Assembly: GCA_963837425.1 (NCBI GenBank)
Contig: CAWINH010000002.1
Span: forward strand, 129,500-193,499
Length of the DNA: 64,000 nt
Direction of reading: 5' to 3'
Source: an uncultured Chloroflexia bacterium
GTDB lineage: Bacteria > Chloroflexota > Limnocylindria > QHBO01
Both the position numbers and the translations under genes were made by a program. Below the pieces are notes generated by a model. That model was not told where the DNA came from, ran no database searches, and saw only the letters and a program-made list of their open reading frames with translations. This document shows, piece by piece, positions 1-64,000 of this stretch. Position 1 is the stretch's first letter. Every line of letters starts with the position of its first letter.

Positions 1-371
1 CGCTCCTCGGCGATGAACCGCGCCATGCGGCCTGCTGTCCCGTCGACGTCAGCTCGGAGCTCGTGCTCCCAGATAGTGATCACCTTCCAGCCCGCGGCAA
101 CGAGCGCCGATTCAGCGGCGCTGTCCCGCTTCACGTTTCGCTCGAACTTCTCCCGCCAGAACTCAGCGTTCGCCTTCGGCTGCGGAAGCTGGCACGAAGG
201 ACACCGGTGCCAGTAGCAGCCATTGACGAAGATGGCCAATCGAACGGCGGGGAACACGATGTCGGGACGACCAGGAAGTCCAGACCCACGGCGGTAGCCA
301 CGTCCGCCAGCGGCCCATAGCGCCTTGCGGAAACGGGTCTCAGTCCGAGACACGTTCTTGTTTGCCCGCAT
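1..371 (-). CDS. vsr: Very-short-patch repair endonuclease Vsr. It is C-terminally truncated by the window edge.
   Basis: Reverse-strand translation gives MRANKNVSRTETRFRKALWAAGGRGYRRGSGLPGRPDIVFPAVRLAIFVNGCYWHRCPSCQ...FWREKFERNVKRD...GWKVITIWEHEL. This matches Vsr hallmark motifs (LPGRPDxVF, FVxGCFWH, GW.V..WE). The ATG is at 371. The reading frame differs from the 131..571 ORF in the supplied track. Confidence 0.8.
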   Translation of the reverse strand, partial: MRANKNVSRTETRFRKALWAAGGRGYRRGSGLPGRPDIVFPAVRLAIFVNGCYWHRCPSCQLPQPKANAEFWREKFERNVKRDSAAESALVAAGWKVITIWEHELRADVDGTAGRMARFIAEE

Positions 372-408
372 CGTATTGCGGGCGTTCTCAGAGGTGGCCG
401 GGGGTCTG

Positions 409-1395
409 TCAGGCCGCTGGGGCGAGGACCCGGCCGATGTACTGATCCGCGAGATGCTTGGCGAGGAAGGCGACAACCGGCACTACCACTGAGTTTCCGA
501 ACTGACGATACGCCTGGGTGTCGGACACCGGGATCGCGAAACTGTCTGGATAGCCCATAAGTCGCGCGCATTCTCGCGGCGTGAGGCGTCGCGGCGTCGG
601 TCCGTCCGTTCGAAGGAGGATTTCCGACCCGTCCTTGTGGTAGCGAGCGCTAAGTGTGCGGGTGACGCTGTCCGGCCCCGCTAAGCCATAGCCGAATCCG
701 TTGCCGGCGGCCCGGTGCTTCAGTGCGTACTGCTGAAGGTAGCTCCACAGATGGTCGCTCAAGGAATATTTCGGGTCGGGGCTCTCCTCAAGGATCTGTC
801 CGAGAGTGAGGCGCGGCTCGTCAGAGGGTGGGTCGGGGAACTCGAAGGCCTCGTCACCGAAGACGTCACGATGGAGGCAGATCATGAATGTCCGCTCCCG
901 GTGCTGAGGCACCCACCACTGCGCGTCGATGACCTTGTGCCGGAAGTTGTATCCGAGCGCTTCCAGAGTGCCGCGGATGACCCGGAACGTGTTGCCGCGA
1001 TCATGCGAGATGAGGTTCTTCACGTTCTCAAGGAAGAGCACGGGCGGAGGATTCGGAGCCTCCTCAATGAGGCGAATGATCTCGAAGAAGAGGTTGCCGC
1101 TCTTTTCGTCCTCGAATCCGTGGAGACGGCCAAGGCTCAGCTTCTTGCTGACGCCTGCGATGCTGAAGGGCTGGCACGGAAAGCCGGCTGCCATCACGTC
1201 GTAATGCGGGAGTTCGCGGCCACGCACCTCATGAATGTCTCCGCGCTCGCAAGCACCGTAGTTGGCTTCGTAGGTCTGCCGCGCGAACCGGTCGATCTCC
1301 ACGGAGTACACGCATGACCCGCCCGCCCGCTCTAGACCCATCCGGATGCCTCCGATGCCTGCGAAGAGGTCGATGAACCGGAAGCGCCGGGTCAC
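409..1395 (-). CDS. dcm: DNA (cytosine-5)-methyltransferase, Dcm-like.
   Basis: 328 aa. Motif I FAGIGG, motif IV PCQPFS, motif VI ENV. It lies immediately upstream of vsr, in the classic dcm-vsr arrangement. Confidence 0.9.
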   Translation of the reverse strand: MTRRFRFIDLFAGIGGIRMGLERAGGSCVYSVEIDRFARQTYEANYGACERGDIHEVRGRELPHYDVMAAGFPCQPFSIAGVSKKLSLGRLHGFEDEKSGNLFFEIIRLIEEAPNPPPVLFLENVKNLISHDRGNTFRVIRGTLEALGYNFRHKVIDAQWWVPQHRERTFMICLHRDVFGDEAFEFPDPPSDEPRLTLGQILEESPDPKYSLSDHLWSYLQQYALKHRAAGNGFGYGLAGPDSVTRTLSARYHKDGSEILLRTDGPTPRRLTPRECARLMGYPDSFAIPVSDTQAYRQFGNSVVVPVVAFLAKHLADQYIGRVLAPAA

Positions 1396-1699
1396 ATGAG
1401 GAGATCCGCTGAGAGCATGGGGCCAGGATACCGCGCAAACGCGACGTCAGTCGGTCGCAATTCGCTGGCTGCGCCCTTCTCTCCACAGAATTTGTCCACA
1501 TTCGCGACCTGCTGCTGTGGATCAGTCTTGCCGTGAGCGTCCGTAGCACCGGTCGGCGGCGACTTTCACCTAGCCGCGCGCGTTGGCGGCCACGCTCACC
1601 GAGTTTGGGCCGCCGTCCGCGCGCCATTCGCGCGGCCGCAGACCAACAGGGTGACCGGGCGCTTCATCGGCATCCTGCGGCGCTTGGTGAGTAGACGCG

Positions 1700-2824
1700 C
1701 TAGGTCGGTAGGCCGAGCTTGGCCTTCAGCTCCTTGCCGATCGCCTCGCGAGTCTGGAAGCTCATCCTGAGGGAGAGGCGCTGATTCCCGCCGCTGTCCG
1801 TCGACGGTACTAGGACGCCGATGCGCTGCCAGACGGGGTTCTCGTAGCTGAAGTAGTCGGCGTCCCTGCCGTCGACGACGACCGCGCTGCGGAGGCCCGC
1901 CAGCGATGTCGCCGGATTGATGCCGTTCCGGAACAGGGCGTCGGCGACCGCGATCACGCCGTGAATCGACAGCGCGGTCCCCGCCATCGATGTCCCGCGC
2001 AGATCTCGCCGATCCTTCAGGGAGATGCGCCCGAACTCGGGCCGGACCTTCACAAGCTCTCCCCAGAAGCGCGCGAGGAAATCGGTGTGGCGGGCCTCGT
2101 CGGCATCGCTCAGCGGCTCGTCGAGCCAGGAGTTCTCGATCGCCTGAGCGAGAGTGTTGAACGCGGTCAGCTTCGCGCTCGAGGCCGAGACGGTGTTCTT
2201 CAGCACCTCGATGTTGTCCATCGACAAATGGCCTGACTTGCGCATGAGCTGACGCGCCATCCGCTCGGCGAAGTTCCCCTGGTGCGCGAACTTCGCGGCC
2301 GTGTCGTTGACCTTGTCGCCGCGCGTGTTGTAGATGAACGCCACCCGCTTCGCGAGCTGGTCATCGGCGATCCAGATCCGCACCTGGAACTTCGTCTCCG
2401 GATTGAATGTCGCCATCGGGTTCTGGGCGGCCTTGACGATTGCCTTGATGCGCGACAGGGAGTCGACCGCGCAGTCGAACTGGCCGCCGATCAGGTGGAG
2501 GTCGAGCTGGCCCTCGTCCTCCTCGACGTAGTACTCGCTCGCTGTCGGATCAAGACGGATGCTGATGTTGCCGATCACCGCGTCATTGCGGAGCAGCTCC
2601 TCGGTCCAGGTATCGATCTTGCGACGGGTCTTGGCGCCCATGCGCTGGCCCGGCATGTGGTCGGGGCGGATGTTTCCGACCGTCGTGAGGAGGCCCCGGT
2701 CGATCATGTCGACGAGGTAGCCCCCGGTCATGGTGGTCTCGTAGTGGACGCCCCCCGCATCGTCCACGGGATGGACGTTCAGGATGGTCGCGGTGGGCGC
2801 GGTCGGTGCGGCTGCGGTCGTCAT
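1700..2824 (-). CDS. Hypothetical 374-aa protein. By position it is a candidate restriction endonuclease partner of the Dcm-type methyltransferase.
   Basis: Long ORF co-directional with and immediately upstream of dcm-vsr. I could not recognise PD-(D/E)xK or HNH motifs by eye. The stretch HLIGGQFDCAVD resembles a degenerate DGQHR-like motif only weakly. Confidence 0.55.
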   Translation of the reverse strand: MTTAAAPTAPTATILNVHPVDDAGGVHYETTMTGGYLVDMIDRGLLTTVGNIRPDHMPGQRMGAKTRRKIDTWTEELLRNDAVIGNISIRLDPTASEYYVEEDEGQLDLHLIGGQFDCAVDSLSRIKAIVKAAQNPMATFNPETKFQVRIWIADDQLAKRVAFIYNTRGDKVNDTAAKFAHQGNFAERMARQLMRKSGHLSMDNIEVLKNTVSASSAKLTAFNTLAQAIENSWLDEPLSDADEARHTDFLARFWGELVKVRPEFGRISLKDRRDLRGTSMAGTALSIHGVIAVADALFRNGINPATSLAGLRSAVVVDGRDADYFSYENPVWQRIGVLVPSTDSGGNQRLSLRMSFQTREAIGKELKAKLGLPT

Positions 2825-2994
2825 CGGAGAGTTCCTTCAGGGTGATGGTGTTGAATTCGGAAGCACGAGCGAACTGTACGGTACTACCGTGCGTGTCGTC
2901 AACCACTACGTGCGACTTGCCAATAGTACGTGCCATGGAGTACGGTACGTGCCGCAGCGGGAGCTGCCCATCAGGGGTGTGACAGTCCGGGTGA

Positions 2995-4909
2995 GTGGGT
3001 AAACTTGGACAGACAGACGGGCGGGAGGACGCCGTGGACGGTGGAGTTACCTGGATCTTCGACCAGGTACCGGCATCCGGGGCTCGACATGGCGGGCTGG
3101 CAGAGGCCGAGGTATTCGACAAGGACATCGGCACGTTCGTTCGCGAAGTCCTCCAGAATGCGAGGGATCAGCGGCGGCCGGACACTCAGGTCAGGGTCCG
3201 ATTCCGACTGGAAGACCTGTCCGGCCCGGACTTGGAGCACTTCCTTCAGGGAGCGGATTGGCGGCAGCTGGAGCCGCATCTGGACGCCATCGGAAGTGCC
3301 GACTACATCACCGTCAGCCCACGCGTGCGAGACAGCCTGGATGCGCTGCGCTCAGCTGGCCATCTGCGGCTTCTCCGCATCGATGACCACGGGACCAATG
3401 GGCTCACCGGCGACGAGGACGACCCCGAGGCGAACTTCAATGCCCTCTGCCGCAACACCCTTATCACTCCCAGCGGCCGCAGGGAGTCGGGCGGGAGCTT
3501 CGGTCTCGGGAAGTCCGTGCTGTGGCGGTTCTCGGGACTAAGCACGGTGCTATTCGCGTCATCTGTCCATGGGCCTGAACCGAGACACCGCTTCTTCGGG
3601 CGGACGCTCTTGGCATGGCACGAGACGCCCGAAGGTGAATGGGAAGGTTCCGGGCTGGCTCGGGCTCCCCGAGACGCGCCCCGCCGGCAGACGAGCTATC
3701 TCGCTTTGGGACGATGACGCGGCGCGGCAGGCACAGTCCTGTCGACTTGATCGAGACCTGGGCGCCACGGGGACGTCGATCCTGATTCTCGGGTTCGATG
3801 ATCCGTCCATCGAAGAGGAGCCATCCATCCCGGTCCACTGCGCCAGCATCGTGGAGGCTGCGGCACGGTGGTTCTGGCCATCTCTCAGCAACGGCGGGAT
3901 GGAAGTCTTCGTCGAGGGATTCGATGAGACCGGTGAGGTTTACGCCCGTCAGGCGCACATGACGCCGCTGGTCGAACCGTTCGTGCGCGCCCAAGCCCAA
4001 GATGCTTCGCTGCGGGACACCGTCTCGGAGCCGGGGCACATCGCGCAGCGGGACATCCCGCTGATGGTTCCCGGCCAGAGATCCGAAGCGCTTCCCAACC
4101 CAAGGCCCGCGGTTGAGGCATCGGCGCGAGTCCGGCTGCGGCTTGCAGAATCAGGTGAGGCTTCAGACCTTCAAAACACCGTGGCCCTTCAGCGCGGAAG
4201 CGGAATGGTCGTGGAGTATTTCGAGCCGACCAGGAGATCGCTTGTCGACCAGCCCTTCTACGCCACGCTGACAGTTGGAACCGCCTTGGGTGACACCGCC
4301 GCGGATCGATCGGCCGAGGAGTTCCTCAGGTCTGCGGAACCAGTCGCACATTCGGAGTGGACGGTGACCACCGACCGGCTCCGGAGTGAATACGCTGTCG
4401 GCGCCCAGGCTGCGCTCCGCCAGTTCCTGGAGCGGATCAGCGGGGCGGTCCACGACATGCTGCGACAGGCGACCAGCGACAGCACCGAGGCCCCTGAGGC
4501 GCTGCGGAGACTCTTCCCGCTTCCCGGTGTCGGAGGCGGAAGCACTGCCCGAGAGCCGTACCGGCTTTCGGACGCGATTGGTTTCGTATCCGATGACGGA
4601 GGGCAGTTCGGCGGCGTCTACTCCCGATCGTCTGGCCTCCGGTCGGACTGGCGTTTCAAGCTGGCGATTCACCCAGACCAAGAGGAAGGAACCGCACGCG
4701 AAAACGTACCGGTGGTCAACCTGAATGTTGATGTCGGCGAGGCCATCGGCCCCGATCCCGCCGGCTGGTGGACGGTGACAGTGCCGAGTGACCAGCAACG
4801 GGTCCACTTCCAGGGTCGTACCGGCAGGCTGGAAGGTGTCCCCGAGGGTGGCATGCGTCGAGCCGGCGTGAGGCTCGACGTTCGGCCTGTGGCGGGTGGA
4901 CAGCTGTGA
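2995..4909 (+). CDS. GHKL/MORC-like ATPase with a C-terminal extension of about 450 aa of unknown family. It is interrupted by a 1-nt frameshift near 3640-3660.
   Basis: GTG start at 2995. Bergerat-fold motifs are present: N-box EVLQNARDQ, G1 IDDHGTNGL, G2 GGSFGLGKS. ORFs 2995..3717 and 3569..4909 overlap in different frames, and the junction sits in a G/C-rich run. Confidence 0.6.
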
Positions 4910-5879
4910 GCGAGGCCGTCCTTCATCCGTACCGATTCGGCGCGGATGCGCTGTCGTTGTCGTGCGGGCTCGAAGGTGTCGAGAATGAGAGCACACCGTC
5001 GGGAGACCTTCTGCTCCTCGAGCCGCTGCCTCGGGCGGGCGTTCTGCGGATTGCCGCCACCGTTCGGGTCAGCGCAGGAACATTCGAGCGGGTGCTCCCT
5101 GAGGACGAACGCAGCCCTTCCCCTGTGCAGGTTGCGGTCGTGGTGCGCAGCCCCTCAAGTCGCATCCGTGCCGCGTTCCCGCTCGCCGACGCAGGCGATT
5201 CCTATGCCGGGACGATCAGCATCCAGACTGACGAGTTGTATTCGCGCATCAGTCTGACGCCGGTTCTCGTGCGGAGCACCTCGGCGTCTGTTCGCGACGG
5301 CTTCGCAACACACCTCGGCGCGATCCTCGCAAATGGGCGCTCGGTCGATGTACTTCTCGATGAACCGATCGCCCCGCCAGGCGGGTACCTCGAGATCGAA
5401 TTTGAGGACTTCCGCCGCTCGCCGAATTCCCTGCGGCAGAGGAATGCCGATCGGATGTTCGCCATCGACACCGAGGGCGCGTTCCCGAAGCTGTGGCTGA
5501 ACCAGTCGATCGACAATCTCGAGGATGTGATGCGGAGCAGGGCGCGCCGAGGAGTGCCCCGCCGGATCAGGGACGCGACCTACGACACAGTCTGCTGTCA
5601 GGTCTGGACCGCGCTGATTTCGGCGAGCCTCACGGAGCTTGCGGCCAGCGCAGACGACGATGTGAGCGAGGCCGACGCGGTCGGCTCGCTGCTGAATGGC
5701 AGCAGCGGGTGCTCCACTTCTGGGCTCCCCGACTGTATCCCGAGCTCTCCAATCAGGAGCAGGCGCTGTCGGAGGTGTGCGCAGCGACTTGGCGCGAGGG
5801 CCACGGTACGGAACTGCTTGAACGCGCCTCTCTGGCGATCCAGGGCTGGGCGGGATCGTCGGAGGCGTCGGTGGTCTAA
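4906..5879 (+). CDS. Hypothetical protein B of the GHKL operon, about 325 aa, with an apparent frameshift near 5700.
   Basis: Start overlaps the upstream stop by 4 nt. No motif recognised. The plausible C-terminus (VLHFWAPRLYPELSNQEQALSEVCAATWREGHGTELLERASLAIQGWAGSSEASVV*) is in a second frame that ends at 5879. Confidence 0.4.
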
Positions 5880-5907
5880 TGCGGCTGGTGAGCGGGGAGG
5901 CCGTGTG

Positions 5908-6611
5908 ATGGCCTACCTCCGCCGCTTCGTGCGTTCTTTGACCCCCGTTTCACTCGAAGCGGTCCTCAGGGGAGAGGAACGTCCTTCAGGAGCGGTCCGG
6001 GCGGCGTCGAGCTTGAGCCGCTCGAAGCAATGATCGAGCGGCTGTCGCCGACTTTGTCCGGCAGCGAAATCGACGCCGCCCTCGTGGAGCCCGTGCACCT
6101 TGCCCTCGCGCCCATCTCGCGCTCCGACGCCGCAGACATGCGCGTCTGGCAATGGCTGAACGCAGTCGCCTTTCCCGGGCTTGTATGGCGGCGCTGGCGA
6201 CCCCGGGGTGAGCCCGATTCCGGCGGATTGTCCGGTGCGCTCACCAGCCCAATGGTCCGGCGGTTCGCCGGCAGCAGTACGCTGTCAGGCGTAAGCCGGA
6301 ACACCCTCGCCCGGCTCTGGTGGACTGCCGAACACGTCGCTGGGGACTATGAGTGGCGCGATTCGCCCTCTCGCGCCAAGATATGTTTCAAGCCATTTTC
6401 GACCGGCTTTTCGGGCTTTACGAGCCAGCGGCAAGGGCGGCCCTGTCGAGATTTCGAGGGCGTTCCGAGGACGAGATCCGGGATGCAGCCCGGTGGGCTC
6501 AATTTCGTGGCCTCGACGACTGCGCTTGAATTCCTGTCAGAGGATGATATCGGCGCGATACTTGATGAGGCTCTCGGCCAGCCACTTCCTGTGGTCCACC
6601 CCGAGACGTGA
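5908..6611 (+). CDS. Hypothetical protein C of the GHKL operon, with a possible frameshift at about 6030.
   Basis: A strong Shine-Dalgarno sequence (ggggagg) sits 8 nt upstream of the ATG at 5908, right after the gene B stop. That frame stops at 6033, which overlaps an ATG at 6030 that opens a 193-aa ORF (6030..6611) with no recognisable family. Confidence 0.4.
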
Positions 6612-6650
6612 GGTTGTGACGCGCCGTGCGGAGCCACCGCTCCAACCGTT

Positions 6651-7239
6651 TCACCTTGCCAGCGGTAAGGCGCGCCCCATCAGCCTTGTAGGCTTTGCAT
6701 AGTCGAGGCTCGCGGGCGACGAAGGCGTCGAAGTCGTCCGGCGTGACGAGCTCGTCCTTGCGCGGTTGATGAACTTCACGAACTCCGCGTACGCACCACT
6801 CCCGGCGTGGTAGACCAGGTTCAGGCGCGGGCGGAGGTCCCGGATGAGCAGGTATTGACCGATGCCGTCCAGCACATCGGGCTGCGCCGGCAACCCCGCC
6901 TCGGGGCGGTATCGGCCAGCAGGCGATGGCAGAAGGAGTGGAAGTTGGCGACGGTCAGGCGGGCCGCGGTGGCGGCGCCCACCGCCTGCGTCGATCCGCT
7001 CGCGCAGCTCGCGCGCGGCCTTGACGTTGTAGGTCAGGACCAGGAGCTCTCCGGCGGGAGGTCCTGGCTTGCGTGCGCAGCAGCCAGGCCACGCGCTCGA
7101 CGATGACCCGCGTCTTGCCCGTGCCCGCCCCGGCGATGACCACCGCCGGCCCATCGCCCCACTCGACGATGGCGCGCTGCTCAGGCGTCAGCGGCAGCGG
7201 TTCCGGGTGGTCCTTGCGTCGGCTGTCAGCCGCGGGCAC
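6651..7239 (-). pseudogene. UvrD/PcrA-like SF1 DNA helicase. Only the N-terminal 200 aa or so are present, and the fragment is frameshifted.
   Basis: LTPEQRAIVEWGDGPAVVIAGAGTGKTRVIVERVAWLL (Walker A) lies in one frame and LTYNVKAARELRERI (motif Ia) in another. There are no downstream helicase motifs. It converges on the GHKL operon. Confidence 0.6.
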
Positions 7240-7443
7240 AACGGCGATGGTGCGTTCCCTCCCTTATGCCGCTGATCATCGGCCATTCAGTCAAGCGGGA
7301 GCGTCGCAATGTGGAAGTCAGAGCTGACAGCGGTCTGGCAGGATGGAGCGGACCGCGGCATGCCGCGGAGGGAGGAGTGATGTCCGTTACATGTATTGGG
7401 GTGCATGGGCCTCAGGCAGCTTGTCTGTGCTACGCTGTGCCAC

Positions 7444-7869
7444 GTGAGCACACAACCGAAACGCCAGCACCTCTCCTTCCGCCTCCCTGAGCCGACCCTG
7501 GATCGGCTCGAGGCGCGCGCACACGAGATCCGCGAGACGCGAACCGGCCTCGCGGAGCGCTACCTGGACGAGGGGCTGCGGATGGACGAGCACCCTGGCA
7601 TCGGTTTCGCGGATGGTCCAGCCGGGAGGCGCGCGGTGGTGATGGGGACCGGGCTGGACGTCTGGGAGGTCATTGGCGCGGTGAAGGCCGCCCGGGGATC
7701 CATTGCCGCCACTGCCCGTTACCTGGACCTGCCGGCCGCCAACGTCCGGGCCGCGATCCGCTACTACGCGGAATTCCCGGCCGAGGTGGACGAGCTCCTG
7801 GCGCGCCAGGCGGAGGCCGCTGCCCGCGAGGAGGTGGCAGCTCGCCGCGAGCGCGCCATCCTGCGGTGA
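7444..7869 (+). CDS. DUF433-family protein with an N-terminal ribbon-helix-helix, antitoxin-like.
   Basis: HLSFRLPEPTLDRLEARA (RHH-like) followed by HPGIGFADGPAGRRAVVMGTGLDVWEVIG (DUF433-like). It is followed after a 4-nt overlap by a DUF5615 gene. The GTG at 7444 is a plausible start, and the ATG at 7396 is an alternative. Confidence 0.6.
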   Translation: MSTQPKRQHLSFRLPEPTLDRLEARAHEIRETRTGLAERYLDEGLRMDEHPGIGFADGPAGRRAVVMGTGLDVWEVIGAVKAARGSIAATARYLDLPAANVRAAIRYYAEFPAEVDELLARQAEAAAREEVAARRERAILR

Positions 7870-8243
7870 AGCTGCTCCTGGACGAGCATTTCTCGCCCCA
7901 GATCGCCTCCCAGCTCCGGCGCCGGCGCCACGACGTGGTCGCCGCCCGCTCGGACCCGAACCTCCACGGTCTGGCCGATGCGGAGCTCCTCGCGTGGGCC
8001 ACCGCGCAGCGCCGCGCGCTCGTCACGGAGAACGTGGCCGACTTCGCGGAGCTCCACCGGTCTGCGGTCATCAGCGGGGATCGGCACTTCGGGATCGTCT
8101 TCACCTCGGCGCGCCGATTCCCGCGTGCCGAGCGTGCGATAGGGCGGTTGGTGACGGCCCTCGACGCGCTGTGCGATGCGAGCCCCGCCGCGGATGCGCT
8201 TCTCAACCAGACGTGGTGGCTGGAGCCTGCCCCCGAAGGTTGA
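7866..8243 (+). CDS. DUF5615 (PIN-like, Mut7-C-type) putative toxin.
   Basis: 125 aa, starting MKLLLDEHFSPQIASQLRRRRHDVV. It is translationally coupled to the DUF433 gene. Confidence 0.6.
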   Translation: MKLLLDEHFSPQIASQLRRRRHDVVAARSDPNLHGLADAELLAWATAQRRALVTENVADFAELHRSAVISGDRHFGIVFTSARRFPRAERAIGRLVTALDALCDASPAADALLNQTWWLEPAPEG

Positions 8244-8288
8244 CGAGCCCCAAACAATGGTCTCCCAACGCCTGGAGGCTCCCGATCC

Positions 8289-8663
8289 GTGGCCAACCGC
8301 GTGCTTGCCACTCTGCTGCTCGTCACCGCCGTCTTCGCGTTCGGCTACGCGCTGGGGCTACTGCTCGTCCCCGACCTCCTGCGCGACCTGTCCGCAGCGC
8401 CGAGCGAGCGGGTCTGGGTCCTCTACGGGGTGCCGGTCTGCGTCGGGCTGGGGACCATCGGCCTGGCGGCAGCACGCGACCCGGTGCCGAGCAAGGGGGT
8501 GGTGTGGGGGATCACTGTGGTCTGGGCCGGCCTGTTCATCGTGCTTGTCAACGGCCTCCTCACCGGCAACGAGCCGTGGACCTGGCTCACCTGGTTCCGC
8601 CTCGTCTTCGGTCCGGGCATGCCCGTGGGGCTGGCCGGCGCGCAGCTGCTCCGGGTCGACTGA
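8289..8663 (+). CDS. Small membrane protein, paralogous to the protein at 14305..14673.
   Basis: 124 aa with 3-4 hydrophobic helices, about 60% identical to the protein at 14305..14673. Confidence 0.5.
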   Translation: MANRVLATLLLVTAVFAFGYALGLLLVPDLLRDLSAAPSERVWVLYGVPVCVGLGTIGLAAARDPVPSKGVVWGITVVWAGLFIVLVNGLLTGNEPWTWLTWFRLVFGPGMPVGLAGAQLLRVD

Positions 8664-8719
8664 AGCGGCAGGGACAACGACTACTTCGCCACGATCCTCG
8701 ACTGGCTCGCGGAGACGTC

Positions 8720-9505
8720 CTAGGCGAGATCGGCGAGGCGATCCGTCAGCAGCCGATCCAGCGTGTCCGGGTAAGGGATGCCGGCAGACCGCGCCACGGG
8801 CTGCGCCAGCTCCCGGTAGAGGCTCACCAGCGCGTGCGCCGCTGAGAGCAGCGCCGCGCGTTCGATCGGCACCACGGACGCCCGCAGCCTGTCCGCCACA
8901 TCCGCCGGGAGCGCCGAGTCCACCTTCCAGTACGGATCGTCCGGCTCGAGCTCGGCGTTGGCCACGACTCGCGCCAGGCCGATGCACACGCCGCGCATCT
9001 CCTCCAGCCCACCGTGCGCCCACAACAGCTGGCCGCGCCCGAGGGCGGTGATGACGTGCTCGAGGTCGTGCCAGAACCAGGCCACCAGCTGGCGGGCGTG
9101 CTCCGTCGCATCCGGTGCGGGAGCGGACCTCCGTGCCGAAGCGGCCTCGACGGCGCCGCCCTTGTCGAGCACGACCCGGTACGGGCGCGATAGGTCGAGT
9201 GCCGCAGCGGTGGTCAGGATCAGCTCGTAGGCGGTGCCATCCGCGTTGATCACGTGGACGTTGGCCGGGTTGTCGAAATGCTCGGCGAAGAGCGGCTCAC
9301 CCATCGCCCGCAGCAGGGCGTCGCGGTGAGCGATCACCTCTGCCTGAGCGTCATCGGCCACCACCACGCCAATGTCGACGTCGGAGAACGCGTCCGCCGT
9401 GCCCGTCGCATGCGAGCCGAAGAGGAGGACCGCCACGAAGCGGTCGTCCGCGGCGACCAGGGCCGTCAGGCGGTCAAGAAGGGGAGCGGGGTCATGCGGC
9501 TCCAT
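8720..9505 (-). CDS. Nucleotidyltransferase-domain protein, aminoglycoside/lincosamide adenylyltransferase-like.
   Basis: LLFGSHATGTADAFSDVDIGVVV is the GS..D.D minimal nucleotidyltransferase motif. 261 aa. Confidence 0.65.
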   Translation of the reverse strand: MEPHDPAPLLDRLTALVAADDRFVAVLLFGSHATGTADAFSDVDIGVVVADDAQAEVIAHRDALLRAMGEPLFAEHFDNPANVHVINADGTAYELILTTAAALDLSRPYRVVLDKGGAVEAASARRSAPAPDATEHARQLVAWFWHDLEHVITALGRGQLLWAHGGLEEMRGVCIGLARVVANAELEPDDPYWKVDSALPADVADRLRASVVPIERAALLSAAHALVSLYRELAQPVARSAGIPYPDTLDRLLTDRLADLA

Positions 9506-9607
9506 CGGTCGCTAGCATGCGCGCTCAGAAGAGCGGCGGCAGGTCGATCTGGCCGGGGATGTGTGCTACGCTATGCGCATAAGCAAGCACACTACCTGAG
9601 GAACCCG

Positions 9608-9850
9608 ATGGCGCTGGCCCGCACGAACCTGACCCTCCCGGAGGATCTGCTCCGCGAGGTTGATGCCATGGCCGGCCCGCGTGGTCGGAGCCGGTACGTG
9701 GCGGAGGCGGTCGCCCAGCGCGTCCGTCGGGACAAGCTCGGCCAGGCGATCCGCGACAGCGCCGGCATCCTGGCCGGCTCGCCGGACGCCATGACTCGGC
9801 GCCAGGTGAGCGCCTGGGTGGCGCGATTGCGCTCCGAGACGACGGACTGA
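9608..9850 (+). CDS. vapB: Ribbon-helix-helix antitoxin, VapB/CopG-like.
   Basis: MALARTNLTLPEDLLREVDAMAGPRGRSRYVAEAVAQRV. It lies 13 bp upstream of a PIN gene. Confidence 0.7.
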   Translation: MALARTNLTLPEDLLREVDAMAGPRGRSRYVAEAVAQRVRRDKLGQAIRDSAGILAGSPDAMTRRQVSAWVARLRSETTD

Positions 9851-9863
9851 GGCGACTGCGACG

Positions 9864-10247
9864 GTGGCGCGCTACCTCCTCGACTCCACGCTGCTCATCG
9901 ACCATGCCAACGGGGATCGGCCGGCCGCCGCCCTGCTCCATCGGCTGTTCGAGGACGGTCACGAACTGCTCACCTGCGACGTGGTCGCCTCCGAGGTCCT
10001 CTCCCGCGGGACGGATGCGGACCTCGCCCACCTCCGCACCCTGCTCGACGCGCTCGACTACGTCGCCACCTCTCCCGATGCGGCCCAATGGGCCGGCGAG
10101 TCCCGCCGGCAGCGCCATCTCGCCGGTGGGCGTCGTGCCCTGGCCGATGCCCTCATCGCCGGCGTCGCGACGGACCTCGGCGCCACGGTGGTCACCCGCA
10201 ACCGCCCTGATTTCGAGCGGCAGGGGATTGCGGTCCTGACCTATTGA
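9864..10247 (+). CDS. vapC: PIN-domain toxin VapC.
   Basis: MARYLLDSTLLIDHANGD...TRNRPDF, 127 aa. Confidence 0.8.
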   Translation: MARYLLDSTLLIDHANGDRPAAALLHRLFEDGHELLTCDVVASEVLSRGTDADLAHLRTLLDALDYVATSPDAAQWAGESRRQRHLAGGRRALADALIAGVATDLGATVVTRNRPDFERQGIAVLTY

Positions 10248-10314
10248 CGGCAACGCGGCCGCGGGATTGTCAGCCCCCGCGCCCGCCGCTATCGTCCAAA
10301 CCGAGGCGATCCAG

Positions 10315-12087
10315 ATGACACGCAGCGCGGTCCGCGGCCTCGGCATGGGTCTGGCCCTGATGCTTGCCTCCGGCTGCGGCGCGACCCCCCTGCCGTCAGG
10401 CAGCCCGACCCCGCGCGCATCGGCCACCGGCGCCGTGAGCAGCCGGCCGGCGCAGAGCGCGCCACCGCTCGACGACCCGGGCCAGCGGCCCGGGATCTGG
10501 TTCGGTCCGCTTGACCCGTGGTCCTGGGATCGCTTCGACCCGGGCTCGGGACCCCATGCCTTCGCGGACCTGTTCCCGGCGGATGCGCCATGGCCGCAGG
10601 TCGCCCATGCGGTCAACGTCTTTGGGCTGAACTCAAACTGGCTCGAGTTCTTCGGCAGCGACGCGGAGATTCGGCAGGCGATCAATGGGCTCCAGGCACG
10701 TGGAATCGCCCTGTGGACGGAGGCTGGGCAGCTCACCGAGACGGCTGCCTGCAATGCCTCCACCCTCGAGGGATTCTCCGGCGCGCCGCCCGCCCGCAGG
10801 GCCGCCGAGCGCGTGCGCGACCTCGGCGGCGTGCTCGCCACCTTCAAGCTCGAGCATGGCTTCGACGCCGCGACGTACTACGACGCCGCGTGCCGGATGA
10901 CGCCGCAGGAGATCGCCGACGACACGGTCCACACCGTGGAGGCGGTTCGGTCCGTGTTTCCGAACGTCGTCATTGGGAGCGTCGAAACGGCGAACCTCGA
11001 TCCGGACGCGGTGGCCTCGTGGCTCGACGCCTACCGGGCCGCCCTCGGCGAGGACCTCGGCTACTTCCACCTCGACGTGAATTTCACGATCCCGGACTGG
11101 GCGGCGCGTGCGAAGCAGATCCAGGACGTGGTCCATGCGCGCGGCGTCGAGTTCGGCATCATCTATACCGGCGACGAGGGCGACACCACGGACGCCGCCT
11201 GGCTGGCTCGCGCCGAGGAGCGGGCGGTGGAGTACGAGGTGGTCGCCGGTGGTCGCCCGGACCAGGTGGTGTTCCAGTCGTGGCAGCGCCATCCGGAAAC
11301 CCTCCTGCCCGAGACCCAGGCGGGCACCTTCACGAACCTCATAGCCCGATACCTGCGGCCCCGGACCACGCTCTCGGTGCAGCTCGACGGCGGGAGCGCG
11401 ACCGGCCGTCTGACGGCTGCGGACGGAACCGGCGTGGCCGATGCGGTGGTCGAGCTCAGCGCCCACCCCACCGGCGGGGCAGGCGTCCCGGGAACCTACC
11501 TGATCAAGGGGGTCGTCCCCGAGGGCGCCACGCAGGCCGACGTGGGCCTCCGCGTCAACACGGAGTGCGACTGCTCCGGCCCCGCGGAGCTTGCCCTGGA
11601 TGGCGTGAGCTACGTCCAGGCGAACGACTCGGGCGACCGCGTCCCGAACGGGACCTTCTCCGCCGGGTTCGATGGGTGGGGCGCCTGGGGGTCGGGTGCC
11701 TACGACCTCGTCGGAGCGGGGGCAGCCGCGGCCGTCCACATCACCGCCGCCGCCGGCCAGGACGTGGGCCTCAACTCAGGGTCGTTCGCCGTCTCGGCAG
11801 GAGCGACCTTCACCGTCACGTTCAAGGCCACCGTCGCCCCCGCCTCGGCCGGGCACGGCTATTTCGACGTCGTCTTCCTGGCCGGGGACACCGAGGTCAC
11901 TCGATTCAAGGTCGACCTCGCCGCGGCCGACCTGTCGCTCGGGCAGGTCCAGACGGACGCTGAGGGGCGGTTCCAGGTCGACCTCGCCAGCCTGCCTGCC
12001 GGTTCGCTCGAGGTCCATGCCTGGTATCCGGGGGATGACAGCCGGTGGCCGTCCATCGCGACCGCGACACAGGAGGTTCGACGATGA
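10315..12087 (+). CDS. Secreted lipoprotein of unknown function.
   Basis: Lipobox LASGC after a signal peptide, 590-606 aa, with a beta-rich C-terminus. No catalytic motif recognised. Confidence 0.55.
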   Translation: MTRSAVRGLGMGLALMLASGCGATPLPSGSPTPRASATGAVSSRPAQSAPPLDDPGQRPGIWFGPLDPWSWDRFDPGSGPHAFADLFPADAPWPQVAHAVNVFGLNSNWLEFFGSDAEIRQAINGLQARGIALWTEAGQLTETAACNASTLEGFSGAPPARRAAERVRDLGGVLATFKLEHGFDAATYYDAACRMTPQEIADDTVHTVEAVRSVFPNVVIGSVETANLDPDAVASWLDAYRAALGEDLGYFHLDVNFTIPDWAARAKQIQDVVHARGVEFGIIYTGDEGDTTDAAWLARAEERAVEYEVVAGGRPDQVVFQSWQRHPETLLPETQAGTFTNLIARYLRPRTTLSVQLDGGSATGRLTAADGTGVADAVVELSAHPTGGAGVPGTYLIKGVVPEGATQADVGLRVNTECDCSGPAELALDGVSYVQANDSGDRVPNGTFSAGFDGWGAWGSGAYDLVGAGAAAAVHITAAAGQDVGLNSGSFAVSAGATFTVTFKATVAPASAGHGYFDVVFLAGDTEVTRFKVDLAAADLSLGQVQTDAEGRFQVDLASLPAGSLEVHAWYPGDDSRWPSIATATQEVRR

Positions 12088-12272
12088 GCGAAGTGCGCGA
12101 TCCGGCGACCGGTCGTCGGCCTGGTGGTTCACGTGGTTGGCTTCCTGCTCAAGACGTCAAGTGCTGGTGAGCCAATGGGCGTCCTGGCTGACCTGCTCTA
12201 CAGAGCCAGGGCTCTCGGGCGATACAAGCGTTGTTGATTGACGGCGCACGAGGGACGATGTATACGTACATC

Positions 12273-12533
12273 ATGGAGCGCACGCAGATCTACCTCACCA
12301 CGGAAGAGGCAATCGCCCTGGACCGCGAGGCTCGCAAGCGTGGCCAGACGCGCTCGCACCTGATCCGGGAAGCCGTCGACAAGGCCTACGTGATTGGCCC
12401 CCAGCGCGAGGAGCTGCTCGGGGCGCTGGACGCGTCGTTCGGGGCCTGGAAGGGCCGCCGCGAGACGGGCGAGGAGTACGTCGACCGGATTCGCGCCAGG
12501 GATCGCCTGGCTGAGCGCGGGGAGGACGGGTGA
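12273..12533 (+). CDS. vapB: Ribbon-helix-helix antitoxin, VapB/CopG-like.
   Basis: MERTQIYLTTEEAIALDREARKRGQTRSHLIREAV. It overlaps the downstream PIN gene by 4 nt. Confidence 0.7.
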   Translation: MERTQIYLTTEEAIALDREARKRGQTRSHLIREAVDKAYVIGPQREELLGALDASFGAWKGRRETGEEYVDRIRARDRLAERGEDG

Positions 12534-12910
12534 GGGTCGTCCTCGATTCATCGGTCTTGATCGACCAGCTGCGCGGGGACGAGCGGGCGGGGGATGTTCT
12601 GCGCCGGCATGCGTCCGCCGGCGACGAGCTGTGGGGCGTGGTCGTCAGCCGCTCCGAGGTCCTGGCGGGGATGCGAGCGGGCGAGCGGCGGCCGACCGTG
12701 CGCCTGCTGGACCAGCTGCGCTGGCTGGAGGTGGATGTCGAGCTGGCCGATGCCGCGGGCGAGCTAGCGCGCCGGCATCGGCGCGCGTTCGCGGGGGTTG
12801 GGCTGGCGGACTACGTCATCGCGGCCGGCGTCGAACATCTGGGTGCTCGCCTGCTGACCCGCAATGTCCGGCACTTCCCGATGATCCCCGACCTCGCGCC
12901 GGCCTACTGA
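12530..12910 (+). CDS. vapC: PIN-domain toxin VapC.
   Basis: MRVVLDSSVLIDQLRGDE...TRNVRHF, 126 aa. Confidence 0.8.
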   Translation: MRVVLDSSVLIDQLRGDERAGDVLRRHASAGDELWGVVVSRSEVLAGMRAGERRPTVRLLDQLRWLEVDVELADAAGELARRHRRAFAGVGLADYVIAAGVEHLGARLLTRNVRHFPMIPDLAPAY

Positions 12911-12940
12911 GAGCGCAGACAGCGAATAGGACGGCGCCGG

Positions 12941-13483
12941 TCAGCAATCGAACACGAACCAGCACAGCTCGTTGCGCAACCGCTCGTCGTCGAGCACGAG
13001 GTCGCGGATCTCAGCGGGGAGCTGGGCGCGCTGCCACCTGCACTCCAGCCGCCCGGCCTCCTCGCGCTCGTCTTGCGCCGCAGCAGCCTGCGCCGCAGCA
13101 GCCTGCGCGGCCCTGATCGCATAGGCCGCGGCACCGAGTTCGTGAGCGGCCACATGACCGACCGCCGCGGCCTGGCCGGCGGCGTAGGCGGCATGCCGTG
13201 GTGCCCCACGCAGGTCCCGGGCGGCGGCGTTCGCATGGCCTGCCGCGGTGCGCGCCTCCCACCAGGAGATCTCACCCCGCGCCCAGGCCCGCCCGAGGTC
13301 GATCGCGCGTCGCGGACGGTCATCCTCCGGCCGCGCTTCCTCGAAGTGGCGGAGCACATGCTCCGCGCAGTCGGCCGCCCAGATCGCCAGCCGGTGATGG
13401 TCGTCGTCGGTGAGGCTGCCGCCGCGGCGGATGGTGATGAACCGTGGATCGCGGATCTTGGGGAGGATCATCAGCCTGCCCAT
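12941..13483 (-). CDS. Hypothetical Ala-rich helical protein, possibly immunity-protein-like.
   Basis: 180-aa ORF with no recognised motif. The immunity-like assignment is speculative. Confidence 0.4.
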   Translation of the reverse strand: MGRLMILPKIRDPRFITIRRGGSLTDDDHHRLAIWAADCAEHVLRHFEEARPEDDRPRRAIDLGRAWARGEISWWEARTAAGHANAAARDLRGAPRHAAYAAGQAAAVGHVAAHELGAAAYAIRAAQAAAAQAAAAQDEREEAGRLECRWQRAQLPAEIRDLVLDDERLRNELCWFVFDC

Positions 13484-13595
13484 CGGCGAAGGATGCGCGC
13501 CGCGTCAAGCGCAGGCTCCGGAGCATGGGGCCCTTGACCTCCCCGCGGTTCGTGCGGATGATCGCCGCGCCGGCAGCTGATGATGGGAGGGTGGC

Positions 13596-13841
13596 GTGAC
13601 GATCCGCAACGTGTTGCTCCTGGCCGCAGTGGTCTTCTTCGTGGTCGCCTTCTTCGTGATGTCGGATGGCTGCCTTGGGTACGAAACCAGTCTCGGCGGG
13701 GACCGCTCCTGCATCGACCCGTCCGGCGTGGGGCAGATCGTCAGCCAGGCCGCGCACCTGCTGTTCGCGGGCCTCGCGATCCTCTCGGCGGCACTCGTTG
13801 ATCACGATGCGCTGTTCGGGAGGGACGAGCCGGCCAGCTGA
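13596..13841 (+). CDS. Small hydrophobic protein.
   Basis: 81 aa with two predicted TM helices. Weak support. Confidence 0.3.
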   Translation: MTIRNVLLLAAVVFFVVAFFVMSDGCLGYETSLGGDRSCIDPSGVGQIVSQAAHLLFAGLAILSAALVDHDALFGRDEPAS

Positions 13842-13857
13842 GCCGGGATGGGCTGAC

Positions 13858-14215
13858 GCTTCGCGAGCGTTGGCGTCCGGTCCGATGTGCGCCCAGTGAA
13901 CGCATCGGACACCGAACCCCCCGTATCAGGCCCGAATGTCACGCCTCGTGCACATTTCGGCCGTCCAAGCCCTGATTTCAGCCCTCCGATGTCCGATGTG
14001 CACGCCTGGCGCACACGCACGGCAGGCACGCTTCGCGAGCGTCGGAGTCCTGGCCGATGTGCGCCCAGTGAACGCATCGGACACCGAACCCTCGGTTTGA
14101 GGCCTGAATGTCACGCCTCGTGCACATCTCGGCCGTCTAGGCCCCGATTTCAGCCCTCCGATGTCCGATGTGCACACCTGGTGCACACGTGGTGCGCGAC
14201 CGCCACGGCTGGATG
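13858..14215. repeat. MITE-like element family A, two tandem copies of about 180 bp.
   Basis: Unit 13858-14030 is about 90% identical to unit 14031-14215. Imperfect terminal inverted repeats: gtgcgcccagtgaacgcatcggacaccgaa ... ccgatgtccgatgtgcacgcctggcgcacacgc. Related copies are at 28.0, 30.3 and 32.2 kb. Confidence 0.75.
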
Positions 14216-14304
14216 CTCCCGGACCTGGAGCCCTGCCCGAAGGTTGGCGGCTCCCGGAGTTTGGCGGCTCCCGGAGTTTGGCGGCTGAGGCGTAGGCTTG
14301 GCCG

Positions 14305-14673
14305 ATGCGGCTCCTGCCGGCGCTCCTGACCCTCACCGCAATCGTCTCGCTGGGATATGCGCTGGCGACCCTCGTGGCGCCGGGCTTCATGCGCGACATC
14401 TCCGCCGCGCCGAGCGAGGACGCCTGGCTCCGCTACCAGCTGCCGCTCTACATCGGCCTGGCGATCGTCAGCCTGGCCGCCGCCCGCGACCTGGTGCCGA
14501 CGCCGGGCGTGGTGTGGGGGATCGCCGTCGTGTGGGCGGGGCTCTTCGCGGTGCTCGTCATCAACCTGGCCACCGGCGACGAGCCGTGGAGCGCGCTCGT
14601 CGTCTTCCGGCTCGTCTTCGATCCGGGGATGGCGTTGGCGATCGGGGGCGCGCAGCTCCTGCGCGAGGACTGA
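14305..14673 (+). CDS. Small membrane protein, paralog of the protein at 8289..8663.
   Basis: 122 aa, sharing ...RDxSAAPSE...LAAARDxVPxxGVVWGIxVVWAGLFxVLV... Confidence 0.5.
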   Translation: MRLLPALLTLTAIVSLGYALATLVAPGFMRDISAAPSEDAWLRYQLPLYIGLAIVSLAAARDLVPTPGVVWGIAVVWAGLFAVLVINLATGDEPWSALVVFRLVFDPGMALAIGGAQLLRED

Positions 14674-14733
14674 CGCGCGGGCGCACGCGGAACGGCGGAA
14701 CGACTGACGGGTTGCGACACGAGAGCTGTCGCG

Positions 14734-15021
14734 ATGGCGATTCAGGATGACGCCATGGACACGAACCGATGGATCGATTTCGAGCTCGCCGTCGCCGCAC
14801 TGGGTGCCGCGGTTCGCGTTCGGATCCGCGACGTCGAGGAGCGCTGGGTGGCATCGGTCCAGTACGGCCCATCCGTGACCGATGGACTGGGCGCGACCGC
14901 CCGGCAGGCGCTGATGGCCGCGCTCGCGCCGCTCGGCGCGCGGGCCACCGCCGCGGTGATGGCCGAGCCGGCGATGTTCGGCGCCAGCGCCCGGCTCCGG
15001 CAGGTTCAGGCGAATGGCTGA
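14734..15021 (+). CDS. Hypothetical small protein.
   Basis: 95-aa ORF. Weak support. Confidence 0.3.
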   Translation: MAIQDDAMDTNRWIDFELAVAALGAAVRVRIRDVEERWVASVQYGPSVTDGLGATARQALMAALAPLGARATAAVMAEPAMFGASARLRQVQANG

Positions 15022-15049
15022 GGACATTCCCACGCAGTAGCATCTGCTC

Positions 15050-15913
15050 GTGACCTTCCGTCGGGGCGCCCGGCTGGATCCGGGGCAGGTGCGCGACCTC
15101 CGGGGACGCGGCGGGCTGGCGATGGGCGGCGGCATCGTGGGTGTCGCCGCGCTCGTCATCTACCTGTTGGTGGGCGGGGACCCGGGCCAGCTGCCGCTCG
15201 ACCAGCTGATCAACATCCAGGTCGGCACCGGCTCCGGCCAGACCTCGGACCTCTCCCAGTGCCAGACCGGCGAGGACGCGAACAATCGCGACGACTGCCG
15301 GATCGTGGGCTACGTGAACTCCGTCCAGGCCTACTGGAGCAGCGAGCTGACGAACTACGAGCTGGCGCCCACCACGTTCTTCTCCGGCTCCACCGCCACC
15401 GGGTGCGGGACCGCCACGAGCGACGTCGGGCCCTTCTACTGCCCGGCCGATGCGAGCGTGTACATCGACCTGGGCTTCTTCGACGACCTGCAGTCCCGCT
15501 TCGGCGCCGAGGGCGGTCCCTTCGCGGAGGCCTACGTCATCGCCCACGAGTACGGCCACCACGCCCAGGACCTGATGGGCACCCTGGACCAGGGAGGCAG
15601 CCAGTCCGGGGCGACGTCGACATCGGTCCGTATTGAGCTCCAGGCGGACTGCTATGCCGGGGTCTGGGCCACCAATGCCGTGGATACCGGCTACCTCGAG
15701 CCGATCTCGCAGGATCAGGTGGCCCAGGCGCTCGACGCGGCGGCAGCGGTGGGGGACGACCGCATCCAGGCCAGCACCGGTGGCCAGGTGAACCCCGAGA
15801 CGTGGACCCACGGCTCATCGGCCCAGCGGCAGGAGTGGTTCGGGTGGGGGATGGTCCACGGCACCCCCGGCGCCTGCGACACGTTCAGCGGAGACCTCTC
15901 TCCGGGCGCTTAG
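15050..15913 (+). CDS. Putative neutral zinc metallopeptidase, YpfJ-like.
   Basis: N-terminal TM helix and an HEYGHH zinc-binding motif. The overall pattern matches YpfJ / Zn_peptidase_2. Confidence 0.75.
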
Positions 15914-16028
15914 CGGTCCGCGGGCGGTGCGTGCACGCGCCACAGAGGCGCCCAGGGTCATGGCCACGGCGTGGGCCAGTCCATAGAATGGAGCCGCTGC
16001 CCACCTCCGGACTGAATCCGCACGAGGT

Positions 16029-17504
16029 GTGACCACAGCCATGCTCCGCCGTTTCTCCTCCATCGTCGCCGCCCTCGCCCTGCTCGCCTCCACGGCGCAG
16101 CTGGCATCCGCCGCCACCAGCATCGGTACGGTGGTCAGCGCGAGCAACGACTCGGTCACGAACAACGAGATCACGATCGCGCTGAACCCCACGAAGCCGA
16201 GCAACGTGATCATCGGCTACAACGACTGCAACCTGAACGAGGGCTGCGGCATGAGCTACTCCACCGACGGTGGGCAGACGTGGGCGCCGCACTCGTTCAT
16301 CCCGGGCATCACCCGCTACGACAACGACGGTGACACCTACGAGGGCGCCGGCATCTACGACTTCGCCGGCGACCCGGCCGTCACCTTCGGGCCGGATGGG
16401 ACCGCCTACTTCGCCTGCTACGGCTACCTGTACGCAAACGCCGCCGCCCCGAAGGGCGGGGTGGCGCTCTTCGTCTCGCGCTCGACGGATGGCGGCCTGA
16501 CCTGGGGCGCGCCGGTCAAGCTCGACACGTTCACCGGACCCGGCAACGGGAACGGCGTGAACAAGGGCAGCAACGGCCAGTTCCCCGACCACGACGCGAT
16601 CGCCGCCGACACCTGGGCCGGTAGCCCGTTCGAGGGCTCCGTCTACGTCGCCCAGGCGCAGTTCCACGGAAACACCAAGGGCGTCATCACCCTCTTTGCC
16701 TCGCACGATGGCGGCGTGACCTGGTCCAAGCCGGTCACCGTCAGTTCCGGTCGCCAGTACGCGAACCAGGACGCCCACCCGTTCGTGGGTCCGGACGGAT
16801 CGGTCTATGTCTCGTTCGACACCCAGCAGGGTGGGACCGCCAAGAGTCCCCTCAGCATCCGAATCGCCAAGTCCACGGATGGCGGAGCCACCTTCGGACC
16901 CAGCTACACGGTGGCGAAGATGGTCGATCCGGTCCTGAGCGACCTGCCGAACAGTGATTACCGGGCGGGCAGCTACCCGGCGTCGGGGATCGATGCCGCG
17001 GGGCGCATCACGGTCGCCTGGAACGATCGTCGCGGCGGCGGCGCGTCGAACATGTGGTACACCCGTGCCCAGAGCTCGGACCTCACGACCTGGACCGCTC
17101 CGGTGCAGCTCAAGCAGAGCGAGGGCGAGCAGTTCTTCCCGTGGGTGAGCACCGCGCCGAACGGCCGGGTGGACATCGTCTACTACGACCGGACCCGAGA
17201 CCCGAGCGACGTGCTGAACTACGTGACCTACTCACGCCTGGATCCGACGTCGGCGACCGGCCTCGGAGTGACAGCGACGAGCTACGGTGACTGGAGCCCC
17301 GCCTTCAACGGCAACGCCGATGGCGGCCAGACGACGACGAGCTGCACGCCGTTCATCGGGGATTACATCGGGGTCGCCTCGGATGACACGCAGGTCTACC
17401 TGGGCTGGACCGGGAACGGGCCGTCGAACCACCACGACGCGTTTGGGAACGACACGACCTGCGACGTGAACCAGGACGCTTTGACCGTGGCGATCGCGCC
17501 GTAG
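16029..17504 (+). CDS. Secreted BNR/Asp-box repeat protein, sialidase or glycosyl-hydrolase-like beta-propeller.
   Basis: Signal peptide plus four S-x-D-G-G-x-T-W/F repeats (STDGGQTW, STDGGLTW, SHDGGVTW, STDGGATF). Confidence 0.75.
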   Translation: MTTAMLRRFSSIVAALALLASTAQLASAATSIGTVVSASNDSVTNNEITIALNPTKPSNVIIGYNDCNLNEGCGMSYSTDGGQTWAPHSFIPGITRYDNDGDTYEGAGIYDFAGDPAVTFGPDGTAYFACYGYLYANAAAPKGGVALFVSRSTDGGLTWGAPVKLDTFTGPGNGNGVNKGSNGQFPDHDAIAADTWAGSPFEGSVYVAQAQFHGNTKGVITLFASHDGGVTWSKPVTVSSGRQYANQDAHPFVGPDGSVYVSFDTQQGGTAKSPLSIRIAKSTDGGATFGPSYTVAKMVDPVLSDLPNSDYRAGSYPASGIDAAGRITVAWNDRRGGGASNMWYTRAQSSDLTTWTAPVQLKQSEGEQFFPWVSTAPNGRVDIVYYDRTRDPSDVLNYVTYSRLDPTSATGLGVTATSYGDWSPAFNGNADGGQTTTSCTPFIGDYIGVASDDTQVYLGWTGNGPSNHHDAFGNDTTCDVNQDALTVAIAP

Positions 17505-17550
17505 GCGAGCCGGTGGGCGGCGGCCTCGGGCCTGGTGTCTGAGCCGCCGC

Positions 17551-19177
17551 CTAGCGCACCAGGGCCTCGATCACCTCCTCGGCCGCGCGCTCGCTCTGCC
17601 GGTCGCCGCTGACCGCGCAGACGAAGGCGATTCGATCGAGGGTCAGGGTCTCGAGATCCGTGGCGGCCATCACCCCCGCGGTGCGCGGCACGTCCCGGAG
17701 CAGCGCGAACTCCCCGAACGACTCGCCTGCCCGGTCCAGGCGGGCCACCACCCGCGGGCCGACTCGGACCTCGACGGCGCCCGATTCGATGATGTAGAAG
17801 CGGTCGCCCACGTCGCCCTGCCTGATGACGGCGTCGCCGGCCGTGAAGTGCATCGGCACGAGGTCGGCGGCCAGCTGCTCGAGGACGGTCATCGGCAGCA
17901 CGCGCAGCATGGGCACCGCGCGGAGGAGCGCCAGCTCGCGCTCCGGGATCACCGCCTGCCGATCGGCGGCGACCATCGCCCGCCAACCGATGATGGCCGC
18001 GGCCGGCAGGAAGGCCCCGGTCGCGATCCACGCCCCGCGCACCCCGAGCGCGCTGACCAGGGCGGGCGCCAACGCCGAGCCAATGCCCACCGTCAGCATG
18101 ACGAGCGACTCGAGGACGGCGAAGACCCGGCCCCGGACCGCGTTCGGGACGATCCGCTGCATGAGCGAGAAGCCGGCGACGTCGACGAGCGCGTTGCCGA
18201 CGCCCACCGCCGCCAGCGCGACGAGCCCGACCCACGCGACCGGGGACGAGCCCGACCACGAGGATCGGCAGGCCCCAGAGGAGGAGGCCGCCAAACAGCC
18301 CCGGCGCCAGGCGGCTGCGGCCCACCAGCACCACCGTCGCGAGCGCGCCGAACAGGGCGCCGGCGCCAATCGCGGCATTGAGGTAGCCGACCCCTTGCTG
18401 TCCCATGTCGAGCATCTCCACGGCACCCGCCACGATGAGCACGCTCAGGATCCCGCGCACCAGGGTCTGCGAAGCGAAGAGGCCCAGGAGTTCGCCGACG
18501 TGGGGAACCTGGACCGATGCGCGCAGGCCGCCGAAGAGCGTGTCGGCCACGTTCCCGTGGGGTGGCGGTCGCAGCGGGCGCGCCGGGCGGGCCCTGCTGA
18601 TGCTGAGGACCGCGATCCCCACCAATGCCGCGGGCGCCGCGAAGGCGAGCGGGGTGCTGCCGGTCGCCACCAGCGCCCCGCCCAGCACCGGGCCGCCCAG
18701 GATCCCGATCGACTCGACGGTGCTCGACGCCACGTTGGCGCCCACCAGCTCGTCCGGCGCGCGGGCCAGGGAGGGGAGCATCGACATGTAGGCCGGCCGA
18801 CGGAGGACGGCCAGCAGCCCGTCCACCGAGGCGATGACGTAGACGACGATCGGCGGCCAGCCAAGGATCGCGGCGAGCGTCGCCGAGCTGAGGAGCAGGC
18901 ACCGACCGGAGTTGACGGCGAGGAGGACCCGGCGGCGGGAGAATCGGTCCGTGACCGTCCCGAGCGCCGGAGCCAGGATGCCGGCCGGGAGGTTCCGCGC
19001 CAGGCCCACCAGGCCCACCACCCCCAGCCCGCCGGCGTCGTAGGCGTACACGTAGAGGGCCACCAGCCAGGCCCACTCGGCCGCATTGCCGGCCATCCAG
19101 GCCAGCAGCGCCCGCGCGATCTCCGGGTTGCGGACCACCCGGCCCATGGCCGCCAGTGCTTCCCGGAGACCCTCCAT
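17551..19177 (-). CDS. MFS transporter fused to a C-terminal cyclic-nucleotide-binding domain. There is an apparent 1-nt frameshift near 18240.
   Basis: The N-terminal 330 aa or so of ORF 17396..19279 are MFS TM helices. ORF 17551..18426 in another frame continues with MFS TM10-12 and a cNMP-binding domain (GESFGEFALL...). The junction is at ctcgtccccggtcgcgtgg. Confidence 0.6.
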
Positions 19178-19351
19178 ACCGACTCTCAGGCTAGTCGCCC
19201 GGGCAATCAGGCGGCCCGATGTGACGCGGGCGGCCTGGCCGAAGCTCGGCGTGGGCGCCGCACGCCGGCGCCAACGCACGGGGTGCAGGGTCGAGCTCGA
19301 TCGCCCAAGAGCCGGCGATCACGCTCTGAGGCTGGGGTATCGTGGTCGGCC

Positions 19352-20050
19352 ATGAATCGGCCGGCAGACGACCGGGCAGCCGCGGAGTCCCTGGTCGCGA
19401 GTATCACGGCCTCCGTCCGAGCATGGTCGGAGTCAGATTCCCACGACCCGGGCGTCACGCTGCTGGAGGTCCTCGCGTATGCGGCCGACGCGCTCTCCGC
19501 GTACCAGGATCGCGTGGCCGGCGAGGCGTCCATCGGCACCGGGCGGCGGTTGTCGCAACTTCGCGTCGAGTGTGATGGTGAACGCTGGCTGGAGGTCGCG
19601 AGCCTGGACGGATCCGGACCGGATGATCCCCACTACGTCGTGAGCGCTGCGGAGGACGGGGCGACGATCATCCAGTTCGGCGACGGCGAGCACGGCCGGC
19701 GCCCCGCGTCCGATGGGACGCTGCAGGTCGCCTATCGCCGCGGTTCGGGGTTCACATCGGTCCTGGTCCAGGAGGGGAGGGTCGTGATCGATGCGGACTG
19801 GAATGCGCCCGCCGAGCCTGCGCTCTGTGGGATCTACCGTGCGCGAGTGCTCGATGCCAGCGACCCGACCGGGAAGGGGCGTCTTCAGGTCCAGATCCCG
19901 GCGGTCTCCGGCTCGCCGTCGGGTTGGGCCGCCCGCTGCGTCCCGGCGGGTGCTTCGGCGGACCTGCCGGCAGTCGGCGACCTAGTGTGGGTGGCCTTCG
20001 AGGCCTGCGATCCGAACTACCCGGTCTGGCTTGGCCGATTGGTCCCCTGA
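19352..20050 (+). CDS. Phage or contractile-injection-system spike/baseplate-like protein with a gpV-type OB-fold at the C-terminus.
   Basis: C-terminus GKGRLQVQIPAVSG...WAARCVPAGAS...AVGDLVWVAFEACDPNYPVWLG resembles P2 gpV (Phage_base_V). N-terminus has a baseplate-like motif (GVTLLEVLAYAADALSAYQDRVAGEA). It lies in the same frame as the long antisense ORF 17825..20050. Confidence 0.5.
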   Translation: MNRPADDRAAAESLVASITASVRAWSESDSHDPGVTLLEVLAYAADALSAYQDRVAGEASIGTGRRLSQLRVECDGERWLEVASLDGSGPDDPHYVVSAAEDGATIIQFGDGEHGRRPASDGTLQVAYRRGSGFTSVLVQEGRVVIDADWNAPAEPALCGIYRARVLDASDPTGKGRLQVQIPAVSGSPSGWAARCVPAGASADLPAVGDLVWVAFEACDPNYPVWLGRLVP

Positions 20051-20090
20051 CGAGGGAGCTCTCCGTTCTTCCCGACGCGTGGCGGCCCGA

Positions 20091-20236
20091 CTGCTCAACC
20101 GCGCTTGCAGGGAGCCTTATCCGGGTGGAATGCGCAGATCGCCCCCGACGTGTCGGCCGCCCACGCTCAACCGGCGCCGTCCTCCCGCGCTCGACGGCGC
20201 GCTGAGCTGGATAAGGTGCAGGGCATGAGCGGTTGG
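20091..20236. repeat. MITE-like element family B, about 150 bp.
   Basis: Terminal inverted repeats tcaaccgcgctt ... atgagcggttg, and internal inverted repeat gagccttatccgggtgga / gagctggataaggtgc. Confidence 0.65.
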
Positions 20237-20407
20237 GGATTGAACGGCCGCTTTGGCTCCCTGGGTACTCAACCGAGCCTCCCAGGAGCGCAATCCAGGA
20301 GCGCAATTCCCGCTGAGGCCGGCGTCCGCGGGGAGCACTACCACCACGCCCGCTCGGGGGCGACCGATAGGCGGGGGCGCGGCGCGCACCGTAAGATCGC
20401 GGACCGG

Positions 20408-21133
20408 TTACGTGCCGGTGATGAGGCGCTCGCGGTTGAAGAGCGGGCTGACGAGGCGCCAGCCGAGGACGTCGACGACGAAGAGCACCACGCCAATCGT
20501 GTCCAGGAGACCGCGCGTGGGATGGATCACGTCGAACGCGAGCAGGGTGGTGAGGATCGCGAGTGGCAGGCTCGCGAGCAGGCTGAGCTGCTGGGCGACG
20601 CGGGCGTCGCTCATTCGCGTCGAGATGGCCACCGCAATCCAGACCGATGCCGCCGCCAGGAGAGGCGTGAGGATCAGCTGGGCCAGCAGGTCATCCGGGC
20701 GAAGGAGCGCGGAGGCCAGCGCGGGCTCGGTGAGCGCCTCCAGGATCCCCAGGAAGGCCCCGAAGACGAGGTAGGCGATCACGAGCGACGGGAGGAGTGC
20801 GGCGAGTCCCTTGCCGAGGAGGAACTCCCGCTCGCGGATTGGCGTCGTGAGCACCGGCTCAAGGCTGCCCTGCTGTCGCTCACCGGCCACCGAGTACGCG
20901 GCGAGCACCGCCGGAGTGAGGACCGGGACGGCGAGCATGTAGAGAAGCACGTGCCGGTTGCTCAGCTCGGCCGCGGTCGAGGCCGGGATCGAGAGCAGGA
21001 CGATGACCGGCTGGATGAGGAAGATGAGCGGGAAGATCGCGGTCGCCACCAGGACCGACCGGTTGCGCCGATACTCCCGCAGCTCCTTGCGCATCACGGC
21101 GCCGATGCGCCGCGCGCTGAATCGGCGATTCAT
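20408..21133 (-). CDS. ABC-2 type transporter permease.
   Basis: Six TM helices. Start taken at MNRRFSARRIGAVMRKELREY. Overlaps the upstream ATPase gene by 4 nt. Confidence 0.7.
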   Translation of the reverse strand: MNRRFSARRIGAVMRKELREYRRNRSVLVATAIFPLIFLIQPVIVLLSIPASTAAELSNRHVLLYMLAVPVLTPAVLAAYSVAGERQQGSLEPVLTTPIREREFLLGKGLAALLPSLVIAYLVFGAFLGILEALTEPALASALLRPDDLLAQLILTPLLAAASVWIAVAISTRMSDARVAQQLSLLASLPLAILTTLLAFDVIHPTRGLLDTIGVVLFVVDVLGWRLVSPLFNRERLITGT

Positions 21134-22113
21134 GCCCCGGCGACCTCTCGGTCCTCGTCCACGAGCTGGAGATACACGTCCTCCAGGGAGTGGCGCGTCT
21201 CGCTGATCGAGAGGACGTCCGCGTTCGCGGCCACCAGGGCGCGGGTCAGAGCCGGGGCCGCGAGGGTTGGGTCCGAGACGGTGACGAGGTAGCCCGCGGC
21301 ACCGTCCTGCCGCCACCCGTCGACCGCGGGGACCTGCGCGAAGAGGCCAGCGGGATCGGCGAGCGGTTGCGCGGTGCGGACCGCGAGGCCACGGGTGAAG
21401 AGGCGGTCGCGCAGCTCATCGGGCCGGCCGATCATCTGCAGCCTCGTGTTCAGGATCGCGACCCGGTCGCAGAGGCGCTCCGCCTCCTCGAGCCGATGGG
21501 TGGTCAGGAAGATCGTCACGCCCCGCTCTCGGAGCCCCTCGATCAGCTCATGGACGTCGCGTCCCGCCGCCGGGTCGAGGCCGGCGGTCGGCTCGTCCAG
21601 GAAGAGGAGCTCCGGGTCGGGGAGCAGGGCGCGCGCCAGGGCCACTCGCTGGCGGAGCCCCTTCGAGAGGCGGCTGCAGGGATCGGTCGCCCGGTCCGCC
21701 AGGTTGACCGCGGCCAGGGCTTCTTCCACCCGCCGGCGGGGGTCGGGAGTCTCGTACAGATCCGCGAAGCATTCGAGGTTCTCGCGGACGGTGAGGCGCA
21801 GGTAGAGGCCGGGCGCCTCGGGCATGATCGCGATCCGGCGCCGGATCGCGACCCCGTTCTCCGGGGTGAGAGGGATCCCCAGGACGCTCGCCGAGCCCGA
21901 GGTCGGGGAGATGAGCGTGCCGAGGGTCCGGACCGTCGTCGTCTTTCCGGCGCCGTTCGGGCCAAGGAACCCGAACACCTCGCCTTGGGCGACCTCGAAC
22001 GAGACGTCGTCCACCGCGACCCGGGCGCCCGGGCCCTCGCCAAATCGCTTCGAGAGATGGTCGACCGCGATGGCCGGAGCCGCGCCGGATTGCTCGCTCA
22101 TGACGCCGGCCAT
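21130..22113 (-). CDS. ABC transporter ATP-binding protein.
   Basis: Walker A GPNGAGKTT, signature LSKGLRQR, Walker B LLFLDEPT. Confidence 0.85.
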   Translation of the reverse strand: MAGVMSEQSGAAPAIAVDHLSKRFGEGPGARVAVDDVSFEVAQGEVFGFLGPNGAGKTTTVRTLGTLISPTSGSASVLGIPLTPENGVAIRRRIAIMPEAPGLYLRLTVRENLECFADLYETPDPRRRVEEALAAVNLADRATDPCSRLSKGLRQRVALARALLPDPELLFLDEPTAGLDPAAGRDVHELIEGLRERGVTIFLTTHRLEEAERLCDRVAILNTRLQMIGRPDELRDRLFTRGLAVRTAQPLADPAGLFAQVPAVDGWRQDGAAGYLVTVSDPTLAAPALTRALVAANADVLSISETRHSLEDVYLQLVDEDREVAGA

Positions 22114-22148
22114 TGTCCACCGATTGGCGGCGGGTATGCTGTCGCCGC

Positions 22149-22778
22149 ATGCGGCCGATCGTCGTCGTCTCCGCGTTCGTGGTGGTTGCCTTCGCCGTGG
22201 TCGCTGTCGCCGACCTGGGGGCGGGGAGCTGGGCGAAGGTCGTGGACGGCTCGTACGGGTTCGAGCCCGTGACCAGTGACCTCGCGCTGCTCTCCGCGCA
22301 GCCCGACTGCGAATCGCCGGGCTCGGCCACCTACCCCTGCGTCCGCCAGTTCGCCTTTGCGCCGGACGCGACGCTCACGGAGTGGGTCTCGGTCCGCAAC
22401 GACGGCCCGCTCGGGGTGACGCTGGAGGGCGTCCCGGACGATTGGCTCGGCGGGTTCGTCGAGTCGATGCTCAGCCGGCCGGTCGCCGCACTGGATGGAG
22501 GCGATCCAGCCGTGGCGATGGCGGCCGGGAGCCTGGAAGGGCCCGCGTTCACCGCCGTTGCGCTGGACCCCGGGGCGGAACGGCTCATTGGCCTCGAGTT
22601 CCGGACGACCGGCGACGTCGCATTCGCCTGCCAGCATTGGATGGAGGGCAGCGCGCTCGGCTGGGACGCCGTGCCGATCGCGTGGCACTGGCTCGCGTTC
22701 CGGCACGAGGTGGAGTTCTCCTTTGTCGCCCCCGTCGACTTCATGGCGCCAACCGCCGCGGACTGCTCGGCATCGTGA
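22149..22778 (+). CDS. Hypothetical membrane-anchored protein.
   Basis: N-terminal TM helix (IVVVSAFVVVAFAVVAV). No motif recognised. Confidence 0.4.
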   Translation: MRPIVVVSAFVVVAFAVVAVADLGAGSWAKVVDGSYGFEPVTSDLALLSAQPDCESPGSATYPCVRQFAFAPDATLTEWVSVRNDGPLGVTLEGVPDDWLGGFVESMLSRPVAALDGGDPAVAMAAGSLEGPAFTAVALDPGAERLIGLEFRTTGDVAFACQHWMEGSALGWDAVPIAWHWLAFRHEVEFSFVAPVDFMAPTAADCSAS

Positions 22779-23467
22779 GGCGCGGTCGCGCGGAGCGGAC
22801 GCCCGATGCTCGCGATCGTGACCCGACCCTTCGCACGACGCTGATCGCGGCGGCTCCGCTGGGAGCGGCGATCGGTGTCTTCGGGGTGATCTTCGGCGCG
22901 TCGGCGGGTGCCGAGTACGGCCCGGCGCTGACGATCGGGATGTCCCTGATCGTCTTCTCGGGCACCGTCCAGTTCGCCGTCGTGGGCTTGCTGGCGAGTG
23001 GCGCCGGGGCGGCGGCGGTCCTCGTGACCGCGCTCGCCCTGAACACGCGCAACCTGGTGCTGGGGGCGGCCATCCGGCACCGTCTGACGGGGTCGCGGCT
23101 GCGGCGCGCAGGCCTGGCCTGGCTTCTCGTGGACGAGAGCTTTGGCCTGGCGATCGCCTCCAAGGGGCGCGCGGCCACCGTTCTGTTCACCACCGGGTCC
23201 CTCTTCTACCTGACCTGGCAGCTGGGGACGATCCTGGGTGTGGTCGGGGCGCGGGTGGTGGCGCTCGAGGGGCTGGCCGGCGCCGTGTTCCCGGTGCTGT
23301 TCATAGGCCTGGCGGCGCTGACGGTCCGCGGTCGGGCGGGCGTGGTCCGGGCGCTGGTGGCCGGAGGGTTGGTGGCCAGCGTCGTCGTGGCCGTGCCGGC
23401 GCTCCATGCATGGGCGCCGATCATCGCCGCGCTGCTCGTTGCGCTGCCCGGGGGTCGGACCCGATGA
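22775..23467 (+). CDS. azlC: AzlC-family branched-chain amino acid exporter.
   Basis: Polytopic membrane protein. The arrangement with the downstream azlD is typical. A GTG start at 22775 is inferred. Confidence 0.65.
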   Translation: MRRGRAERTPDARDRDPTLRTTLIAAAPLGAAIGVFGVIFGASAGAEYGPALTIGMSLIVFSGTVQFAVVGLLASGAGAAAVLVTALALNTRNLVLGAAIRHRLTGSRLRRAGLAWLLVDESFGLAIASKGRAATVLFTTGSLFYLTWQLGTILGVVGARVVALEGLAGAVFPVLFIGLAALTVRGRAGVVRALVAGGLVASVVVAVPALHAWAPIIAALLVALPGGRTR

Positions 23468-23754
23468 GCTGGGGCCTGATCGTTCTCCTGGGCGTTCTCA
23501 CCTACGCCAGCCGCGCGCTGGCGGTCGTCTTCCTGCCGCACCTGCCAATGCGGGCGCGGGCCGCGCTCGATCGCATGCCCCCGGCGCTCTTCGCCGGCCT
23601 GGCCGCGCAGGCGCTCGTGGGGCCCGGCGCGAGCGTGGCGGATCCCCGGGTGCTGGCCGCGGCCGCCGGGGCGCTGATCGTGACGCCCATGCGGTCGCTT
23701 GCGATCTGCCTGGCTGCCGGGCTCGCGACATATCTGGTCGCGGGGCTGCTCTGA
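23464..23754 (+). CDS. azlD: AzlD-family branched-chain amino acid transport protein.
   Basis: About 97 aa with 3 TM helices. Overlaps azlC by 4 nt. Confidence 0.65.
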
Positions 23755-23809
23755 GCAGGGCACAGCGGTTTGGCCGCAGCCATATCATGCATCGGCTGGG
23801 TATCGGGCC

Positions 23810-24220
23810 ATGGGCGCCGGAAAAGAGGAGGAGCGGGTGCTGGGATCGAGTCACGCGTATTCGGGCTTCTCGGTGGACGACATCGGCAGGGCGAAGGCCT
23901 TCTATGCCGATGCCCTGGGGCTGGAGGTGACCGAGGCCCACGGGATGCTGACCCTGCACCTCGCCGGCGGCGGGACGGTCATTCTGTACCCGAAGGAGAA
24001 CCATCAGCCGGCGACGTTCACTGTCCTGAACTTCCCGGTGCCCGATATCGACGCGGCGGTGGACGGGCTGGCGGCGGCGGGCGTCACATTCGAGCGCTAC
24101 GAGGGGCTCGACCAGGACGAACGCGGGATCGCCCGGCCACCGAAGCCGGAGTACGGCCCACCCATCGCCTGGTTCACCGATCCGGCGGGCAACATCTGCT
24201 CGGTCCTCCAGGACACCTGA
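23810..24220 (+). CDS. VOC-family (glyoxalase/bleomycin-resistance fold) protein.
   Basis: [21 protein letters not shown]...FTDPAGN. Confidence 0.7.
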
Positions 24221-24227
24221 CCGGGGT

Positions 24228-24305
24228 ACGTCGCGCCCGGGATGTCGCGCCCGGGATGTCGCGCCCGGGATGTCGCGCCCGGGATGTCGCGCCCGGGATG
24301 TCGCG
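24228..24305. repeat. Tandem 15-bp microsatellite (gatgtcgcgcccggg), about 5 copies.
   Basis: Read directly from the sequence. It abuts the MITE-B copy at 24308. Confidence 0.8.
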
Positions 24306-24307
24306 CC

Positions 24308-24457
24308 GACTCTTCAACCGCGCTTCTGAGGAGCCTAATCCCGGTGGAGGCGCGAGCGGCACTCGGGAACGATGGGTCGCCACGCTCACGCGGGGGCGTG
24401 GGCACCCCTTGGGAGCCGCGTCGAGCTGGATAAGGTGCCGGGGATGAGCGGTTGAGC
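24308..24457. repeat. MITE-like element family B.
   Basis: Terminal inverted repeats gactcttcaaccgcgctt ... gatgagcggttgag. Internal gagcctaatcccggtgga / gagctggataaggtgc. Confidence 0.65.
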
Positions 24458-24547
24458 AGTCAGGCTGCGCGACGGCCTGCGCGACGCCTGCGCGAGGGGA
24501 TCTGCGCGAGGGGCGCCGCGAGAGCGCTGCACGAGAGGGCGCCGCGA

Positions 24548-25069
24548 TCAGATGCCGAGACGGCTCCAGCCGCGGCGCGGCTGCGGCTGCGGCTTCGGCT
24601 TGGCGTTGCTCGCGATCGCCGCGAGGTACTTCTCGATCTCCTTCCGGTAGCGGTGGCCGGAGGTATGGCGCGTCAGCCAGCGCAGGTAATCGGGATCGTG
24701 GAGGGCGAGATCGGCGATCGTCCAGCCATCGTATCGGCCAAAGTCGACGACCATCGAGTCGCCGCTCATCGAACGCCGCGGCGGCGGAGTCGCGGCCGCG
24801 CCCATCGCCCAAGCCTTCGGCGTGGGCGCAGGCTTGGCGCTGATCGTGTCGTAGGCCACTCGCAGGTCCGGCGTGCGGATCTGCGCGTACGCCTTGTTTA
24901 GTTCCGCCATCCGTCTATCGGCGTCTGAAAAGGCGTTGACGTCCGGGTGGTAGAGGGATGCGAGGGCGCGGAAGGCGGCCTTCACGACCACCTGCGGGGC
25001 GTCGGATTGAATGTGCAGGACCCGATACGGATCGCGGGTCCCCGTCTCCTCTGGCATGTTCTCCATCAT
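24548..25069 (-). CDS. J-domain (DnaJ-like) protein.
   Basis: DPYRVLHIQSDAPQVVVKAAFRALASLYHPD carries the HPD motif. The C-terminal domain is of unknown function. Confidence 0.6.
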   Translation of the reverse strand: MMENMPEETGTRDPYRVLHIQSDAPQVVVKAAFRALASLYHPDVNAFSDADRRMAELNKAYAQIRTPDLRVAYDTISAKPAPTPKAWAMGAAATPPPRRSMSGDSMVVDFGRYDGWTIADLALHDPDYLRWLTRHTSGHRYRKEIEKYLAAIASNAKPKPQPQPRRGWSRLGI

Positions 25070-25236
25070 CGCGCGCGCAGCGCGCGCGGCAAGCCTGACG
25101 GAGGGGGGAGTACGAATGTCCGTGACCGGGGCTCCACGAACCGGATGCCTCACCGCCGGGTGGTGAGTTGCATCATGCCGTCGGCCATGCAAGGATACGT
25201 AACGGATCGTATTCTTTGGCAGGAGCCACAGCACAC

Positions 25237-25467
25237 ATGAACAACGAATGGCGGGCCCTCGATCGGATCGAGCAGGCCACGCAGCAACAGCCCTACTGCA
25301 TCTGCGGTCAGCCGACCACCCCGGTGGCGCAGCCGGACGGTCTCTGGCTGGAGTGCACCACCATCGGGAAGCCAGTGCGCGGCTGGCGGCACAGTCTCCT
25401 CAGAGCCCTGACCGGCGGGGCCCACGTGCGCCGGCAGATCCTCGACTGCGTCTCGCCCGCGGCCTAG
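25237..25467 (+). CDS. Hypothetical small Cys-containing protein.
   Basis: 77-aa ORF. Weak support. Confidence 0.3.
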   Translation: MNNEWRALDRIEQATQQQPYCICGQPTTPVAQPDGLWLECTTIGKPVRGWRHSLLRALTGGAHVRRQILDCVSPAA

Positions 25468-26076
25468 TCCGCGGCCCGACCCGCGGCCCGGCCCGCGGCC
25501 GCGTAGCCGCGCATGACCGAGTCCACGATCTTGGCTGCGAACCGCGCATCGAGCCGCCCGCCGAACATGAGTCGGAAGTAGACCGGGCCCACGAGCAGCT
25601 CGGTTGCGGTGCCGACATCGATATCGGGCCGCAGATCACCCCTGGCCACGCCGCGCCCAATGACCTCCGCGACCTGGTTGCGCCGATCCTGGACGACGGT
25701 GGCCCGGAACGGGTCTCCGAGCGCGGGGTCCAGGGCGATCTGCGAGAGCAGGGCGCGAATGACCGGTCCGAAGGGCGTGTCGATCGACCGCCCGCCGCGC
25801 GTTGTTGACGACCGCCAGCAGCTCCTTGCGCGTGTCTCCCGCGTCCGGGACGGCGATGTGCGGGGCGGCGAGCTCCATGAGCAGCGCCAGCGCGAGCTCC
25901 TGCTTCGAGCTCCAGCGCCGGTAGATCGTCGCCTTTCCGACCCCGGCTCGAGCTGCCACGTGCTCGAGGTGCCAGTCCGCGAACCCCTCCTCCACGAGAA
26001 GCTCACGAGCTGCGGCGAGGATGGCGCGGTGCACGCGCTGGCTGCGCGGCCGCCCTCGCGGCCGCCGTTGGGCGTC
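25464..26076 (-). CDS. TetR-family transcriptional regulator with an apparent frameshift near 25795.
   Basis: N-terminal HTH (HVAARAGVGKATIYRRWSSKQEL) is in the frame of ORF 25636..26379. The C-terminal ligand-binding domain is in the frame of ORF 25464..26534. The junction is at gcgcggcgggcgg. Confidence 0.6.
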
Positions 26077-26165
26077 CATCGGAATATGATACGGCGCGGT
26101 TCGTATCGGCGGCAATCGCGGCTGGGCCCGCCCGTGCCGCGTAGGCCGGCCGGTAGACTCGGCGG

Positions 26166-27951
26166 GTGACGCGGACGCTGCCCGATTCGGACGAGGCCTG
26201 GGACGACTGGGTCGCCGCCAGCCGGACTCGCAACTGGCTCGAGGACGATCCGCTCCTCGATTGGCTGACCCGCTTTGGGCGTGACCACGGCCTCCTGCCT
26301 GATGACGAGCTGGGCACCTACGACGAGCGCACCGACATGCGCGCGTTCGTGCTGGCCAAGGGCCTCGAGTTCGAGGCACGGGTGATGGACGTCATCCGCT
26401 CGCAGCTCGATTGGGTCCGCATTGCGGAGGGCCCGCGGGATTCCCGCGACCTTGCGAAGCGCGAGGAGACGATCGCGGCCATCCGCGAGGGCGTCCCCGT
26501 CATCGAGCAGGCCGTCCTGATGGACCCGGTGCATGGCACGTACGGGGTCGCCGACCTGCTCGTCCGATCAGACCACCTCAATGACCTCGTCCCTGGGACC
26601 CTGATGCCGGATGAGGCCATGCTCCCCGCACCTGCCCTCGGCACCCCGTGGCACTACCGGGTCGTCGACATCAAGTTCCGGACGCTCGACCTGCTGAAGA
26701 ACGGCGGCGCTGCATCGGGCCTGGCGAACTACATGGCCCAGGTCTGGCTCTACAACGAGGCGCTCGCCCGCGTGCTGGGCATGACCCCGCCCGCCTCCTT
26801 CCTGCTCGGTCGCAGCTGGGATCAGGGCAAGGAGCGCGGCGACGGGTGCTTCGACTGCCTGGCGCGCGTGGATCGCGATCGCGTCGTCACCGCCGACCGG
26901 GGCGAGCTCGAGACCGCCACCCTGCGAGCCGTCGAGTGGATCCGTCGACTCCGTCGCGAGGGGGCCGACTGGAGTCCGCTCCCGGTCCCGACCGTACCCG
27001 AGCTCTATCCCCACGCCCGCAACAGCCAGGATCAGCCGTGGCACGGCGCGAAGGTACGGATTGCAAACGAGCTCGCGGAGCTGACCCTGCTGCCGGGGAT
27101 GAACCCGGTCCTGCGGCGGGACGCGCACGCGCGCGGCATCCTCCGCTGGGACGATCCGCGGGCCAGCAGCGGAACGCTCGGCATCGGCCGCTGGCGTGAG
27201 AAGACGGACGCCGTGCTCCTCATCAACCGCGACGTGCCGGAGCTCGTCGTGGCGCCGGAGCGGATCACCCGGGCGGATCCCGCGTGGCGGACCCCCGCCG
27301 CGGTGGAGTTCTACGTCGACTTCGAGACCGTCTCGAACATGGACGACGACTTCAGCCGGCTGCCGCGAATCGGCGGGCAGCCGCTCATCTTCCAGATCGG
27401 CTGCGGCTGGCTGGAGGACGGGACGTGGCGCTTCTAGCAGTGGACCGCCGGTCGGCTGACCGAGGTCGACGAGGCCGCCATGATCGACGCCTGGCTGGCG
27501 TTCATGGAGGAGCCACCTCGCCGCCCGCGGCCTGGTCTGGGCCGATGCGCGCCTCTACCACTGGTCCGCGGCCGAGACCTCGACCCTCGACAAGGCCTAC
27601 AACTCGGCGCGGGAGCGGCATCCGGAGCGCGACTGGCCCCACCTGCCGTGGTTCGACCTCCTGAACCGGCTCGTCCGCGAGGAGCCGGTCACCGTCCGCG
27701 GCGCGTTCGGCTTTGGCCTCAAGGCCATCGCGAGCGGGATGCATCGGGCGGGGCTGATCGAGACGACCTGGACCGATGGTCCGGCCGATGGGCTGGGCGC
27801 CATGATCGGCGCCTGGTGGTGCGACGGCGAGGCGGAGCGGACCGGGGTCACGTTGCCCGAGATCGAGCTCATGCAGGAGATCGGCCGCTACAACGAGGTC
27901 GACTGCCGCTCGATGGCCGAGGTCCTCGGGTGGCTGCGGGCGCACCGGTAA
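26166..27951 (+). pseudogene. Cas4/RecB-like PD-(D/E)xK nuclease fused to an RNase-H-like exonuclease domain (TM0106-family-like). It is disrupted by an in-frame TAG at about 27435 and a frameshift at about 27520.
   Basis: VDIKF nuclease core, DFETVSN...LIFQIGCGW, and a C-terminus ...EIGRYNEVDCRSMAEVLGWL spread over three reading frames. Removing one C in gagccacc restores the frame. Confidence 0.6.
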
Positions 27952-27997
27952 GGGTCCCTTCACTCGAAGGCGCCGCGGCCGTGCCCGTGCGCCAATC

Positions 27998-28148
27998 GCG
28001 TGCGCGCAGCGCACGCATCGGCCATCGGGAGGGCTCCTGGAACTGCCCGAGATGACGCCCCTGGTGCACATTCAGGCCTTCCGGGGCCCGATTCGGGTGC
28101 TTCGGTGTCCGATGTGCACACCTGGCGCACATCGGGACGCGCGGGGAG
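27998..28148. repeat. MITE-like element family A.
   Basis: gtgcgcgcagcgcacgcatcgg ... ttcggtgtccgatgtgcacacctggcgcacatcgg. Confidence 0.7.
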
Positions 28149-28185
28149 AGCACCGGGAGTCCGTGGGGATACAGGGAGCGGAGCC

Positions 28186-29071
28186 TCAGCTCCCGCCGAT
28201 CAGCGCGTCGAGGATCTGGTCCATGGAGTCGACGATCAGCGACAGGTGACCGTGGTCGTCATGGAGGTGGGGGCAGGCGCCGCCAACGTGGGCCGCCAGC
28301 CACTCGCCGTGGGCGTACGGGACCATCCGGTCGTGCGCGCCCTGCCAGATGTGGACCGGCCCCGGGATGCTCCCCAGCTCGAAGCCCCACGGCCGAACGA
28401 ACGCCATGTCGTCGTCGAACCAGCCCCAGTAACCCTCACGCATGGCCTCGCGGAAGAGCTCGGCGAGCCACTCCGCGTAGTCGTCGCGGATCGACGCGCG
28501 GTCGACCTCATCGGCGAGGTCGCCGAGCGAATCCGCCACCTGCGACGCGGTGAGGTTGCGGAATGCCGGCCAGGCCGCCTCCATGAATGGCACGAGCGCA
28601 TCGGGCCCGTCGAGGGCGTGCCCGAACTCCTCGATGTTCTCGGCCCCCATCCCCGCCATGAAGTCGATCCCCTCTGCCGGGTAGGGCGCGACGCTCGCGA
28701 TCAGCGCAGTGCCGAGCGTCCGATCGGGCATGAGGGCGGCGGTGGCGAGCGCGTGCGGCCCACCGCCAGACCAGCCCATGACCCAGGCCTTGTCCACGCC
28801 GATGGAGTCGAGCACCGTCCGGGCGTCCTCGACGACGTCGGCCACCGTCCGCCCGGGGCGCCGGGTGCTGCCCCCGTACCCGGCTCGCGTGAAGCTCACG
28901 TATCGAAGCCCGCGCTCCGCGAGCTGCTCCACCAGGCGTGGGTAGGGGAGCCCCGCGCCGGGCGTGCCGAGATGGAAGAGGAGCGGGGTGGCCGCCTGGC
29001 GGCCCGGCCTGCCAGACGTCGAGCCGGCGACCGTCCGGGGTCTGGAACGGAGTCGAACGGTCGGTTCTCAT
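28186..29071 (-). CDS. Alpha/beta hydrolase with an apparent frameshift near 28990.
   Basis: GWSGG nucleophile elbow. The N-terminal 30 aa (MRTDRSTPFQTPDGRRLDVWQAGPPGG) are in another frame, and the junction is at ggcggccaccccgctc. Confidence 0.6.
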
Positions 29072-29081
29072 GTGCGCCATG

Positions 29082-29873
29082 CTACGTCGCCCCGGAGCGG
29101 AGCCGGGCCATGATGCGCGCCCCGATCTCGTTCTCCACCACACTGTTCGGGTCGCGGAGTTCGCCCATTGCGGCCTGGATCCCAACCAGGCTGGCGTACA
29201 GGGGTGGACATGTCGGGCAGCGGGCGAGGTGCGCTTCGACCGCAGCCTTCGGCTCGGGCGCCAGCTCGCCGTCGAGGTACGACGAGACGAGGCGGCGGGC
29301 GCGCCAACAACGCATGGGCTGCGCGAGCGAGGCGCGGCGCCGGGCATCATCGGCCGCGAGGGCGTGGACCAGCATCATTCGCCCGCGGCGGATTCGTTGC
29401 TTCGCGGCCGGCAGGCCAATGCGCATCGCGTGCGCCACCTCGGTGCCGGTCCAGTCCAGCGCGTCGTGGAGCACGACGGCCACTCGGTAGATGACCGGCA
29501 GTCGGACGAGCGCGTCCTCCAGCTCGTCGCGGAGCTCGGCGCGCTCCACCACGCGCTCGGGGTCCACGGTGAAGTCATCATCGCGCCAGTCCGCCTCCAC
29601 GGTGGCGAAGTCGAGGAGCGGCGGCGGGTTGCGGCGAGATCGGTCCACCACCCGGTTGACGAGCATCCGGCGCAGCCAGCCGCGCAGTGCGGCCGGGTCG
29701 CGGAGCTGTCCGCGTCGTCGCCATGCGGCGACCACCGTCTCCTGGACGAGGTCCTCTGCCTCTGCCTCGTCGCGGACCAGCCGTGCGGCCAGACGGACCA
29801 GCCACGGCGCCTCGATGGCGAGGTGCGCCGCGAACTGGTCCGACTCCCGGAGATCGGCCTGCGCACGCGTCAT
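29082..29873 (-). CDS. ECF sigma factor fused to a C-terminal zinc-finger anti-sigma (ZAS, zf-HC2) domain.
   Basis: Sigma region 2 (DLVQETVVAAWRR) and region 4, then CWRARRLVSSYLDGEL...HLARCPTCPP (HxxxCxxC). Confidence 0.75.
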   Translation of the reverse strand: MTRAQADLRESDQFAAHLAIEAPWLVRLAARLVRDEAEAEDLVQETVVAAWRRRGQLRDPAALRGWLRRMLVNRVVDRSRRNPPPLLDFATVEADWRDDDFTVDPERVVERAELRDELEDALVRLPVIYRVAVVLHDALDWTGTEVAHAMRIGLPAAKQRIRRGRMMLVHALAADDARRRASLAQPMRCWRARRLVSSYLDGELAPEPKAAVEAHLARCPTCPPLYASLVGIQAAMGELRDPNSVVENEIGARIMARLRSGAT

Positions 29874-29906
29874 GCGTGCATGATGGCCCGCCCGGGGTGC
29901 GCCGGC

Positions 29907-30119
29907 CTAGTGGCGAACGGGTCGGGTGCTGAGCCGCAGGACGGCATACAGGGGACAGATGCCGACCGCCCCGGTGACGCCGGCGATAACGGCGACCGCG
30001 ACGCTGGCCCACAAGAGTGGCGCGCCCGGGATGCCCGCGGCGGCCAGGCCGATGAGTCCGGCGGCCAGCAGGATCCGCACGATCCGATCGATGGTTCCAA
30101 CGTTCTGAGTGAGCTGCAT
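29907..30119 (-). CDS. DUF2892/YgaP-like small membrane protein.
   Basis: MQLTQNVGTIDRIVRILLAAGLIGLAA...ICPLYAVL, about 70 aa. Confidence 0.5.
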   Translation of the reverse strand: MQLTQNVGTIDRIVRILLAAGLIGLAAAGIPGAPLLWASVAVAVIAGVTGAVGICPLYAVLRLSTRPVRH

Positions 30120-30265
30120 GAGTGGGTTCCTCGATATGTGTCCGCTCGGCGCTTCGTGGCGCCGGTCGCGTGGTTCTTCCACACTCATGGACGAGATCTG
30201 CGCGCGAATGGATACCAGGCCACCTCGAGGAGTGCGCGATGGAGGTCGCTGGCTGAAGCCTCGGG

Positions 30266-30352
30266 GTGTGCGCCCAGCGAGCGCATCGGCCATTCGGGAG
30301 CCGATTCCGATGCTTCGGTGTCCGATGTGCACACCCCGCGCACACCGCAGGG
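30266..30352. repeat. MITE-like element family A, short copy.
   Basis: gtgtgcgcccagcgagcgcatcgg ... ttcggtgtccgatgtgcacaccccgcgcac. Confidence 0.65.
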
Positions 30353-30596
30353 GCTGATGCCCCCGCACCTCCCGAACGAGGCTTACTTCTCAGCCCGTGG
30401 TTCTTCCGGGGGCTCCATGGGGCCGATGTCCGGTGCAACCCCGCGTAATTCTCAGCTGGCGGGTGGTGCGTCGCTCGGCCAGGTGCTTGGCTGCGTTGCT
30501 TGCAGCAGGTGAGAGGTATCGCCAATCGCCGGACGTGTGACTCGCCCAACACGGTTCCGCAGTTCGGCCGCAGGGCAAAAGGGGTAGCGTCCCCGC

Positions 30597-32150
30597 ATGC
30601 GCAGCGCCCAACGCACCCGACGGCTTCCCGGCCCGGTCTCGATGTGGGGCCTCGAGGTTGGGCTGCGGGCGATCAGCCGCCGATACGGCGCCCTCCAGTG
30701 GTTCCTCGAGGTCATGCCGCCGGGTCCCGCGGATCGCTTTTCGGCGGCACGCGCCCTCCGCGCGGCGCGCAACGCGGCGCGCGACGTGCCCGCCTATCGG
30801 GACTTCCTGCGCGGGGCCGGCGTCGACCCTGACCGGATCCGCTCCCTGGCGGAGCTCCCCGAAACGGACAAGACGGCGTACATCGACCGTTACCCGCTCG
30901 CCGAGCGCTGCGTGGGCGGGCGACTCCCCCTGCTCGGCACGACGATCGACGAGAGCTCCGGCTCGACCGGGACGCCCTACAACTGGGCGCGCAGCGCGGA
31001 GGAGCGGCGCCACGTGCGACGGATGGTCGCCTTCTTCGCCCGCTACACGTTCGGCGACGCGCCGCTCGTCGTCCTCAACACGTTCTCGATGGGCGCCTGG
31101 GCGACCGGCATGACGACCGCCGCCGCGCTCGAGCAGCGCGGCCTGGTGAAGGCCACCGGGCCGGACATCGACAAGGTGCTGAGCACCATGACCGAGCTGG
31201 GGCCCGGCTATCGCTACCTGCTCGTGGGCTACCCGCCCTTCCTCAAGGTGATCGTGGACGAGGCCGAGAGGCGGGGGATGGACTGGTCCGCGTACCACGT
31301 CGACGCCCTGCTCGGTGGCGAGGGCAACTCGGAGGCGCTGCGGGACTACCTGCTGCGGCGGTTCGCATCGGTCTATTCCGGTTATGGCGTGACCGATGTC
31401 GAGATTGGCCTGGCCGCCGAGACGCCGATCTCCATCGCCCTCCGACGGCTGGCTCGCGAGCGTCCGGACGTTGCCGAGGCGCTCTTCGGTGAGGCGGATC
31501 GGAGCCCGATGGTGTTCCAGTTCAACCCGTTCTTCCACCACATCGAGGTGAACGAGCGCCGCGAGCTGCTCTTCACCGTGGCCCGCCACGCGACCCTCTC
31601 GCCGAAGATCCGCTACAACCCGCACGACGAGGGTGGCGTCCTGCGCGACGACGAGCTGCGGGAGCGGCTCGAGTCGGTGGGCGTCCGGCTGGAGGACGTG
31701 AACCCGCCCGGCGCGCGGCGCCTGATCCGGATGCCGTACCTCTACGTCTTCGGGCGGAAGGATTCGACCGTCTCGGTCATGGGCGCCAACATCTACCCCG
31801 AGGACATCGACGCCGCGATCTACGGCGAGCCGGAGGTCGCGCAGCGGATCCTCAGCTACCAGCTCTCGGTCGTCGAGGCGCAGCCCGGCGAGACGCGGCC
31901 GCACGTCGCCATCCAGCTGCTCCGCGACGATCCCGACGACGCGTTCCGCGACCGGCTGGCGACGCTGCTGACGGAGAGCCTGCGGACGATGAACCGCGAC
32001 TATCGCGAGGCGATTGGCGAGTACCCCGCCCTCCTGCCGTTCATCGTTGAGCTGCACCGGCGCGGCGAGGGGCCGTTCGCCGGCAGCGAGAAGCGGATCA
32101 AGTTCCGATACATCGCCGCCGAGCCCGCCAGGCCAACGGATCGGCCCTGA
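30597..32150 (+). CDS. Adenylate-forming enzyme, phenylacetate-CoA ligase / F390-synthetase-like.
   Basis: AMP-binding motif SSGSTGTP. About 517 aa. The long antisense ORF 30390..32246 is a GC artefact. Confidence 0.8.
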   Translation: MRSAQRTRRLPGPVSMWGLEVGLRAISRRYGALQWFLEVMPPGPADRFSAARALRAARNAARDVPAYRDFLRGAGVDPDRIRSLAELPETDKTAYIDRYPLAERCVGGRLPLLGTTIDESSGSTGTPYNWARSAEERRHVRRMVAFFARYTFGDAPLVVLNTFSMGAWATGMTTAAALEQRGLVKATGPDIDKVLSTMTELGPGYRYLLVGYPPFLKVIVDEAERRGMDWSAYHVDALLGGEGNSEALRDYLLRRFASVYSGYGVTDVEIGLAAETPISIALRRLARERPDVAEALFGEADRSPMVFQFNPFFHHIEVNERRELLFTVARHATLSPKIRYNPHDEGGVLRDDELRERLESVGVRLEDVNPPGARRLIRMPYLYVFGRKDSTVSVMGANIYPEDIDAAIYGEPEVAQRILSYQLSVVEAQPGETRPHVAIQLLRDDPDDAFRDRLATLLTESLRTMNRDYREAIGEYPALLPFIVELHRRGEGPFAGSEKRIKFRYIAAEPARPTDRP

Positions 32151-32175
32151 CTTCGGCCGTGACTTCGGCCCTGGC

Positions 32176-32312
32176 GCGTGCGCCGGGCGCACGCATCGGC
32201 GATCGGGAGGGCTCCGAACTGCCCAGGTGACGCCCCCGGTGCACATTCAGGCCTTTCCTGGGCCGTTTCCGAGGCTTCGGTGTCCGATGTGCACGCCTCG
32301 CGCACATCGGGC
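32176..32312. repeat. MITE-like element family A.
   Basis: gcgtgcgccgggcgcacgcatcgg ... ttcggtgtccgatgtgcacgcctcgcgcacatcgg. Confidence 0.7.
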
Positions 32313-32323
32313 ATGCTGATGGC

Positions 32324-32890
32324 ATGGGCAACGTTCTCTGGCACATCACGATGTCGCTCGACGGGTTCATTGCCGGCCGCGACGACGCGATGGACTGGAT
32401 CTTCAAGTATCCCGGTCCGAACCCGGACGTCGACAACGTGCTCGCCAATCTCGGCGCGATCCTCGCCGGACGGCGCAGCTACGAGGTCGGCCGCAAGCCC
32501 GGTCAGTCGCCGGCGGCGAGCCGTCCGTACGGCGGCGCGTGGGACGGACCGGTCTTCGTCCTCACCCATGAGATCCCGGATGAGCCGGATCCCAGTGTCC
32601 AGTTCCTGACCGGCGACATCCGCTCGGCGGTCGCGACCGCGCAGGAGGCGGCAGGCGACCGAACGGTCGTGCTGTTCGGGGCGACCGTGGCCCGCAACTG
32701 CCTCGAGGCGGGGCTCGTGGACGAGGTCCTCGTCCACGTGGCGCCGGTGCTGCTGGGGGCCGGCGTCCGCCTGTTCGAGGCGGAGCTTGCGGCCCCGATC
32801 GAGCTGCAGGCCGCCGGGGTGCTGCGTGTCGGGCAGCTCACGAACCTGCGCTTCCGGGTCAAGCGCCCGACCGCGCCACCCTCAGGCTGA
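32324..32890 (+). CDS. Dihydrofolate-reductase-like (RibD C-terminal domain) protein.
   Basis: MGNVLWHITMSLDGFIAG...VLVHVAPVLLGAGVRLF. Confidence 0.8.
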   Translation: MGNVLWHITMSLDGFIAGRDDAMDWIFKYPGPNPDVDNVLANLGAILAGRRSYEVGRKPGQSPAASRPYGGAWDGPVFVLTHEIPDEPDPSVQFLTGDIRSAVATAQEAAGDRTVVLFGATVARNCLEAGLVDEVLVHVAPVLLGAGVRLFEAELAAPIELQAAGVLRVGQLTNLRFRVKRPTAPPSG

Positions 32891-33671
32891 CGACCTCGGT
32901 CGCCTCCGACTTCCCCTTCAGCTCGAGCGCGCGCCGCTCGAGGGTGGGCTCCAGGCCGGCGGCCTCCGCGGCCGCGACCGAGACGATCACCTCCCCGGCC
33001 TCCGCCGCCGAGGCGAGCCGGGCGGTGGTGTTCACGATGTCGCCGACCGCGGTGATCTCGACGTGGTCGGCGTCGCCGATGGCACCCACCCATGCCCTTC
33101 CGTGATGAACCCCGGCACCCACCGGCACCCACGGCCCGCCGGCATCGGCGTGGCCGGTGGCTCGCAGCACCTCCTGGGCGGCGCGGATGGCCCGGGCCGA
33201 GTACCGCTCGCCGGCGATCAGCGGGAAGAAGCTGGCGACGAGCTCGTCGCCCACGAACTTGTCGACGAGGCCGTCCTGCTCGAAGACGACGGCCGAGGCC
33301 GCGGCGTAGAAGCGGTTGAGGAGGACGTGGAACTCGCCGGGCGCCATCCCCTCCGCGAGGGTCGTCGAGCCCCGGATATCGGCGAACAGGAAGGTCGCTT
33401 CGATCTCCGCCCCGCCCCGGTGCTTGATCATGAAGTCGGAGCACGTCGTGCACATGTGCGGATTCGCGTTCGACTGCCGCTTGCCGATGAGACGCATGAG
33501 CGGAGCGCCGGCCCCGTGGAACGGCGCCGCACACAGCCGGCACCGTGGCCCGGCCGGGATGTGACGGAGGACGTTCCTGATCCGCTTTTCCTGCTCGTAG
33601 CCGTGCGTCAGGAATTCCCGCCAGAACGCTTCGCTGGCCTCTCCGGCGACCGGTGGTCGGTCATGGGTCAT
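32859..33671 (-). CDS. Class III adenylate/guanylate cyclase with an N-terminal Cys-rich region.
   Basis: ATFLFADIRGSTTLAE...KFVGDELVASF. N-terminal CRLC...CTTC motif. Confidence 0.8.
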   Translation of the reverse strand: MTHDRPPVAGEASEAFWREFLTHGYEQEKRIRNVLRHIPAGPRCRLCAAPFHGAGAPLMRLIGKRQSNANPHMCTTCSDFMIKHRGGAEIEATFLFADIRGSTTLAEGMAPGEFHVLLNRFYAAASAVVFEQDGLVDKFVGDELVASFFPLIAGERYSARAIRAAQEVLRATGHADAGGPWVPVGAGVHHGRAWVGAIGDADHVEITAVGDIVNTTARLASAAEAGEVIVSVAAAEAAGLEPTLERRALELKGKSEATEVVSLRVARSGA

Positions 33672-34336
33672 GCGCCCATTGTCCCAGCGCGGAGAAAGCC
33701 CCGGACACGACGAAGGGACCTGGAGGGTTCCTCACGCGGAACCACAGATCCCAGTCGGGTCGCCCATCGGGTCTGGGGCCGAAGCCCCGGATCAAACGAA
33801 CGCCCCTCAGTCGTCGCGTCCGGCCTGCGGTCCGATGCGACGGGGCTCACGCTAAGCAACGACGAGCTCGCCGGATAGGTGCCTGCCAGACTGGCTTCAG
33901 CGACCCCTCGTTTGCAGGGCCGCCCGGCGGTTGCCACGCCGCCGAACCGAAACCGTGGGCCAGCCCGATCGGTGGGGACGCCACCGTGGGTGACGTCTGC
34001 CGGTCCCGACCGTTGCCTCCACCTCGCTGACCCTTCTCTCCGTAACGATCCCGGCCGGACTGCCGGGTGGGCTTTTGACCCTCCCGCGCCCCACCGGGGG
34101 AGACAGTGTGCCAACGACGCTTTGGGACGGGAGCTTATCCCCGCCTCCCACGCAACCAGCGCCCGGCGAAGGCTCAAAGGGCGGGCGACGATGTCGCGCG
34201 GCCCTCGAAACCTCCCCTGTTGCCCGGCCCCTCCTGCAACCAAAGTCCGGTGAGAACGAGCAACGTCGAGTGTAGGTCGCGGCCGGCTCGCGGGTCAATG
34301 AAATTTCGCAAATGAGGTGCCATATCATCGGGGAAG

Positions 34337-35743
34337 ATGGCTGACCGCCTCCGTCACTCGGCCGCCGTGGCCTCACTCCTCTCGTTCGTCCTGCCCGGGC
34401 TGGGGCAGGTCGCCTCCGGCGCGGTGCGCCGCGGGCTGCTGCTCGCCATCCCGGCGGTCGTGCTCGTCGTCGCCGCGGCCGCGCTGTGGATCTTCGACCG
34501 TCACCTGTACGTCGAGATCGGGCTCACGCCGAGCCTGCTCATTGGGCTCGTGGTGCTCAGCCTCGCCATCTTCGCGTACCGGACATGGGCGATCGTCGAC
34601 GCCTACCTCGTCAGCCGTCGCCGGGCGGGTGGGAGCCGGTCATGGGCGCGCCGGATCGCATCGGTCTCGGTGCTCGTGGCGCTGCTGGCGGTGACGACCT
34701 ACACCCACGGCTGGGTCGCCTACCTGGGCCTGAGCGCGAACGCCACGCTGACCGCGGTCTTTTCCCCGTCCGGGCCGATCGGGGCCGACGTGGCTACCGC
34801 CAGCCCAACGCCGAGCCAGCTCCCGCCCAGAGCGACGCCAGAGCCGACGCCGATTCCAACTCCGAGCCCCACCCCGGTCCCCGACTGGGCCGCCGATGGC
34901 CGGCTCAACGTGCTGCTCATCGGGTCCGACGCAGGGCCCGGGCGCTGGAGCATGCGCGCCGACGCGATCATCCTCGTCTCGGTCGACATCGGGACCGGCC
35001 GGGTCGCGGCCTTCTCGGTGCCGCGCTACACGCGCGGGGTGCCGTTGCCGGAGCCGGCGGCATCGGCCTTTGCCTGCGGCTGCCTGATGGACGATTACTT
35101 CAACGCGCTCTACGTGTACGCCAACCAGCACCCCGACCTCTTCCCCGGCGACGATGCCACCCGCGGGCTGACGGCGCTCTCCGGGGCTGCCGAAGCGTTC
35201 TTCGGCGTTCACCTCGACGGGATGGTGGTGGCCGACCTGAACGGCTTCGTGAAGCTCGTGGACGCGATCGGCGGGATCGACATCAATGCCCCGACCTCGG
35301 TGTACGACGCGAACTACCCGAACCCGACCGGGGGCGACGTCGAGATCTACTTCAAGGCCGGCCCGCAGCACCTCGACGGCTGGCACGCCCTCGCGTACGC
35401 GAGGACCCGCCACCAGGACGGCGACGTGGGACGCATGGGACGCCAGCAGCTCGTGGTGGCGGCGCTGCGGCAGAAGGTCTCGTGCGACCTGCTCGGCAAG
35501 CTGCCGGCGTTGCTCGCCGCCGCCCGCGACTCGCTGTGGACGAACCTGCCGCTCGGCGACGTCCCCGACATGCTCCGCCTGGACCTGGGGCCGGTCGAGA
35601 GCCACGTCGAGTTCGACACGTACAACGTCACGCTCAACCCCGCCATGGTGCAGCGGGTGCAGGCCGACGTGGCCGGCGCCTTCGACGGGGCTCCCCCCGC
35701 CCGCCCGTCCTCCGCACCGGGCTCGTCAACGTCCGGCTGCTAG
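34337..35743 (+). CDS. LytR-CpsA-Psr (LCP) family cell-envelope phosphotransferase.
   Basis: N-terminal TM helix, then LNVLLIGSDAGPGRWSMRADAIILVSVD... LCP core. Confidence 0.8.
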   Translation: MADRLRHSAAVASLLSFVLPGLGQVASGAVRRGLLLAIPAVVLVVAAAALWIFDRHLYVEIGLTPSLLIGLVVLSLAIFAYRTWAIVDAYLVSRRRAGGSRSWARRIASVSVLVALLAVTTYTHGWVAYLGLSANATLTAVFSPSGPIGADVATASPTPSQLPPRATPEPTPIPTPSPTPVPDWAADGRLNVLLIGSDAGPGRWSMRADAIILVSVDIGTGRVAAFSVPRYTRGVPLPEPAASAFACGCLMDDYFNALYVYANQHPDLFPGDDATRGLTALSGAAEAFFGVHLDGMVVADLNGFVKLVDAIGGIDINAPTSVYDANYPNPTGGDVEIYFKAGPQHLDGWHALAYARTRHQDGDVGRMGRQQLVVAALRQKVSCDLLGKLPALLAAARDSLWTNLPLGDVPDMLRLDLGPVESHVEFDTYNVTLNPAMVQRVQADVAGAFDGAPPARPSSAPGSSTSGC

Positions 35744-35893
35744 GGCCTGCCCGCCCGACGCGGAGTCCATCGAGCGTGGGTGGCCGCGTCCGCCGCGTGA
35801 CGTTCGCGCAAGAGGGCCGGGCGGCCCTGTTCGCCCGGCGCAAAGGCGGCTAGGGTTGTCGGGGTTGACAGCTTTCGGTCCTGGAGGGACGGC

Positions 35894-37066
35894 ATGACTC
35901 GCATCCTGCGGCGTGTGGTCGTGGTGGCCGGCGCCCTGATCCTTCTGCTCTTCGCGGCATCCCTGGCGCTTGGCGACGACTCGTTCCTGGCCGGCAAGAT
36001 CCGCACCGGACAGAGCGTCACGGTGCCCGCCGGCGAGACGGTCTCCGGTGACCTCTACCTGTTCGCGGGGACCGTGATCATGGACGGCACGGTGGACGGC
36101 GACCTCACCGCCTTTGGCGGGACGATCCAGGTCGATGGCAACGTCACCGGGGACGTGCTGGCCGCCGGCGGTACCGTGTCGATTGCCGGGACGGTGGGAG
36201 GGGACGTGCGAATCGCAGGCGGCACCCTCACGGTCAGCGGGCCGGTCAACGAGGACGTGGTGCTGGGCGGTGGGCAGGTGACGCTGTCCGCCGGAGCGAG
36301 CGTTGGCGGCGATCTCCTCTTCAGTGCCGGGACGGCGTCCGTGGCGGGGCCCATCAGCGGCAACATCGAGGGGCGCGCGGGCACATACAGCCGCAGCGGC
36401 TCGCTGGGGGGCATCGAGAACGTCGTGGAGTCGCCGAGCTCCGGCGCGCCGGCCGAGCCAACCGTGGGCGACCGCGTGCTGGACGCCGTGCGCCAGTTCG
36501 TGGTGCTCCTGCTGTTCGGGGCGCTGGCCGTGTGGCTTACCCCGCGCGCCCTGCGGGCGGCGGACGGTGAGCTTCGCCGGCGCCCGTTCATCGCGCTGGG
36601 CGGCGGCCTCGCCACCCTGGTCGGCTACATCGTGTTCGTGATCGTCCTGGTGCTGCTGATGGTGCTGCTCGGGATCGGCTTCGGCCTCCTGCGGCTCGGC
36701 GCCCTGGTGGGCATCGAGCTGGTGGCGGGCCTGCTCGGCTTGGGGATTGGCACGTTCCTGTTCGTACTGGGCGTCGTCTTCGCCGCCGACCTGGTGGTGG
36801 GCATGACCGTGGGGCGCCTGGTCGCGCCACCCACCGTCGAGAACCGATGGCAGGAGCTGGGCCTGCTGGTCCTGGGCGTGGCGGTGGTGGTGATCCTGAC
36901 CTCCCTCCCCATCGTAGGCGGCTGGTTCAAGCTCGGAATCGTGCTCTTTGGCCTTGGCGCCCTGGCCGTCGCGGCGTTCGAGGCGTGGCGAGCGCGCCGC
37001 GCGGTGCGAACGCCGCCACCGGTTGCGACGCCCCAGGCGCCGACGCCATCCGAGCCAGCGACCTGA
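35894..37066 (+). CDS. Polymer-forming, bactofilin-like repeat membrane protein.
   Basis: Signal/TM, then repeated GDVxxAGGTVxIxGxVxGDV beta-helix repeats, then a C-terminal domain of 5 TM helices. Confidence 0.65.
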   Translation: MTRILRRVVVVAGALILLLFAASLALGDDSFLAGKIRTGQSVTVPAGETVSGDLYLFAGTVIMDGTVDGDLTAFGGTIQVDGNVTGDVLAAGGTVSIAGTVGGDVRIAGGTLTVSGPVNEDVVLGGGQVTLSAGASVGGDLLFSAGTASVAGPISGNIEGRAGTYSRSGSLGGIENVVESPSSGAPAEPTVGDRVLDAVRQFVVLLLFGALAVWLTPRALRAADGELRRRPFIALGGGLATLVGYIVFVIVLVLLMVLLGIGFGLLRLGALVGIELVAGLLGLGIGTFLFVLGVVFAADLVVGMTVGRLVAPPTVENRWQELGLLVLGVAVVVILTSLPIVGGWFKLGIVLFGLGALAVAAFEAWRARRAVRTPPPVATPQAPTPSEPAT

Positions 37067-37070
37067 GCCC

Positions 37071-37442
37071 CTACCCGCGCGGGGGGATCTGCTGCACGGA
37101 CCAGGTGTTGCCGTCGGGGTCCGCGAAGTGAATGAAGGATCCCCACGGCTGCACCTCGACCTCAGTCGCGGTGACGCCGCGACCGACGAGTTCCGCGCGC
37201 GTGGCCGCGACGTCCTCCACGACCACCTGGAGCTCCTTCTGCGACCCCGGCGTCATGGCCGTAACGCCGGTGCCGATGACGATGGAACACGCAGACCCCG
37301 GCGGGGTGAGCTGCACGAACCGAAGGTCAGGGTTGACCTGTATATCGACATCGGCGTTGAATCCGACCTGCTCGACGTAGAATGCCTTCGCACGATCGAC
37401 GTCGGTGACCGGGACCGGGACGAGCTCGAGCTTCATCTGCAC
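37071..37442 (-). CDS. VOC-family (glyoxalase-like) protein.
   Basis: VTDVDRAKAFYVEQVGF...FADPDGNTWSV. Confidence 0.75.
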   Translation of the reverse strand: MQMKLELVPVPVTDVDRAKAFYVEQVGFNADVDIQVNPDLRFVQLTPPGSACSIVIGTGVTAMTPGSQKELQVVVEDVAATRAELVGRGVTATEVEVQPWGSFIHFADPDGNTWSVQQIPPRG

Positions 37443-37480
37443 GGGCGAACCTCCTTTGCGACCGATGCTATGGGTGATTC

Positions 37481-38413
37481 ATGCCAAAAAGTGTCATGAT
37501 CGTGCGCCGCCCAGCCGCGGTGCTGGCCGGGCTGTGCCTCCTCCTGGCCGGGTGCAGCGCGAGCGCGTCGAATAGCCCCAGCGCGGCGCCATCGGTCTCA
37601 GAAGCAGCGGCCGCGTCGGCGACCGCCAGCCCGACGGCGGCACCCGCCGCCAGCCAGACGGCCGAGCCGACTCTGCCGCCAACGCCGAACGCGACCACGA
37701 CGCCACCGCCCACGCTGGCACGGCTGAGCCTCGCGACCGTCACGGTCGATGCGCTGAACGTGCGGGTGGCGGCGTCGAGCACTGCGGCGCTCGTGACCGG
37801 CGCCGGACCGCTGTCGAAGGGCGACGAGGTGTTGGTGCTGGCGGGTCCAACGCAGGCGGGGGCCTACGCGTGGTACGAGGTTGGTGTCCCGATGGACCCG
37901 ACCCGCTACTCGGCGTCACAGCCGGTGGGCTGGGTAGCGGACGGGACTTCCGCGCAGCCGTGGCTCATCCCGGACACGAGCTCATGCCCGCAGCCGAGCG
38001 TCGCCTCCATCAGTGCGCTGAGCTTCATTGCGCGGTTGGGCTGCTATCACGATCGGTCGCTCTCGTTCAGCGCGCACCAGGCCGCGCTCGCTCCGGACGC
38101 CGGCCTGGGGGGTGTGTGTGGGGCTCAGCCGCCACTCCCCGAATGGCTCGCGTGCGACAACGTCAACTACAACTGGGTGAACGGCGACGGTGGGACGGCC
38201 TGGCTTCTCCTGCTCCATTTCGATCCGGCCACGGGGGTGACCGCGACCGGTTTGGCTCCGGCGGGCACGACCGGCCCGGCGCTGATGGTGGCCGGCCATT
38301 TCGAGGATCCCGCATCGAACGCGTGCGTCACGGCCAGCGACCCGCAGAGCGTCGACGGGCTCAGCGAGTGGCTGACCTGCGCGGTCGACTTCGTGGTCGA
38401 GTCGGTGACCTAG
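37481..38413 (+). CDS. Secreted lipoprotein of unknown function.
   Basis: LLLAGCSAS lipobox, Ala/Thr/Pro-rich linker, Cys-containing C-terminal domain. Confidence 0.55.
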   Translation: MPKSVMIVRRPAAVLAGLCLLLAGCSASASNSPSAAPSVSEAAAASATASPTAAPAASQTAEPTLPPTPNATTTPPPTLARLSLATVTVDALNVRVAASSTAALVTGAGPLSKGDEVLVLAGPTQAGAYAWYEVGVPMDPTRYSASQPVGWVADGTSAQPWLIPDTSSCPQPSVASISALSFIARLGCYHDRSLSFSAHQAALAPDAGLGGVCGAQPPLPEWLACDNVNYNWVNGDGGTAWLLLLHFDPATGVTATGLAPAGTTGPALMVAGHFEDPASNACVTASDPQSVDGLSEWLTCAVDFVVESVT

Positions 38414-38428
38414 GGGTAAGCTCGTCGC

Positions 38429-38695
38429 ATGCCGCCCTCGCCTGACACCGACCCAGGGGCCCGATCCACGACGCCGCTCCCGTCACGCTCCTCGGGTGGG
38501 CAGGCGATCGCCGGCCTGTTCGCGACCCTTGACCACTTCCTGCTGAACCGGCCGCGCCCGGTCGCCGCCATCGAGGACGAGTACCGGGAGCCGTGGGCGA
38601 GCGCGGATGGTCTGTCGGTGGAGGGCCTCGAGGGGCCGATGGAGGAGCCGAACGAGCGTCCGGAGCGCCCGGACCGTTCTCGCGCGCGCCTGTAG
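38429..38695 (+). CDS. Hypothetical small protein.
   Basis: 88-aa ORF. Weak support. Confidence 0.3.
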   Translation: MPPSPDTDPGARSTTPLPSRSSGGQAIAGLFATLDHFLLNRPRPVAAIEDEYREPWASADGLSVEGLEGPMEEPNERPERPDRSRARL

Positions 38696-38737
38696 GCGCA
38701 GGACTACCTGGCATCACTGCTCGATCCAGGATCCAAG

Positions 38738-38965
38738 TCCCGCTGAGCGGGACGTTTCGCGCAGGAAGAGGCGCTCAGGCGCCGTTTGTCCCGCTCACCG
38801 GGACGTTTCGCGCAGGAGGGCGCTCAGGCGCCGTTTGTCCCGCTCACCGGGACGTTTCGCGCAGGAAGAGGCGCTCAGGCGTAGTTTGTCCCGCTCACCG
38901 GGACGTTTCGCGCGGGAGGCGAGCCTCAGGCGCCGTTTGTCCCGCTGGGTGGTGCGTCCCACAGG
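38738..38965. repeat. Tandem array of four palindromic units of about 51 bp (REP-like).
   Basis: The unit gggacgtttcgcgcaggaagaggcgctcaggcgccgtttgtcccgctcacc is present four times. Junction hairpins are gtcccgctcaccgggac. The units are conserved with no variable spacers. Confidence 0.8.
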
Positions 38966-39034
38966 CGCGGGATGCCAGGCGCGGGAGCCAGCGCCCAGGC
39001 CTGCTTGACGTCCGCCTTATCACGATATATCGTG

Positions 39035-39727
39035 ATGCACCGCAACCCGACGCACGGAGACGCCAACCAGATGTCGACCATTCGTGGCCGTGAGAGGAGC
39101 GATCGCGGCGAGCGACGATCCCACCACCGCCACCTTCACCGCGAGGACCTGCGCGCGTCGCTTCGCGACGTGTTCGGTCCGCTCCGCGAGGGATACGCGG
39201 CGGTCAAGCGGGGCAAGGTCCGCCCGCTGATCCTCGCCGTCCTCCACTCGACGCCCATGCACGGCTACCAGATCATGCGGGTCCTCGAGGCTCGCACCGG
39301 CGGCCGCTGGCGGCCGAGCGCGGGGACGATCTACCCCACCCTCCAGCAGCTCGAGGACGAGGGGCTGGTCCACGCCGAGGTGGTCGATGGCCGCAAGGTG
39401 TATAACCTCACCGATGCCGGGCGGGAGGCCGCCGAGGCATCGCCCCTGACGCGCCATCCCTGGTTCGCCAAGGAGGAGGGCGGTCCCTCGATCGACCTCA
39501 AGCGGCTCGCCGTCCAGGTCATCGGCGCGGCGATCCAGGTGAAGCGCGTCGGCTCTGCCGAGGCGCAGTCCGAAGCGCAACGGATCCTGGTCGAGAGCAG
39601 GCGGCGCCTGTATCGGCTCCTTGCGGATGACGAATCGACCGATGCGCCTGCGGGCGCGGATCTCGAAGAAGAAATGCGTTCGGCCGGCGAATCCGGGTCG
39701 GACGCGACAGAGGAATCGAATTCATGA
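39035..39727 (+). CDS. PadR-family transcriptional regulator.
   Basis: LILAVLHSTPMHGYQIMRVLEARTGGRWRPSAGTIYPTLQQLEDEGLV is the PadR winged HTH. An 18-bp perfect palindrome atcacgatatatcgtgat overlaps the start codon. Confidence 0.75.
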   Translation: MHRNPTHGDANQMSTIRGRERSDRGERRSHHRHLHREDLRASLRDVFGPLREGYAAVKRGKVRPLILAVLHSTPMHGYQIMRVLEARTGGRWRPSAGTIYPTLQQLEDEGLVHAEVVDGRKVYNLTDAGREAAEASPLTRHPWFAKEEGGPSIDLKRLAVQVIGAAIQVKRVGSAEAQSEAQRILVESRRRLYRLLADDESTDAPAGADLEEEMRSAGESGSDATEESNS

Positions 39728-40725
39728 GCACACCCGAAGTTGACGGGTCGGTGATCCGGGCCACGGCCCTCACGAAGCACTTCGGCGCCATCGAGGCGGT
39801 GAAGGGGATCGATCTCGAGGTGCACCGGGGCGAGATCTTCGGCTTCCTGGGGCCGAACGGGGCCGGCAAGACGACGACGATCAGCATGCTCTGCACCCTG
39901 CTGCAGCCGACAAGCGGGCAGGCCATGGTGGCCGGCTTCGACGTCGCGAGCCACCCGGGAGACGTGCGCTCGGCAATTGGTCTCGTCTTCCAGGACCCAT
40001 CGCTCGACGGGCAGCTGACGGCGAAGGAGAACCTCGAGTTCCACGCCTTCGTCTACTCGATCCCCTCGTCCGAGCGTGCCGGGCGCATCGCCGAGGTCCT
40101 CGAGATGGTCGACCTTTCGGATCGGGCGAAGTCGATCGTGATGACCTTCTCGGGAGGCATGCGGCGCCGGCTCGAGATCGCGCGCGGGATGATGCACACC
40201 CCGGAGATCCTGTTCCTGGATGAGCCGACGATCGGGCTCGATCCGCAGACCCGCCGGCACATCTGGGGCTACCTCCGCAAGCTTCGCGCCGAGCAGGGCG
40301 TCACCCTGTTCATGACGACCCACTACATGGACGAGGCGGAGGAGTGCGACCGGATCGCGATCATCGACCACGGCGAGATCGTGGCGCTCGGGACGCCGGA
40401 CGAGCTGAAGGGGATGGTCGGCGGCGACGTGGTGACGATCGCGACGTCCGACAACCCGACCGCCGCCGACGAGCTGCGCGGCACGTTCGAGTTGGAGCCG
40501 ACGGTCGACAACGGGACGATCCGGGTCGAGGTGTCCGACGGCGCCGGCTTCATCCCGCGCCTCGTGCGCGAGCTGAGCGTGCCGGTCACGTCCATCTCCT
40601 CCCACCGGCCGAGCCTCGACGACGTGTTCCTGAAGCTGACGGGGCACGCCATCCGCGATGAGGCGGCCGGATCAATGGATCGGATGCGAATGATGGGCAG
40701 AGTCTGGGGAGGCCGAGGACGGTGA
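39724..40725 (+). CDS. ABC transporter ATP-binding protein, DrrA-like.
   Basis: Walker A GPNGAGKTT, signature FSGGMRRR, Walker B LFLDEPT. Confidence 0.85.
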   Translation: MSTPEVDGSVIRATALTKHFGAIEAVKGIDLEVHRGEIFGFLGPNGAGKTTTISMLCTLLQPTSGQAMVAGFDVASHPGDVRSAIGLVFQDPSLDGQLTAKENLEFHAFVYSIPSSERAGRIAEVLEMVDLSDRAKSIVMTFSGGMRRRLEIARGMMHTPEILFLDEPTIGLDPQTRRHIWGYLRKLRAEQGVTLFMTTHYMDEAEECDRIAIIDHGEIVALGTPDELKGMVGGDVVTIATSDNPTAADELRGTFELEPTVDNGTIRVEVSDGAGFIPRLVRELSVPVTSISSHRPSLDDVFLKLTGHAIRDEAAGSMDRMRMMGRVWGGRGR

Positions 40726-41627
40726 GCACCGAAATGAGCACACAGGATACGACCGCGCTGACCGGTGCCCGTCCGGCATCGGCCCGACGCCGGGCGAGCG
40801 GTCTGGCCGGCACCCTGCGCGGGATCTACATCGTCTGGTACCGCGACATCCTCCGCTACTGGCGCGACCGGGTGCGGGCCATCGTTGGCCTGGCCCAACC
40901 CCTCCTCTTCCTCGTCGTCTTCGGCGCCGGGCTGGGGTCCTCGCTGGGCGGCTCGTTCGGCGGCGGCGCGGCCGGGGCGGGTGGATTGAGCTACGCCCAG
41001 TTCGTCTATCCCGGTGTCGTGGGCATGGCCGTCCTGTTCAGCGCGATCTTCGGCGCCATGTCCATCGTGTGGGACCGCGAGTTCGGCTTCCTCAAGGAGA
41101 TCCTGGTGGCGCCCATCGACCGGTCGGCGGTCGCCATTGGCAAGGCGCTGGGCGGCGCAACCCAGGCGATGTTCCAGGGCGTCGTGCTGCTCGTGCTGGC
41201 CCCGTTCGTGGGGGTCACGCTGAACGTCGGCTCGGTCCTGCTCCTCCTCCCGTTCCTCTTCATCCTGGCCTTCTCGCTGTCGGCCATGGGCGTTGCGATC
41301 GCGTCGCGGATGAAGTCGATGCAGGGCTTCCAGATCGTCATGAACTTCCTGATGATGCCGATGTTCTTCCTCTCCGGGTCGCTCTTCCCGCTGACGGGCG
41401 TGCCGAACTGGATGGCGGTCCTGGGGCGGTTGGACCCGGTCTCGTACGGGATGGATCCGCTGCGGCGGATCGTGCTGGGCGCGACGCTGCCGGCGCAGGC
41501 CGTGGACAAGCTGGGCCTCACGATCTTCGACCAGGTCCTGCCGATCGGGATCGAGGCGCTCATCCTCCTCGCGTTCGGGGCGGTGATGCTGACGATCGCG
41601 GTCGTGAACTTCCGCCGTCGGGACTGA
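40722..41627 (+). CDS. ABC-2 type transporter permease.
   Basis: Six TM helices. Overlaps the ATPase gene by 4 nt. Confidence 0.8.
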   Translation: MSTEMSTQDTTALTGARPASARRRASGLAGTLRGIYIVWYRDILRYWRDRVRAIVGLAQPLLFLVVFGAGLGSSLGGSFGGGAAGAGGLSYAQFVYPGVVGMAVLFSAIFGAMSIVWDREFGFLKEILVAPIDRSAVAIGKALGGATQAMFQGVVLLVLAPFVGVTLNVGSVLLLLPFLFILAFSLSAMGVAIASRMKSMQGFQIVMNFLMMPMFFLSGSLFPLTGVPNWMAVLGRLDPVSYGMDPLRRIVLGATLPAQAVDKLGLTIFDQVLPIGIEALILLAFGAVMLTIAVVNFRRRD

Positions 41628-41754
41628 GGGAGCGCCGGGGAGTCGGCTCGCGAGGTCGCAACCCGCGCCGCCACTTGTCGCCACGCGCCGTCGGGGAGTC
41701 TGGGGTCGCCCTGTCCCGTCCGACGGGGGTGGGTAGGCGTCCTGGATGAGCCGC

Positions 41755-42170
41755 GACCCGCCGACTCCTCAACCGCTCTGCAGCGGCGCGGTATCCGGCG
41801 CGGGCGGGCGTCACGACCCTCTGACTCCTCAACCGCTCGTCAGCGGCGCGGTATCCGGCTCGGGTGGCCGTCACGACCCTCTGACTCCTCAACCGCTCTT
41901 CTCCGGCACGCTATCCAGATCGGCGGCAGGTCGAGCCGGTCGCGGGTGATCACTGCACGCTCAGCTCGGCGGGCGATGCGTTGGGGAACTCCCCCGGGAG
42001 CTGGATAACGCTCCTCCAGAGAACGGATGACAAGTCGGCACGTCCGTAGGCGGGTGCTGCGGCCGATGCGACTTACGCGGCCGATGCGACTTACCGGGCC
42101 GATGCGACCGCGGCGCTGGTGCGCCGCCGCCCTAATGCTTATCCCGTTGCTTCAGCAAAGCGCAAGGCGT
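41755..42170. repeat. Composite repeat: about 2.5 tandem MITE-B 5-prime units (gactcctcaaccgctc...gtcacgaccct) plus a shared 3-prime segment. It is a near-identical copy of the repeat at 48515-48845.
   Basis: About 190 bp match the second copy with only two mismatches, and the flanking ccgatgcgac repeats are similar. Confidence 0.8.
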
Positions 42171-42479
42171 AGTGGTCGCCGATCTCCCGAAACCCGACCC
42201 CTCGCTTCGAGCACTTATCGCCGTGGGATCGCCTGCCCATTTGTGTCCGTGACGACGCGCGTGCCGAGGTCGGCGTCGAGGGAAACAGTCAGATCCCGAA
42301 GGGAGAGTTCGGCCGTGCCAGGCAGGGGAATCGGGCATGGCAGCGTCTCGATCTTGACCCGGACCTCGGCGGGCGTTTCGGCGACATTCGTGACTCGCGT
42401 CCAACTACACGGGGCTACGGCGACCTTCACCGCGATGGTGCGCTGGCTGACCGCCGCGTAGGAGTCCAGTTAGGGACCA

Positions 42480-43100
42480 CCACGGTCGAGTTCTGGGCGG
42501 CGAGGAGGATCGCCAGGACGACAAGGACGACCGCGAGCCAGACCTTCAGCGGAATGCGGCGCGGCCGTTTCGATTCCATTCGCGTCCCCTCTCTCGAAGT
42601 CATCGTGGTGCCGGCCGGATCGGAAACTGCCGCAGGTTGGTCGCCCCGCGAAGAACGGCCGGGGGCACGAGCGTCGCCGGTCTCGAGGCCCAGTAGCGTC
42701 GGAAAGGCGGCCTGCCGCCTCCGCGCCGGTTGTGCCGGAAGACGAACTCGTCGAGATAGGCTTGGAGTTGGGCGCGGCTTACGCCCTGATGGGTCCCGAG
42801 GAGCCACTGCTTGAGGTTCCCCCATCGCGCGGTCCGCGAGCGGGACGATATGGGGCATCCCCTTGCGAATGTTCCCCTGGACTGTGGGCTGATGGACGTA
42901 GCCGAGCGACGGCAGCGCCACGAAGCCCGACATCTTGTCAGCGTACATCGTGCTTCCGGCTCGATGTACCGTCGGGCGAAGTCGTTCATCGTGACTTGGC
43001 GGAGGTCGGGGATCACCTCCATCCGGGCCCTCTCCGTGCCACGCCCGCGACGCTCGACTACGACGATCACGAGTGCCGGCGCGGAGAGCGCGCGGCCGCA
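42480..43100 (-). pseudogene. IS1595-family (ISXO2-like) transposase C-terminal remnant, frameshifted.
   Basis: THQGVSRAQLQAYLDEFVFRHNRR is the conserved C-terminal motif. The upstream part is in another frame. There is no N-terminal DDE region and no terminal inverted repeats. Confidence 0.45.
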
Positions 43101-43134
43101 CGAGCTTTGATTTGGAGCCTGGGGAGCGCCACGC

Positions 43135-43986
43135 CTATCCGGTTGGCGTTGGCGTTGTGCTCGATTCCGGCGTTGGCGTTGGCGTTGGCGTTGCGCTCGA
43201 TTCCGGCGTCGGGGTTGGGGTTGGCGTTGGCGTTGCGCTCGCTTCCGGCGTCGGGGTTGGCGTTGGCGTTGGCGTTGCGCTCGATTCCGGCGTTGGCGTC
43301 GTGGTCCCGGTTGCCACAGGATCGGGAATAGGACTCGGGCTTGAGGCCGGGCTTGGAGACGTGCTCGGGCCTAATTGAGGGTCCGGGTTGGCCGTGGGAC
43401 TCGGCTCGGGGTGTGGCGTTGGGCTCGGGTCCTGCGGACGGAGTGGATTGGGCACCGTCAATGCGGCGGTGGCGCCGTCAACTGCATCACTCATGGATGC
43501 GGTCTCACAGCCGATGAACGTGTCATGCGCAGTGCCGTCGCATGCATCGGAGCCGGCTCCGCCATCGAGGAGATCCTTGCCGTTGCCGCCGGAGAGCGTG
43601 TCGTCACCTTCTCCGCCCAGCAGGACGTCCTTGCCGTTGCCGCCGGAGAGCGTGTCGTCACCTTCTCCGCCGACGAGGCAGTCCTTGCCGTTGCCGCCGG
43701 AGAGCGTGTCGTTGCCGCCGAGGCCGAAGATGAGCGCGCCGCCGTTGGCGCCGCTGATCGTGTCATCGCCTGGCGTCCCGACAATGATGTCGCTGAAGGT
43801 CATGCCCGCGCATTCGGTGGGCGTGGAGGGAGGCGGCGCGGCGACGTGGAGGGTGAACACCTGCAGGGGGGACGCGCTGATGACCAATGAGGCTGCCGAC
43901 GCCGTGACTGCGACGATCAGCGTGGCAAGGCCGAGCACGCTCGCCACAAACCAACGCAGGGTGCGACGATCCAAGCCGCGCCTCAC
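43135..43986 (-). CDS. Secreted RTX-type calcium-binding repeat protein with a Thr/Pro-rich tail.
   Basis: Four GGNGKDxLxGGEGDDTLSG nonapeptide-type repeats and a (TPTP)n C-terminus. Confidence 0.7.
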   Translation of the reverse strand: MRRGLDRRTLRWFVASVLGLATLIVAVTASAASLVISASPLQVFTLHVAAPPPSTPTECAGMTFSDIIVGTPGDDTISGANGGALIFGLGGNDTLSGGNGKDCLVGGEGDDTLSGGNGKDVLLGGEGDDTLSGGNGKDLLDGGAGSDACDGTAHDTFIGCETASMSDAVDGATAALTVPNPLRPQDPSPTPHPEPSPTANPDPQLGPSTSPSPASSPSPIPDPVATGTTTPTPESSATPTPTPTPTPEASATPTPTPTPTPESSATPTPTPTPESSTTPTPTG

Positions 43987-44747
43987 TGCTTCGCGACCTC
44001 ACCTCGCTGGCCGGTTGAGGCATGCCGCGCGGCAATGCCGTTGGGCTTGCGTCCCGCGCGTGACCTGCCCGCCTTGGGCGGTCCCCCACCAAGCACCCAG
44101 ATCCCGGCGATGCCGCCGAGGAGCAACGCAAGGGCCATGGGTTGTCGGAGGATCAGGAGCAGGCGACCGCTGCCCGGCAGTTCCACCCAGCTCCTCCCGA
44201 GGATGCCCGCCTGGCCCGGGCGCCACGGATCGGGGCCGCTGTTGTTATCGCCTTGCATGATGAATCCGTTTTGTGCGTCACCGCCGACGATGCGGTGGAT
44301 CACCACGGCTCCCGCCGACGGCTGCCCCTCAGGAACGCGATATGCAACCACGTCGCCTACCTGGTAACTATCCAATTGTCGAACGACGACGAGGTCCCCG
44401 GTGTGGAGGTTCGGCTCCATGCTGACGCCGGAGACGACGAGATACGACGCTGGACCGCCGAGCGCCATCGGTCGCAGGAAAAAGAACCAGGCGACGAGGA
44501 GCGAGGCCCCGGAGATGAGGAGTGCCGTCCGCAATGTCCGTCCGAGGCCGGATTGACGTCCGACGGCCACGCGCGGTGCGAGAACGCGTTGCCGGCCCAG
44601 CGCGCTCGACATCATTCGACGTGTGGCTTCGCTCGTCAGACGCCCGTCGCCCGGTCGTCCGCTGTCGAAGTCGAGACCGCACATTCGGCAGAAGCGGAAC
44701 GAACCGATGCGGGCCTCACCGCAGTCTCTACAGAACAAGTCCGGCAT
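43983..44747 (-). CDS. Signal peptidase I, SipW-like (S26 family), with an N-terminal zinc-ribbon.
   Basis: SGVSMEPNLHTGDLVVV peptidase motif, and CRDCGE...CRMCG. Overlaps the downstream RTX gene by 4 nt. Confidence 0.7.
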   Translation of the reverse strand: MPDLFCRDCGEARIGSFRFCRMCGLDFDSGRPGDGRLTSEATRRMMSSALGRQRVLAPRVAVGRQSGLGRTLRTALLISGASLLVAWFFFLRPMALGGPASYLVVSGVSMEPNLHTGDLVVVRQLDSYQVGDVVAYRVPEGQPSAGAVVIHRIVGGDAQNGFIMQGDNNSGPDPWRPGQAGILGRSWVELPGSGRLLLILRQPMALALLLGGIAGIWVLGGGPPKAGRSRAGRKPNGIAARHASTGQRGEVAKQ

Positions 44748-44843
44748 GTCGCGCCTTGGGTGCGTCGGGATGACCCGTTGGCAAAACGGGTGGGACCCGC
44801 GGCCCTGTCCGGACGCGAACAGAGCCACGGGCATAGTCGGGGA

Positions 44844-45404
44844 CTAGACGCCGATCACGATACGGACGCCCGCGATGATCTCGCCCGGCACTCCACATGG
44901 GTAGGTGGGGCTCGTGAGCTGGTCATCTGCCGGATGCACGTAGCCAAGCGCGACCTTGGCTGTCGGCGAGCCGATCGGGTAGGGGGTCACGCTGATGGGC
45001 GTGCCGGGGGCTCCGCAATCGACCGAGGGCGAATGGTTAGCGCCCACGATGTGGCCCGCAGCATTCAGTGCATAGAAGTAGAGGTTCTGGCCATCGCATG
45101 TCGGGTCGATGTTGGAGACCTGGGCCGACGTCACCGTCCCGGTGTAGTCGGCGTTCCAGACTACCGTGAGCGGAGTGGTCTGGCAGTTGGTCAGTGACAC
45201 GGCGCCGACCTGGATGGTGCCCGGGTCATCGATCGGCAGGGTGGACGCCGACGCCAAGACGGCGCCGAAGACCATCGTGCCCACCACAGTCGCCAAGAAG
45301 AGCCTTCTCACGTTGTTCCTCCTTTGGGCCAGGGCGCCGGGCTTGATGCCGGGGTGAGCGCATGAGGACATCTGGGCCAGCAGCCTCCCCTCGATCCATA
45401 ACTT
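44844..45404 (-). CDS. Exported protein with a SipW-cognate-type signal peptide (TasA/camelysin-like class).
   Basis: RRLFLATVVGTMVFGAVLASASTL, then a beta-rich domain. It lies immediately upstream of the sipW-like gene. The start codon is uncertain. Confidence 0.5.
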   Translation of the reverse strand, partial: KLWIEGRLLAQMSSCAHPGIKPGALAQRRNNVRRLFLATVVGTMVFGAVLASASTLPIDDPGTIQVGAVSLTNCQTTPLTVVWNADYTGTVTSAQVSNIDPTCDGQNLYFYALNAAGHIVGANHSPSVDCGAPGTPISVTPYPIGSPTAKVALGYVHPADDQLTSPTYPCGVPGEIIAGVRIVIGV

Positions 45405-45615
45405 CACGTTTGCGATGACGAGTTCGTGCTCTCCCCAGCTGACCAACCTAGGGGTCGCTCCCGCGCGGGCCATCCGGGATTCCACGGAATCAGCTACGGG
45501 TTCGGGCCTCAGTACGCGTGTTGTGAGATCTGGCGGGCGCACGGAGACGGGAACCAGTGCCGTGATCCGTACTTCCCCTGATGCCGCTCCTGGCGGCTCC
45601 CCCTACCCTCGCCGC

Positions 45616-46080
45616 ATGGAGCGCTTGCACCCTCGCGACAGCGGGGCCGATGCCCAGGTTTCTGGGGACGTGCCGGCAGGCCCGGCGGCCGATGAGGCGG
45701 CGGCGCGGGAGGCCCGCGAGCGCTATCGCAACGGACCGATGCCCGCTGTCCGAGCCGATCCGGAGATCGCAGCACTGCTGCAGCCCGGCGAGGCGGTTGT
45801 CGCGGTGCACCCGTCGGTCGTTCTCGAGCGCCGGACGCCGAAGCCGGAGTCCGCCGCTCCGCGCGGCCCTGCGGGCGAGCTCCACGTGACCTCGCGGCGT
45901 CTGCTGCTGATCGGCCGGGATCGCCTCTCTATCGACCTCGAGGAGATTCTCGAGGTGGGCCTGTCGGGAGAATGGCTTCTCCTGGTCCTGCGCGAGGGTC
46001 GCGGTGTCGCTCTGCGCGCGGCGCAGCCGCGTCTGCTCAGGGTCGAGATCGCCGCGGCGCGGGCTGCCGCCAGGGCCTGA
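45616..46080 (+). CDS. Hypothetical protein.
   Basis: ORF starting MERLHPRDSG. No motif recognised. Confidence 0.35.
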   Translation: MERLHPRDSGADAQVSGDVPAGPAADEAAAREARERYRNGPMPAVRADPEIAALLQPGEAVVAVHPSVVLERRTPKPESAAPRGPAGELHVTSRRLLLIGRDRLSIDLEEILEVGLSGEWLLLVLREGRGVALRAAQPRLLRVEIAAARAAARA

Positions 46081-46086
46081 TCGCGG

Positions 46087-46746
46087 TCAGCCGGGCTCCC
46101 GGTAGCGTCCCGCCGCCTCTGCCCGGTTCCGAGCGTCAAGCTTGTGCAGGATGCTGCTCACGTGCGTCTCCACCGTACGGGGCGAGATCGTGAGCGATGC
46201 GGAGATCTGACGGTCCGTGAGACCTTCCGCCAACAGGCGCAGGACCTGCATCTCGCGCATGGTCAAGCGTGCCAGCGCAGGGTCGTCCGTCGTGGCTGTA
46301 CGTCGCGAGGTCTCGACCAGGCGGTGGACAACGCGCGCGGCGATCCCACGAGGCATGGCCAGCTCACCGGCGGACGCGCTTCGCACCGCACGCTGCAGCG
46401 CATCGGGCGAGAGGTCCTTCGTCAGGTACCCGCTCGCTCCGTAGCGAAGCGCTTCGATGACATGACGATCCGCCCTCGAGACGGTGAGCATGACGATCCG
46501 CGCATCCGGAAGCCGGGGTGCCAGCTCATGCACGAGGCTCACGCCGTCCATCCCCGGTAGGTCAATATCGATGAGGAGCAGGTCGGGTCGTACCACCGGC
46601 GCGAGGGAAAGGGCCTCCTCCGCGGTTCCGACCTCGGCGACCACCTCGAGGTCCACTGCGGAAAGGGCTTGACGGACCGCTGCGCGCACCAGGGCGTGGT
46701 CGTCGACGACCATGACACGGATGTAACCGGGGGCGACGGCGCGCAT
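46087..46746 (-). CDS. Two-component response regulator, NarL/LuxR family.
   Basis: Receiver domain (VMVVDDHALVR...DLLLIDIDLPGMDG) plus LuxR HTH (LTMREMQVLRLLAEGLTDRQIS). Confidence 0.85.
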   Translation of the reverse strand: MRAVAPGYIRVMVVDDHALVRAAVRQALSAVDLEVVAEVGTAEEALSLAPVVRPDLLLIDIDLPGMDGVSLVHELAPRLPDARIVMLTVSRADRHVIEALRYGASGYLTKDLSPDALQRAVRSASAGELAMPRGIAARVVHRLVETSRRTATTDDPALARLTMREMQVLRLLAEGLTDRQISASLTISPRTVETHVSSILHKLDARNRAEAAGRYREPG

Positions 46747-46748
46747 GG

Positions 46749-48233
46749 CTACCCCGACGCCCCTGGCGCCGGCGCCGCATGTGGCACCGGGAGAAGGACG
46801 CGGATTCGCGTGCCGTCATGCGGGTGCGAATCTATGCGGAGCTCTGCGCCGATGATCGCCGCCCGCTCCCTCATGCTGGAGAGGCCGTAGGCATCCTCAC
46901 CGAGCTGTTCGGGATCGAACCCGCGCCCGTTGTCTCCCACCGTGAGCTCGAGATGGCCATTCTCGATGGCGGCATGGACCCGGACGAAGGTCGCGTCCGC
47001 GTGTCGGCGAACGTTACTCAGTGCCTCCTGGGCAATCCGCACGAGTTCGGCTTCTGCCCGAGCAGTAAGGCCCGAGGCACCGTTGGGGCAATCGATCTCG
47101 GCTCGCAGGCCGAATCGATCGGCGAAGTCATCGACATACCGAGCGATCACGTCCCAGAACGGGCCTGCCGGCTGGCCGGCGATCCGCAGCGCCGTGACGG
47201 CCTGCTGCGCCTCTGCCAACCCGGCATCGATGGCGTCCCCCAGCTCGCCGACCAGCGCAGCGGCATCCGGCCCGAACCCCGCAAGGCCCGCCAGTCGGCC
47301 GGCCTTCAGCTTCGCCAGCCAGAGATTCTGCGCCAGACCATCGTGCAGTTCGCGGGCGAGATGGGCACGCTCCTCCAGGGTGGCCCGCTCGGCATCGAGC
47401 GCTCGGAGGCGTCTAAGGTCGAGATTGGCGGTCCGCAGGCCTGCGAGTGCCACGCCGACCTCGGTCTCGACGCCGACGAAGAGGCAGAGGTCGAACACGA
47501 GCCAGAGGAAGTTGGCGGTGGTCACCAGCCCGGTCTCGGTGTGTGGGGAGACGGCCACGTAGGCCTGGGCGAAGGCACCGAAGACGAGGCCCAGCGCCAG
47601 CCAGGCATGGCCCAGCGACCCGTATCGGCGGTAGAGACGGCGCGAGAGGGCCGCGGCCCACAGGAGCAGAGCCGCCACGGAAACCTGCAGGGCGGCGCCG
47701 AGGAGCGTCGAGCTCTGCACAGAGCCAGGGCCTGCCTTCGAGGCGAGCTGGGGGAGGGATCCGGCGTGTGCCGCCACGTACGCGATCACAACCAGGGCCA
47801 CGGCTGGCGCGACCACGACCAGCCATGGGCGCCCCGGACGGAGACCCCGCAGTGAGGCGAAGCCGCCGACCACGAGGAGGATCGCGGCCATGAGTCGCGA
47901 CGCCGTGAAGACGTAGAGGTTGGCTTGCCCGAGCTCGCCCAGCGGCAAGCCGGCCGACGCGTCGAGGCCGCTCAGGATCGAGGCCACGTATTGGCCATCG
48001 CTCGTGGCCAGGACGAGGAACGCTGCCGCCTCGAAGAGGGCGAGTGGTGCGGCCAGCTGGCGGTAACGGACCCAGCCCAGGACCGCAACCGAGATGGCGA
48101 CGAGCGTCGCGAGGGTCTCGAGAACAAGGTCAAGACCCGGGGCGGAGATGCGGATGTTGACGCCAGGAGCGACGAGACCCGCCGCAAGCCCCGCAGACAA
48201 GGCAGCGGCCGCCACGACCATGACGGCATCCAC
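46749..48233 (-). CDS. Sensor histidine kinase (HisKA_3, NarX/LiaS-like) with a polytopic N-terminus.
   Basis: H-box ARELHDGLAQNL, HATPase C-terminus, and a 3-nt gap to the response regulator gene. Confidence 0.8.
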   Translation of the reverse strand: MDAVMVVAAAALSAGLAAGLVAPGVNIRISAPGLDLVLETLATLVAISVAVLGWVRYRQLAAPLALFEAAAFLVLATSDGQYVASILSGLDASAGLPLGELGQANLYVFTASRLMAAILLVVGGFASLRGLRPGRPWLVVVAPAVALVVIAYVAAHAGSLPQLASKAGPGSVQSSTLLGAALQVSVAALLLWAAALSRRLYRRYGSLGHAWLALGLVFGAFAQAYVAVSPHTETGLVTTANFLWLVFDLCLFVGVETEVGVALAGLRTANLDLRRLRALDAERATLEERAHLARELHDGLAQNLWLAKLKAGRLAGLAGFGPDAAALVGELGDAIDAGLAEAQQAVTALRIAGQPAGPFWDVIARYVDDFADRFGLRAEIDCPNGASGLTARAEAELVRIAQEALSNVRRHADATFVRVHAAIENGHLELTVGDNGRGFDPEQLGEDAYGLSSMRERAAIIGAELRIDSHPHDGTRIRVLLPVPHAAPAPGASG

Positions 48234-48514
48234 CGATGTCGACCGGTTGGCAACCAGGGAACGCTCTCGCGGAATCTCCGAGATCGGATGCCCTCCCCAT
48301 GCATCGATCCGACGAATGGCTTATCGCTCGGATCGAGATGCGTTGTCAATAGGCAACACCCGCTCGGCCCTGCAAGACATCGATTCTCGGCCCAGGCATA
48401 GGGCGCCGACATACGCGCGATGAAGGCCGCGGTCCGCCCTGAATGCCCAGAATCGCCCGGAGACTATCGGGGTAGCAAGGTCCGCTGCCGGTGTCCTCCG
48501 TATGCCGTTGCCCT

Positions 48515-48845
48515 CCGTCGACTCCTCAACCGCTCGTCAGCGGCGCGGTATCCGGCGCGGGTGGGCGTCACGACCCTCTGACTCCTCAACCGCTCTTCTC
48601 CGGCACGCTATCCAGATCGGCGGCAGGTCGAGCCGGTCGCGGGTGATCACTGCACGCTCAGCTCGGCGGGCGATGCGTTGGGGAACTACCCCGGGAGCTG
48701 GATAACGCTCCTCCAGAGAGCGGATGACAAGTCGGCACGTCCGAACACGGGCCACACGGCCGATGTGCCGATGCGGGTCACACGGCCGATGCGGCCGATG
48801 CGACCGATGCGCTGGCGCGCCGCCGCCCTACGTCCACATGAGCCC
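48515..48845. repeat. Composite repeat, the second copy of 41755-42170, in direct orientation.
   Basis: See 41755-42170. Here there are about 1.5 tandem 5-prime units. Confidence 0.8.
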
Positions 48846-49997
48846 GTACGGATGCGGCGAGCTGATCCGTCGCTCTCCATGGAAGCGGTCGAAGCCGAAG
48901 ACCGCGAGCTCCGGCGCTGCATCGGGCCCATCGAGCAGCATCCGCGCCAGCGACTCGCCGACCGCGGGGGCGGTCTTGAAGCCGGTCCCACTGAATCCGC
49001 AGTCGAGCCACAGGCCCTCCGGCCCGTACGGTGCGGCAGGGCCGATGATCGGATGCTGGTCGGGCGTGATCCCGTCGACGCCGTAGTGCGAGCTCTGCAA
49101 CCCGCCCTCCGCGAGCCGCGGCAGCCGCTGGGTCACCCGATCCACGGCCCGCTCGGTGAAGTCCGGCGACCCGTGATGGACCTCGTCCGGCGTGTCGAGC
49201 ACCGGGTTCCCGTCCTCGAGCCCGACGAGCACGAGGTGGGCACCCTCGGGCCGCACGTACATCGCCCGGCCGAAATCGATGAAACCGGGGAACGAGCCGA
49301 ACCCCGCCGGCCGCGCCACGAAACACGTGTCGTGGACCCAGGCCCGGATTGGCAGCTGTAAGCCGATCTCCGCGGCGAGCTGGCCCGACCACGCCCCGGC
49401 GGCGAGGACCACGGTCTCGGCGCGGATCTCGCGCTCCGCGCTGCGCACCCCGACGACCCGGTCGCCCTCGAGCAGGATGGTCGTCGCCCGCTCGGCCGCG
49501 CGGACGGTTGCGCCGTGGTCGCGTGCCGCGGCGATCAACGAGGCGGCGGCGGTCGAGGGGTCCGCGTAGCCGGACTCCGGCTCGTACGCGGCGAGCTCGA
49601 CGTCGTCGACCATCATCTCCGGCGTCAGCCGCGCGATGTCATCTGGCCCGATGAGGATCGTCGGTATCCCGAGGCCCTGCTGCATCTCGACGTTGGCGCG
49701 CAGCTGCGGCGTCAGCTTGGGGGGCACGAGCTGGAGGAAGCCGGTGCGGGTGAAGCCGCAGTGACCGCCGACGGCATCGGCCCAGTCGCGGAAGTAGGCG
49801 AACGAGCGCCAGGCGAGCGACGCGTTCTCGGGCAGGTCGTAGTGCATTCGCACCAGGCCTGACGAGCGACCGGTGGCGTTCGTCACGTCGGAGCGGTTGA
49901 GGACGACGGGCTGCCTGCCCGCGCGGGCCAGGTGAAAGGCGAGGCTGGCGCCCTGGACACCGGCGCCCACCACGATGATGTCGGCGGTCTCAGTCAT
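48828..49997 (-). CDS. FAD-dependent oxidoreductase (DAO family, sarcosine/glycine-oxidase-like).
   Basis: ADIIVVGAGVQGASLAFHLA is a Rossmann GxGxxG motif. About 389 aa from the ATG at 49997. Confidence 0.8.
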   Translation of the reverse strand: MTETADIIVVGAGVQGASLAFHLARAGRQPVVLNRSDVTNATGRSSGLVRMHYDLPENASLAWRSFAYFRDWADAVGGHCGFTRTGFLQLVPPKLTPQLRANVEMQQGLGIPTILIGPDDIARLTPEMMVDDVELAAYEPESGYADPSTAAASLIAAARDHGATVRAAERATTILLEGDRVVGVRSAEREIRAETVVLAAGAWSGQLAAEIGLQLPIRAWVHDTCFVARPAGFGSFPGFIDFGRAMYVRPEGAHLVLVGLEDGNPVLDTPDEVHHGSPDFTERAVDRVTQRLPRLAEGGLQSSHYGVDGITPDQHPIIGPAAPYGPEGLWLDCGFSGTGFKTAPAVGESLARMLLDGPDAAPELAVFGFDRFHGERRISSPHPYGLMWT

Positions 49998-50067
49998 TCG
50001 CGCATGGTGACAGGTCGGCCAATGGCCCCGGACCTGCCAACCGGCTCCTTCGGGTAGGCTGGCGCAA

Positions 50068-50703
50068 ATGAGCCCCGACGACGAGCCGATCCCCACCGCG
50101 CTCGAGCGCGCGGCCCTCGGCTGGGACGAGGTGTATCGCGATGGGAGCCCGCCGTGGGACATCGGCCGGCCGCAGCCGGCCTTCGTGCGAATCGCCGATG
50201 CGGGTGAGGTCGCCGGCCCCGTCCTCGACTGTGGCTGCGGAACCGGCGAGCAGGCGTTGATGCTCGCGGAGCGGGGGCACGAGGTGCTCGGCATCGACCT
50301 GTCGCCGACCGCCGTCGCGACCGCGCGCCGCAAGGCGCAGGAGCGTAAGCTCAAGGCCACGTTCGCGGTCGGCAACGCGCTCGATCTCGGCAGCCTGGGG
50401 CGACGCTTCGCGACGGTCATCGACTCCGGCGTCTTCCATGTCTTCAACGACGCGGACCGAGCGCGCTACGTGCTGAGCCTGGCCTCGGTGCTCGACCCCG
50501 GGAGCGTCATCCACCTCGCCTGCTTTTCGGAGCTGACCCCGGGCACCGGCGGTCCGCGCCGGGTCACCCAGGCCGAGCTCCGCGCGGCGTTCGCCGACGG
50601 CTGGGAGGTCGACCGGATCGAGGGAGCCCGGTTCGAGGTCCGCGACCCGTTTGGCGCAGCGACGCCGCCCCACGCATGGATGGCGCGGATCGTCCGACGC
50701 TGA
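50068..50703 (+). CDS. Class I SAM-dependent methyltransferase.
   Basis: VLDCGCGTGEQ motif I, plus downstream motifs. Confidence 0.75.
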   Translation: MSPDDEPIPTALERAALGWDEVYRDGSPPWDIGRPQPAFVRIADAGEVAGPVLDCGCGTGEQALMLAERGHEVLGIDLSPTAVATARRKAQERKLKATFAVGNALDLGSLGRRFATVIDSGVFHVFNDADRARYVLSLASVLDPGSVIHLACFSELTPGTGGPRRVTQAELRAAFADGWEVDRIEGARFEVRDPFGAATPPHAWMARIVRR

Positions 50704-51472
50704 TCTGGCCCACCTCGAAGAGGAGCGGCGACTCGCGAACTCCCCGCAGCTCGTGGGCGCCCAGCGCACGGACCGTCACTCCGGCGGGCAACTCGTCGCC
50801 GAGCGCGGAGAGGGTCGCACCGGAGACGACGGTCTGGCGAGCGCCCGCCACCCGGCAGATGCGATTCACGGCGTGCACCGCCAAGCCGACGTAGCCCGCA
50901 TCGGTCAGGGTCGGGCGTCCGGAGTGGACGCCAATCCGGACGAGGACGGTCGCGCCTCGCGGCCACGCGTGATCGGCGAGGGCGCGGTGAATGGCCGACG
51001 CGGCGACGAGCGCCCCGGACGGCCGCTTGAAAACCGCGAAATACTCGTCCGCGCGGGCATCGACCTCCTGGCCGCCCGCGTGTCGAACGATCGTCCGCAG
51101 GTGGCGCCGCAGCTCGGTGAGGAGCGCCGCGTAGGCGTCCCCGAGCTCGTGGAGCAGGCCCGTCGAATCCACGATGTCGGTCATCAGGAAGGTGACCGCT
51201 CCGCTCGGCAGCGCGCGCGGGCCGGTGACCCGCAGTTGGCCTTCCATGAAGCCGACCGGGACGATCCCGTACCTGCGTGCGGCTCGCAGCAGCCGGCCCC
51301 TCGCCCGATCCCGGGCGGCCTCATCCTCGAAGAGGACCTGGTTGAAGCGGGCGAGCGCGTTTCGAACGTGCGCCTCGTCGTGAATCGGGAGCCGCCGCCG
51401 GCCACCCGAGTCAACGTAGGCGAACGCGCTGTCGCGCAGCGATCGTCGATTCTGCGCGCTGAGCTGCGGCAT
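50564..51472 (-). CDS. Class III adenylate/guanylate cyclase with an N-terminal extension of about 70 aa.
   Basis: VTFLMTDIVDSTGL...YFAVF...RIGVHSG. The low-complexity C-terminal tail overlaps the convergent methyltransferase gene by 140 bp. Confidence 0.7.
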   Translation of the reverse strand: MPQLSAQNRRSLRDSAFAYVDSGGRRRLPIHDEAHVRNALARFNQVLFEDEAARDRARGRLLRAARRYGIVPVGFMEGQLRVTGPRALPSGAVTFLMTDIVDSTGLLHELGDAYAALLTELRRHLRTIVRHAGGQEVDARADEYFAVFKRPSGALVAASAIHRALADHAWPRGATVLVRIGVHSGRPTLTDAGYVGLAVHAVNRICRVAGARQTVVSGATLSALGDELPAGVTVRALGAHELRGVRESPLLFEVGQISVGRSAPSMRGAASLRQTGRGPRTGLPRSGRPPSRRRTPRGARPG

Positions 51473-51565
51473 GCGTCGATGGTACCGCCACGAGCGCGCG
51501 TGTTAGCCTCGATGTAACTGGCTCGGGGAGTCCAGCGTCACGATGCAGCAGGAGGGTGCAACCGC

Positions 51566-51952
51566 GTGACGACGTTCACGGTGAATCGCCGACAACAGCT
51601 CTCGTTGGCCGTGTGGCCGGTCGTCGCATTTGCCTGCTTTGCACTGGGCGGCCTTCGCGCGCTCATCGTCTCTCTCTCGCAGGTCGGGGCGACGCCCACG
51701 TTCGGCAGCATCGTGGGCAGCATCGACTGGTCGCGCGACGTCCTCTACGCGATTGCGCTGGCCGCCCCGGCGGGGCTCATTGCGCTGGCCCAAGGCCGCC
51801 TCGAACGCGTGCGGTACGTCGACTCCGCGCTCGTCGCGGTGATCGTGGCGGCCGCGATGCTCGGCGCGCTGTGGTACGCGTACCAGATGGCGCCCGACCT
51901 CGTCGTGGCCAGCGTCGGAAACGTGCCCTCCGCGCTCGCCTCACCGCGGTAA
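51566..51952 (+). CDS. Hypothetical membrane protein.
   Basis: Four predicted TM helices. Confidence 0.4.
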   Translation: MTTFTVNRRQQLSLAVWPVVAFACFALGGLRALIVSLSQVGATPTFGSIVGSIDWSRDVLYAIALAAPAGLIALAQGRLERVRYVDSALVAVIVAAAMLGALWYAYQMAPDLVVASVGNVPSALASPR

Positions 51953-51961
51953 GGTTCCCCG

Positions 51962-52522
51962 GTGAGCTCATGGCTTGGACGTCTTTTCGGCGGGCGACAG
52001 CCCGCCGAGCCGCCTGCCCCCGTCGAGGCCACCGCGCCGTCGGAGCCACTCCCCGCGGATCCATCACCGGCCATCGTGGACGTGATGCCGGTGCAGGTCC
52101 TCGGCCCGGACGGGCCGCGATCGGTCGAGATTCGAACCGGCGGTGAGCGCATCACCGACGTGCTGAATCGGCTCGGTGAGGCCGAGTCGGACGGGATGCT
52201 GCTCGTCCTACCGCCGGAACAGGCCCACGATCCGCGCCGCCACCTGCATCGGCCCGGTCAATCGCTCCGCGTTCGGATCGAGCCATACGAGGTCGTGGGG
52301 CTCGTGCACGTGCCGCCGGGCTCGCAGCCAATGGGCTACCTGGGACGCGTGAATCCGCGCTTCGTCCCGTTGACCGATGCGGTCATCCGGCTCACCGACG
52401 GGAGCCCCGACGAGCTGCGCTCGTCGGTCGTCATCGTGAACCTGCCCCGCGCGCAGGAGGTGCGGGAGATCGCGGCGGCCGACCGCGAGCCCCGGGTGCG
52501 GGCCCAGGAACCCCCTTCCTGA
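51962..52522 (+). CDS. Hypothetical protein.
   Basis: 186-aa ORF with no recognised motif. Confidence 0.4.
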   Translation: MSSWLGRLFGGRQPAEPPAPVEATAPSEPLPADPSPAIVDVMPVQVLGPDGPRSVEIRTGGERITDVLNRLGEAESDGMLLVLPPEQAHDPRRHLHRPGQSLRVRIEPYEVVGLVHVPPGSQPMGYLGRVNPRFVPLTDAVIRLTDGSPDELRSSVVIVNLPRAQEVREIAAADREPRVRAQEPPS

Positions 52523-52542
52523 GCCGACTGCTGCGCGGCGCG

Positions 52543-53439
52543 CTGCTCGTGGGCGGTGCGGCTGCGCTGTGGGGGACGACCGGGACGGCGCGCGCACTGG
52601 GCCCTGAGAGTGCCAGCCCGATCTCCGTGGGCGCCTGGCGCATCGTCCTGGGCGGTGGCCTGCTCGCGATCCTGGCGGCGTCGTCCGGGCGCCTCCGGCC
52701 CGTCGTCGCGAGCGGCCGCGCGGGGGCGATTGCGCTCGTCGTGGGCGGCGCGGTGGTGGCGACCTATCAGCTCGCCTTCTTCACCGCCGTGGCCCGGACC
52801 GGGGTGGCGGTCGGGACCGTCGTGGCGATCGGCAGCGCACCGCTGCTCACCGCGCTCGCATCGCGCCTGGCCGGCGGGCCGCGGATCGGCGGCCGCTGGT
52901 TGGCCGCCACCGCCGGCGCGATCGCTGGGTGCGCGATGCTGGTGCTGGCCGGGCGCTCCGGCGGGGTCGAGCCGCTCGGCGTCGGGCTGGCCCTCGTCGC
53001 CGGCGGCAGCTACGCGATCTACGCGGTTGCCGCATCACGCCTCATTCGTGCCGGCCTCCCCGAGACGGGGGTGATGGGCGCCGTCTTCGGGATCGGCGCG
53101 CTGTTCCTGCTGCCGGTCGCCATCGGCTCCGACAGCGCGTGGCTCGGGACGGCGGCCGGCGCGGCCGTCGCCGGTTGGCTGGCGGTGATGGCCACCGTCG
53201 TCGCCTACCTGCTCTACGGCGGCGGCCTGCGTCGGATCGGGGTCTCGCTGGCGGCCACCATCGGCCTCGCCGAGCCGGCGGTCGCCACGCTCCTCGGCCT
53301 GCTCGTCCTACACGAGGCGCTGAGCCTGCCAGCGGGGATTGGGCTGTTCCTGCTCGCCGCTTCGCTCGTCGCGGCCGTCCTGGTTCCGGATGCGGCTGCC
53401 AGCCTCGAATCCGGGGACGGCGACGCGCGCCTAGACTGA
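52543..53439 (+). CDS. EamA/DMT-family transporter.
   Basis: Ten TM helices and twin EamA-like halves. A GTG start is inferred. Confidence 0.7.
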   Translation: MLVGGAAALWGTTGTARALGPESASPISVGAWRIVLGGGLLAILAASSGRLRPVVASGRAGAIALVVGGAVVATYQLAFFTAVARTGVAVGTVVAIGSAPLLTALASRLAGGPRIGGRWLAATAGAIAGCAMLVLAGRSGGVEPLGVGLALVAGGSYAIYAVAASRLIRAGLPETGVMGAVFGIGALFLLPVAIGSDSAWLGTAAGAAVAGWLAVMATVVAYLLYGGGLRRIGVSLAATIGLAEPAVATLLGLLVLHEALSLPAGIGLFLLAASLVAAVLVPDAAASLESGDGDARLD

Positions 53440-53442
53440 GCC

Positions 53443-54093
53443 TTGATGCCCGGTGCCTGCTGCGCCCGCGACTACGACGCCCAGTTCGACGACGAGCGGG
53501 CGCGCCGCGACCTGCTCGACTACCGGGAGGGCGGCGCGGACGCGAGCACCCGGCGGCTCATCGAGGCGCTGCTGGCCGAGGGCGTCGAGGGCGCTTCGCT
53601 GCTCGACATCGGCGGTGGGATCGGTGCCGTTCAGCTCGAGCTGCTGGCCGCCGGGGCCGGCAGCAGCCTCGACGTCGACGCCTCCGGGCCATACCTCGCC
53701 ACGGCTGAGGCCGAGGCCACCGATCGCGGCCTGGCGGATCGGACCCGGTACCTCCACGGAGACTTCGTGGCGGTCGCCGAGGAGGTCGATGACGCCGACA
53801 TCGTCACCCTCGACCGCGTGATCTGCTGCTACCCGTATGTCGAGGCCCTGGTGCGCGGCTCGGTCGCCCGGGCCCGGCGCCTGTACGGGCTGGTCTATCC
53901 GCGCGACGCGTGGTGGGTACGGCTCTTCATGCACCTCGGGAACCTGTGGTGCGGCATCACCCGGAACGAGTTCCGGGTCTACGTCCACCGCCAGGCGACC
54001 CTCGACCGTCTACTCGCCGAGGCCCGCATGGTCCCGGTCTCGGCGCACGCCGGCCTCCTGTGGCGGACCGCGGTCTGGCGTCGCGAGGCATAG
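53443..54093 (+). CDS. Class I SAM-dependent methyltransferase.
   Basis: LLDIGGGIGAV motif I and an acidic motif II DIVTLDRV. Confidence 0.7.
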   Translation: MMPGACCARDYDAQFDDERARRDLLDYREGGADASTRRLIEALLAEGVEGASLLDIGGGIGAVQLELLAAGAGSSLDVDASGPYLATAEAEATDRGLADRTRYLHGDFVAVAEEVDDADIVTLDRVICCYPYVEALVRGSVARARRLYGLVYPRDAWWVRLFMHLGNLWCGITRNEFRVYVHRQATLDRLLAEARMVPVSAHAGLLWRTAVWRREA

Positions 54094-54203
54094 GCCGGCG
54101 CGATCGCGCGAAATCTGCCATCTGGCCCTTGTCGCCCCGGGGGCCGCGGCGCAGTCTCAATCACGGTCGATCATTTCGTAGGCATCCAAGGAGGATAGGA
54201 GTG

Positions 54204-54530
54204 ATGCTCGATCTCTTCGGCTGGAATCTGGGCATGACCGGGTGGTCAATCGCCCTCCTGATCGTCGGCGCCGTGATCATCGGAGCCATCCTGCAGTACG
54301 TCGGCGACGTCACCATCGGATACGAGTGGAGCGTCGCTGGCCTCGCCGCGCTGGTCGGCGGATGGCTCGGCAGCGAGGCATTCGGAACGGCCAGCACCTG
54401 GGGCCCGGACTGGGAGGGGATGTACCTCCTGCCGGCGCTCATCGGCGCTGTCGTCCTGGGCTTCGTGGTGGACCTGGCGGTGCGCTACGCGACCGGTGGG
54501 TCGCTCGTGCACCATCCGCGACCGATCTGA
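54204..54530 (+). CDS. Small membrane protein, GlsB/YeaQ/YmgE-like.
   Basis: Strong Shine-Dalgarno sequence aaggagga 8 nt upstream. GxxxG-rich TM helices. Confidence 0.55.
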   Translation: MLDLFGWNLGMTGWSIALLIVGAVIIGAILQYVGDVTIGYEWSVAGLAALVGGWLGSEAFGTASTWGPDWEGMYLLPALIGAVVLGFVVDLAVRYATGGSLVHHPRPI

Positions 54531-54725
54531 GCCCGAGGATTCCTCGGAGGCAGGCCCGGTCCTGCGTGGATCGGGCCTGTTCCACGTATCTCGGCTTCCT
54601 GGCCGTGGGCGTGCTCGCCGAGTTGCGGCCGATACCCGCCGTTCCGTACCATCGGAGCGACATGCCCACCCGATCCCGCGAGGACTGCCGAGCACGAACC
54701 GTCGTGAGCCGCGACCCCTGAGCCG

Positions 54726-56258
54726 ATGCACCTGAGCCTCACCCGCCGGCGATTCGGCGTGCCCACCGCCGTCCTGGCCGTTGACGTCGTCCTCCTCGTT
54801 TTCGCAGGCGGCTGCCAGCTGGCGGACGCCGGGATCGGACCCGGCCTCCTCTTTGTCCTGCTGATCGTGGGGCTCGTGGTTGGACTCAGCGTGGTCGGGA
54901 TGCTGATCGTCAACCACGAGCGGACGAACGCGGTGGGCTGGATCTTCATGGCGAGCTCGATTGGCATGGCCGTTACCACGGCCTCCTACACCTGGGTCGC
55001 ACTGAGCCAGGATCGGCACGGGCTGACCCTGCCGGGCACCGTCTTCGCGGCGTGGCTCGACAGCTGGATCGCCATCCCCAGCCTGATCCTGATGGTCATC
55101 TTCGTTCCGCTCCTCTTTCCCGACGGTCACCTGCCGTCGCCCCGATGGCGATGGGTCGCTGCGTTTGCAGGGGTGGGAATCGTGGCCACCAGCGTGGGCT
55201 CGGCGATCGTTCCGGGCCCGATGAGCGGGACCGATATCGAGAACCCGATCGGGATTGCGTTGGGACACCCGCTCATCGACGTGGTGAGCGTCATCGATCC
55301 ACTGAGCGGCTTGATCGTGTTCGCGCTCGCGATCGTGGCGGTCGTGACCCGCTATCGGCACGGTTCCCCCACTGAGCGGCTGCAGCTGCGCTGGTTCGCG
55401 TTCCCGGCGACGGTCGCCATCGTCTGCCTGGGACTGTCCTTTATCTTCGAGACCGGCGTGGTGGGCGACGTGGCCTGGATCGTGGGGCTCGTGGCGATCA
55501 CGAGCGTGCCGGTGGCGATCGGCATTGCCGTCCTTCGCTACCGGCTGTACGACATCGACGTCCTGCTGAACCGGACCGCCGTGTATGCCACCGTCAGCGC
55601 CCTGCTGGCGGCGGCCTTCGTGGTAGGCAACATCGGCCTCCAGTACGTCGTCGAGTCGTTCACGCACCAGCGCTCGGAGCTGCTCTCCGGTGCGTTGGGG
55701 GTGGGCGTGGGCCTCCTGTTCGTCCCGATGCGACGCTGGATACGGCCGGTGATCGATCGCCTCCTGCCCGGCCGCGCGGTGCTCGCCCTGCTCTTCACCG
55801 ACATCGTCGGCTCCACGGAGCGCATCGTGGACATTGGCGACGAGCGCTGGCGCGCGCTCCTCGGGCAGTATCTCGCCGCGGTACGAGGGGAGCTCGCCAC
55901 TCACCGGGGGCATGAGGTGAACACCGCGGGTGACGCATTCTTCGCCACCTTCCACCGGCCGCTCGACGCACTCCACGCGGCATGGGGCATCCGTGCCTCC
56001 GTGCAGCAGCTGGGTCTCGAGACGCGAACCGGCCTCCACCTCGGCGAGGTCGAGATGCGCGGTGAGCAGGTGAGCGGCCTGGCGGTGCACACGGCCGCGC
56101 GGGTGATGGCCGCGGCCGGCGATGGCGAGGTGTTCGTCTCCGATGCGATGCGCGATGCGATCCACGCGGGCGAGGTCTCGCTGCGGGACCGCGGACGCCA
56201 CGAGCTCAAGGGCGTCCCAGGCGACTGGCGCCTCTACGCGGTCGAGGCCGCGGGCTGA
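54726..56258 (+). CDS. Membrane-anchored class III adenylate/guanylate cyclase.
   Basis: 6-7 N-terminal TM helices, then LLFTDIVGSTER...NTAGDAFFATF...LHLGEVE. Confidence 0.8.
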   Translation: MHLSLTRRRFGVPTAVLAVDVVLLVFAGGCQLADAGIGPGLLFVLLIVGLVVGLSVVGMLIVNHERTNAVGWIFMASSIGMAVTTASYTWVALSQDRHGLTLPGTVFAAWLDSWIAIPSLILMVIFVPLLFPDGHLPSPRWRWVAAFAGVGIVATSVGSAIVPGPMSGTDIENPIGIALGHPLIDVVSVIDPLSGLIVFALAIVAVVTRYRHGSPTERLQLRWFAFPATVAIVCLGLSFIFETGVVGDVAWIVGLVAITSVPVAIGIAVLRYRLYDIDVLLNRTAVYATVSALLAAAFVVGNIGLQYVVESFTHQRSELLSGALGVGVGLLFVPMRRWIRPVIDRLLPGRAVLALLFTDIVGSTERIVDIGDERWRALLGQYLAAVRGELATHRGHEVNTAGDAFFATFHRPLDALHAAWGIRASVQQLGLETRTGLHLGEVEMRGEQVSGLAVHTAARVMAAAGDGEVFVSDAMRDAIHAGEVSLRDRGRHELKGVPGDWRLYAVEAAG

Positions 56259-56268
56259 AGGGAGCCGA

Positions 56269-57549
56269 TCACTGGCGGAGCGCGGCTCTCAGGTCCAGAG
56301 CTTCGCGAGCGAGGGTGGCCGCCGCCTGCCTGCTCACCCACCGCGGGCTGAGGCCGCGCACCTGGTTCGCGAATGCCTGGAGCTGCGCCATCGCGGCCCG
56401 CGTGTGCCCGCCCGCCAGGAAGCGTTCGACGCGTGACAGACGAGCGGTCAGGAGGCGCGCCTTGGAAGGGGCGACGTCGCCGTTCGCGATGCAGCCGGCG
56501 AGCAGGGCCTTGAGGGCGTCCATGCTCGGGACACTGGCCGGGGGCTCCCTGACGGTGACGGCCAGCTGGCAGGTCGCCTCCTGGGCCGGCGTTGCATTGG
56601 TCAAGGCGGTGACCGTGACGTCGTACGAGCCGGCCGGGGTCGTCGCGCCGACGCGGACCTGGGCGGTCGCCGCCGCGCCGATCGTGGATGCCGGGGAGAC
56701 CACGCCGAGCGTCACCGACCCGGGGTCGGGCGCCGCCGTAAGGCCGAAGCTGACGACGAGTCCATCCGGGTCGGCGGCGCTCACCGTGGTCAGGACCGCG
56801 GTGCCGGCGTCCGTGCTGACCGGCGCTCCGCAATCCGCTGTGGGCGGCGCGTCATAGGGCGACGCCGCGGTCGGGGTGTTCGTTGGCCCGAGCTGGTAGT
56901 CCGCCAGCACCCAGTCGGCGGCCGTGTCCGTATCGACGCCGTCGCTCGCCCGGCGCGCGCCGGCCGGCAGGAACCCATCATCGAGGCCGGGAAGCGGTGC
57001 GCCGAAGTACCAGATGTCGGTTGGGCCGCCGTCGCTGAAGGCGACGGCGTCGAGCACCGTCTCCGATCCGGTCACCGGTGAACCGGGCGCCGGTGCGCTG
57101 GCCGTCTTGACCAGCGCGACCGTCTGACTGCCATTTTCGAACCAGTCATTGCCGATGCTCACGTCCGGCGTCACGCCGTAATGCGTTCCGAGTCCGACCG
57201 GGTTGCCCACGAGGTAGAAGCCATTCCCGCCGAGATGAGCTCCCGCGTCGAAGTCGAGGCGTTGGTCTACCGTCCCCGGCCCGGTGCTCGAATCGCCCTC
57301 GACGACGAGCAGGCTCAGGCCGGCGAGCGAGGCGCCCGGCGTGCCGTACAGCTCGGCGTACTCGGTGTCGTCGGGCGAGCCCATGTGGCTGATCAGCACC
57401 TCGTTGAGGAGGACCGGATCACCGGTCGCGGCGCGCCCACGGGCCAGCGGAAGAAGGACGCCGACGATGAGCGCCACAGCCGCCCCCAGGGCGAGCGCGC
57501 GGGGCGAGATGGCCGGTCCGAAGCGAGCTGATGGCACCATGCGAGCCAA
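56269..57549 (-). CDS. Secreted lamin-tail-domain (LTD) protein.
   Basis: Signal anchor, then DPVLLNEVLISHMGSPDDTEYAELYG, which has the LTD pattern. Confidence 0.6.
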   Translation of the reverse strand: MARMVPSARFGPAISPRALALGAAVALIVGVLLPLARGRAATGDPVLLNEVLISHMGSPDDTEYAELYGTPGASLAGLSLLVVEGDSSTGPGTVDQRLDFDAGAHLGGNGFYLVGNPVGLGTHYGVTPDVSIGNDWFENGSQTVALVKTASAPAPGSPVTGSETVLDAVAFSDGGPTDIWYFGAPLPGLDDGFLPAGARRASDGVDTDTAADWVLADYQLGPTNTPTAASPYDAPPTADCGAPVSTDAGTAVLTTVSAADPDGLVVSFGLTAAPDPGSVTLGVVSPASTIGAAATAQVRVGATTPAGSYDVTVTALTNATPAQEATCQLAVTVREPPASVPSMDALKALLAGCIANGDVAPSKARLLTARLSRVERFLAGGHTRAAMAQLQAFANQVRGLSPRWVSRQAAATLAREALDLRAALRQ

Positions 57550-57670
57550 CGTACTGCGTCGCCCGCTGCGTGCCCAGCGAGAAACCCGTACCGATCAGGT
57601 GCGCTGGTGCACCTGACCAGTCGCACCCCGATTGCGGTACCTCCGGCGCCGGGCTGGCTAGACTCCCCCC

Positions 57671-58198
57671 GTGGAGCCGATGCTGCCGAGCGAGCCCGTG
57701 CAACCTCTGGAGCCGATGGTGCCGATGGTGCCGATGCGAGCGGTCCGGCCGCGCCGCCCGGCGGCTGTGACCGCGGCCGCGATTGCGCTCATCGTGCTCG
57801 GCGCGCTCATCGGCCTCGGCGGATTGCTGTTCACCCTGTTGGGCGCCCTGGTCGGCGCGGTTGGCGAGGTGCCGCCGGAGCTCAGCGACCAGCTGGGTTC
57901 GCTGTCCCTGAATGCCGTTGGCGGGCTCGCAATCGTGGTCGGCCTGGCACTCGCCGCCTTCGGCGCTGTGAGCGTTGCGAGCGGCATCGGAGCACTCGTG
58001 GGGCGCAGCTGGGCCCGGGTGGCCGGGATGATCGCCGCCCTGCTCGGGACGATCTTCAGCCTCACCGGGATCTTTCCGGTCTCCGACGGGGCTCTCGCCG
58101 GCGGGATCGTCTCACTGTTGCTGGTGGCGACCTACGCGTTCAGCGCATGGACCCTCATCACCTCGGCCGGCTGGTTCACGACGGCTGCGACCGGCTGA
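57671..58198 (+). CDS. Hypothetical membrane protein.
   Basis: Four TM helices. Confidence 0.45.
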   Translation: MEPMLPSEPVQPLEPMVPMVPMRAVRPRRPAAVTAAAIALIVLGALIGLGGLLFTLLGALVGAVGEVPPELSDQLGSLSLNAVGGLAIVVGLALAAFGAVSVASGIGALVGRSWARVAGMIAALLGTIFSLTGIFPVSDGALAGGIVSLLLVATYAFSAWTLITSAGWFTTAATG

Positions 58199-58242
58199 CG
58201 GTCCCCGCGGGTCGTGCGCCGAGCGTTTCGCCGGGTCCATCT

Positions 58243-58452
58243 GTCAACCGCGCCCCGGAGGAGCGTTATCCACCTCGCGACGTCATTCGAGCGCGCGGAG
58301 CCGCTGTTGGCGAGCGTGCGACGGTCACCCGCGGCCGGCGCCGCCCGCTCCCGGAGCGGATAGCGTGCCGACCATGCGCGGTTGAACAGTCGGCGGGCCG
58401 CTTCGCGAGCCTGGAGCGGATAGCGTGCCCACCATGCGCGGTTGATGAGTCA
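58243..58452. repeat. MITE-like element family B, with a duplicated 3-prime terminal inverted repeat.
   Basis: tcaaccgcgcc..ggagcgttatcc ... ggagcggatagcgtgccgaccatgcgcggttga, and the last 50 bp are repeated. Confidence 0.65.
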
Positions 58453-58536
58453 GAGGCCACGTCGCCAACGCGGGGAGGAATCTGCTAGCATCCGGTAGCC
58501 GATTTCTGCATCGGCATATGTTGGAAGCTGAAAGGT

Positions 58537-60618
58537 TTGGTCGCCTGGCAGATGAACGCCATTGCACGGCGGATCGGACTGGGAATGGCCGCCCGCGGCG
58601 AGGTCGACGAGGTCGTCGCCTGGAGCGCTGCGGCGCGGGCCGCCGGCCTCGACTCGGTCTGGATCCACGATTCGTATTTCGAGCGGGACGCTGTGAGCTA
58701 CGTCGCCGCCATCGCCTCAGCCCTGGGGGCCGATGAGCGGGAGGACGGCTTTCGAATTGCGCTCGGGGCGGTGAATCCGAACACCCGACACCCGGTCGTG
58801 CTGGCGATGACCGGCTCCGCCCTCGACGAGATGGCGCCGGGCCGGATTGTGATGGGCATCGGCACCGGGCTGCCGCTGCGGCTCAAGCAGATGGGGATCC
58901 CGTACGCCCCGGACACCGCGATTGCCGGGGTGAGCCGCGCCATGGATCAGATCCGCGCGCTGTGGGCCGGCGAGCGACTGCCGTCGGCGGTCGAGGGGCT
59001 GCCGCCCATCCAGCCGATGTTCGCCCCGCCGCACCGCATCCCGCTCGTGATCGCCGCGTACCGGAAGGAGTTCGTCCAGCTCGCCGGCGAGAAGGCGGAC
59101 GGCTACCTTGCGCGCCCCGCCGAGTCGATCCCGTCCCTGGCGGGCATCGTCCGCCGCCTGCATGCCGCGGCGCAGGGAGCCGGCCGCGATCCGGGCGAGG
59201 TCGAATCTGCCGGCTACCTCCTTTCGCTCGTCGACGCGAGCCGCCGCGAGGCGCTGAACCGCGCGAAGCGCGAGCCGTTCGTGATCTACATGATCAGCGT
59301 GCTCGGGGACGTCGCCCTTGCCCGCGCCGGGTTCGAGCGCGAGCTGCGGGATCGCATCGCCGCGGCCTGGCGAGCCGAGGAGTACCACACCGCCGCCGGG
59401 CTGATCCCCGACGAGCTGCTCGACGCCTTCATGCTGTGCGGCACGACCGAGGAGGTGGCCGCCGGCGCGCTCGCCTACCACGAGCGCGCGAACCTCGATC
59501 TGCCGCTCCTGCAGCCGATCCTCCAGGAGGAGGCGCAGATCGCGGAGCTGCTCGAGGCGGCGCAGCTGTACGGGCGGCTGCCCGAGGCCGCCGCGGAGCG
59601 CTGGGGCCAGCCCGTCGAAGCGGCCGAGGGCGCGGCCGGCGAGGGCGTGGCCGCCGGGGGCGAGACGCCCGGAACGCCCACGCTGACCGGGGAGCGGCTT
59701 GGCTCGTGGGACTGGCTGCGCCGGCGCGCGGGGGCGACCTGGGAGGTCATCCGTCCCTTCTCGTTCACGGCGTCGTTGACGCCGGTGGCGGCCGGTGGCG
59801 CGCTGGCCTGGTTCGACGGTCCGATCAACGTGGGACTCTTCGTGCTGGCGCTGCTCGGCGGGGTGCTGCTGCACATCGGAACGAACGTCGCGAACGAGGT
59901 GTACGACGTCCGGAAGGGGATCGATACGATCACGTCGCCGCGCGCCAGCCACGCGGTGCTGAAGGGGCGCTTCAGCGAGCGCGGGGCGCTGCGGTTGGCG
60001 GGTGTGGCGTTCGCCGGGGCGGTCGTGGTGGGGATCGTCCTCATCGCGTTCCGCGGCGTGCCGATCGCGGTCCTCGGCCTCGTGGGCCTGGCCTTCGGCT
60101 ACTTCTACACGGCGCCCCCGTTCGAGTACAAGTTCCGGGCGCTGGGGCTCCCTCTCGTCTTCTTGCTGATGGGGCCGCTCATGACGCTCGGGGGCTACTT
60201 CGCGGCGTCGGGCGAGTGGTCCCCGGTGGCGCTCGTCCTGTCGATCCCGATCGGCTTCCTGGTCACGGCCATCCTGCACGGCAACGAGTGGCGCGACATC
60301 CGCGAGGATACCCGGGCGGGAATCGTCACGATCTCGTCGATGGTCGGGCGCGAGTGGGCCCACTATGCCTACCTGGGCCTGACCCTGGGCGCCTACATCG
60401 CGCTGGGACTGGCCGTGGCCGCCGACGTGCTGCCGGCGAGCACCCTGGTCGCCATCCTGTCACTGCCGTTCCTGGTCGTGGTGGTCCGCGCCGCGGAGCT
60501 GGGTGCCACCGGCCAGGCGCGGGCGATCGCGATGATCGACCTGCAGACCGCCCGGCTGCACGCCGCCTTTGGCGCGCTCGTGGTGCTCGGGCTGGTGATC
60601 GCCGCCCTGGCCCGATGA
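58537..60618 (+). CDS. Fusion protein: luciferase-like (LLM, F420/flavin-dependent) oxidoreductase at the N-terminus and a UbiA/MenA-type prenyltransferase at the C-terminus.
   Basis: Single 693-aa ORF. LLM TIM-barrel N-terminus (GLDSVWIHD...), then UbiA motifs NVANEVYDVRKGID and the second D-rich motif. Confidence 0.75.
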   Translation: MVAWQMNAIARRIGLGMAARGEVDEVVAWSAAARAAGLDSVWIHDSYFERDAVSYVAAIASALGADEREDGFRIALGAVNPNTRHPVVLAMTGSALDEMAPGRIVMGIGTGLPLRLKQMGIPYAPDTAIAGVSRAMDQIRALWAGERLPSAVEGLPPIQPMFAPPHRIPLVIAAYRKEFVQLAGEKADGYLARPAESIPSLAGIVRRLHAAAQGAGRDPGEVESAGYLLSLVDASRREALNRAKREPFVIYMISVLGDVALARAGFERELRDRIAAAWRAEEYHTAAGLIPDELLDAFMLCGTTEEVAAGALAYHERANLDLPLLQPILQEEAQIAELLEAAQLYGRLPEAAAERWGQPVEAAEGAAGEGVAAGGETPGTPTLTGERLGSWDWLRRRAGATWEVIRPFSFTASLTPVAAGGALAWFDGPINVGLFVLALLGGVLLHIGTNVANEVYDVRKGIDTITSPRASHAVLKGRFSERGALRLAGVAFAGAVVVGIVLIAFRGVPIAVLGLVGLAFGYFYTAPPFEYKFRALGLPLVFLLMGPLMTLGGYFAASGEWSPVALVLSIPIGFLVTAILHGNEWRDIREDTRAGIVTISSMVGREWAHYAYLGLTLGAYIALGLAVAADVLPASTLVAILSLPFLVVVVRAAELGATGQARAIAMIDLQTARLHAAFGALVVLGLVIAALAR

Positions 60619-61244
60619 GCCCGGCCCCCGGCAGACTGGCCCTGGCCGTCGGACTGGGCGCTGCCCAGGCGGCCTTCGCGCTAACGTTCCGTGGGCCACG
60701 GTCCCGGTTCTGGCAGCGGATGACGGCCACCGGCCTCGGGCTGGGAGCCTATGCGCTGATCGCCTCCCCTGAGGCGCGCCGGGTGCGGATCGGGTCGAGG
60801 GAGGTCGCGCTGGGCCTCGCATCGGCGGCGACCCTGTTCGCGACATTCCAGGTCGGCGATCGGTTCGCGCGGCGCTACGTGCCGGGGGGCGAGGCGCAGA
60901 TCCGCGAGATCTATGAGCTGCGGACGCTCCGGCCGCGGGCGGAGATCGCGGGGCGGCTGGTGACGATCATCGGTCCGGCGGAGGAGCTCTTCTGGCGGGG
61001 CCTCGTGCAGGTGACCTTCATGCGGCTCCTGGGCCGATGGCGTGGCGCGGCGGCGGGTGCCGCCGCGTACGCGGGCGTGCACGTGGTGACCGGCAACTTC
61101 ACGCTCTTCGGGGCGGCGGGAGTCGCCGGCGCCCACTGGGCGACGCTGTACGCCCTCGGCATGCCGATGGGCGCGCTGATCGTGAGCCACGCCGCGTGGG
61201 ACGCCTGGATCTTTCTCCTCCAGCCAACGCCGGGCGCCGCCTGA
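60615..61244 (+). CDS. CPBP-family (CAAX) intramembrane metalloprotease.
   Basis: EELFWRG motif, downstream H...W motifs, 4-nt overlap with the upstream gene. Confidence 0.7.
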   Translation: MSPAPGRLALAVGLGAAQAAFALTFRGPRSRFWQRMTATGLGLGAYALIASPEARRVRIGSREVALGLASAATLFATFQVGDRFARRYVPGGEAQIREIYELRTLRPRAEIAGRLVTIIGPAEELFWRGLVQVTFMRLLGRWRGAAAGAAAYAGVHVVTGNFTLFGAAGVAGAHWATLYALGMPMGALIVSHAAWDAWIFLLQPTPGAA

Positions 61245-61261
61245 GCCTCCGGGCGCGGCGC

Positions 61262-61440
61262 CCCACGTCCCGCCCAGCGGGACAAACGGCGCCTGAGGGC
61301 TGCCTCCTGCGCGAAACGTCCCGCCCGAGCGGGACAAACGACGCCTGAGCGCTGCCTCCCGCGCGAAACGTCCCGCCCAGCGGGACAAACGGCGCCTGAG
61401 GGCTGGCTCCTGCGCGAAACGTCCCGCTCAGCGGGACGAG
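61262..61440. repeat. Tandem array of three palindromic units of about 51 bp, in inverse orientation to the array at 38738.
   Basis: cccgcccagcgggacaaacggcgcctgagggctgcctcctgcgcgaaacgtc repeated three times. It is the reverse complement of the 38.7-kb unit. Confidence 0.8.
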
Positions 61441-61507
61441 GATCAGGACCAGGTGTGGACGTCCGGCGCCTCGGGGGCGGCGGCCACCGGCCCCTCCGTC
61501 CCGGCGG

Positions 61508-61919
61508 TCACGCAGCGAAGCTCCAGGATTTGCCGTCCCAGGCGGCGTGAAGCAGGTCGCCGCCGGCGCCCCGCCCGAAGACGTCGAGCCGATTCGGGCC
61601 CCACGATGTCGCGGCGGGGTCCGACGCCAGCTCCACGGGGAGCTGCTCCCACGGCTGCCATCCGGCGGGCTCGTACCAGCGGTGCCAGAGGCGCCCGTTG
61701 CGGCCACGTGCGAAGAGGTCGATCCGCTCCGCTCCCCACGAACAGGCGGCCGGGTTGCCGACCAGCTCGCCGCCGAGCGACTCCCACGGGTGCCAGGACG
61801 TCCCGTCCCAGTAGCGGTTCCACAGCTCTCCGTCGGGAAAGATGCAGAAGACCTGCATCTCGTCCACGTTCCAGGCGGTCACCGCCGGGGCCGAGGCCGG
61901 AGTGCCCCCGAGGGACTCC
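61508..61919 (-). CDS. Hypothetical protein with W-rich beta-propeller-type repeats (WxxW...LGG).
   Basis: Three repeats of about 45 aa. It forms the C-terminal part of the long ORF 61508..63340, whose upstream portion is antisense to trkA/usp. Confidence 0.4.
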
Positions 61920-61979
61920 CATCCGCTCATCTGGGCATCATCCCACACGCACTCGCGACTCCCACGGGGGCTGGGATAA

Positions 61980-63397
61980 TGCGCCGGACCATGCGGGCCA
62001 TCTTGATCGGGGCCGGCGGCATCACCCGTGCGGTGCTCGGTCGGCTGGGGGAGCGCTGGGAAGTCGTCGTCGTCGACCCGGACGCCGACCTCCTCGAGCG
62101 GGCGGGCGCCATCCGACCCATCATCCCAATGCCGGGCGACGGGTCGAGCCGCGTCGTCCTCGAGCGCGCCGGCATCGCGGATGCGGACGCCCTGGTGGCG
62201 GCGGTCCCCGACGACGAGACGGGTATCGAGGCCTGCCGGCTGGCGCGCGCCGCAGGCGTCAGTCGCATCGTGGCGGTGGCCGCCAATCCCGAGCGGCTGG
62301 CGGACTACCGTCGCGTCGGTGCGGCGGTCATCTCCGCCGACCGGCTCGCCGCGCGCCACGTCGAGATCAACCTCGAGCGACGCCGCGTGGCGTCCGCCGC
62401 CTTCGCGAACGGCCGCGCCGAGGCGGTCGAGTTCCGGATGTCTCCCGACTCCCCGTTGCGAGGCCGGCCCCTCAAGGACCTCGGCCTCCATTCGTGGCTC
62501 GTCGCAGCCGTGCTGCGGGGGGACGAGCTGATCGTTCCAAACGGCCTGACCGAGCTTCAGACCGACGACCTGGTGACGGTCGTCGGATCGGCTGATGACC
62601 TCGCCGCCATGGTTGCCACGTTCACGAGCGGCAACGCCCGCTTCCCGCTCGAGTACGGCCGGGCGGTGGCTCTCGTGGCCCCCTCGCTGCCCGTCCTGGA
62701 CAGCGTGTGGGCGGAGGCCGTCGCGTTCACCCGGGCCACCGCCGCGGAGACACTGCTCGTCGTCCACGACGGGGCCAACACCGGGGTCGCGGCGCGTGTC
62801 GAGGAGGCGAGCGGCGGCGACGACGCGGTCGAGATGCGGGCGTTGCCGGTCAATGGCTTCGACGCCCCGGCTCTCGCCGAGCTGCGGACTCGCGAAGGGA
62901 TCGGCACGCTCGTCGTCCCCAGGCCGCGGGGCAGGATCGCAGCCGTCTCGGCGCTCCGCATGGCGCGTCGCGTGGGGGCGCCGGTCCTGTTCGCGAGCGG
63001 GACGGAGCGCTACGCGGACGTCGTCACCCCCGCTCGCGACACCCCCGGCGGCTGGCTGGCCACCTGGATCGCGATCGACGTGGCCGCTGAGCTCAACCTC
63101 GAGCTCGTCGCCGTGGGGGTCATCCCGCCGCGCTTCATCGCCGGGGAGCAATGGGCGGACGAAGTGCGCTCCGCGGTGGCCCGGGTGCGCGAGGAGGCAT
63201 CGGTCCATGGCCTCCAGGTCCGCGCCCAGACCGTTCGGGGGAACCCGGTCCGCGCGTTCACCGAGCTCGGGGCCGAGCATCTCGTGGTGCTCGGCGCGGG
63301 CGATCGGCCCACCCTGCTCACGCCGGGGATCACCGGCCACGTGCTCGCCGGCTCACATTCGTCGGTCCTCGTCGTCCCGACGCCGGGGCAACCGTGA
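61980..63397 (+). CDS. TrkA-type RCK (NAD-binding) domain protein fused to two universal stress protein (Usp) domains.
   Basis: ILIGAGGITRAVLGRL (TrkA_N), a TrkA_C segment, then two UspA-like halves. Confidence 0.7.
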
Positions 63398-63417
63398 GGG
63401 GACAGCGGTGACCGGCT

Positions 63418-64000
63418 CGGACGCGGCGACCCTCATCGTCATTGCCTCGGCCGCGTTCGTGCTCCCCCTGCTCGCGGGCCGCATCGGCGTTCCCGCGGTC
63501 ATCCTCGAGATCCTGTTCGGCATCCTGGCCGGGCCGATGCTCGGGCTCGTCAGCGAGGGCGACCTCCTGAACGCGCTCGCCGAGCTGGGCTTCCTGCTCC
63601 TCCTCTTCCTGTCCGGATTCGAGATCGACCTGCGCGTCTTCGAGCGGCAGGGAGCGCGGCCGGTCCTCGGCGGGCTCCTCGTCTTCGCCGCCACCCTCGG
63701 CCTCTCGTTGCTCGCATCGGGGCTTCTCGGGCTCCACCTGTTCGTGGCGCTCGTCCTGTCGACGACCTCGGTCGGCCTCGTGGTGCCGACGCTGCGCGCG
63801 ACGCGGCTGATCGCCACCCCGCTCGGCCAGGACACCCTCGTCAACGCCCTCCTCGCCGACTTCCTCACCCTGCTGGGCGTCACCGTCGTGGCCCTCGTCC
63901 TCCAGTTCGGCTGGTCGCTGCGGCTCCTGGCGCTCCCCGAGTTCTTCGTGGCGGTCGCGGTCGTGCTGCTCATCGTGCGGCGCGCGGCGTGGTGGATGCC
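63418..64000 (+). CDS. Cation:proton antiporter (Kef/CPA2-like). N-terminal part only, as it runs off the window.
   Basis: GTG start, then polytopic TM helices (ILEILFGILAGP...) typical of CPA/Kef. It lies directly downstream of the TrkA/RCK gene. Confidence 0.65.

Follow-up and report, generated by a model that had tools for sequence, protein, structure and literature searches.

The Correia elements of Neisseria (CREE/NEMIS) are non-coding repeats of 100-155 bp with terminal inverted repeats of ~26 bp or longer, which are intergenic and often co-transcribed, occur as full-length forms and as forms with a ~50-bp internal deletion, and have left and right arm variants that combine; hundreds are present per genome, the target TA is duplicated, and the elements contain an IHF site as well as functional promoters. 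The ERIC/IRU elements of enterobacteria are 127-bp imperfect palindromes, again intergenic and with size variants through internal deletion or insertion, and we know of no transposase for them. In sedentary chromosomal integrons (e.g. VCR), the attC sites are imperfect inverted repeats of 57-141 bp, uniform in sequence inside a lineage, which sit between small accessory genes, toxin-antitoxin modules among them. REPINs or BIME-type REP doublets, such as those of Pseudomonas fluorescens and E. coli, consist of palindromic units of 20-40 bp, often paired as inverted doublets, and are mobilised by RAYT transposases. At one end of its palindrome a REP carries a conserved, unpaired tag (GTAG or CGTC), and REPs are biased in location to sites between unidirectional or convergent genes (PMC3733652).

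We compared these systems with a repeat family, family A, found by repeat grouping in a 64-kb window (the whole stretch of DNA analysed), part of a 682-kb MAG contig of an uncultured soil/freshwater Chloroflexota which is Limnocylindria-like and related to Ca. Limnocylindria. Family A consists of five copies at four intergenic loci. It is similar to the Correia elements in size, inverted ends, intergenic position and the presence of full-length and internally deleted forms, whereas there is no sequence similarity, the phylum is different, and a TA duplication, an IHF site, promoters and hundreds of copies were not found for family A. With ERIC it shares the size, the imperfect palindrome spanning the whole element, the intergenic position, the size variants and the lack of a known transposase, but ERIC is conserved across genera and family A is not detectable in relatives at 80-86% identity. 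Size, imperfect inverted repeats and toxin-antitoxin-rich surroundings are also those of attC sites, although the R''/R' cores (AAC...GTT), an IntI gene in the window and the layout of one site per cassette are all missing, with unrelated repeat families interleaved. As in REPINs and BIMEs, short GC-rich palindromes form inverted doublets which fold into a larger hairpin, and the repeats are intergenic, species-specific and without target-site duplications, with neighbouring genes unidirectional or convergent at three of the four loci (PMC3733652); family A differs in having no GTAG/CGTC tag, no RAYT gene in the window, a third central palindrome, longer arms and a total length of ~137 bp, and its five copies in 64 kb are clustered. 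Finally, the copies are like MITEs in being below ~600 bp (82-137 bp) and non-coding, with terminal inverted repeats of ~35-40 bp, but unlike them show no target-site duplications, no cognate autonomous element (in the window and related loci) and no filled/empty site polymorphism.

Copies, architecture and folding

An earlier note on this DNA had described a dispersed, MITE-like repeat family. The family is real and its copies are where they had been placed, but they occupy four loci and not "at least five", and the proposed sizes of 90-180 bp are replaced by ~137 bp (copies A1, A2, B and D) and 82-87 bp (copy C), the latter an internal-deletion derivative and not a separate size class. Paralogous copies are 70-87% identical to one another. 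Copy A1 (13882-14018, nhmmer E=1e-35) is full length (~137 bp), runs from left terminus CCGATGTGCGCCCAGTGAACGCATCGGACACCGAA to right terminus CCGATGTCCGATGTGCACGCCTGGCGCACAC and forms one long hairpin (z=-4.6); the full-length copy A2 (14054-14190) is 91% identical to it. Copy B (27998-28138, + strand) is full length and lies between the convergent ends of a RecB-like nuclease gene (27951, + strand) and an alpha/beta hydrolase gene (28186, - strand). The short copy C (30266-30347, + strand), which has the arms of Box 1 and Box 3 only, is in a divergent intergenic region upstream of a PaaK-like ligase gene, and the full-length copy D (32176-32312, + strand) takes up the 173 bp that separate the ligase stop codon (32148-32150) from the start of a RibD_C gene at 32324, lying 25 nt past the stop codon and 12 nt ahead of the start codon. 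Every locus has at least one + strand neighbour gene, and the flanking genes are functionally unrelated.

A search for the 18-mer GTGTCCGATGTGCACRCC, allowing as many as 3 mismatches, gave exactly five matches, all on the + strand (0.28 expected from shuffles), and the left-end motif gave ten (0.84 expected). The nhmmer profile recovered just these five copies in the 64 kb, all inside 18.5 kb and none in the remaining 45 kb; this clustering could reflect local duplication, which would speak against transposition. All four loci fall between genes (13842-14304, 27952-28185, 30120-30608 and 32151-32323), as the note had said, with P ~8e-4, as intergenic DNA makes up ~17% of the window on an approximate gene list. 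The copies are indeed overlapped by the ORFs 13887..14288 and 30109..30357, but these have flat GC at the three codon positions, and the former, which spans both tandem copies, has no homologue among 5.8 billion proteins; both were rightly called spurious, the elements have no coding capacity, and the copies are not paralogous gene fragments. A genome of 70% G+C which is rich in GC palindromes, read from a MAG contig, could suggest chance similarity, an assembly artefact or gene fragments. Given the excess over shuffles and the lack of codon periodicity and homologues, such an origin has practically no probability, and it is refuted by the presence of the elements at the same loci in independent assemblies of other samples (JGI 3300081968, ENA ERZ25039533).

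The full unit has two imperfect inverted terminal arms of ~35-40 bp and a third palindromic box in the centre, each terminus being a short hairpin of its own, GTGCGC-N3-6-GCGCAC, adjoining CATCGG. In copy B these are Box 1 (27998-28021, GCGTGCGC-GCA-GCGCACGC, followed by ATCGG), the imperfect central palindrome Box 2 (28049-28076, GAGATGACGCCCCTGGTGCACATTCAGG) and Box 3 (28109-28135, CCGATGTGCAC-ACCTGG-CGCACATCGG). The imperfect terminal inverted repeats of the earlier note are thus confirmed, and between copies the inverted arms reach 52 nt at 83% complementarity, with the similarity running on through non-palindromic sequence (CATCGGACACCGAAGC / GCTTCGGTGTCCGATG). With a third box between two hairpin arms, the unit can fold as one long or as three local hairpins; a doublet hairpin is the fold both of the full element and of the short copy C. 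The hairpins of Box 1 and Box 3 measure 19-27 nt, Box 3 being the most conserved part of the family and nearly invariant between copies. Both terminal hairpins are kept in the alifold consensus, where two pairs of Box 1 (6/22 and 11/17) have changes in both partners. Three copies folded clearly better than shuffled controls (z of -4.6, -4.7 and -3.4), and the effect was weaker in copy B (-2.5), copy D (-2.45) and a copy from relative L010 (-1.6).

A structured transcript, suggested for checking in the note, found no support: the two strands fold with similar stability and an inconsistent difference in minimum free energy, the Rfam 15 covariance models gave no match at gathering thresholds in the whole window, and relaxing the limit to E<=1 at the loci added only a chance mir-H4 hairpin (27.8 bits vs a cutoff of 90). 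One strand (beta arm to alpha arm) does have more G-U/G-T pairs in 6/6 copies. Scans for promoter-like and terminator-like signals inside the elements found none. Copies of the A type align to B and D about equally well either way (for B, 74% identity directly and 79% inverted), only subterminal motifs of 14-18 nt being clearly swapped between A-type and B-type copies. As the orientation of the A type is ambiguous, orientation is not usable as evidence, and the same alignments gave no support to a single shared orientation tied to transcription.

Distribution in relatives and tests of mobility

Family A was read in the 64-kb window and in ~30 kb of close relatives located by exact-sequence cluster look-ups; with a chimeric protein query built from the gene neighbours of loci A and B, no relative exceeded 84% identity. 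Locus A is occupied in L017 (95.8% nucleotide identity) and L018 (94-98%), and loci C and D are occupied in L010 (90%), where the orthologue of copy D begins at position 2368. Orthologous copies diverge about as fast as their surroundings (L010 90% overall, arms of copy C ~91-96%). A close relative had no further copy in an additional 8.4 kb, and six relatives at 80-86% identity had none in a total of 113 kb, even beside orthologues of the flanking genes; in relatives at ~85% the flanks of the family A sites are no longer alignable. An exact degenerate 20-mer scan of 185,579 GTDB species genomes gave nine chance singletons only, in unrelated taxa, and neither two exact patterns against JGI metagenome contigs, an exact pattern against viral contigs, nor blastn of copy B against phages and plasmids gave a match. 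These collections evidently do not contain this lineage, since even the L010 sample is missing from the metagenome set. From the sequences compared, family A appears to be lineage-restricted and confined to one species-level lineage.

The close relatives also show how copies change. The "two in tandem" of the earlier note are indeed two units at locus A (13856-14027 and 14028-14199, + strand, spacing 172), but they are a duplicated 172-bp segment and not two separate insertions: each consists of the 137-bp element and ~35 bp of flank beginning ACGCTTCGCGAGCG, and the units are 91% identical. L017 has two units and L018 has one, an A1/A2 chimera, which shows unequal crossing-over. Similarly, the orthologue of copy C in L010 (376-512) is full length, and copy C of the window lacks ~55 nt between the direct repeats TTGGGAG and TTGGGAAG, a loss by replication slippage between direct repeats of 7-8 bp. 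Since their presumed spread the copies have changed only by such host processes (point divergence, unequal crossing-over and replication slippage), and internal deletion and tandem duplication are derivative forms typical of MITE/REPIN-like families.

With regard to mobility, the checks for target-site duplications and for an autonomous partner transposase, both proposed in the note, were negative. No duplication was found at any consistent boundary (16x16 offsets, k=2-9), in a scan insensitive to very short or decayed duplications; the best result, a 2-bp match in 5/6 copies after 2,048 offset/length combinations, is expected from multiple testing. A Pfam scan of the window ORFs (most ORFs of at least 100 aa) found no transposase, RAYT (PF01797-like), Y1/HUH protein or integrase. 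Orthologous copies aside, family A ends were absent from the related loci, and no cognate autonomous element was found there or among the window ORFs scanned. There were no empty sites, every alignable orthologous locus being already filled (in L017 and L018 locus A, in L010 loci C and D). In no copy does a conserved GTAG/CTAC or CGTC/GACG tag adjoin Box 1 or Box 3, GACG being found in Box 2 of some copies only. The element ends read GTGCGC...CATCGG and CCGATG...GCGCACATCGG, with no integron core sites (RYYYAAC / GTTRRRY) and no GTT at the right boundary of any copy. Integron, DGR, retron and CRISPR readings were dropped for want of core sites, reverse transcriptase, integrase and unique spacers. 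Of the MITE or REP-type candidacy put forward in the note, the non-coding intergenic anatomy with inverted repeats and hairpins holds, whereas mobility, the REP tag and a transposase were not borne out.

Origin of family A and competing explanations

We regard family A, with moderate confidence, as a set of lineage-restricted, small, non-autonomous, non-coding palindromic repeats of the MITE/REPIN class, a new family of a known kind that is probably old and inactive, no sign of continuing movement having been seen. The copies look like relics of a small mobile element, a unit which would have spread to several intergenic sites through an enzyme encoded elsewhere in the genome, after the split from the ~85%-identical relatives and before that of the 90-96% strains. 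Any present-day effect would be passive, from GC-rich hairpins in untranslated regions, which may for example stabilise or process mRNA at the ligase/RibD_C junction; pointers to a dedicated function were not found.

A narrower version of this explanation, which we consider possible but on balance unlikely, is a REP/REPIN element whose single-stranded DNA was moved by a transposase of the RAYT or IS200/IS605-like Y1 (HUH) type; the enzyme would recognise each terminal hairpin as a REP unit, and two such units would make the whole element an inverted doublet. The two hairpin termini with their doubly changed pairs, the form of the short copy C, which is exactly an inverted doublet hairpin, the absence of target-site duplications, as Y1 transposition predicts, the strand bias of G-U/G-T pairs and the bias in location reported for REPs (PMC3733652) all agree with it. 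However, the hairpins have no conserved adjoining tag of the kind that defines REPs (PMC3733652), no Y1_Tnp-like ORF was found in the window, the high copy number typical of REPs is not apparent from five clustered copies in 64 kb, and arm similarity through non-palindromic sequence is equally typical of DDE-type MITEs. Less probable again is a functional cis-acting RNA or DNA element kept by selection and not by selfish spread, either a hairpin for mRNA stabilisation or processing, a multicopy small RNA, or three dyad-symmetric protein-binding boxes ~55 bp apart. While the stable folds, the near-invariant Box 3, the + strand annotation of all copies beside + strand neighbours, the tight fit of copy D between stop and start codon and the retention of copies at orthologous sites of close relatives could be read as selection, orthologous copies diverge at about the rate of the surrounding DNA and orthologues of the flanking genes in ~85% relatives do without the element; the functionally unrelated neighbours, the similar folding of both strands, the ambiguous A-type orientation, the negative Rfam search (one chance sub-threshold hairpin aside) and the lack of promoter-like or terminator-like signals also argue against it.

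The genomic setting raises a further explanation, that the repeats are gene-cassette recombination sites, either like attC or of a new analogous kind. Genes for toxin-antitoxin systems, glyoxalases and nucleotidyltransferases abound in the region and resemble cassette cargo, and the region is heavily rearranged between relatives; synteny of the ligase gene is lost within ~40 bp of its ends, and this gene is bracketed by family A in the window and by repeats of a different family, with GCGTAATTCTCAC ends, in L013, such lineage-specific families being reminiscent of chromosomal-integron attC sites. We nevertheless consider it very improbable, as the ends lack integron cores, Pfam found no tyrosine recombinase in the window, loci A and B are 13.8 kb apart with about a dozen genes of mixed orientation between them, and the region interleaves at least three repeat families unrelated to one another. 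Equally small is the chance we give to a broader version, in which family A and the similarly built but unrelated families of sister lineages would be junction or recombination sites of an undescribed gene-module shuffling system of Limnocylindria-like Chloroflexota, each lineage homogenising the sequence of its sites in the manner of chromosomal integrons, but with neither canonical attC cores nor an IntI close by.

As relics of the MITE/REPIN class, the repeats are of modest practical value: they explain several spurious ORF calls, provide a lineage-specific marker for an uncultured Limnocylindria-like species, and at locus A flag a possible assembly collapse or expansion (one vs two 172-bp units). 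If repeats of this kind do bound shuffled gene modules, they would bear on the rearrangement of accessory genes in an abundant uncultured group. To our knowledge such repeat families have no prior description for the class, and we found nothing relevant on palindromic repeat families of the class in the full-text literature. High-GC Chloroflexota of this kind carry several fast-turning-over palindromic intergenic repeat families: other, unrelated families of 100-140 nt are present in the related genomes and at least two more in the window, and since each related genome has its own unrelated families, their turnover seems to be a habit of the clade. One such relative, L015, has three TGACG..CGTCA boxes, 41 nt apart.

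Copies and anatomy of the family A repeat

Repeat detection grouped five related segments, in the four regions named by the earlier note, as a single family (family A). The copies are A1 (13882-14018) and A2 (14054-14190) at locus A, B (27998-28138), C (30266-30347) and D (32176-32312), all inside 18.5 kb of the window. The core 18-mer GTGTCCGATGTGCACRCC, allowing up to three mismatches, gave five matches in the window, all on the + strand, versus 0.28 expected from dinucleotide shuffles, while the left-end motif gave ten versus 0.84 expected, and a profile search of the whole 64 kb, based on the full-length copies, recovered only the five known ones. Family A as a repeat family is thus borne out, with five copies at four loci rather than the claimed five or more loci. 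All four loci lie between genes, as had been stated: locus A in the spacer between two + strand genes, locus B between convergent genes for a RecB-like nuclease (apparently frameshifted) and an alpha/beta hydrolase, locus C between two divergent genes, upstream of the one for a PaaK-like ligase, and locus D filling the 173-bp spacer from this ligase gene to a RibD_C gene. The named homologues of the ligase are Ca. Limnocylindria or Chloroflexota MAG proteins, and a protein of its cluster, encoded on a 682,090-bp NCBI/ENA contig, has 100% identity to the one in the window, which marks this contig as the source.

Alignments define a unit of ~137 bp with 38-bp ends (CCGATGTGCGCCAGGTGTGCACATCGGACACCGAA) and three palindromic boxes spaced ~55 nt from one another: a left-end Box 1 (GTGCGC-N3-6-GCGCAC, with CATCGG after it), a central Box 2 (GATGACGCC-CCTGG-TGCACATTC) and a right-end Box 3 (CCGATGTGCAC-ACCTGG-CGCACATCGG). 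The inverted repetition of the arms continues past the boxes (CATCGGACACCGAAGC versus GCTTCGGTGTCCGATG), and the left arm of some copies is inversely similar to the right arm of others, with 83% complementarity over as many as 52 nt, which agrees with the imperfect terminal inverted repeats first noticed. The unit can therefore fold either as one long hairpin, as predicted for A1, A2, C and the copy in the close relative L010, or as separate terminal hairpins, as predicted for B and D. Two versions of the subterminal motifs exist, alpha (CATCGGACACCGAA) and beta (CATCGGCCATCGGGAGGGC); from left to right, B, C and D have beta then alpha, and A1 and A2 have alpha then beta. As neither orientation gives a clearly better overall alignment of the A-type copies to B (74% versus 79% identity), the finding that all copies share one orientation carries no weight.

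Conservation in close and distant relatives

The close relative L010 (JGI), which matches the window at 90% nt identity across 2.4 kb, has a full-length copy at locus C as well as the beginning of copy D. The short copy C of the window has hence lost 55 nt lying between two direct repeats, TTGGGAG and TTGGGAAG. At locus A, L017 (95.8% nt) has the tandem pair as in the window, whereas L018 (94-98% nt) has one 172-bp unit, an A1/A2 chimera, the signature of unequal crossing-over. The description as a tandem pair holds in that two units adjoin, but the comparison shows a strain-polymorphic segmental duplication of the element together with its flank. There were no empty sites at the three loci testable in these close relatives. 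The copies now known number eight full-length and two partial. In six other relatives (80-86% nt identity), 113 kb held no copy of family A, not even where the flanking genes have orthologues; synteny in these relatives is extensively rearranged compared with the window. Scanning 185,579 species genomes for an exact pattern yielded chance singletons only, and no match was obtained in JGI metagenome and viral contigs (pattern scans) or in phages and plasmids (blastn).

Coding capacity, RNA potential and class of element

The ORFs over the copies, previously called spurious, have a flat GC content across codon positions, compared with a GC3 of 0.8-0.96 in real genes of the window, and the ORF spanning the A1/A2 pair is without a homologue, in line with a lack of coding capacity. 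With regard to a structured transcript, which RNA folding had been proposed to reveal, the copies do fold (z-scores -1.6 to -4.7), but with about equal strength on both strands, and no Rfam family matched above its gathering threshold, or in any meaningful way at E≤1. G-U pairs are commoner on one strand in 6/6 copies, and RNAalifold favours the local terminal hairpins, with two Box 1 pairs changed on both sides, although this is thin, coming from five sequences of which two are near-duplicates. No sigma-70-like promoter or intrinsic-terminator consensus was present within the elements. A dedicated RNA or operator role is unlikely, since the element is missing next to the orthologous genes of sister lineages, the genes neighbouring the copies are functionally unrelated, and the drift of the copies is close to that of the local background.

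The anatomy, intergenic location, narrow lineage range and derivative forms are all in keeping with a small mobile element, palindromic and non-autonomous, which would have undergone a single spread in this lineage and whose copies would now be decaying. Paralogous copies are 70-87% identical and orthologous copies 90-98%. This is consistent with the proposed candidate non-autonomous transposable or REP-type element, but direct hallmarks of transposition were not seen: neither target-site duplications nor filled/empty polymorphism were found for the copies, the copies cluster within 18.5 kb, and Pfam searches, which covered most ORFs of ≥100 aa in the window, gave no transposase (the proposed autonomous partner), Y1/HUH enzyme or integrase. 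The hairpin termini and the absence of duplications speak somewhat for a REPIN/Y1-type mechanism; the long inverted arms, which are not palindromic, and the missing GTAG/CGTC tag, the defining mark of most REPs (PMC3733652), speak somewhat for a DDE-type MITE. As these two mechanisms are inseparable here, family A is filed only as broad MITE/REPIN-like class. The family is real and new, and of an ordinary kind; how it spread is an inference.

Sister genomes have their own repeat families, unrelated in sequence but similar in size and build. L015 (a ~84% relative) contains five copies in the same orientation (4761-4900, 7010-7149, 13242-13381, 16355-16469 and 18014-18153), of ~140 nt, intergenic among toxin-antitoxin genes, with three TGACGGCCCGAYACGTCA palindromes 41 nt apart, bearing CGTC/GACG as do 'CGTC-tagged' REPs (PMC3733652). 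In L013 a repeat of ~105-170 nt with ends GCGTAATTCTCAC...GTGAGAATTAGCG (318-421, 9809-9912, 11672-11775 and 14513-14561) brackets the ligase orthologue upstream and downstream, mirroring copies C and D despite its unrelated sequence, and synteny breaks at the borders of this orthologue. This could simply reflect a tolerance of such spacers for insertions. A role of the repeats in cassette shuffling is very improbable.

Other repeats and neighbouring genes

The window carries at least two further repeat families. A second MITE-like family, unrelated to family A, is ~160 bp long, has GACTGCTCAACCGC...GCGGTTGAGCAGTC as its terminal inverted repeats and carries the motif GGATAAGG internally (20080-20237, 20254-20303, 24299-24468, 41754-41925, 48515-48622 and 58418-58456, some partial or 60-nt tandem); one copy has a counterpart at the orthologous site of both L017 and L018. 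Directly abutting one copy is an intergenic tandem of six GGGATGTCGCGCCC units (24225-24307), and a 246-nt direct duplication (41823-42068 and 48520-48765, 95% identical, 6.7 kb apart) overlaps copies of this family and GCCGATGCG short repeats. Double-hairpin units of 51 nt (GTCCCGC-TCAC-CGGGAC and GGCGC-TCA-GGCGCC), four to five in tandem, form two mutually inverted arrays 22 kb apart (38737-38970 and 61258-61444; 84-90% complementary), a layout like that of REP/BIME.

A 12-bp tandem duplication, TGACTTCGGCC(G/C), at 32148-32171 starts exactly at the ligase stop codon and stops 4 bp to the left of copy D; L010, where the ligase C-terminus differs, does not have it. Just downstream of A2 is an intergenic tandem of 2.5 GGCGGCTCCCGGAGTTT units (14245-14290), conserved in L017 and L018. 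The RecB-family nuclease-like gene (26166-27951) is apparently split by a +1 frameshift near 27437-27480, whereas its homologues are single proteins of ~600 aa, making it either a pseudogene or an assembly error. The C-5 cytosine DNA methylase adjoining a weak DndB-like protein (409-2824), and the several PIN/RHH toxin-antitoxin pairs, Imm5-like immunity protein and nucleotidyltransferase (7866-13483), suggest a variable genomic region. Compared with the window, L018 is missing the BNR-repeat gene (16029-17504; window 15941-17492 versus L018 11712-11720), has an additional DUF6508 gene, and has a wholly different neighbourhood upstream of the Imm5-like gene (window 12939 versus L018 8416).

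Follow-up and report, generated by a model that had tools for sequence, protein, structure and literature searches.

The 64-kb window analysed here, the whole stretch of DNA available to us, derives from a Limnocylindria-like member of the Chloroflexota and carries a dispersed, non-coding family of repeats with long imperfect terminal inverted repeats and a variable number of arms. The initial annotation had reported such a family at five loci, and all five were recovered at about the coordinates given there, using single-arm and two-arm sequence patterns together with nhmmer; the right ends of c3 (42010) and c4 (48720) had been placed too short, omitting the outer degenerate box of the arm. 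We describe the family from six loci in the window, the sixth being degenerate, and from two orthologues in relatives. All clear copies are intergenic, as had been claimed, and lie just past stop codons, while the degenerate sixth overlaps the 3′ end of a gene. The copies and adjoining features, with strand where it applies, are:

17825-20050, +: Phage_base_V/VgrG-like gene, upstream of c1
20089-20242, +: c1, 154-nt core beginning 38 nt past the stop codon of that gene; A boxes 20095-20122, B boxes 20209-20236; outer end degenerate (GCGGTTGGGGATTG)
20255-20450, +: c1b, the degenerate sixth copy, directly after c1 and in the same orientation; A-type arm 20256-20300 (arm profile, E=1.4e-7) and weak B-like partner 20408-20446 (E=0.022), which overlaps ABC2 at its 3′ end
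24230-24307: microsatellite of perfect 14-nt period (GTCGCGCCCGGGAT), 5.6 copies, directly beside the A-arm end of c2
24308-24461, +: c2, 154-nt core; A boxes 24314-24341, B boxes 24428-24455; convergent glyoxalase-family and DnaJ-domain genes on either side
41763-42036, -: c3; three B units starting at 41763, 41823 and 41883, then interior and A arm; A arm degenerate (boxes 42003-42030), ACGGATGA replacing GCGGTTGA
42037-42134, -: c3 tail, a copy of the DAO 3′ flank, holding an 18-nt GCGGCCGATGCGACTTAC repeat
42135-48519: segment X, ~6.4 kb, between the direct repeats c3 plus tail and c4 plus tail
42650-43100, -: IS1595-family transposase remnant (PF12762, E=1.1e-19), ~600 nt from c3
48520-48733, -: c4; B units starting at 48520 and 48580, then interior; A boxes 48700-48727
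48734-48830, -: c4 tail, the 3′ flank of a DAO-family oxidoreductase gene, with 9-nt CGGCCGATG repeats
58238-58451, +: c5; A boxes 58244-58271, B boxes 58358-58385 and 58418-58445, 60 nt apart; neighbours a hypothetical gene (stop 58198) and an LLM-UbiA fusion gene (start 58585)

The microsatellite beside c2 had been recorded as one of 15 bp; it is present, with the shorter period listed above. An 11-nt repeat of 2.7 copies occupies the other side of c2 (24465-24495), and an independent Logan contig, 99.8% identical at this locus, ends at 24311. Within c1b the arms are offset by ~136 nt, not 114, and an internal 13-nt unit is duplicated (20282-20307).

Arm motif, geometry and folding

The arms share a 28-nt motif, GGATWNSGNNCC-N8-GCGGTTGA, which occurs 15 times in the 64-kb window against 0.04 occurrences expected by chance, a count obtained with the single-arm pattern GGATANNGNNCCNNNNNNNNGCGGTTGA at up to two mismatches. 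The two-arm pattern matched all five loci with 0.00 matches expected in the same window. Searching with nhmmer and an arm profile returned the same 15 arms (E = 1e-7 to 1e-12) and no other convincing match; they constitute five inverted pairs, some with extra B arms, together with the degenerate sixth copy. All 15 fit one profile and the copies align in their terminal repeats, the opposite of the outcome that the initial annotation had named as speaking against a family.

The basic unit is ~154 bp long and consists of imperfect inverted arms of ~40 bp each, with an outer box (GACTCCTCAACCGC) and an inner box (GGAGCGTTATCC), around an 86-nt spacer. From GACTCC to GGAGTC the core measures 154 nt, or 214-274 nt where extra arms are present. 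The two arms are offset by exactly 114 nt in each of the five window pairs and in the orthologue from the relative L120, that is, in six of six intact pairs. Copies c3 and c4 are oriented opposite to c1, c2 and c5, and the two arms are non-identical in every copy, A reading GGATAA(C/G)GCTCC and B reading GGATA(G/A)(C/G)GTGCC. Extra arms occur at three loci, always of B type and always in exact 60-nt steps, those of c3 and c4 reading GGATACCGCGCC. The tandem arm duplications described previously are present, and the duplicated arm, given there as 5′ or 3′, is always B once the copies are oriented. The number of B arms at c5 is two in the window and one in the L120 orthologue. In the outer boxes AAC...GTT (CTCAACC/GGTTGAG) is invariant except in the A arm of c3 and c4; an A.G mismatch is likewise conserved and the centre varies. 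The spacer is fixed in length and free in sequence: ungapped interior identity is 0.22-0.57 (better-matching orientation per pair, c3/c4 excepted) and near random between subgroups. With interiors unconserved, no open reading frame can be common to the copies.

The copies had also been described as hairpin-forming, which holds for the arms, where 94% of 25 arm pairs are paired, but not for the interior, whose complementarity (10-16 of 43 positions) is at the chance level for 70% G+C. Folding z-scores for the whole element are modest (+0.06 to -3.6). Fourteen of the 25 arm pairs are invariant and covariation does not exceed that of shuffles (45 of 500), which indicates sequence-specific recognition rather than mere structure. 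At all five loci the A-to-B strand gives the better fold of the two, through conserved G.U pairs. Rfam covariance models gave no matches in the whole window at gathering thresholds; at E up to 10, c5 returned nothing and c3 noise alone. An intrinsic terminator would be a G+C-rich hairpin with a T run behind it, and in the sequence no T run follows either end of any copy.

Distribution, insertion sites and the c3-c4 pair

The element is found at orthologous sites in two relatives, L120 (92% amino-acid identity) and L126 (95%). Both comparable sites are filled and no empty orthologous site was found in either; gene order in more distant relatives differs at the c5 and DAO sites, so that these provide no clean empty site. 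No arms were detected in ~82 kb from relatives of 80-87% identity, where ~7 loci would be expected at the density of the window, nor in plasmid, viral or metagenome collections. Between orthologues, identity is 80-85% in the arms, 76% in the interior and 78.7% at fourfold-degenerate sites, a near-neutral drift more in keeping with selfish DNA than with a host function. Across 166 nt of the element there is no indel, against 20 gap columns in 177 nt of flanks.

Target-site duplications, a check proposed by the initial annotation, were not seen when the flanks of c1-c5 and of the L120 copy were read directly, no direct repeat of at least 2 nt occurring at the GACTCC/GGAGTC boundaries of these six copies. 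The copies are old (~20% neutral divergence), and such duplications may therefore have eroded. A Pfam search of ~59 open reading frames revealed no transposase or RAYT gene in the 64-kb window except the IS1595 remnant, of which the C-terminal part of the DDE domain alone is left, with frameshifts and a 5′ truncation. This remnant had been put forward as a possible partner of the family; the arm profile, however, found no arm-like sequence at or near its end, and its nearest plasmid-borne relatives, at most 42% identical, are too distant for their ends to be compared.

The cores of c3 and c4 are 99% identical and form the sole near-identical pair in the family. Together with adjoining DNA they make up a ~312-nt direct repeat composed of the element and the 3′ flank of the DAO gene, which encodes an FAD-dependent oxidoreductase, the similarity running ~95 nt beyond the inverted repeat to the DAO stop codon. 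Beside c4 the tail terminates at this stop codon (48828-48830), and the tail of c3 ends in the matching CTA (42132-42134), with no DAO gene at c3. L126 has no segment X, the block between the two, in the interval from ABC2 to DAO. Besides the IS1595 remnant, the segment contains genes for an RTX-repeat protein, for an S24/S26-like peptidase and for a LuxR-type response regulator and its histidine kinase, as well as unknown open reading frames. Since the shared stretch includes flank that is not part of the element, the pair is not evidence of transposition; the shared ~95 nt, taken with L126, in which the bracketed segment is lacking, is rather a sign of segmental duplication or of recombination, and not of transposition from one terminal inverted repeat to the other.

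Relation to known repeats

REPINs are REP doublets that form hairpins and are mobilised by RAYT tyrosine transposases; they are inverted doublets with a modal spacing of 71 or 110 bp and unconserved spacers, and also occur as even tandem arrays (Bertels and Rainey 2011; PMC3116915, PMC3337134). The present elements are likewise extragenic inverted doublets of a conserved ~30-40 nt, with a modal distance of 114 bp, a spacer less conserved than the repeats and even tandem arrays of one unit, and they share with REPINs vertical inheritance at orthologous sites, lineage-specific families and the lack of target-site duplications. Each REP, however, is short, imperfectly palindromic and tagged with GTAG or CGTC (PMC3733652), whereas the arms here are not small palindromes, carry no such tag at a fixed position and are consistently non-identical (A and B); they alone pair, the spacer forming no hairpin. 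Being non-palindromic, untagged and unfolded in the spacer, the elements fall outside REPINs in the strict sense. Moreover, no RAYT gene lies within the 64-kb window, and the host belongs to the Chloroflexota, whereas the REPIN/RAYT systems described are mainly proteobacterial.

Bacterial MITEs such as Correia/NEMIS, ERIC, RUP and Nezha are similar in being 100-300 bp long and non-coding, with long imperfect terminal inverted repeats, in lying dispersed between genes near gene ends, and in forming subfamilies with common termini and different insides. The designation MITE-like in the initial annotation is thus borne out by shared terminal inverted repeats, a length below ~600 bp and the lack of a transposase open reading frame, but not by a target-site duplication. 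We found no parent insertion sequence or transposase with matching ends in the 64-kb window and no insertion polymorphism at the two comparable sites, the sole recent duplicate includes flanking DNA, and in contrast to MITEs the length is rigid to an unusual degree and tandem repetition of one terminus occurs. Membership of the MITE class in the strict sense is unproven. In their fixed 114-nt offset, unconserved spacer and even tandem arms the elements are at least as close to REPINs as to MITEs moved by DDE transposases. Escherichia coli BIMEs offer a further parallel in their modular oriented repeat units, fixed-length linkers and position at gene 3′ ends, although the sequences are dissimilar and the present units, which are longer, are no palindromes. 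The protein partners of BIMEs are IHF, gyrase and Pol I.

Mobility and alternative explanations

What the data show is the family with its geometry and arm conservation, where it occurs, that it evolves near-neutrally, and how c3, X and c4 are arranged. We infer mobility itself, and with it the nature of the mobilising enzyme, and regard these copies as probably selfish repeats of MITE/REPIN type, non-autonomous and non-coding, that form a family specific to this lineage. The family would have multiplied briefly in the ancestor shared by the host genome and its nearest relatives, once relatives ~85% identical in protein had split off. The driver was probably a trans-acting protein encoded outside the window, which would read two sequence boxes per arm and need both arms at a fixed distance. 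A single-strand hairpin seems a somewhat likelier substrate than classical DDE cut-and-paste, given the lack of target-site duplications and the better pairing of one strand through conserved G.U pairs, and mobilisation would then be in the style of REPIN/RAYT or IS200/IS605. The hairpin alone does not explain the exact conservation of length. After insertion the copies would drift roughly neutrally and be inherited vertically, and as dispersed homology they may serve recombination, as where c3 and c4 bracket a 6.4-kb block absent from a relative.

We also considered that the elements are stem-loops selected by the host in 3′ untranslated regions, where they would be co-transcribed and the arm helix would block 3′ exonucleases or pause or terminate transcription. 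Roles in mRNA protection, pausing or termination have been proposed for REP, BIME and ERIC elements. It is invariably the A arm that is turned towards the stop codon of the upstream, co-directional gene, at a distance of 37-90 nt, the sense strand outfolds the antisense at all five loci, again by way of the G.U pairs, and REPs too lie mostly downstream of open reading frames and between convergent genes (PMC3733652). Orientation is informative at c4 and c5 only, however, which gives p ~0.25. The helix is not followed by a T-tract, the stems keep their sequence and show no significant covariation, and a hairpin requires no fixed loop length. Evolution between orthologues is about neutral, and relatives of 80-87% identity lack the element beside the same genes. 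We therefore think this explanation unlikely.

Alternatively, the elements could be double-stranded DNA binding modules for a host protein, nucleoid-associated or a regulator, the boxes GGATA and GCGGTTGA lying two helical turns apart in inverted pairs at 114 bp with extra sites every 60 bp. Consistent with this, the box sequence is invariant, the N8 within the arm is fixed, the 114- and 60-bp distances are exact, and the gap-free 166 nt stand out against the flanks. Yet the sites are at gene 3′ ends and not at promoters, neighbouring genes share no common function, arm substitution is near neutral between orthologues, the motif is wholly missing from close relatives with the same genes, and no candidate binding protein was identified, which together make such modules very unlikely.

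The elements could also be attC-like or att-like sites at which a site-specific recombinase inserts or excises gene blocks, c3 and c4 then being attL and attR of segment X. Like integron attC sites, the elements are imperfect inverted repeats with conserved AAC/GTT in the outer boxes, a conserved unpaired base, a centre that varies and a fold that differs between strands. As direct repeats, c3 and c4 flank a block absent from L126, and c5 also lies at a difference in gene content from relatives. When compared with the attC consensus R″/R′ (RYYYAAC/GTTRRRY), however, only some arms fit, GTTGAAC and GTTGAGC conforming to GTTRRRY and GTTGAGG and GTTGATG not. Typical attC sites measure 57-141 bp, and the elements, at 142 nt or more, exceed this. 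Pfam detected no integrase or recombinase gene in segment X or the rest of the window, and instead of a cassette array in one orientation the sites are of mixed orientation and scattered 4-17 kb apart among ordinary, conserved chromosomal genes. The ~312-nt duplicated stretch with its non-palindromic flank fits homologous recombination or segmental duplication and not a short crossover core, and we consider att-like sites extremely improbable.

Returning to selfish repeats, a more specific version, speculative and in our judgement rather doubtful, is that the elements are the cargo-less members of a REPIN-like replicator system so far unrecognised in the Chloroflexota (Limnocylindria). Its transposase, the product of a single-copy gene located elsewhere in the genome, would act on hairpin single-stranded DNA and recognise two asymmetric arms whose register is rigidly fixed at 114 nt, with 60-nt add-on arms, and the copies would act as portable homology for gene blocks. 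If so, they would allow blocks such as segment X to enter or leave the chromosome.

The repeat family, its arms and their folding

The initial annotation proposed a family of dispersed repeats with at least five loci, and pattern and profile searches of the window (70% G+C) bear this out. The arm common to the five loci, read outward, is GGATA-N-S-G-NN-CC, then 8 nt, then GCGGTTGA-NN-AGTC. In a 16-base version allowing ≤2 mismatches, the single-arm pattern gave 15 matches in the window against 0.04 expected from shuffles, the two-arm pattern matched at 5/5 loci (0.00 expected), and nhmmer with an arm profile recovered the identical 15 arms (E 1e-7 to 1e-12) plus one weak extra at 20408-20446. 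Together these searches confirm the existence of the family. The coordinates were corrected and a degenerate sixth copy, c1b, was added.

Copies of the element in the window, with the starts of the arm boxes
c1, 20089-20242: arm pair at 20095/20209
c2, 24308-24461: arm pair at 24314/24428
c3, 41763-42036: arm pair at 41889/42003; extra arms in 60-nt steps, 41769/41829/41889
c4, 48520-48733: arm pair at 48586/48700; extra arm in a 60-nt step, 48526/48586
c5, 58238-58451: arm pair at 58244/58358; extra arm in a 60-nt step, 58358/58418
c1b, 20255-20450: degenerate copy adjoining c1; weak partner arm at 20408-20446

The arm-to-arm offset is exactly 114 nt (box start to box start) at every locus, and the extra arms follow in exact 60-nt steps. 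The two arms differ in every copy, A reading GGATAA(C/G)GCTCC and B reading GGATA(G/A)(C/G)GTGCC; in the extra units of c3 and c4 the B arm reads GGATACCGCGCC. When all copies are read in the A-to-B direction, it is invariably B that is repeated in tandem. Copies c3 and c4 have the opposite orientation to c5; the interiors match that of c5 at 56-57% identity in reverse complement versus 31-33% in the same sense. The heptamer CACGCTC, or its complement GAGCGTG, occupies the exact centre of every copy (for example 20168-20176, 24387-24395, 41962-41970 and 58321-58328), and its orientation relative to the arms is flipped in c1 and c2 compared with c3, c4, c5 and the related contig L120. We dismissed as short chance matches the resemblances of GAGCGGATA to the lac operator, of TTATCCAC (c5 only) to the DnaA box and of GCACGCTA to the inner ends of Tn3-family inverted repeats; none of them is common to all copies.

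When A pairs with B, the outer helix is invariant and 8 bp long (TCAACCGC/GCGGTTGA), followed by an internal loop of 8 nt and an inner helix of 12 bp that contains one conserved A.G mismatch and one conserved G.U pair. Beyond the arms, self-complementarity of the interior is at chance level (10-16/43 positions pair). When whole elements are folded, z-scores lie between +0.06 and -3.6, and owing to the G.U pairs the A-to-B strand gives the better fold of the two strands at 5/5 loci. A formal count over six copies found 94% of arm pair cells paired, 14/25 pairs invariant and double changes in only 2 pairs; covariation was not significant, shuffles reaching the observed score in 45/500 trials. 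Given this invariance, the scarcity of double changes and a covariation score within the shuffle range, the arms are conserved as sequence, beyond the mere helix, and this suggests that a protein recognises them. With covariation not significant and Rfam giving no match in the window, a structured RNA gene was rejected.

All five clear copies are intergenic, as had been claimed, and the partner arm of c1b alone reaches the 3' end of the ABC-2 transporter gene (ABC2). The flanking genes are ordinary, with functions unrelated to one another: VgrG-like, ABC-2 transporters, glyoxalase, DnaJ-domain, histidine kinase and response regulator, a DAO-family FAD-dependent oxidoreductase (PF01266) and LLM-UbiA, a luciferase-like monooxygenase fused to a UbiA prenyltransferase. 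The best named homologues of these neighbours are in MAGs of Candidatus Limnocylindria (Chloroflexota); the source contig has a length of 682 kb. Each A arm follows the stop codon of a co-directional gene at a distance of 37-90 nt. Only c4 and c5 are informative on orientation, c1 and c2 being placed between convergent genes.

Short tandem repeats occur beside or inside several copies.

Short tandem repeats at element copies
20282-20307: period 13 nt
24230-24307: period 14 nt, perfect, 5.6 copies; an independent assembly of the same strain (L129) breaks here
24465-24495: period 11 nt
42059-42108: period 18 nt
48748-48811: period 9 nt

The microsatellite at c2, initially given a period of 15, thus has one of 14 nt.

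Distribution, rate of change and rearrangement

Among contigs from relatives, L120 (LLM-UbiA protein 92% identical) carries the element at the orthologous site, with the 114-nt offset kept but a single B arm, against two at c5 in the window. In L126 (DAO protein 95% identical) the copy found between DAO and ABC2 is decayed and has another repeat family inside it. No arm was found in ~82 kb of relatives at 80-87% identity (L121-L123, L127, L128, L130, L131), where ~7 loci would be expected at the window's density. The paired pattern had 0 matches in metagenome contigs and 0 in viral contigs; a 20-base arm pattern had 0 in viral contigs and 2 in metagenome contigs, both rejected as chance since they fall inside coding sequence of unrelated low-G+C contigs. 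A one-arm pattern (16 specified bases), too loose to inform on genome-wide distribution, gave at least 119 single chance matches in genome contigs, with no partner arm among the matches listed, and a blastn search of plasmids in distant mode returned only a 44-nt chance match for c5 and nothing for c3. Because the sites in L120 and L126 are filled and the element was not found in the ~82 kb of the 80-87% relatives or in the metagenome, viral and plasmid collections, the family is confined to a narrow lineage, its copies inherited vertically within it. Candidate orthologues of the c2 locus were rejected: the nearest DnaJ-domain homologue is only 67% identical, on a 1.2-kb contig, and the Logan contig with an identical protein at that locus is from the same strain.

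L120 shares 80% and 85% identity with the window in the two arms and 75.6% in the interior, compared with 78.7% at fourfold-degenerate sites of the adjacent gene. By these values the element drifts at about the neutral rate after insertion, which is evidence against a host function under strong selection. The same alignment has 0 indels within 166 aligned element nt, against 20 gap columns across 177 nt of flanking sequence. Since, in addition, copies with unalignable interiors are identical in length, element length is constrained, at least in copies that acted as sources.

The cores of c3 and c4 are 99% identical. Their similarity begins precisely at the outer edge of the B-arm array and runs ~95 nt past the A arm to a CTA, which at c4 serves as the DAO stop codon. 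The possibility that this tail of c3 is a DAO pseudogene fragment was rejected, because beyond the stop codon nothing is similar at the protein level. In L126 the DAO gene directly neighbours an ABC2/ABC_tran/PadR operon with one element copy between them, whereas in the window the two are separated by c3 and its tail, a 6.4-kb segment (X), and c4 and its tail. Segment X contains an IS1595 remnant, an RTX-repeat protein, an S24/S26-like peptidase, and a response regulator and kinase, and the whole forms a ~312-nt direct repeat around a gene block. The arrangement could have originated by insertion via recombination at an element; L126 could have undergone deletion via recombination between the repeats, and an assembly collapse in L126 is a further possibility. 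Transposition of c3/c4 from terminal repeat to terminal repeat was ruled out by the shared ~95 nt past the A arm and the direct repeat around the gene block.

The initial annotation proposed testing whether copies co-occur with the IS1595-family remnant or an intact relative. By nhmmer with the arm profile, the remnant (PF12762, E=1e-19) has no arm-like end, and on this ground IS1595 was rejected as the parent element. Intact IS1595 relatives in plasmids are ≤42% identical, a level at which comparing ends is meaningless.

The c5 site is also a gene-content difference, relatives carrying an ABC operon there. The elements flag assembly and synteny breakpoints, 2/2 comparable loci coinciding with gene-content differences between relatives. 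Transfer of the relatives' operon to the c1 or c3 sites was ruled out, as identity is only 41-45%. Synteny with the 84-86% relatives breaks at c5 (58198-58585), where they have a 3-4.5 kb ABC-transporter block, and again at ~61250, just past an Rce1-like gene, at a 51-nt repeat array.

Nature of the family

A non-autonomous selfish repeat family is, on balance, the explanation that we consider probable. We prefer it because the arm boxes are conserved in sequence while the geometry is rigid and the spacer sequence free, and because of the lineage-restricted burst, vertical inheritance, near-neutral decay and lack of coding capacity. Such a family would have arisen as a burst restricted to its lineage, followed by vertical inheritance with near-neutral decay. 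Each of three rivals, a hairpin in host 3'-UTRs, a protein-binding module acting as double-stranded DNA and an attC-like recombination site, explains some of the features. However, the near-neutral rate, the gene-end positions or the missing recombinase weaken these readings, leaving the hairpin unlikely, the binding module rather more so and the recombination site very improbable.

Two negatives speak against a classical DDE-type MITE: no target-site duplication was found at the copies and no parent IS in the window. The closest published description is the REPIN, an inverted doublet with modal spacing, an unconserved spacer, even tandem arrays and no target duplication (PMC3116915, PMC3337134, PMC3733652). 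The present element likewise is an inverted doublet with fixed spacing, an unconserved spacer, even tandem arrays and no target duplication. However, its arms are not small tagged palindromes, its spacer forms no hairpin, and the search of the 64-kb window turned up no RAYT gene. Because these three REPIN features fail, we file the element as one that works like a MITE/REPIN and is a member of neither family.

The finding is real but ordinary, a repeat family of known type; its notable points are the exact 114/60-nt register, the consistent A/B asymmetry and the uncultured Chloroflexota host. Proteobacteria have well-documented families of short extragenic repeats. For uncultured soil Chloroflexota we know of no described family, and a literature search for one found none. 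The rigid geometry makes the family a handle for finding its mobilising enzyme, and the family can serve as a marker when Limnocylindria MAGs are compared at the level of strain or lineage. Current understanding would change only if a transposase or recombinase of a new type proved to be attached to it.

Other repeats in the window

A second repeat family consists of ~51-nt tandem units (GTCCCGC-N-GCGGGAC-GTTTCGCGC...) at two window sites of opposite orientation, with arms 84-90% complementary. In L126 it occurs at 3270-3440 and 6334-6621, nested in the decayed element copy and upstream of the PadR operon. A third dispersed family, of ~90-nt units with CCGATGTGCAC and GGTGTCCGATG, has at least 5 copies in both orientations, apparently intergenic.

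Sites of the second and third repeat families in the window
38730-38970, plus strand: second family
61258-61444, inverted: second family
13856-14192: third family
28047-28136: third family
30260-30349: third family
32222-32311: third family

An imperfect palindrome of 30 nt, GGAATCTGCTAGCATCCGGTAGCCGATTTC (58477-58506), precedes the LLM-UbiA gene by ~80 nt. It is kept in 4/4 relatives read, with or without an adjoining repeat element (L120 4305-4335, L121 ~9929-9958, L122 ~2150-2180, L123 ~9925-9955), and is a candidate operator or leader of that gene. At 43106-43771, tandem repeats of 42-nt and 54-nt period, GTTGGC-rich and GCCGTTGCCGCC-rich, lie inside and just downstream of a minus-strand gene for an RTX-type calcium-binding repeat protein (43135-43986), which adjoins the S24/S26-like peptidase gene.

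The left third of the window (1700-20050) is free of element copies. Its products are DndB-like, DUF6339, Imm5-like immunity, Zn-peptidase and BNR-repeat proteins and a 741-aa Phage_base_V (VgrG-type) protein, and it looks like a variable defence or polymorphic-toxin neighbourhood. It also contains a 300-nt internal duplication, at 8313-8612 and 14323-14622, whose two parts are 73% identical.

Follow-up and report, generated by a model that had tools for sequence, protein, structure and literature searches.

We have identified here a 311-bp intergenic module that is present in two direct copies bracketing a 6.4-kb segment in an uncultured soil member of the Chloroflexota (Limnocylindria), together with a close relative in which the same flanking genes enclose one diverged copy of the module and the segment is absent. 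The bracketed genes have a syntenic counterpart in a more distant relative and are not accompanied by mobility machinery. The locus is best read as an ordinary gain/loss variant that would arise by recombination between the repeats, and not as a transposon or a foreign island. Positions given below are those of the window, by which we mean the whole 64,000-nucleotide stretch of DNA analyzed.

Anatomy of the repeat module

The left copy, R(L), occupies positions 41823-42134 and the right copy, R(R), positions 48520-48830, both on the plus strand and with a period of 6697 bp, which confirms the repeats, and their shared orientation, noted in a preliminary description of this DNA. Each copy is made up of a 60-bp solo inverted-repeat unit (U2, 41823-41882 and 48520-48579), followed by a 154-bp MITE-like element (41883-42036 and 48580-48733) and a local tail of 97-98 nt (42037-42134, ending CTA, and 48734-48830). 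The units are identical at 58/60 positions and the MITE-like cores at 152/154, giving 4 differences over 214 positions (1.9%), and the tails share 76 identical positions over 107 aligned columns. The earlier estimate of about 190 bp with two mismatches was accurate, as these part-by-part identities bear out. The first 10 nt of the tail are identical between the copies and the last 38 nt match at 35/38, with the R(R) tail stopping exactly at the stop codon of the neighboring oxidoreductase gene (DAO), which forms the final three bases of the repeat. The middle of the tail is a minisatellite of GCCGATGCG-type short repeats, the structure of which is unlike between R(L) and R(R). A further 60-bp solo left-inverted-repeat unit, U1 (41763-41822, plus strand), accompanies the left copy only and is matched by a corresponding unit in L009, the close relative. 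The repeat boundaries are sharp: no homology was detected past either end, where Smith-Waterman scores equal those of shuffled controls, and no decayed DAO 3' fragment was found as residual homology after R(L).

The source is a metagenome-assembled contig, and short-read contigs break in this region (L001 ends 25 nt into R(R), and L026 ends 108 nt past the ABC stop), as would be expected had assembly merged two strains or placed a cluster from another locus between two copies of the repeat. We consider such an artefact highly unlikely. Four core positions distinguish the copies and their tails are not alike, so that they are two separate genomic sequences; the independent Logan assembly (L001) reproduces positions 43683-48544 at 100% identity, including the junction between the segment and R(R) at 48519/48520; and two chimeric joins would be required within a source contig of 682 kb.

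The MITE-like family

The element within the module belongs to a MITE-like repeat family that is previously undescribed and that we observed in this lineage only. The window contains five full copies as well as solo units, all of them intergenic, and a family 16-mer has 14 matches in the window against 1.05 expected. The elements are 150-154 bp long, non-coding and without an ORF of note, and possess terminal inverted repeats, the ends GACTSNTCAACCGC...GGATAA...GCGGWTGA..AGTC pairing in folds; folding of the whole element is unexceptional (z = -0.6 and -2.0). Presumably these ends resemble those of the ISL3 type (GGCTCTTC...). No autonomous partner IS lies within the window, and inspection of the flanks revealed no 2-10-nt direct repeat abutting any of the five copies that would mark a target-site duplication. 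The phage collection yielded no match to the repeat, and a scan of viral contigs with a gapped MITE pattern returned only three chance matches, in low-GC contigs. The other three full copies (20089-20242, 24308-24461 and, on the minus strand, 58242-58391) have highly divergent interiors, and R(L)/R(R) is the only near-identical pair among the ten pairs that the five copies form, in line with the contrast drawn in the preliminary description. The copies at 20089 and 24308 likewise bracket about 4 kb. The layout of a solo unit beside a full element is found again at 58242-58451 (minus strand), where there is no 97-nt tail.

The number of full copies in 64 kb, their uniformly intergenic positions, the second bracketing pair and the recurrence of the unit-plus-element layout would all fit an active MITE subfamily that inserted recently and independently at the two places, with no connection to the cluster. 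Such insertions are difficult to reconcile with homology that runs on for 97 nt after the right inverted repeat, through the 10 identical bases and the 35/38 match up to the DAO stop, with the absence of this tail from the other copies, with the lack of any other pair alike in its interior, and with an empty site in L009 that amounts to exactly one module; we regard them as very unlikely. Because the homology runs 97 nt beyond the MITE and only this pair is near-identical, we favor segmental duplication, in which one 311-bp intergenic module would have been copied, over two separate transpositions.

Two direct copies with terminal inverted repeats that bracket cargo are also what would be expected of a composite transposon bounded by MITEs (TIME-COMP-like) and moved by a transposase supplied in trans, for which published reports offer precedents (PMC13367494, PMC4133298, and the NFM2-MITE integron of PMC3184786). 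We judge this extremely improbable here. The L009 empty site keeps the element and its tail, as a true pre-insertion site would not; the outer ends have no target-site duplication (none at 41762/41763, 41822/41823 or 48733/48734); sequence outside the MITE is part of the duplicated unit, and on only one side; and the window holds no matching autonomous element.

Gene content of the segment and its flanks

The left conserved flank comprises genes for a PadR protein (38972-39727), an ABC ATPase (39724-40725) and an ABC-2 (DrrB-type) permease (40722-41627, plus strand; TIGR01247, E=3.6e-60) that shares 98.6% amino acid identity with its L009 orthologue. The right conserved flank is DAO, an FAD-dependent oxidoreductase of the DAO/sarcosine-oxidase-beta-like type (48828-49997, minus strand; PF01266, E=1.4e-59), which is 95% identical at the amino acid level to its L009 orthologue P0001.

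The left end of the unique segment (42135-42719) has no family matches and no recognisable gene, and six-frame reading indicates that it may hold a small membrane-anchored ORF with a frameshift at ~42215-42590 on the minus strand. It is followed by the remnant of an IS1595 (ISXO2-like) transposase (~42720-43080, minus strand; NF033547 positions 181-215), the frameshift-corrected peptide of which matches PF12762 over positions 39-153 of 153 (E=6e-20). The remnant is truncated at its 5' end, carries two frameshifts and retains the C-terminal part of the DDE domain only; judged by its sequence it is a dead fragment and not an element, and the segment contains no second IS copy. The preliminary description was right that an IS1595 remnant is present and wrong in placing it at the start of the segment, since it lies ~590 bp inside.

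Beyond this remnant the segment genes are intact. A secreted RTX-repeat protein with a Pro/Thr-rich C-terminus (43135-43986, minus strand; PF00353, E=2.3e-19), the start codon of which matches the L001 gene call, is followed by a SipW/archaeal-type signal peptidase I (43983-44747, minus strand) that is also called in L001 and scores 67.8 bits against TIGR02228 (cut-off 51.85 bits) and 28.6 against the SipW-specific model NF046067 (cut-off 190). Next come a 209-aa protein with an N-terminal hydrophobic segment (44844-45473, minus strand), which has no family match, and a conserved 154-aa hypothetical protein (45616-46080, plus strand) divergent from the regulator genes. The hypothetical adjoins the regulator pair in L013, L014, L016, L018, L020, L021, L023 and L024. 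That pair consists of a NarL/LuxR-type response regulator (RR; 46087-46746, minus strand; PF00072 and PF00196) and a HisKA_3 sensor histidine kinase (HK) with a MASE3-like membrane domain (46749-48221, minus strand), to which P0121 is 100% identical. The RTX protein, the SipW-type peptidase and the two-component system were all recognized in the preliminary description; its further label of 'TasA-like' for the 209-aa protein finds no such support, as searches of Pfam, NCBIfam and the PDB sequences returned no match of any kind for this protein or for its L023 and L024 counterparts. AlphaFold modeling of the 209-aa protein from a single sequence gave a structure (pLDDT 52) too poor for a fold search. 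As in a tapA-sipW-tasA-type operon a SipW-type signal peptidase is present (by TIGR02228), but no TasA/camelysin-family substrate was found by sequence. The window has no Rfam match, the promoter/terminator scan gave nothing exceeding expectation, and generic RTX repeats were the sole match in the plasmid collection.

The GC content of the segment is 0.678 compared with 0.699 for the window, and its genes have a GC3 of 0.75-0.84 compared with 0.91-0.93 for the ABC, DAO and methyltransferase genes (comparison range 0.82-0.93); by tetranucleotide distance it ranks in the top 9% of windows. The composition of the segment is thus mildly atypical. An integrase-mediated island was considered and rejected, there being no tRNA or tmRNA in the window and no integrase or recombinase domain among the segment ORFs.

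An empty site in a close relative

In the ENA contig L009 the ABC permease is followed by one diverged repeat module and then by DAO, without the 6.4-kb segment between them: positions 772-4082 of the reverse-complemented contig (L009rc) match window positions 38737-41986, and positions 4189-7334 match 48817-51923. The single module consists of a unit U', the right two-thirds of the MITE (~65-70% identical, by eye from the alignment) and a tail ending GCCCTA beside the DAO stop. The search among related strains that the preliminary description had proposed, for an empty site with a single repeat copy, was thus positive in L009, and its phrase 'recombination-prone module' is a fair one for the locus. 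The alternative wording, a small island or insertion, finds no support, given the lack of an integrase, tRNA, target-site duplication or second IS, the dead state of the IS1595 piece and the syntenic cluster in a more distant relative. In the same way, of a 'recent duplication or insertion' the duplication is tenable for the cores, at 1.9% divergence, and the insertion is unsupported in a segment without mobility machinery.

The presence/absence comparison is between one filled genome and one empty-site genome. Their ABC transporter proteins are 98.5% identical. Identity to L009 is 94-99% in the left flank and 87-94% in the right, and the ABC ATPase has a pS of 0.137 compared with 0.253 in DAO. 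This step in flank divergence, from ~4% to ~10% across the locus in the two genomes compared, suggests that a recombination breakpoint lies there or close by. The dS between the window strain and L009 is 0.15-0.31, against which the 1.9% divergence of the repeat cores would make them about ten times younger than the split of the two strains, and the cores therefore appear to have been recently duplicated or homogenized.

In three strains with ABC permeases 97-98.6% identical (those of the window, L009 and L026) the minisatellite arrays after the ABC stop are wholly different, which indicates very fast evolution of the tail minisatellites in this lineage. We accordingly dropped a reading of the 98% core and 71% tail as a mosaic with an older tail, since equivalent minisatellites differ completely among close strains.

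Origin of the cluster

In a more distant relative (ERZ25039549:contig_17557) genes for PadR, ABC and ABC (plus strand) are followed, after 9.6 kb, by a cluster running from RTX (minus strand) through HK (minus strand). This HK-RR-hypothetical-SipW-X-RTX cluster has the same order and orientation as in the window, lies near orthologous PadR-ABC genes and has no long repeats flanking it. Since the cluster is found near orthologous genes in a distant relative it looks native to the neighborhood, and the empty site may therefore be a deletion. HK-RR-hypothetical, in some cases with SipW, is kept in many relatives. The top non-self match to the HK, at 67%, comes from the contig_17557 relative, so that nothing points to a foreign donor; the database holds no orthologue above this value, though the flanks have relatives at 95-98.6%. 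A metagenome scan with the HK returned short contigs only, at <=75% identity, in which the cluster is conserved and the flanks are not covered, and species-representative genomes have DAO relatives at <=74% identity without synteny. No intermediate relatives were found. Remnants of the contig_17557 ABC-to-RTX genes were sought in 42100-43140, where tblastn gave nothing at E<0.1 and tblastx gave compositional noise.

From these comparisons we infer, with a confidence that stands about midway, that the cluster is native and the filled state the older one, that the L009 empty allele is a repeat-mediated deletion, and that the near-identity of the cores reflects recent gene conversion or re-import. 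The cluster of HK, NarL-type regulator, hypothetical, small exported protein, SipW-type peptidase and RTX protein, with its dead IS1595 fragment, would be an old resident of this neighborhood in Limnocylindria. As the copies are directly oriented, recombination between them can excise the cluster: RecA-type homologous recombination would pop it out and leave one hybrid module, the L009 state. The cluster could return either by a single crossover with the excised circle or by allelic replacement, for which the repeat and the conserved flanks would provide the homology. Counting against this order of events, two copies that both predate the L009 split would require homogenization by gene conversion, and the segment is mildly atypical in GC3 and tetranucleotide composition. 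The assignment of the ancestral state draws on one distant syntenic contig, contig_17557.

The opposite polarity, in which the empty site is ancestral and the insertion recent, seems to us possible but rather doubtful. Here circular or linear DNA carrying the cluster and one module, probably from a related strain, would have integrated by a single (Campbell-type) or double crossover, and a crossover within the module would have duplicated it on both sides. Recent insertion accounts for cores some ten times younger than the split from L009 (dS 0.15-0.31), for a right flank with about twice the left's divergence from L009, which fits donor replacement from the module rightwards, for the slightly lower GC3 of the segment, and for the lack of an HK orthologue above 67% beside flank relatives at 95-98.6%. 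Tails more different than cores would be expected of one donor and one recipient tail, but this divergence needs no two parents because the tail minisatellites evolve so fast. Nor does recent insertion readily explain a landing 1.5 kb from the same ABC genes and in the same orientation as in the distant relative (at 9.6 kb there), which would occur by chance in ~0.3% of cases for a ~4 Mb genome unless the donor was arranged alike, and a donor so arranged merely shifts the question of origin to the donor.

Returning to a native cluster lost by deletion, one could go further and suppose that the modules act as portable homology, with a regulated secretion/matrix operon leaving the chromosome as a circle and re-entering, to give a transposase-free, reversible presence/absence switch maintained in the population. 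We think this a long shot. Were it true, sites for many cassettes of this kind would be provided by the MITE-like and minisatellite repeats, which are unusually dense in this abundant uncultured soil lineage.

Relation to known systems

The Limnocylindria are a class of Chloroflexota that is uncultured and widespread in soil and fresh water, and the locus offers a base-resolved case of gene-content change between close strains of this class with no dedicated mobile-element machinery. The MITE-like family and the fast-evolving intergenic minisatellites matter for the assembly and binning of Limnocylindria genomes. The mechanism and outcome will not surprise a specialist: RecA-dependent pop-out deletion and Campbell-type integration between direct repeats are known at IS-, rrn- and REP-flanked segments. 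Shared with these systems are direct repeats of a few hundred bp around a dispensable segment, alternative repeat-segment-repeat and single-repeat alleles, and independence of an element-encoded recombinase. The repeat here differs in that it is neither an IS nor an rRNA operon but combines a MITE-like element with the unique intergenic sequence next to it, and its activity would be deduced from two genomes.

With the Nezha and Correia elements, reviewed as bacterial MITEs in PMC3184786, the present element shares a length of ~154 bp, lack of coding sequence, imperfect ~35-nt terminal inverted repeats, intergenic location, multiple copies and a variable interior. Unlike them it has no target-site duplication, no parent IS is seen in the window, and some copies come after tandem solo inverted-repeat units of 60 bp.

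Cargo between two direct MITE-like copies is shared with TIME-COMPs and with the Acinetobacter MITE-flanked defective Tn402 integron (NFM2-MITE), for which excision by homologous recombination was suggested (PMC3184786). In those cases outer target-site duplications and identical MITE copies are consistent with transposition as a unit (PMC3184786, PMC13367494, PMC4133298). Here, by contrast, there is no duplication, the repeat exceeds the MITE and the empty site retains the MITE.

The minimal mobile elements of Neisseria (Saunders and Snyder 2002; PMC3787668) turn over by a process attributed to homologous recombination of the flanking DNA, are defined without internal flanking repeats and usually show alternative cassettes; the present locus shows presence/absence only and has its own 311-bp direct repeats. 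What the two have in common is a gene block that varies between closest relatives inside the same conserved flanks, as between the window and L009; the step in flank divergence seen here, in two genomes, is suggestive of exchange by flank recombination in this locus too.

Anatomy of the direct repeats

The gene block at 42135-48519 (the segment) lies between two direct repeats in the same orientation, a left copy R(L) at 41823-42134 and a right copy R(R) at 48520-48830, with a spacing of 6697 bp. Repeat search and pairwise alignment agree with the repeat coordinates in the preliminary description and place the similarity far above chance. Each repeat begins with a 60-bp unit (41823-41882 and 48520-48579; 58/60 identical) that opens with the left terminal inverted repeat of a MITE-like element, and continues into a complete 154-bp copy of that element (41883-42036 and 48580-48733; 152/154 identical) and a tail of 97-98 nt (42037-42134 and 48734-48830). 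The tail opens with 10 identical nt and closes with 38 nt that match at 35 positions; its middle is made up of GCCGATGCG-type short repeats in an arrangement that differs between R(L) and R(R). An extra 60-bp unit (41763-41822) is found in the left copy only, and R(R) terminates on CTA, the stop codon of a minus-strand FAD oxidoreductase gene (DAO, 48828-49997). The repeat ends are sharp, since no homology extends past either boundary, where local alignments score the same as shuffled sequence.

The MITE-like repeat family in this genome is previously undescribed. A 16-mer from the element end has 14 matches in the window where 1.05 would be expected, and a profile built from four copies detects solo end units as well as five full elements (20089-20242, 24308-24461, 41883-42036, 48580-48733 and, on the minus strand, 58242-58391). 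The element ends base-pair together in folds, and the stability of the whole element is ordinary. We term the element MITE-like because none of the five copies shows a target-site duplication and no parent IS is present within the window. The R(L)/R(R) pair is exceptional, as the interiors of the remaining copies are less than ~50% alike. The copy at 58242-58451 has a solo unit ahead of the element, as in R(L) and R(R), but is without the tail. The tail is thus local sequence outside the element, which implies that 311 bp of the chromosome were duplicated and that the repeats do not stem from two transpositions. The copies at 20089-20242 and 24308-24461 are also in direct orientation, around ~4.1 kb that includes a second ABC ATPase gene (~21163-22056, minus strand); their ends are only ~75% alike and their interiors far less so.

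An empty site in a close relative

Relatives of the DAO protein assign the window to Candidatus Limnocylindria (Chloroflexota). The decisive comparison locus is L009 (ENA ERZ25039533 contig_63055), with protein identities to the window of 98.5% (ABC ATPase), 98.6% (ABC permease) and 95% (DAO) and the gene order PadR, ABC, ABC, 530 bp, DAO. By blastn, L009 matches 38737-41986 and 48817-51923, with ~106 bp in place of 41987-48816. Its ABC-DAO intergenic region holds one 60-bp unit, an inserted copy of another repeat family (51 bp), the right two-thirds of the MITE-like element in diverged form and a tail with other short repeats; GC.GCCCTA beside the DAO stop is common to both genomes. The preliminary description had proposed looking in relatives for an empty site that retains one copy of the repeat, and the blastn and intergenic alignments find one in L009. 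This site also excludes a composite transposon bounded by the MITE-like elements, because the element is still there and would be absent from a genuine pre-insertion site.

The ~51-bp family consists of GTCCCGC..GCGGGAC hairpin units ('GAAACGTCCCGCCCAGCGGGACAA') in arrays at 38737-38970 and 61258-61440 of the window, 6286-6621 of L009 and ~3905-4030 of its reverse complement. The two window arrays are inverted, 22 kb apart and 84-90% complementary, enclosing the entire studied locus, and could support inversion. A third family comprises ~90-nt palindromic intergenic repeats (CCGATGTGCACACC..GGCGCACATCGG), found in both orientations at 13856-14192, 28047-28136, 30260-30349 and 32222-32311. At 50068-51517, a methyltransferase ORF (50068-50703, plus strand) is reported as overlapping an ORF on the minus strand (50711-51214) that clearly matches a guanylate-cyclase domain (E=1e-27 to L025), and in L009 the gene caller gives a single 485-aa methyltransferase-containing product on the opposite strand (414-1871). 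The likely explanation is an error in one of the gene calls or a frameshift in the window gene.

Gene content and origin of the segment

Family searches, together with gene calls on an identical Logan contig, define the segment's content. The first ~590 bp contain no recognisable gene, although a possible small gene or pseudogene lies at 42215-42590 (minus strand), with an N-terminal membrane anchor (KRPRRIPLKVWLAVVLVVLAILLAAQ) in one frame and a beta-rich 84-aa stretch continuing in a different frame; a family match to it was not found. An IS1595 transposase remnant follows at ~42720-43080 on the minus strand (PF12762 positions 39-153 only, two frameshifts corrected, E=6e-20). The minus strand also encodes an RTX-repeat protein (43135-43986), a SipW/archaeal-type signal peptidase (43983-44747), a 209-aa protein with a hydrophobic N-terminal segment (44844-45473), a NarL-type regulator (46087-46746) and a HisKA_3 kinase (46749-48221), and the plus strand a conserved hypothetical protein (45616-46080). 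The earlier label of 'TasA-like' for the 209-aa protein finds no sequence support in family searches, and a single-sequence structure model was unusable.

The best non-self match of the kinase reaches only 67% identity, so the comparison covers a single filled strain, that of the window. This match lies on ERZ25039549:contig_17557, which also has orthologous PadR-ABC-ABC genes (permease 84-87%). There 9.6 kb (cyclase/AAA regulator, GYD, BipA, BTAD regulator and two small genes) separate the ABC permease from genes for the RTX protein (-), a protein X (-), SipW (-), conserved hypothetical protein (+), regulator (-) and kinase (-), in the same order and orientation relative to ABC as in the window. 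In a second relative, L024, the cluster adjoins ferric-reductase/ApbE genes, which on contig_17557 sit directly upstream of PadR; the orientation differs, making this weaker support. Kinase, regulator and hypothetical gene are kept together in many metagenome contigs. No long direct repeats flank the clusters of L024 or a further contig, L023. The composition of the segment is only mildly atypical, and searches of plasmid and phage collections added nothing on its origin. From this synteny, composition and search outcome, the cluster is best seen as a native, syntenic module rather than the small island suggested earlier, and the segment contains no integrase or second IS copy, nor the window any tRNA.

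Age of the repeats and history of the flanks

The R(L) and R(R) cores differ at 4/214 positions. Synonymous sites of the window and L009 have diverged by 0.15 in the ABC ATPase gene, by 0.22 in the permease gene and by 0.31 in DAO, which places the common ancestor of the cores ~10x more recently than that of the strains. Such young cores reflect either recent duplication or integration, or else recent gene conversion. The minisatellites after the ABC stop are wholly unlike among the window, L009 and L026, despite permeases that are 97-98.6% identical, and the greater divergence of the tails therefore does not decide between these. Intergenic minisatellites of 14-nt period (GGGATGTCGCGCCC x6; GGGAGTTCCGCGTC x8 in L026) lie at 24211-24307 and 41628-41740, at 2756-2863 of L026 and at 3690-3790 of the L009 reverse complement. 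They adjoin MITE-like copies, coincide with short-read contig ends and differ completely between strains though neighbouring proteins are 97-99% identical.

Identity to L009 is 94-99% in the left flank and 87-94% in the right (pS 0.137 vs 0.253), and divergence steps from ~4% on the ABC side (39100-41400) to ~10% on the DAO side (48830-51900). This step indicates that the flanks have separate histories, a mosaic ancestry in which a recombination breakpoint falls at the locus or close by.

Mechanism and relation to known systems

Homologous recombination at the 311-bp direct repeats fits all the evidence. A crossover between R(L) and R(R) would delete the cluster and leave one module, and the cluster could return when the excised circle recombines by a single crossover, or by replacement that uses the module and flanks as homology. 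Synteny favours a filled ancestral state, with the L009 allele a deletion, and we give this reading an even chance. Recent integration in the window's lineage, to which the young repeat cores point, is a distinctly less probable account. Independent insertions, a composite transposon and an assembly artefact share what is left; against an artefact, the sequences of R(L) and R(R) can be told apart, an exact match to 43683-48544 in a Logan assembly runs across the right-hand junction of the segment and ends 25 nt inside R(R), and the source contig is 682 kb long. The repeats described earlier are confirmed. The earlier interpretation is borne out in part, with a single-copy empty site in L009 but a cluster best seen as native.

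The locus is a repeat-bounded presence/absence variant of a kind already known. Its closest analogues are generic recombination between repeats, both pop-out and Campbell-type; the Neisseria minimal mobile elements (PMC3787668); a MITE-flanked integron of Acinetobacter, for which excision via homologous recombination has been suggested (PMC3184786); and TIME-COMPs (PMC13367494), a transposition-based alternative that we reject for this locus.
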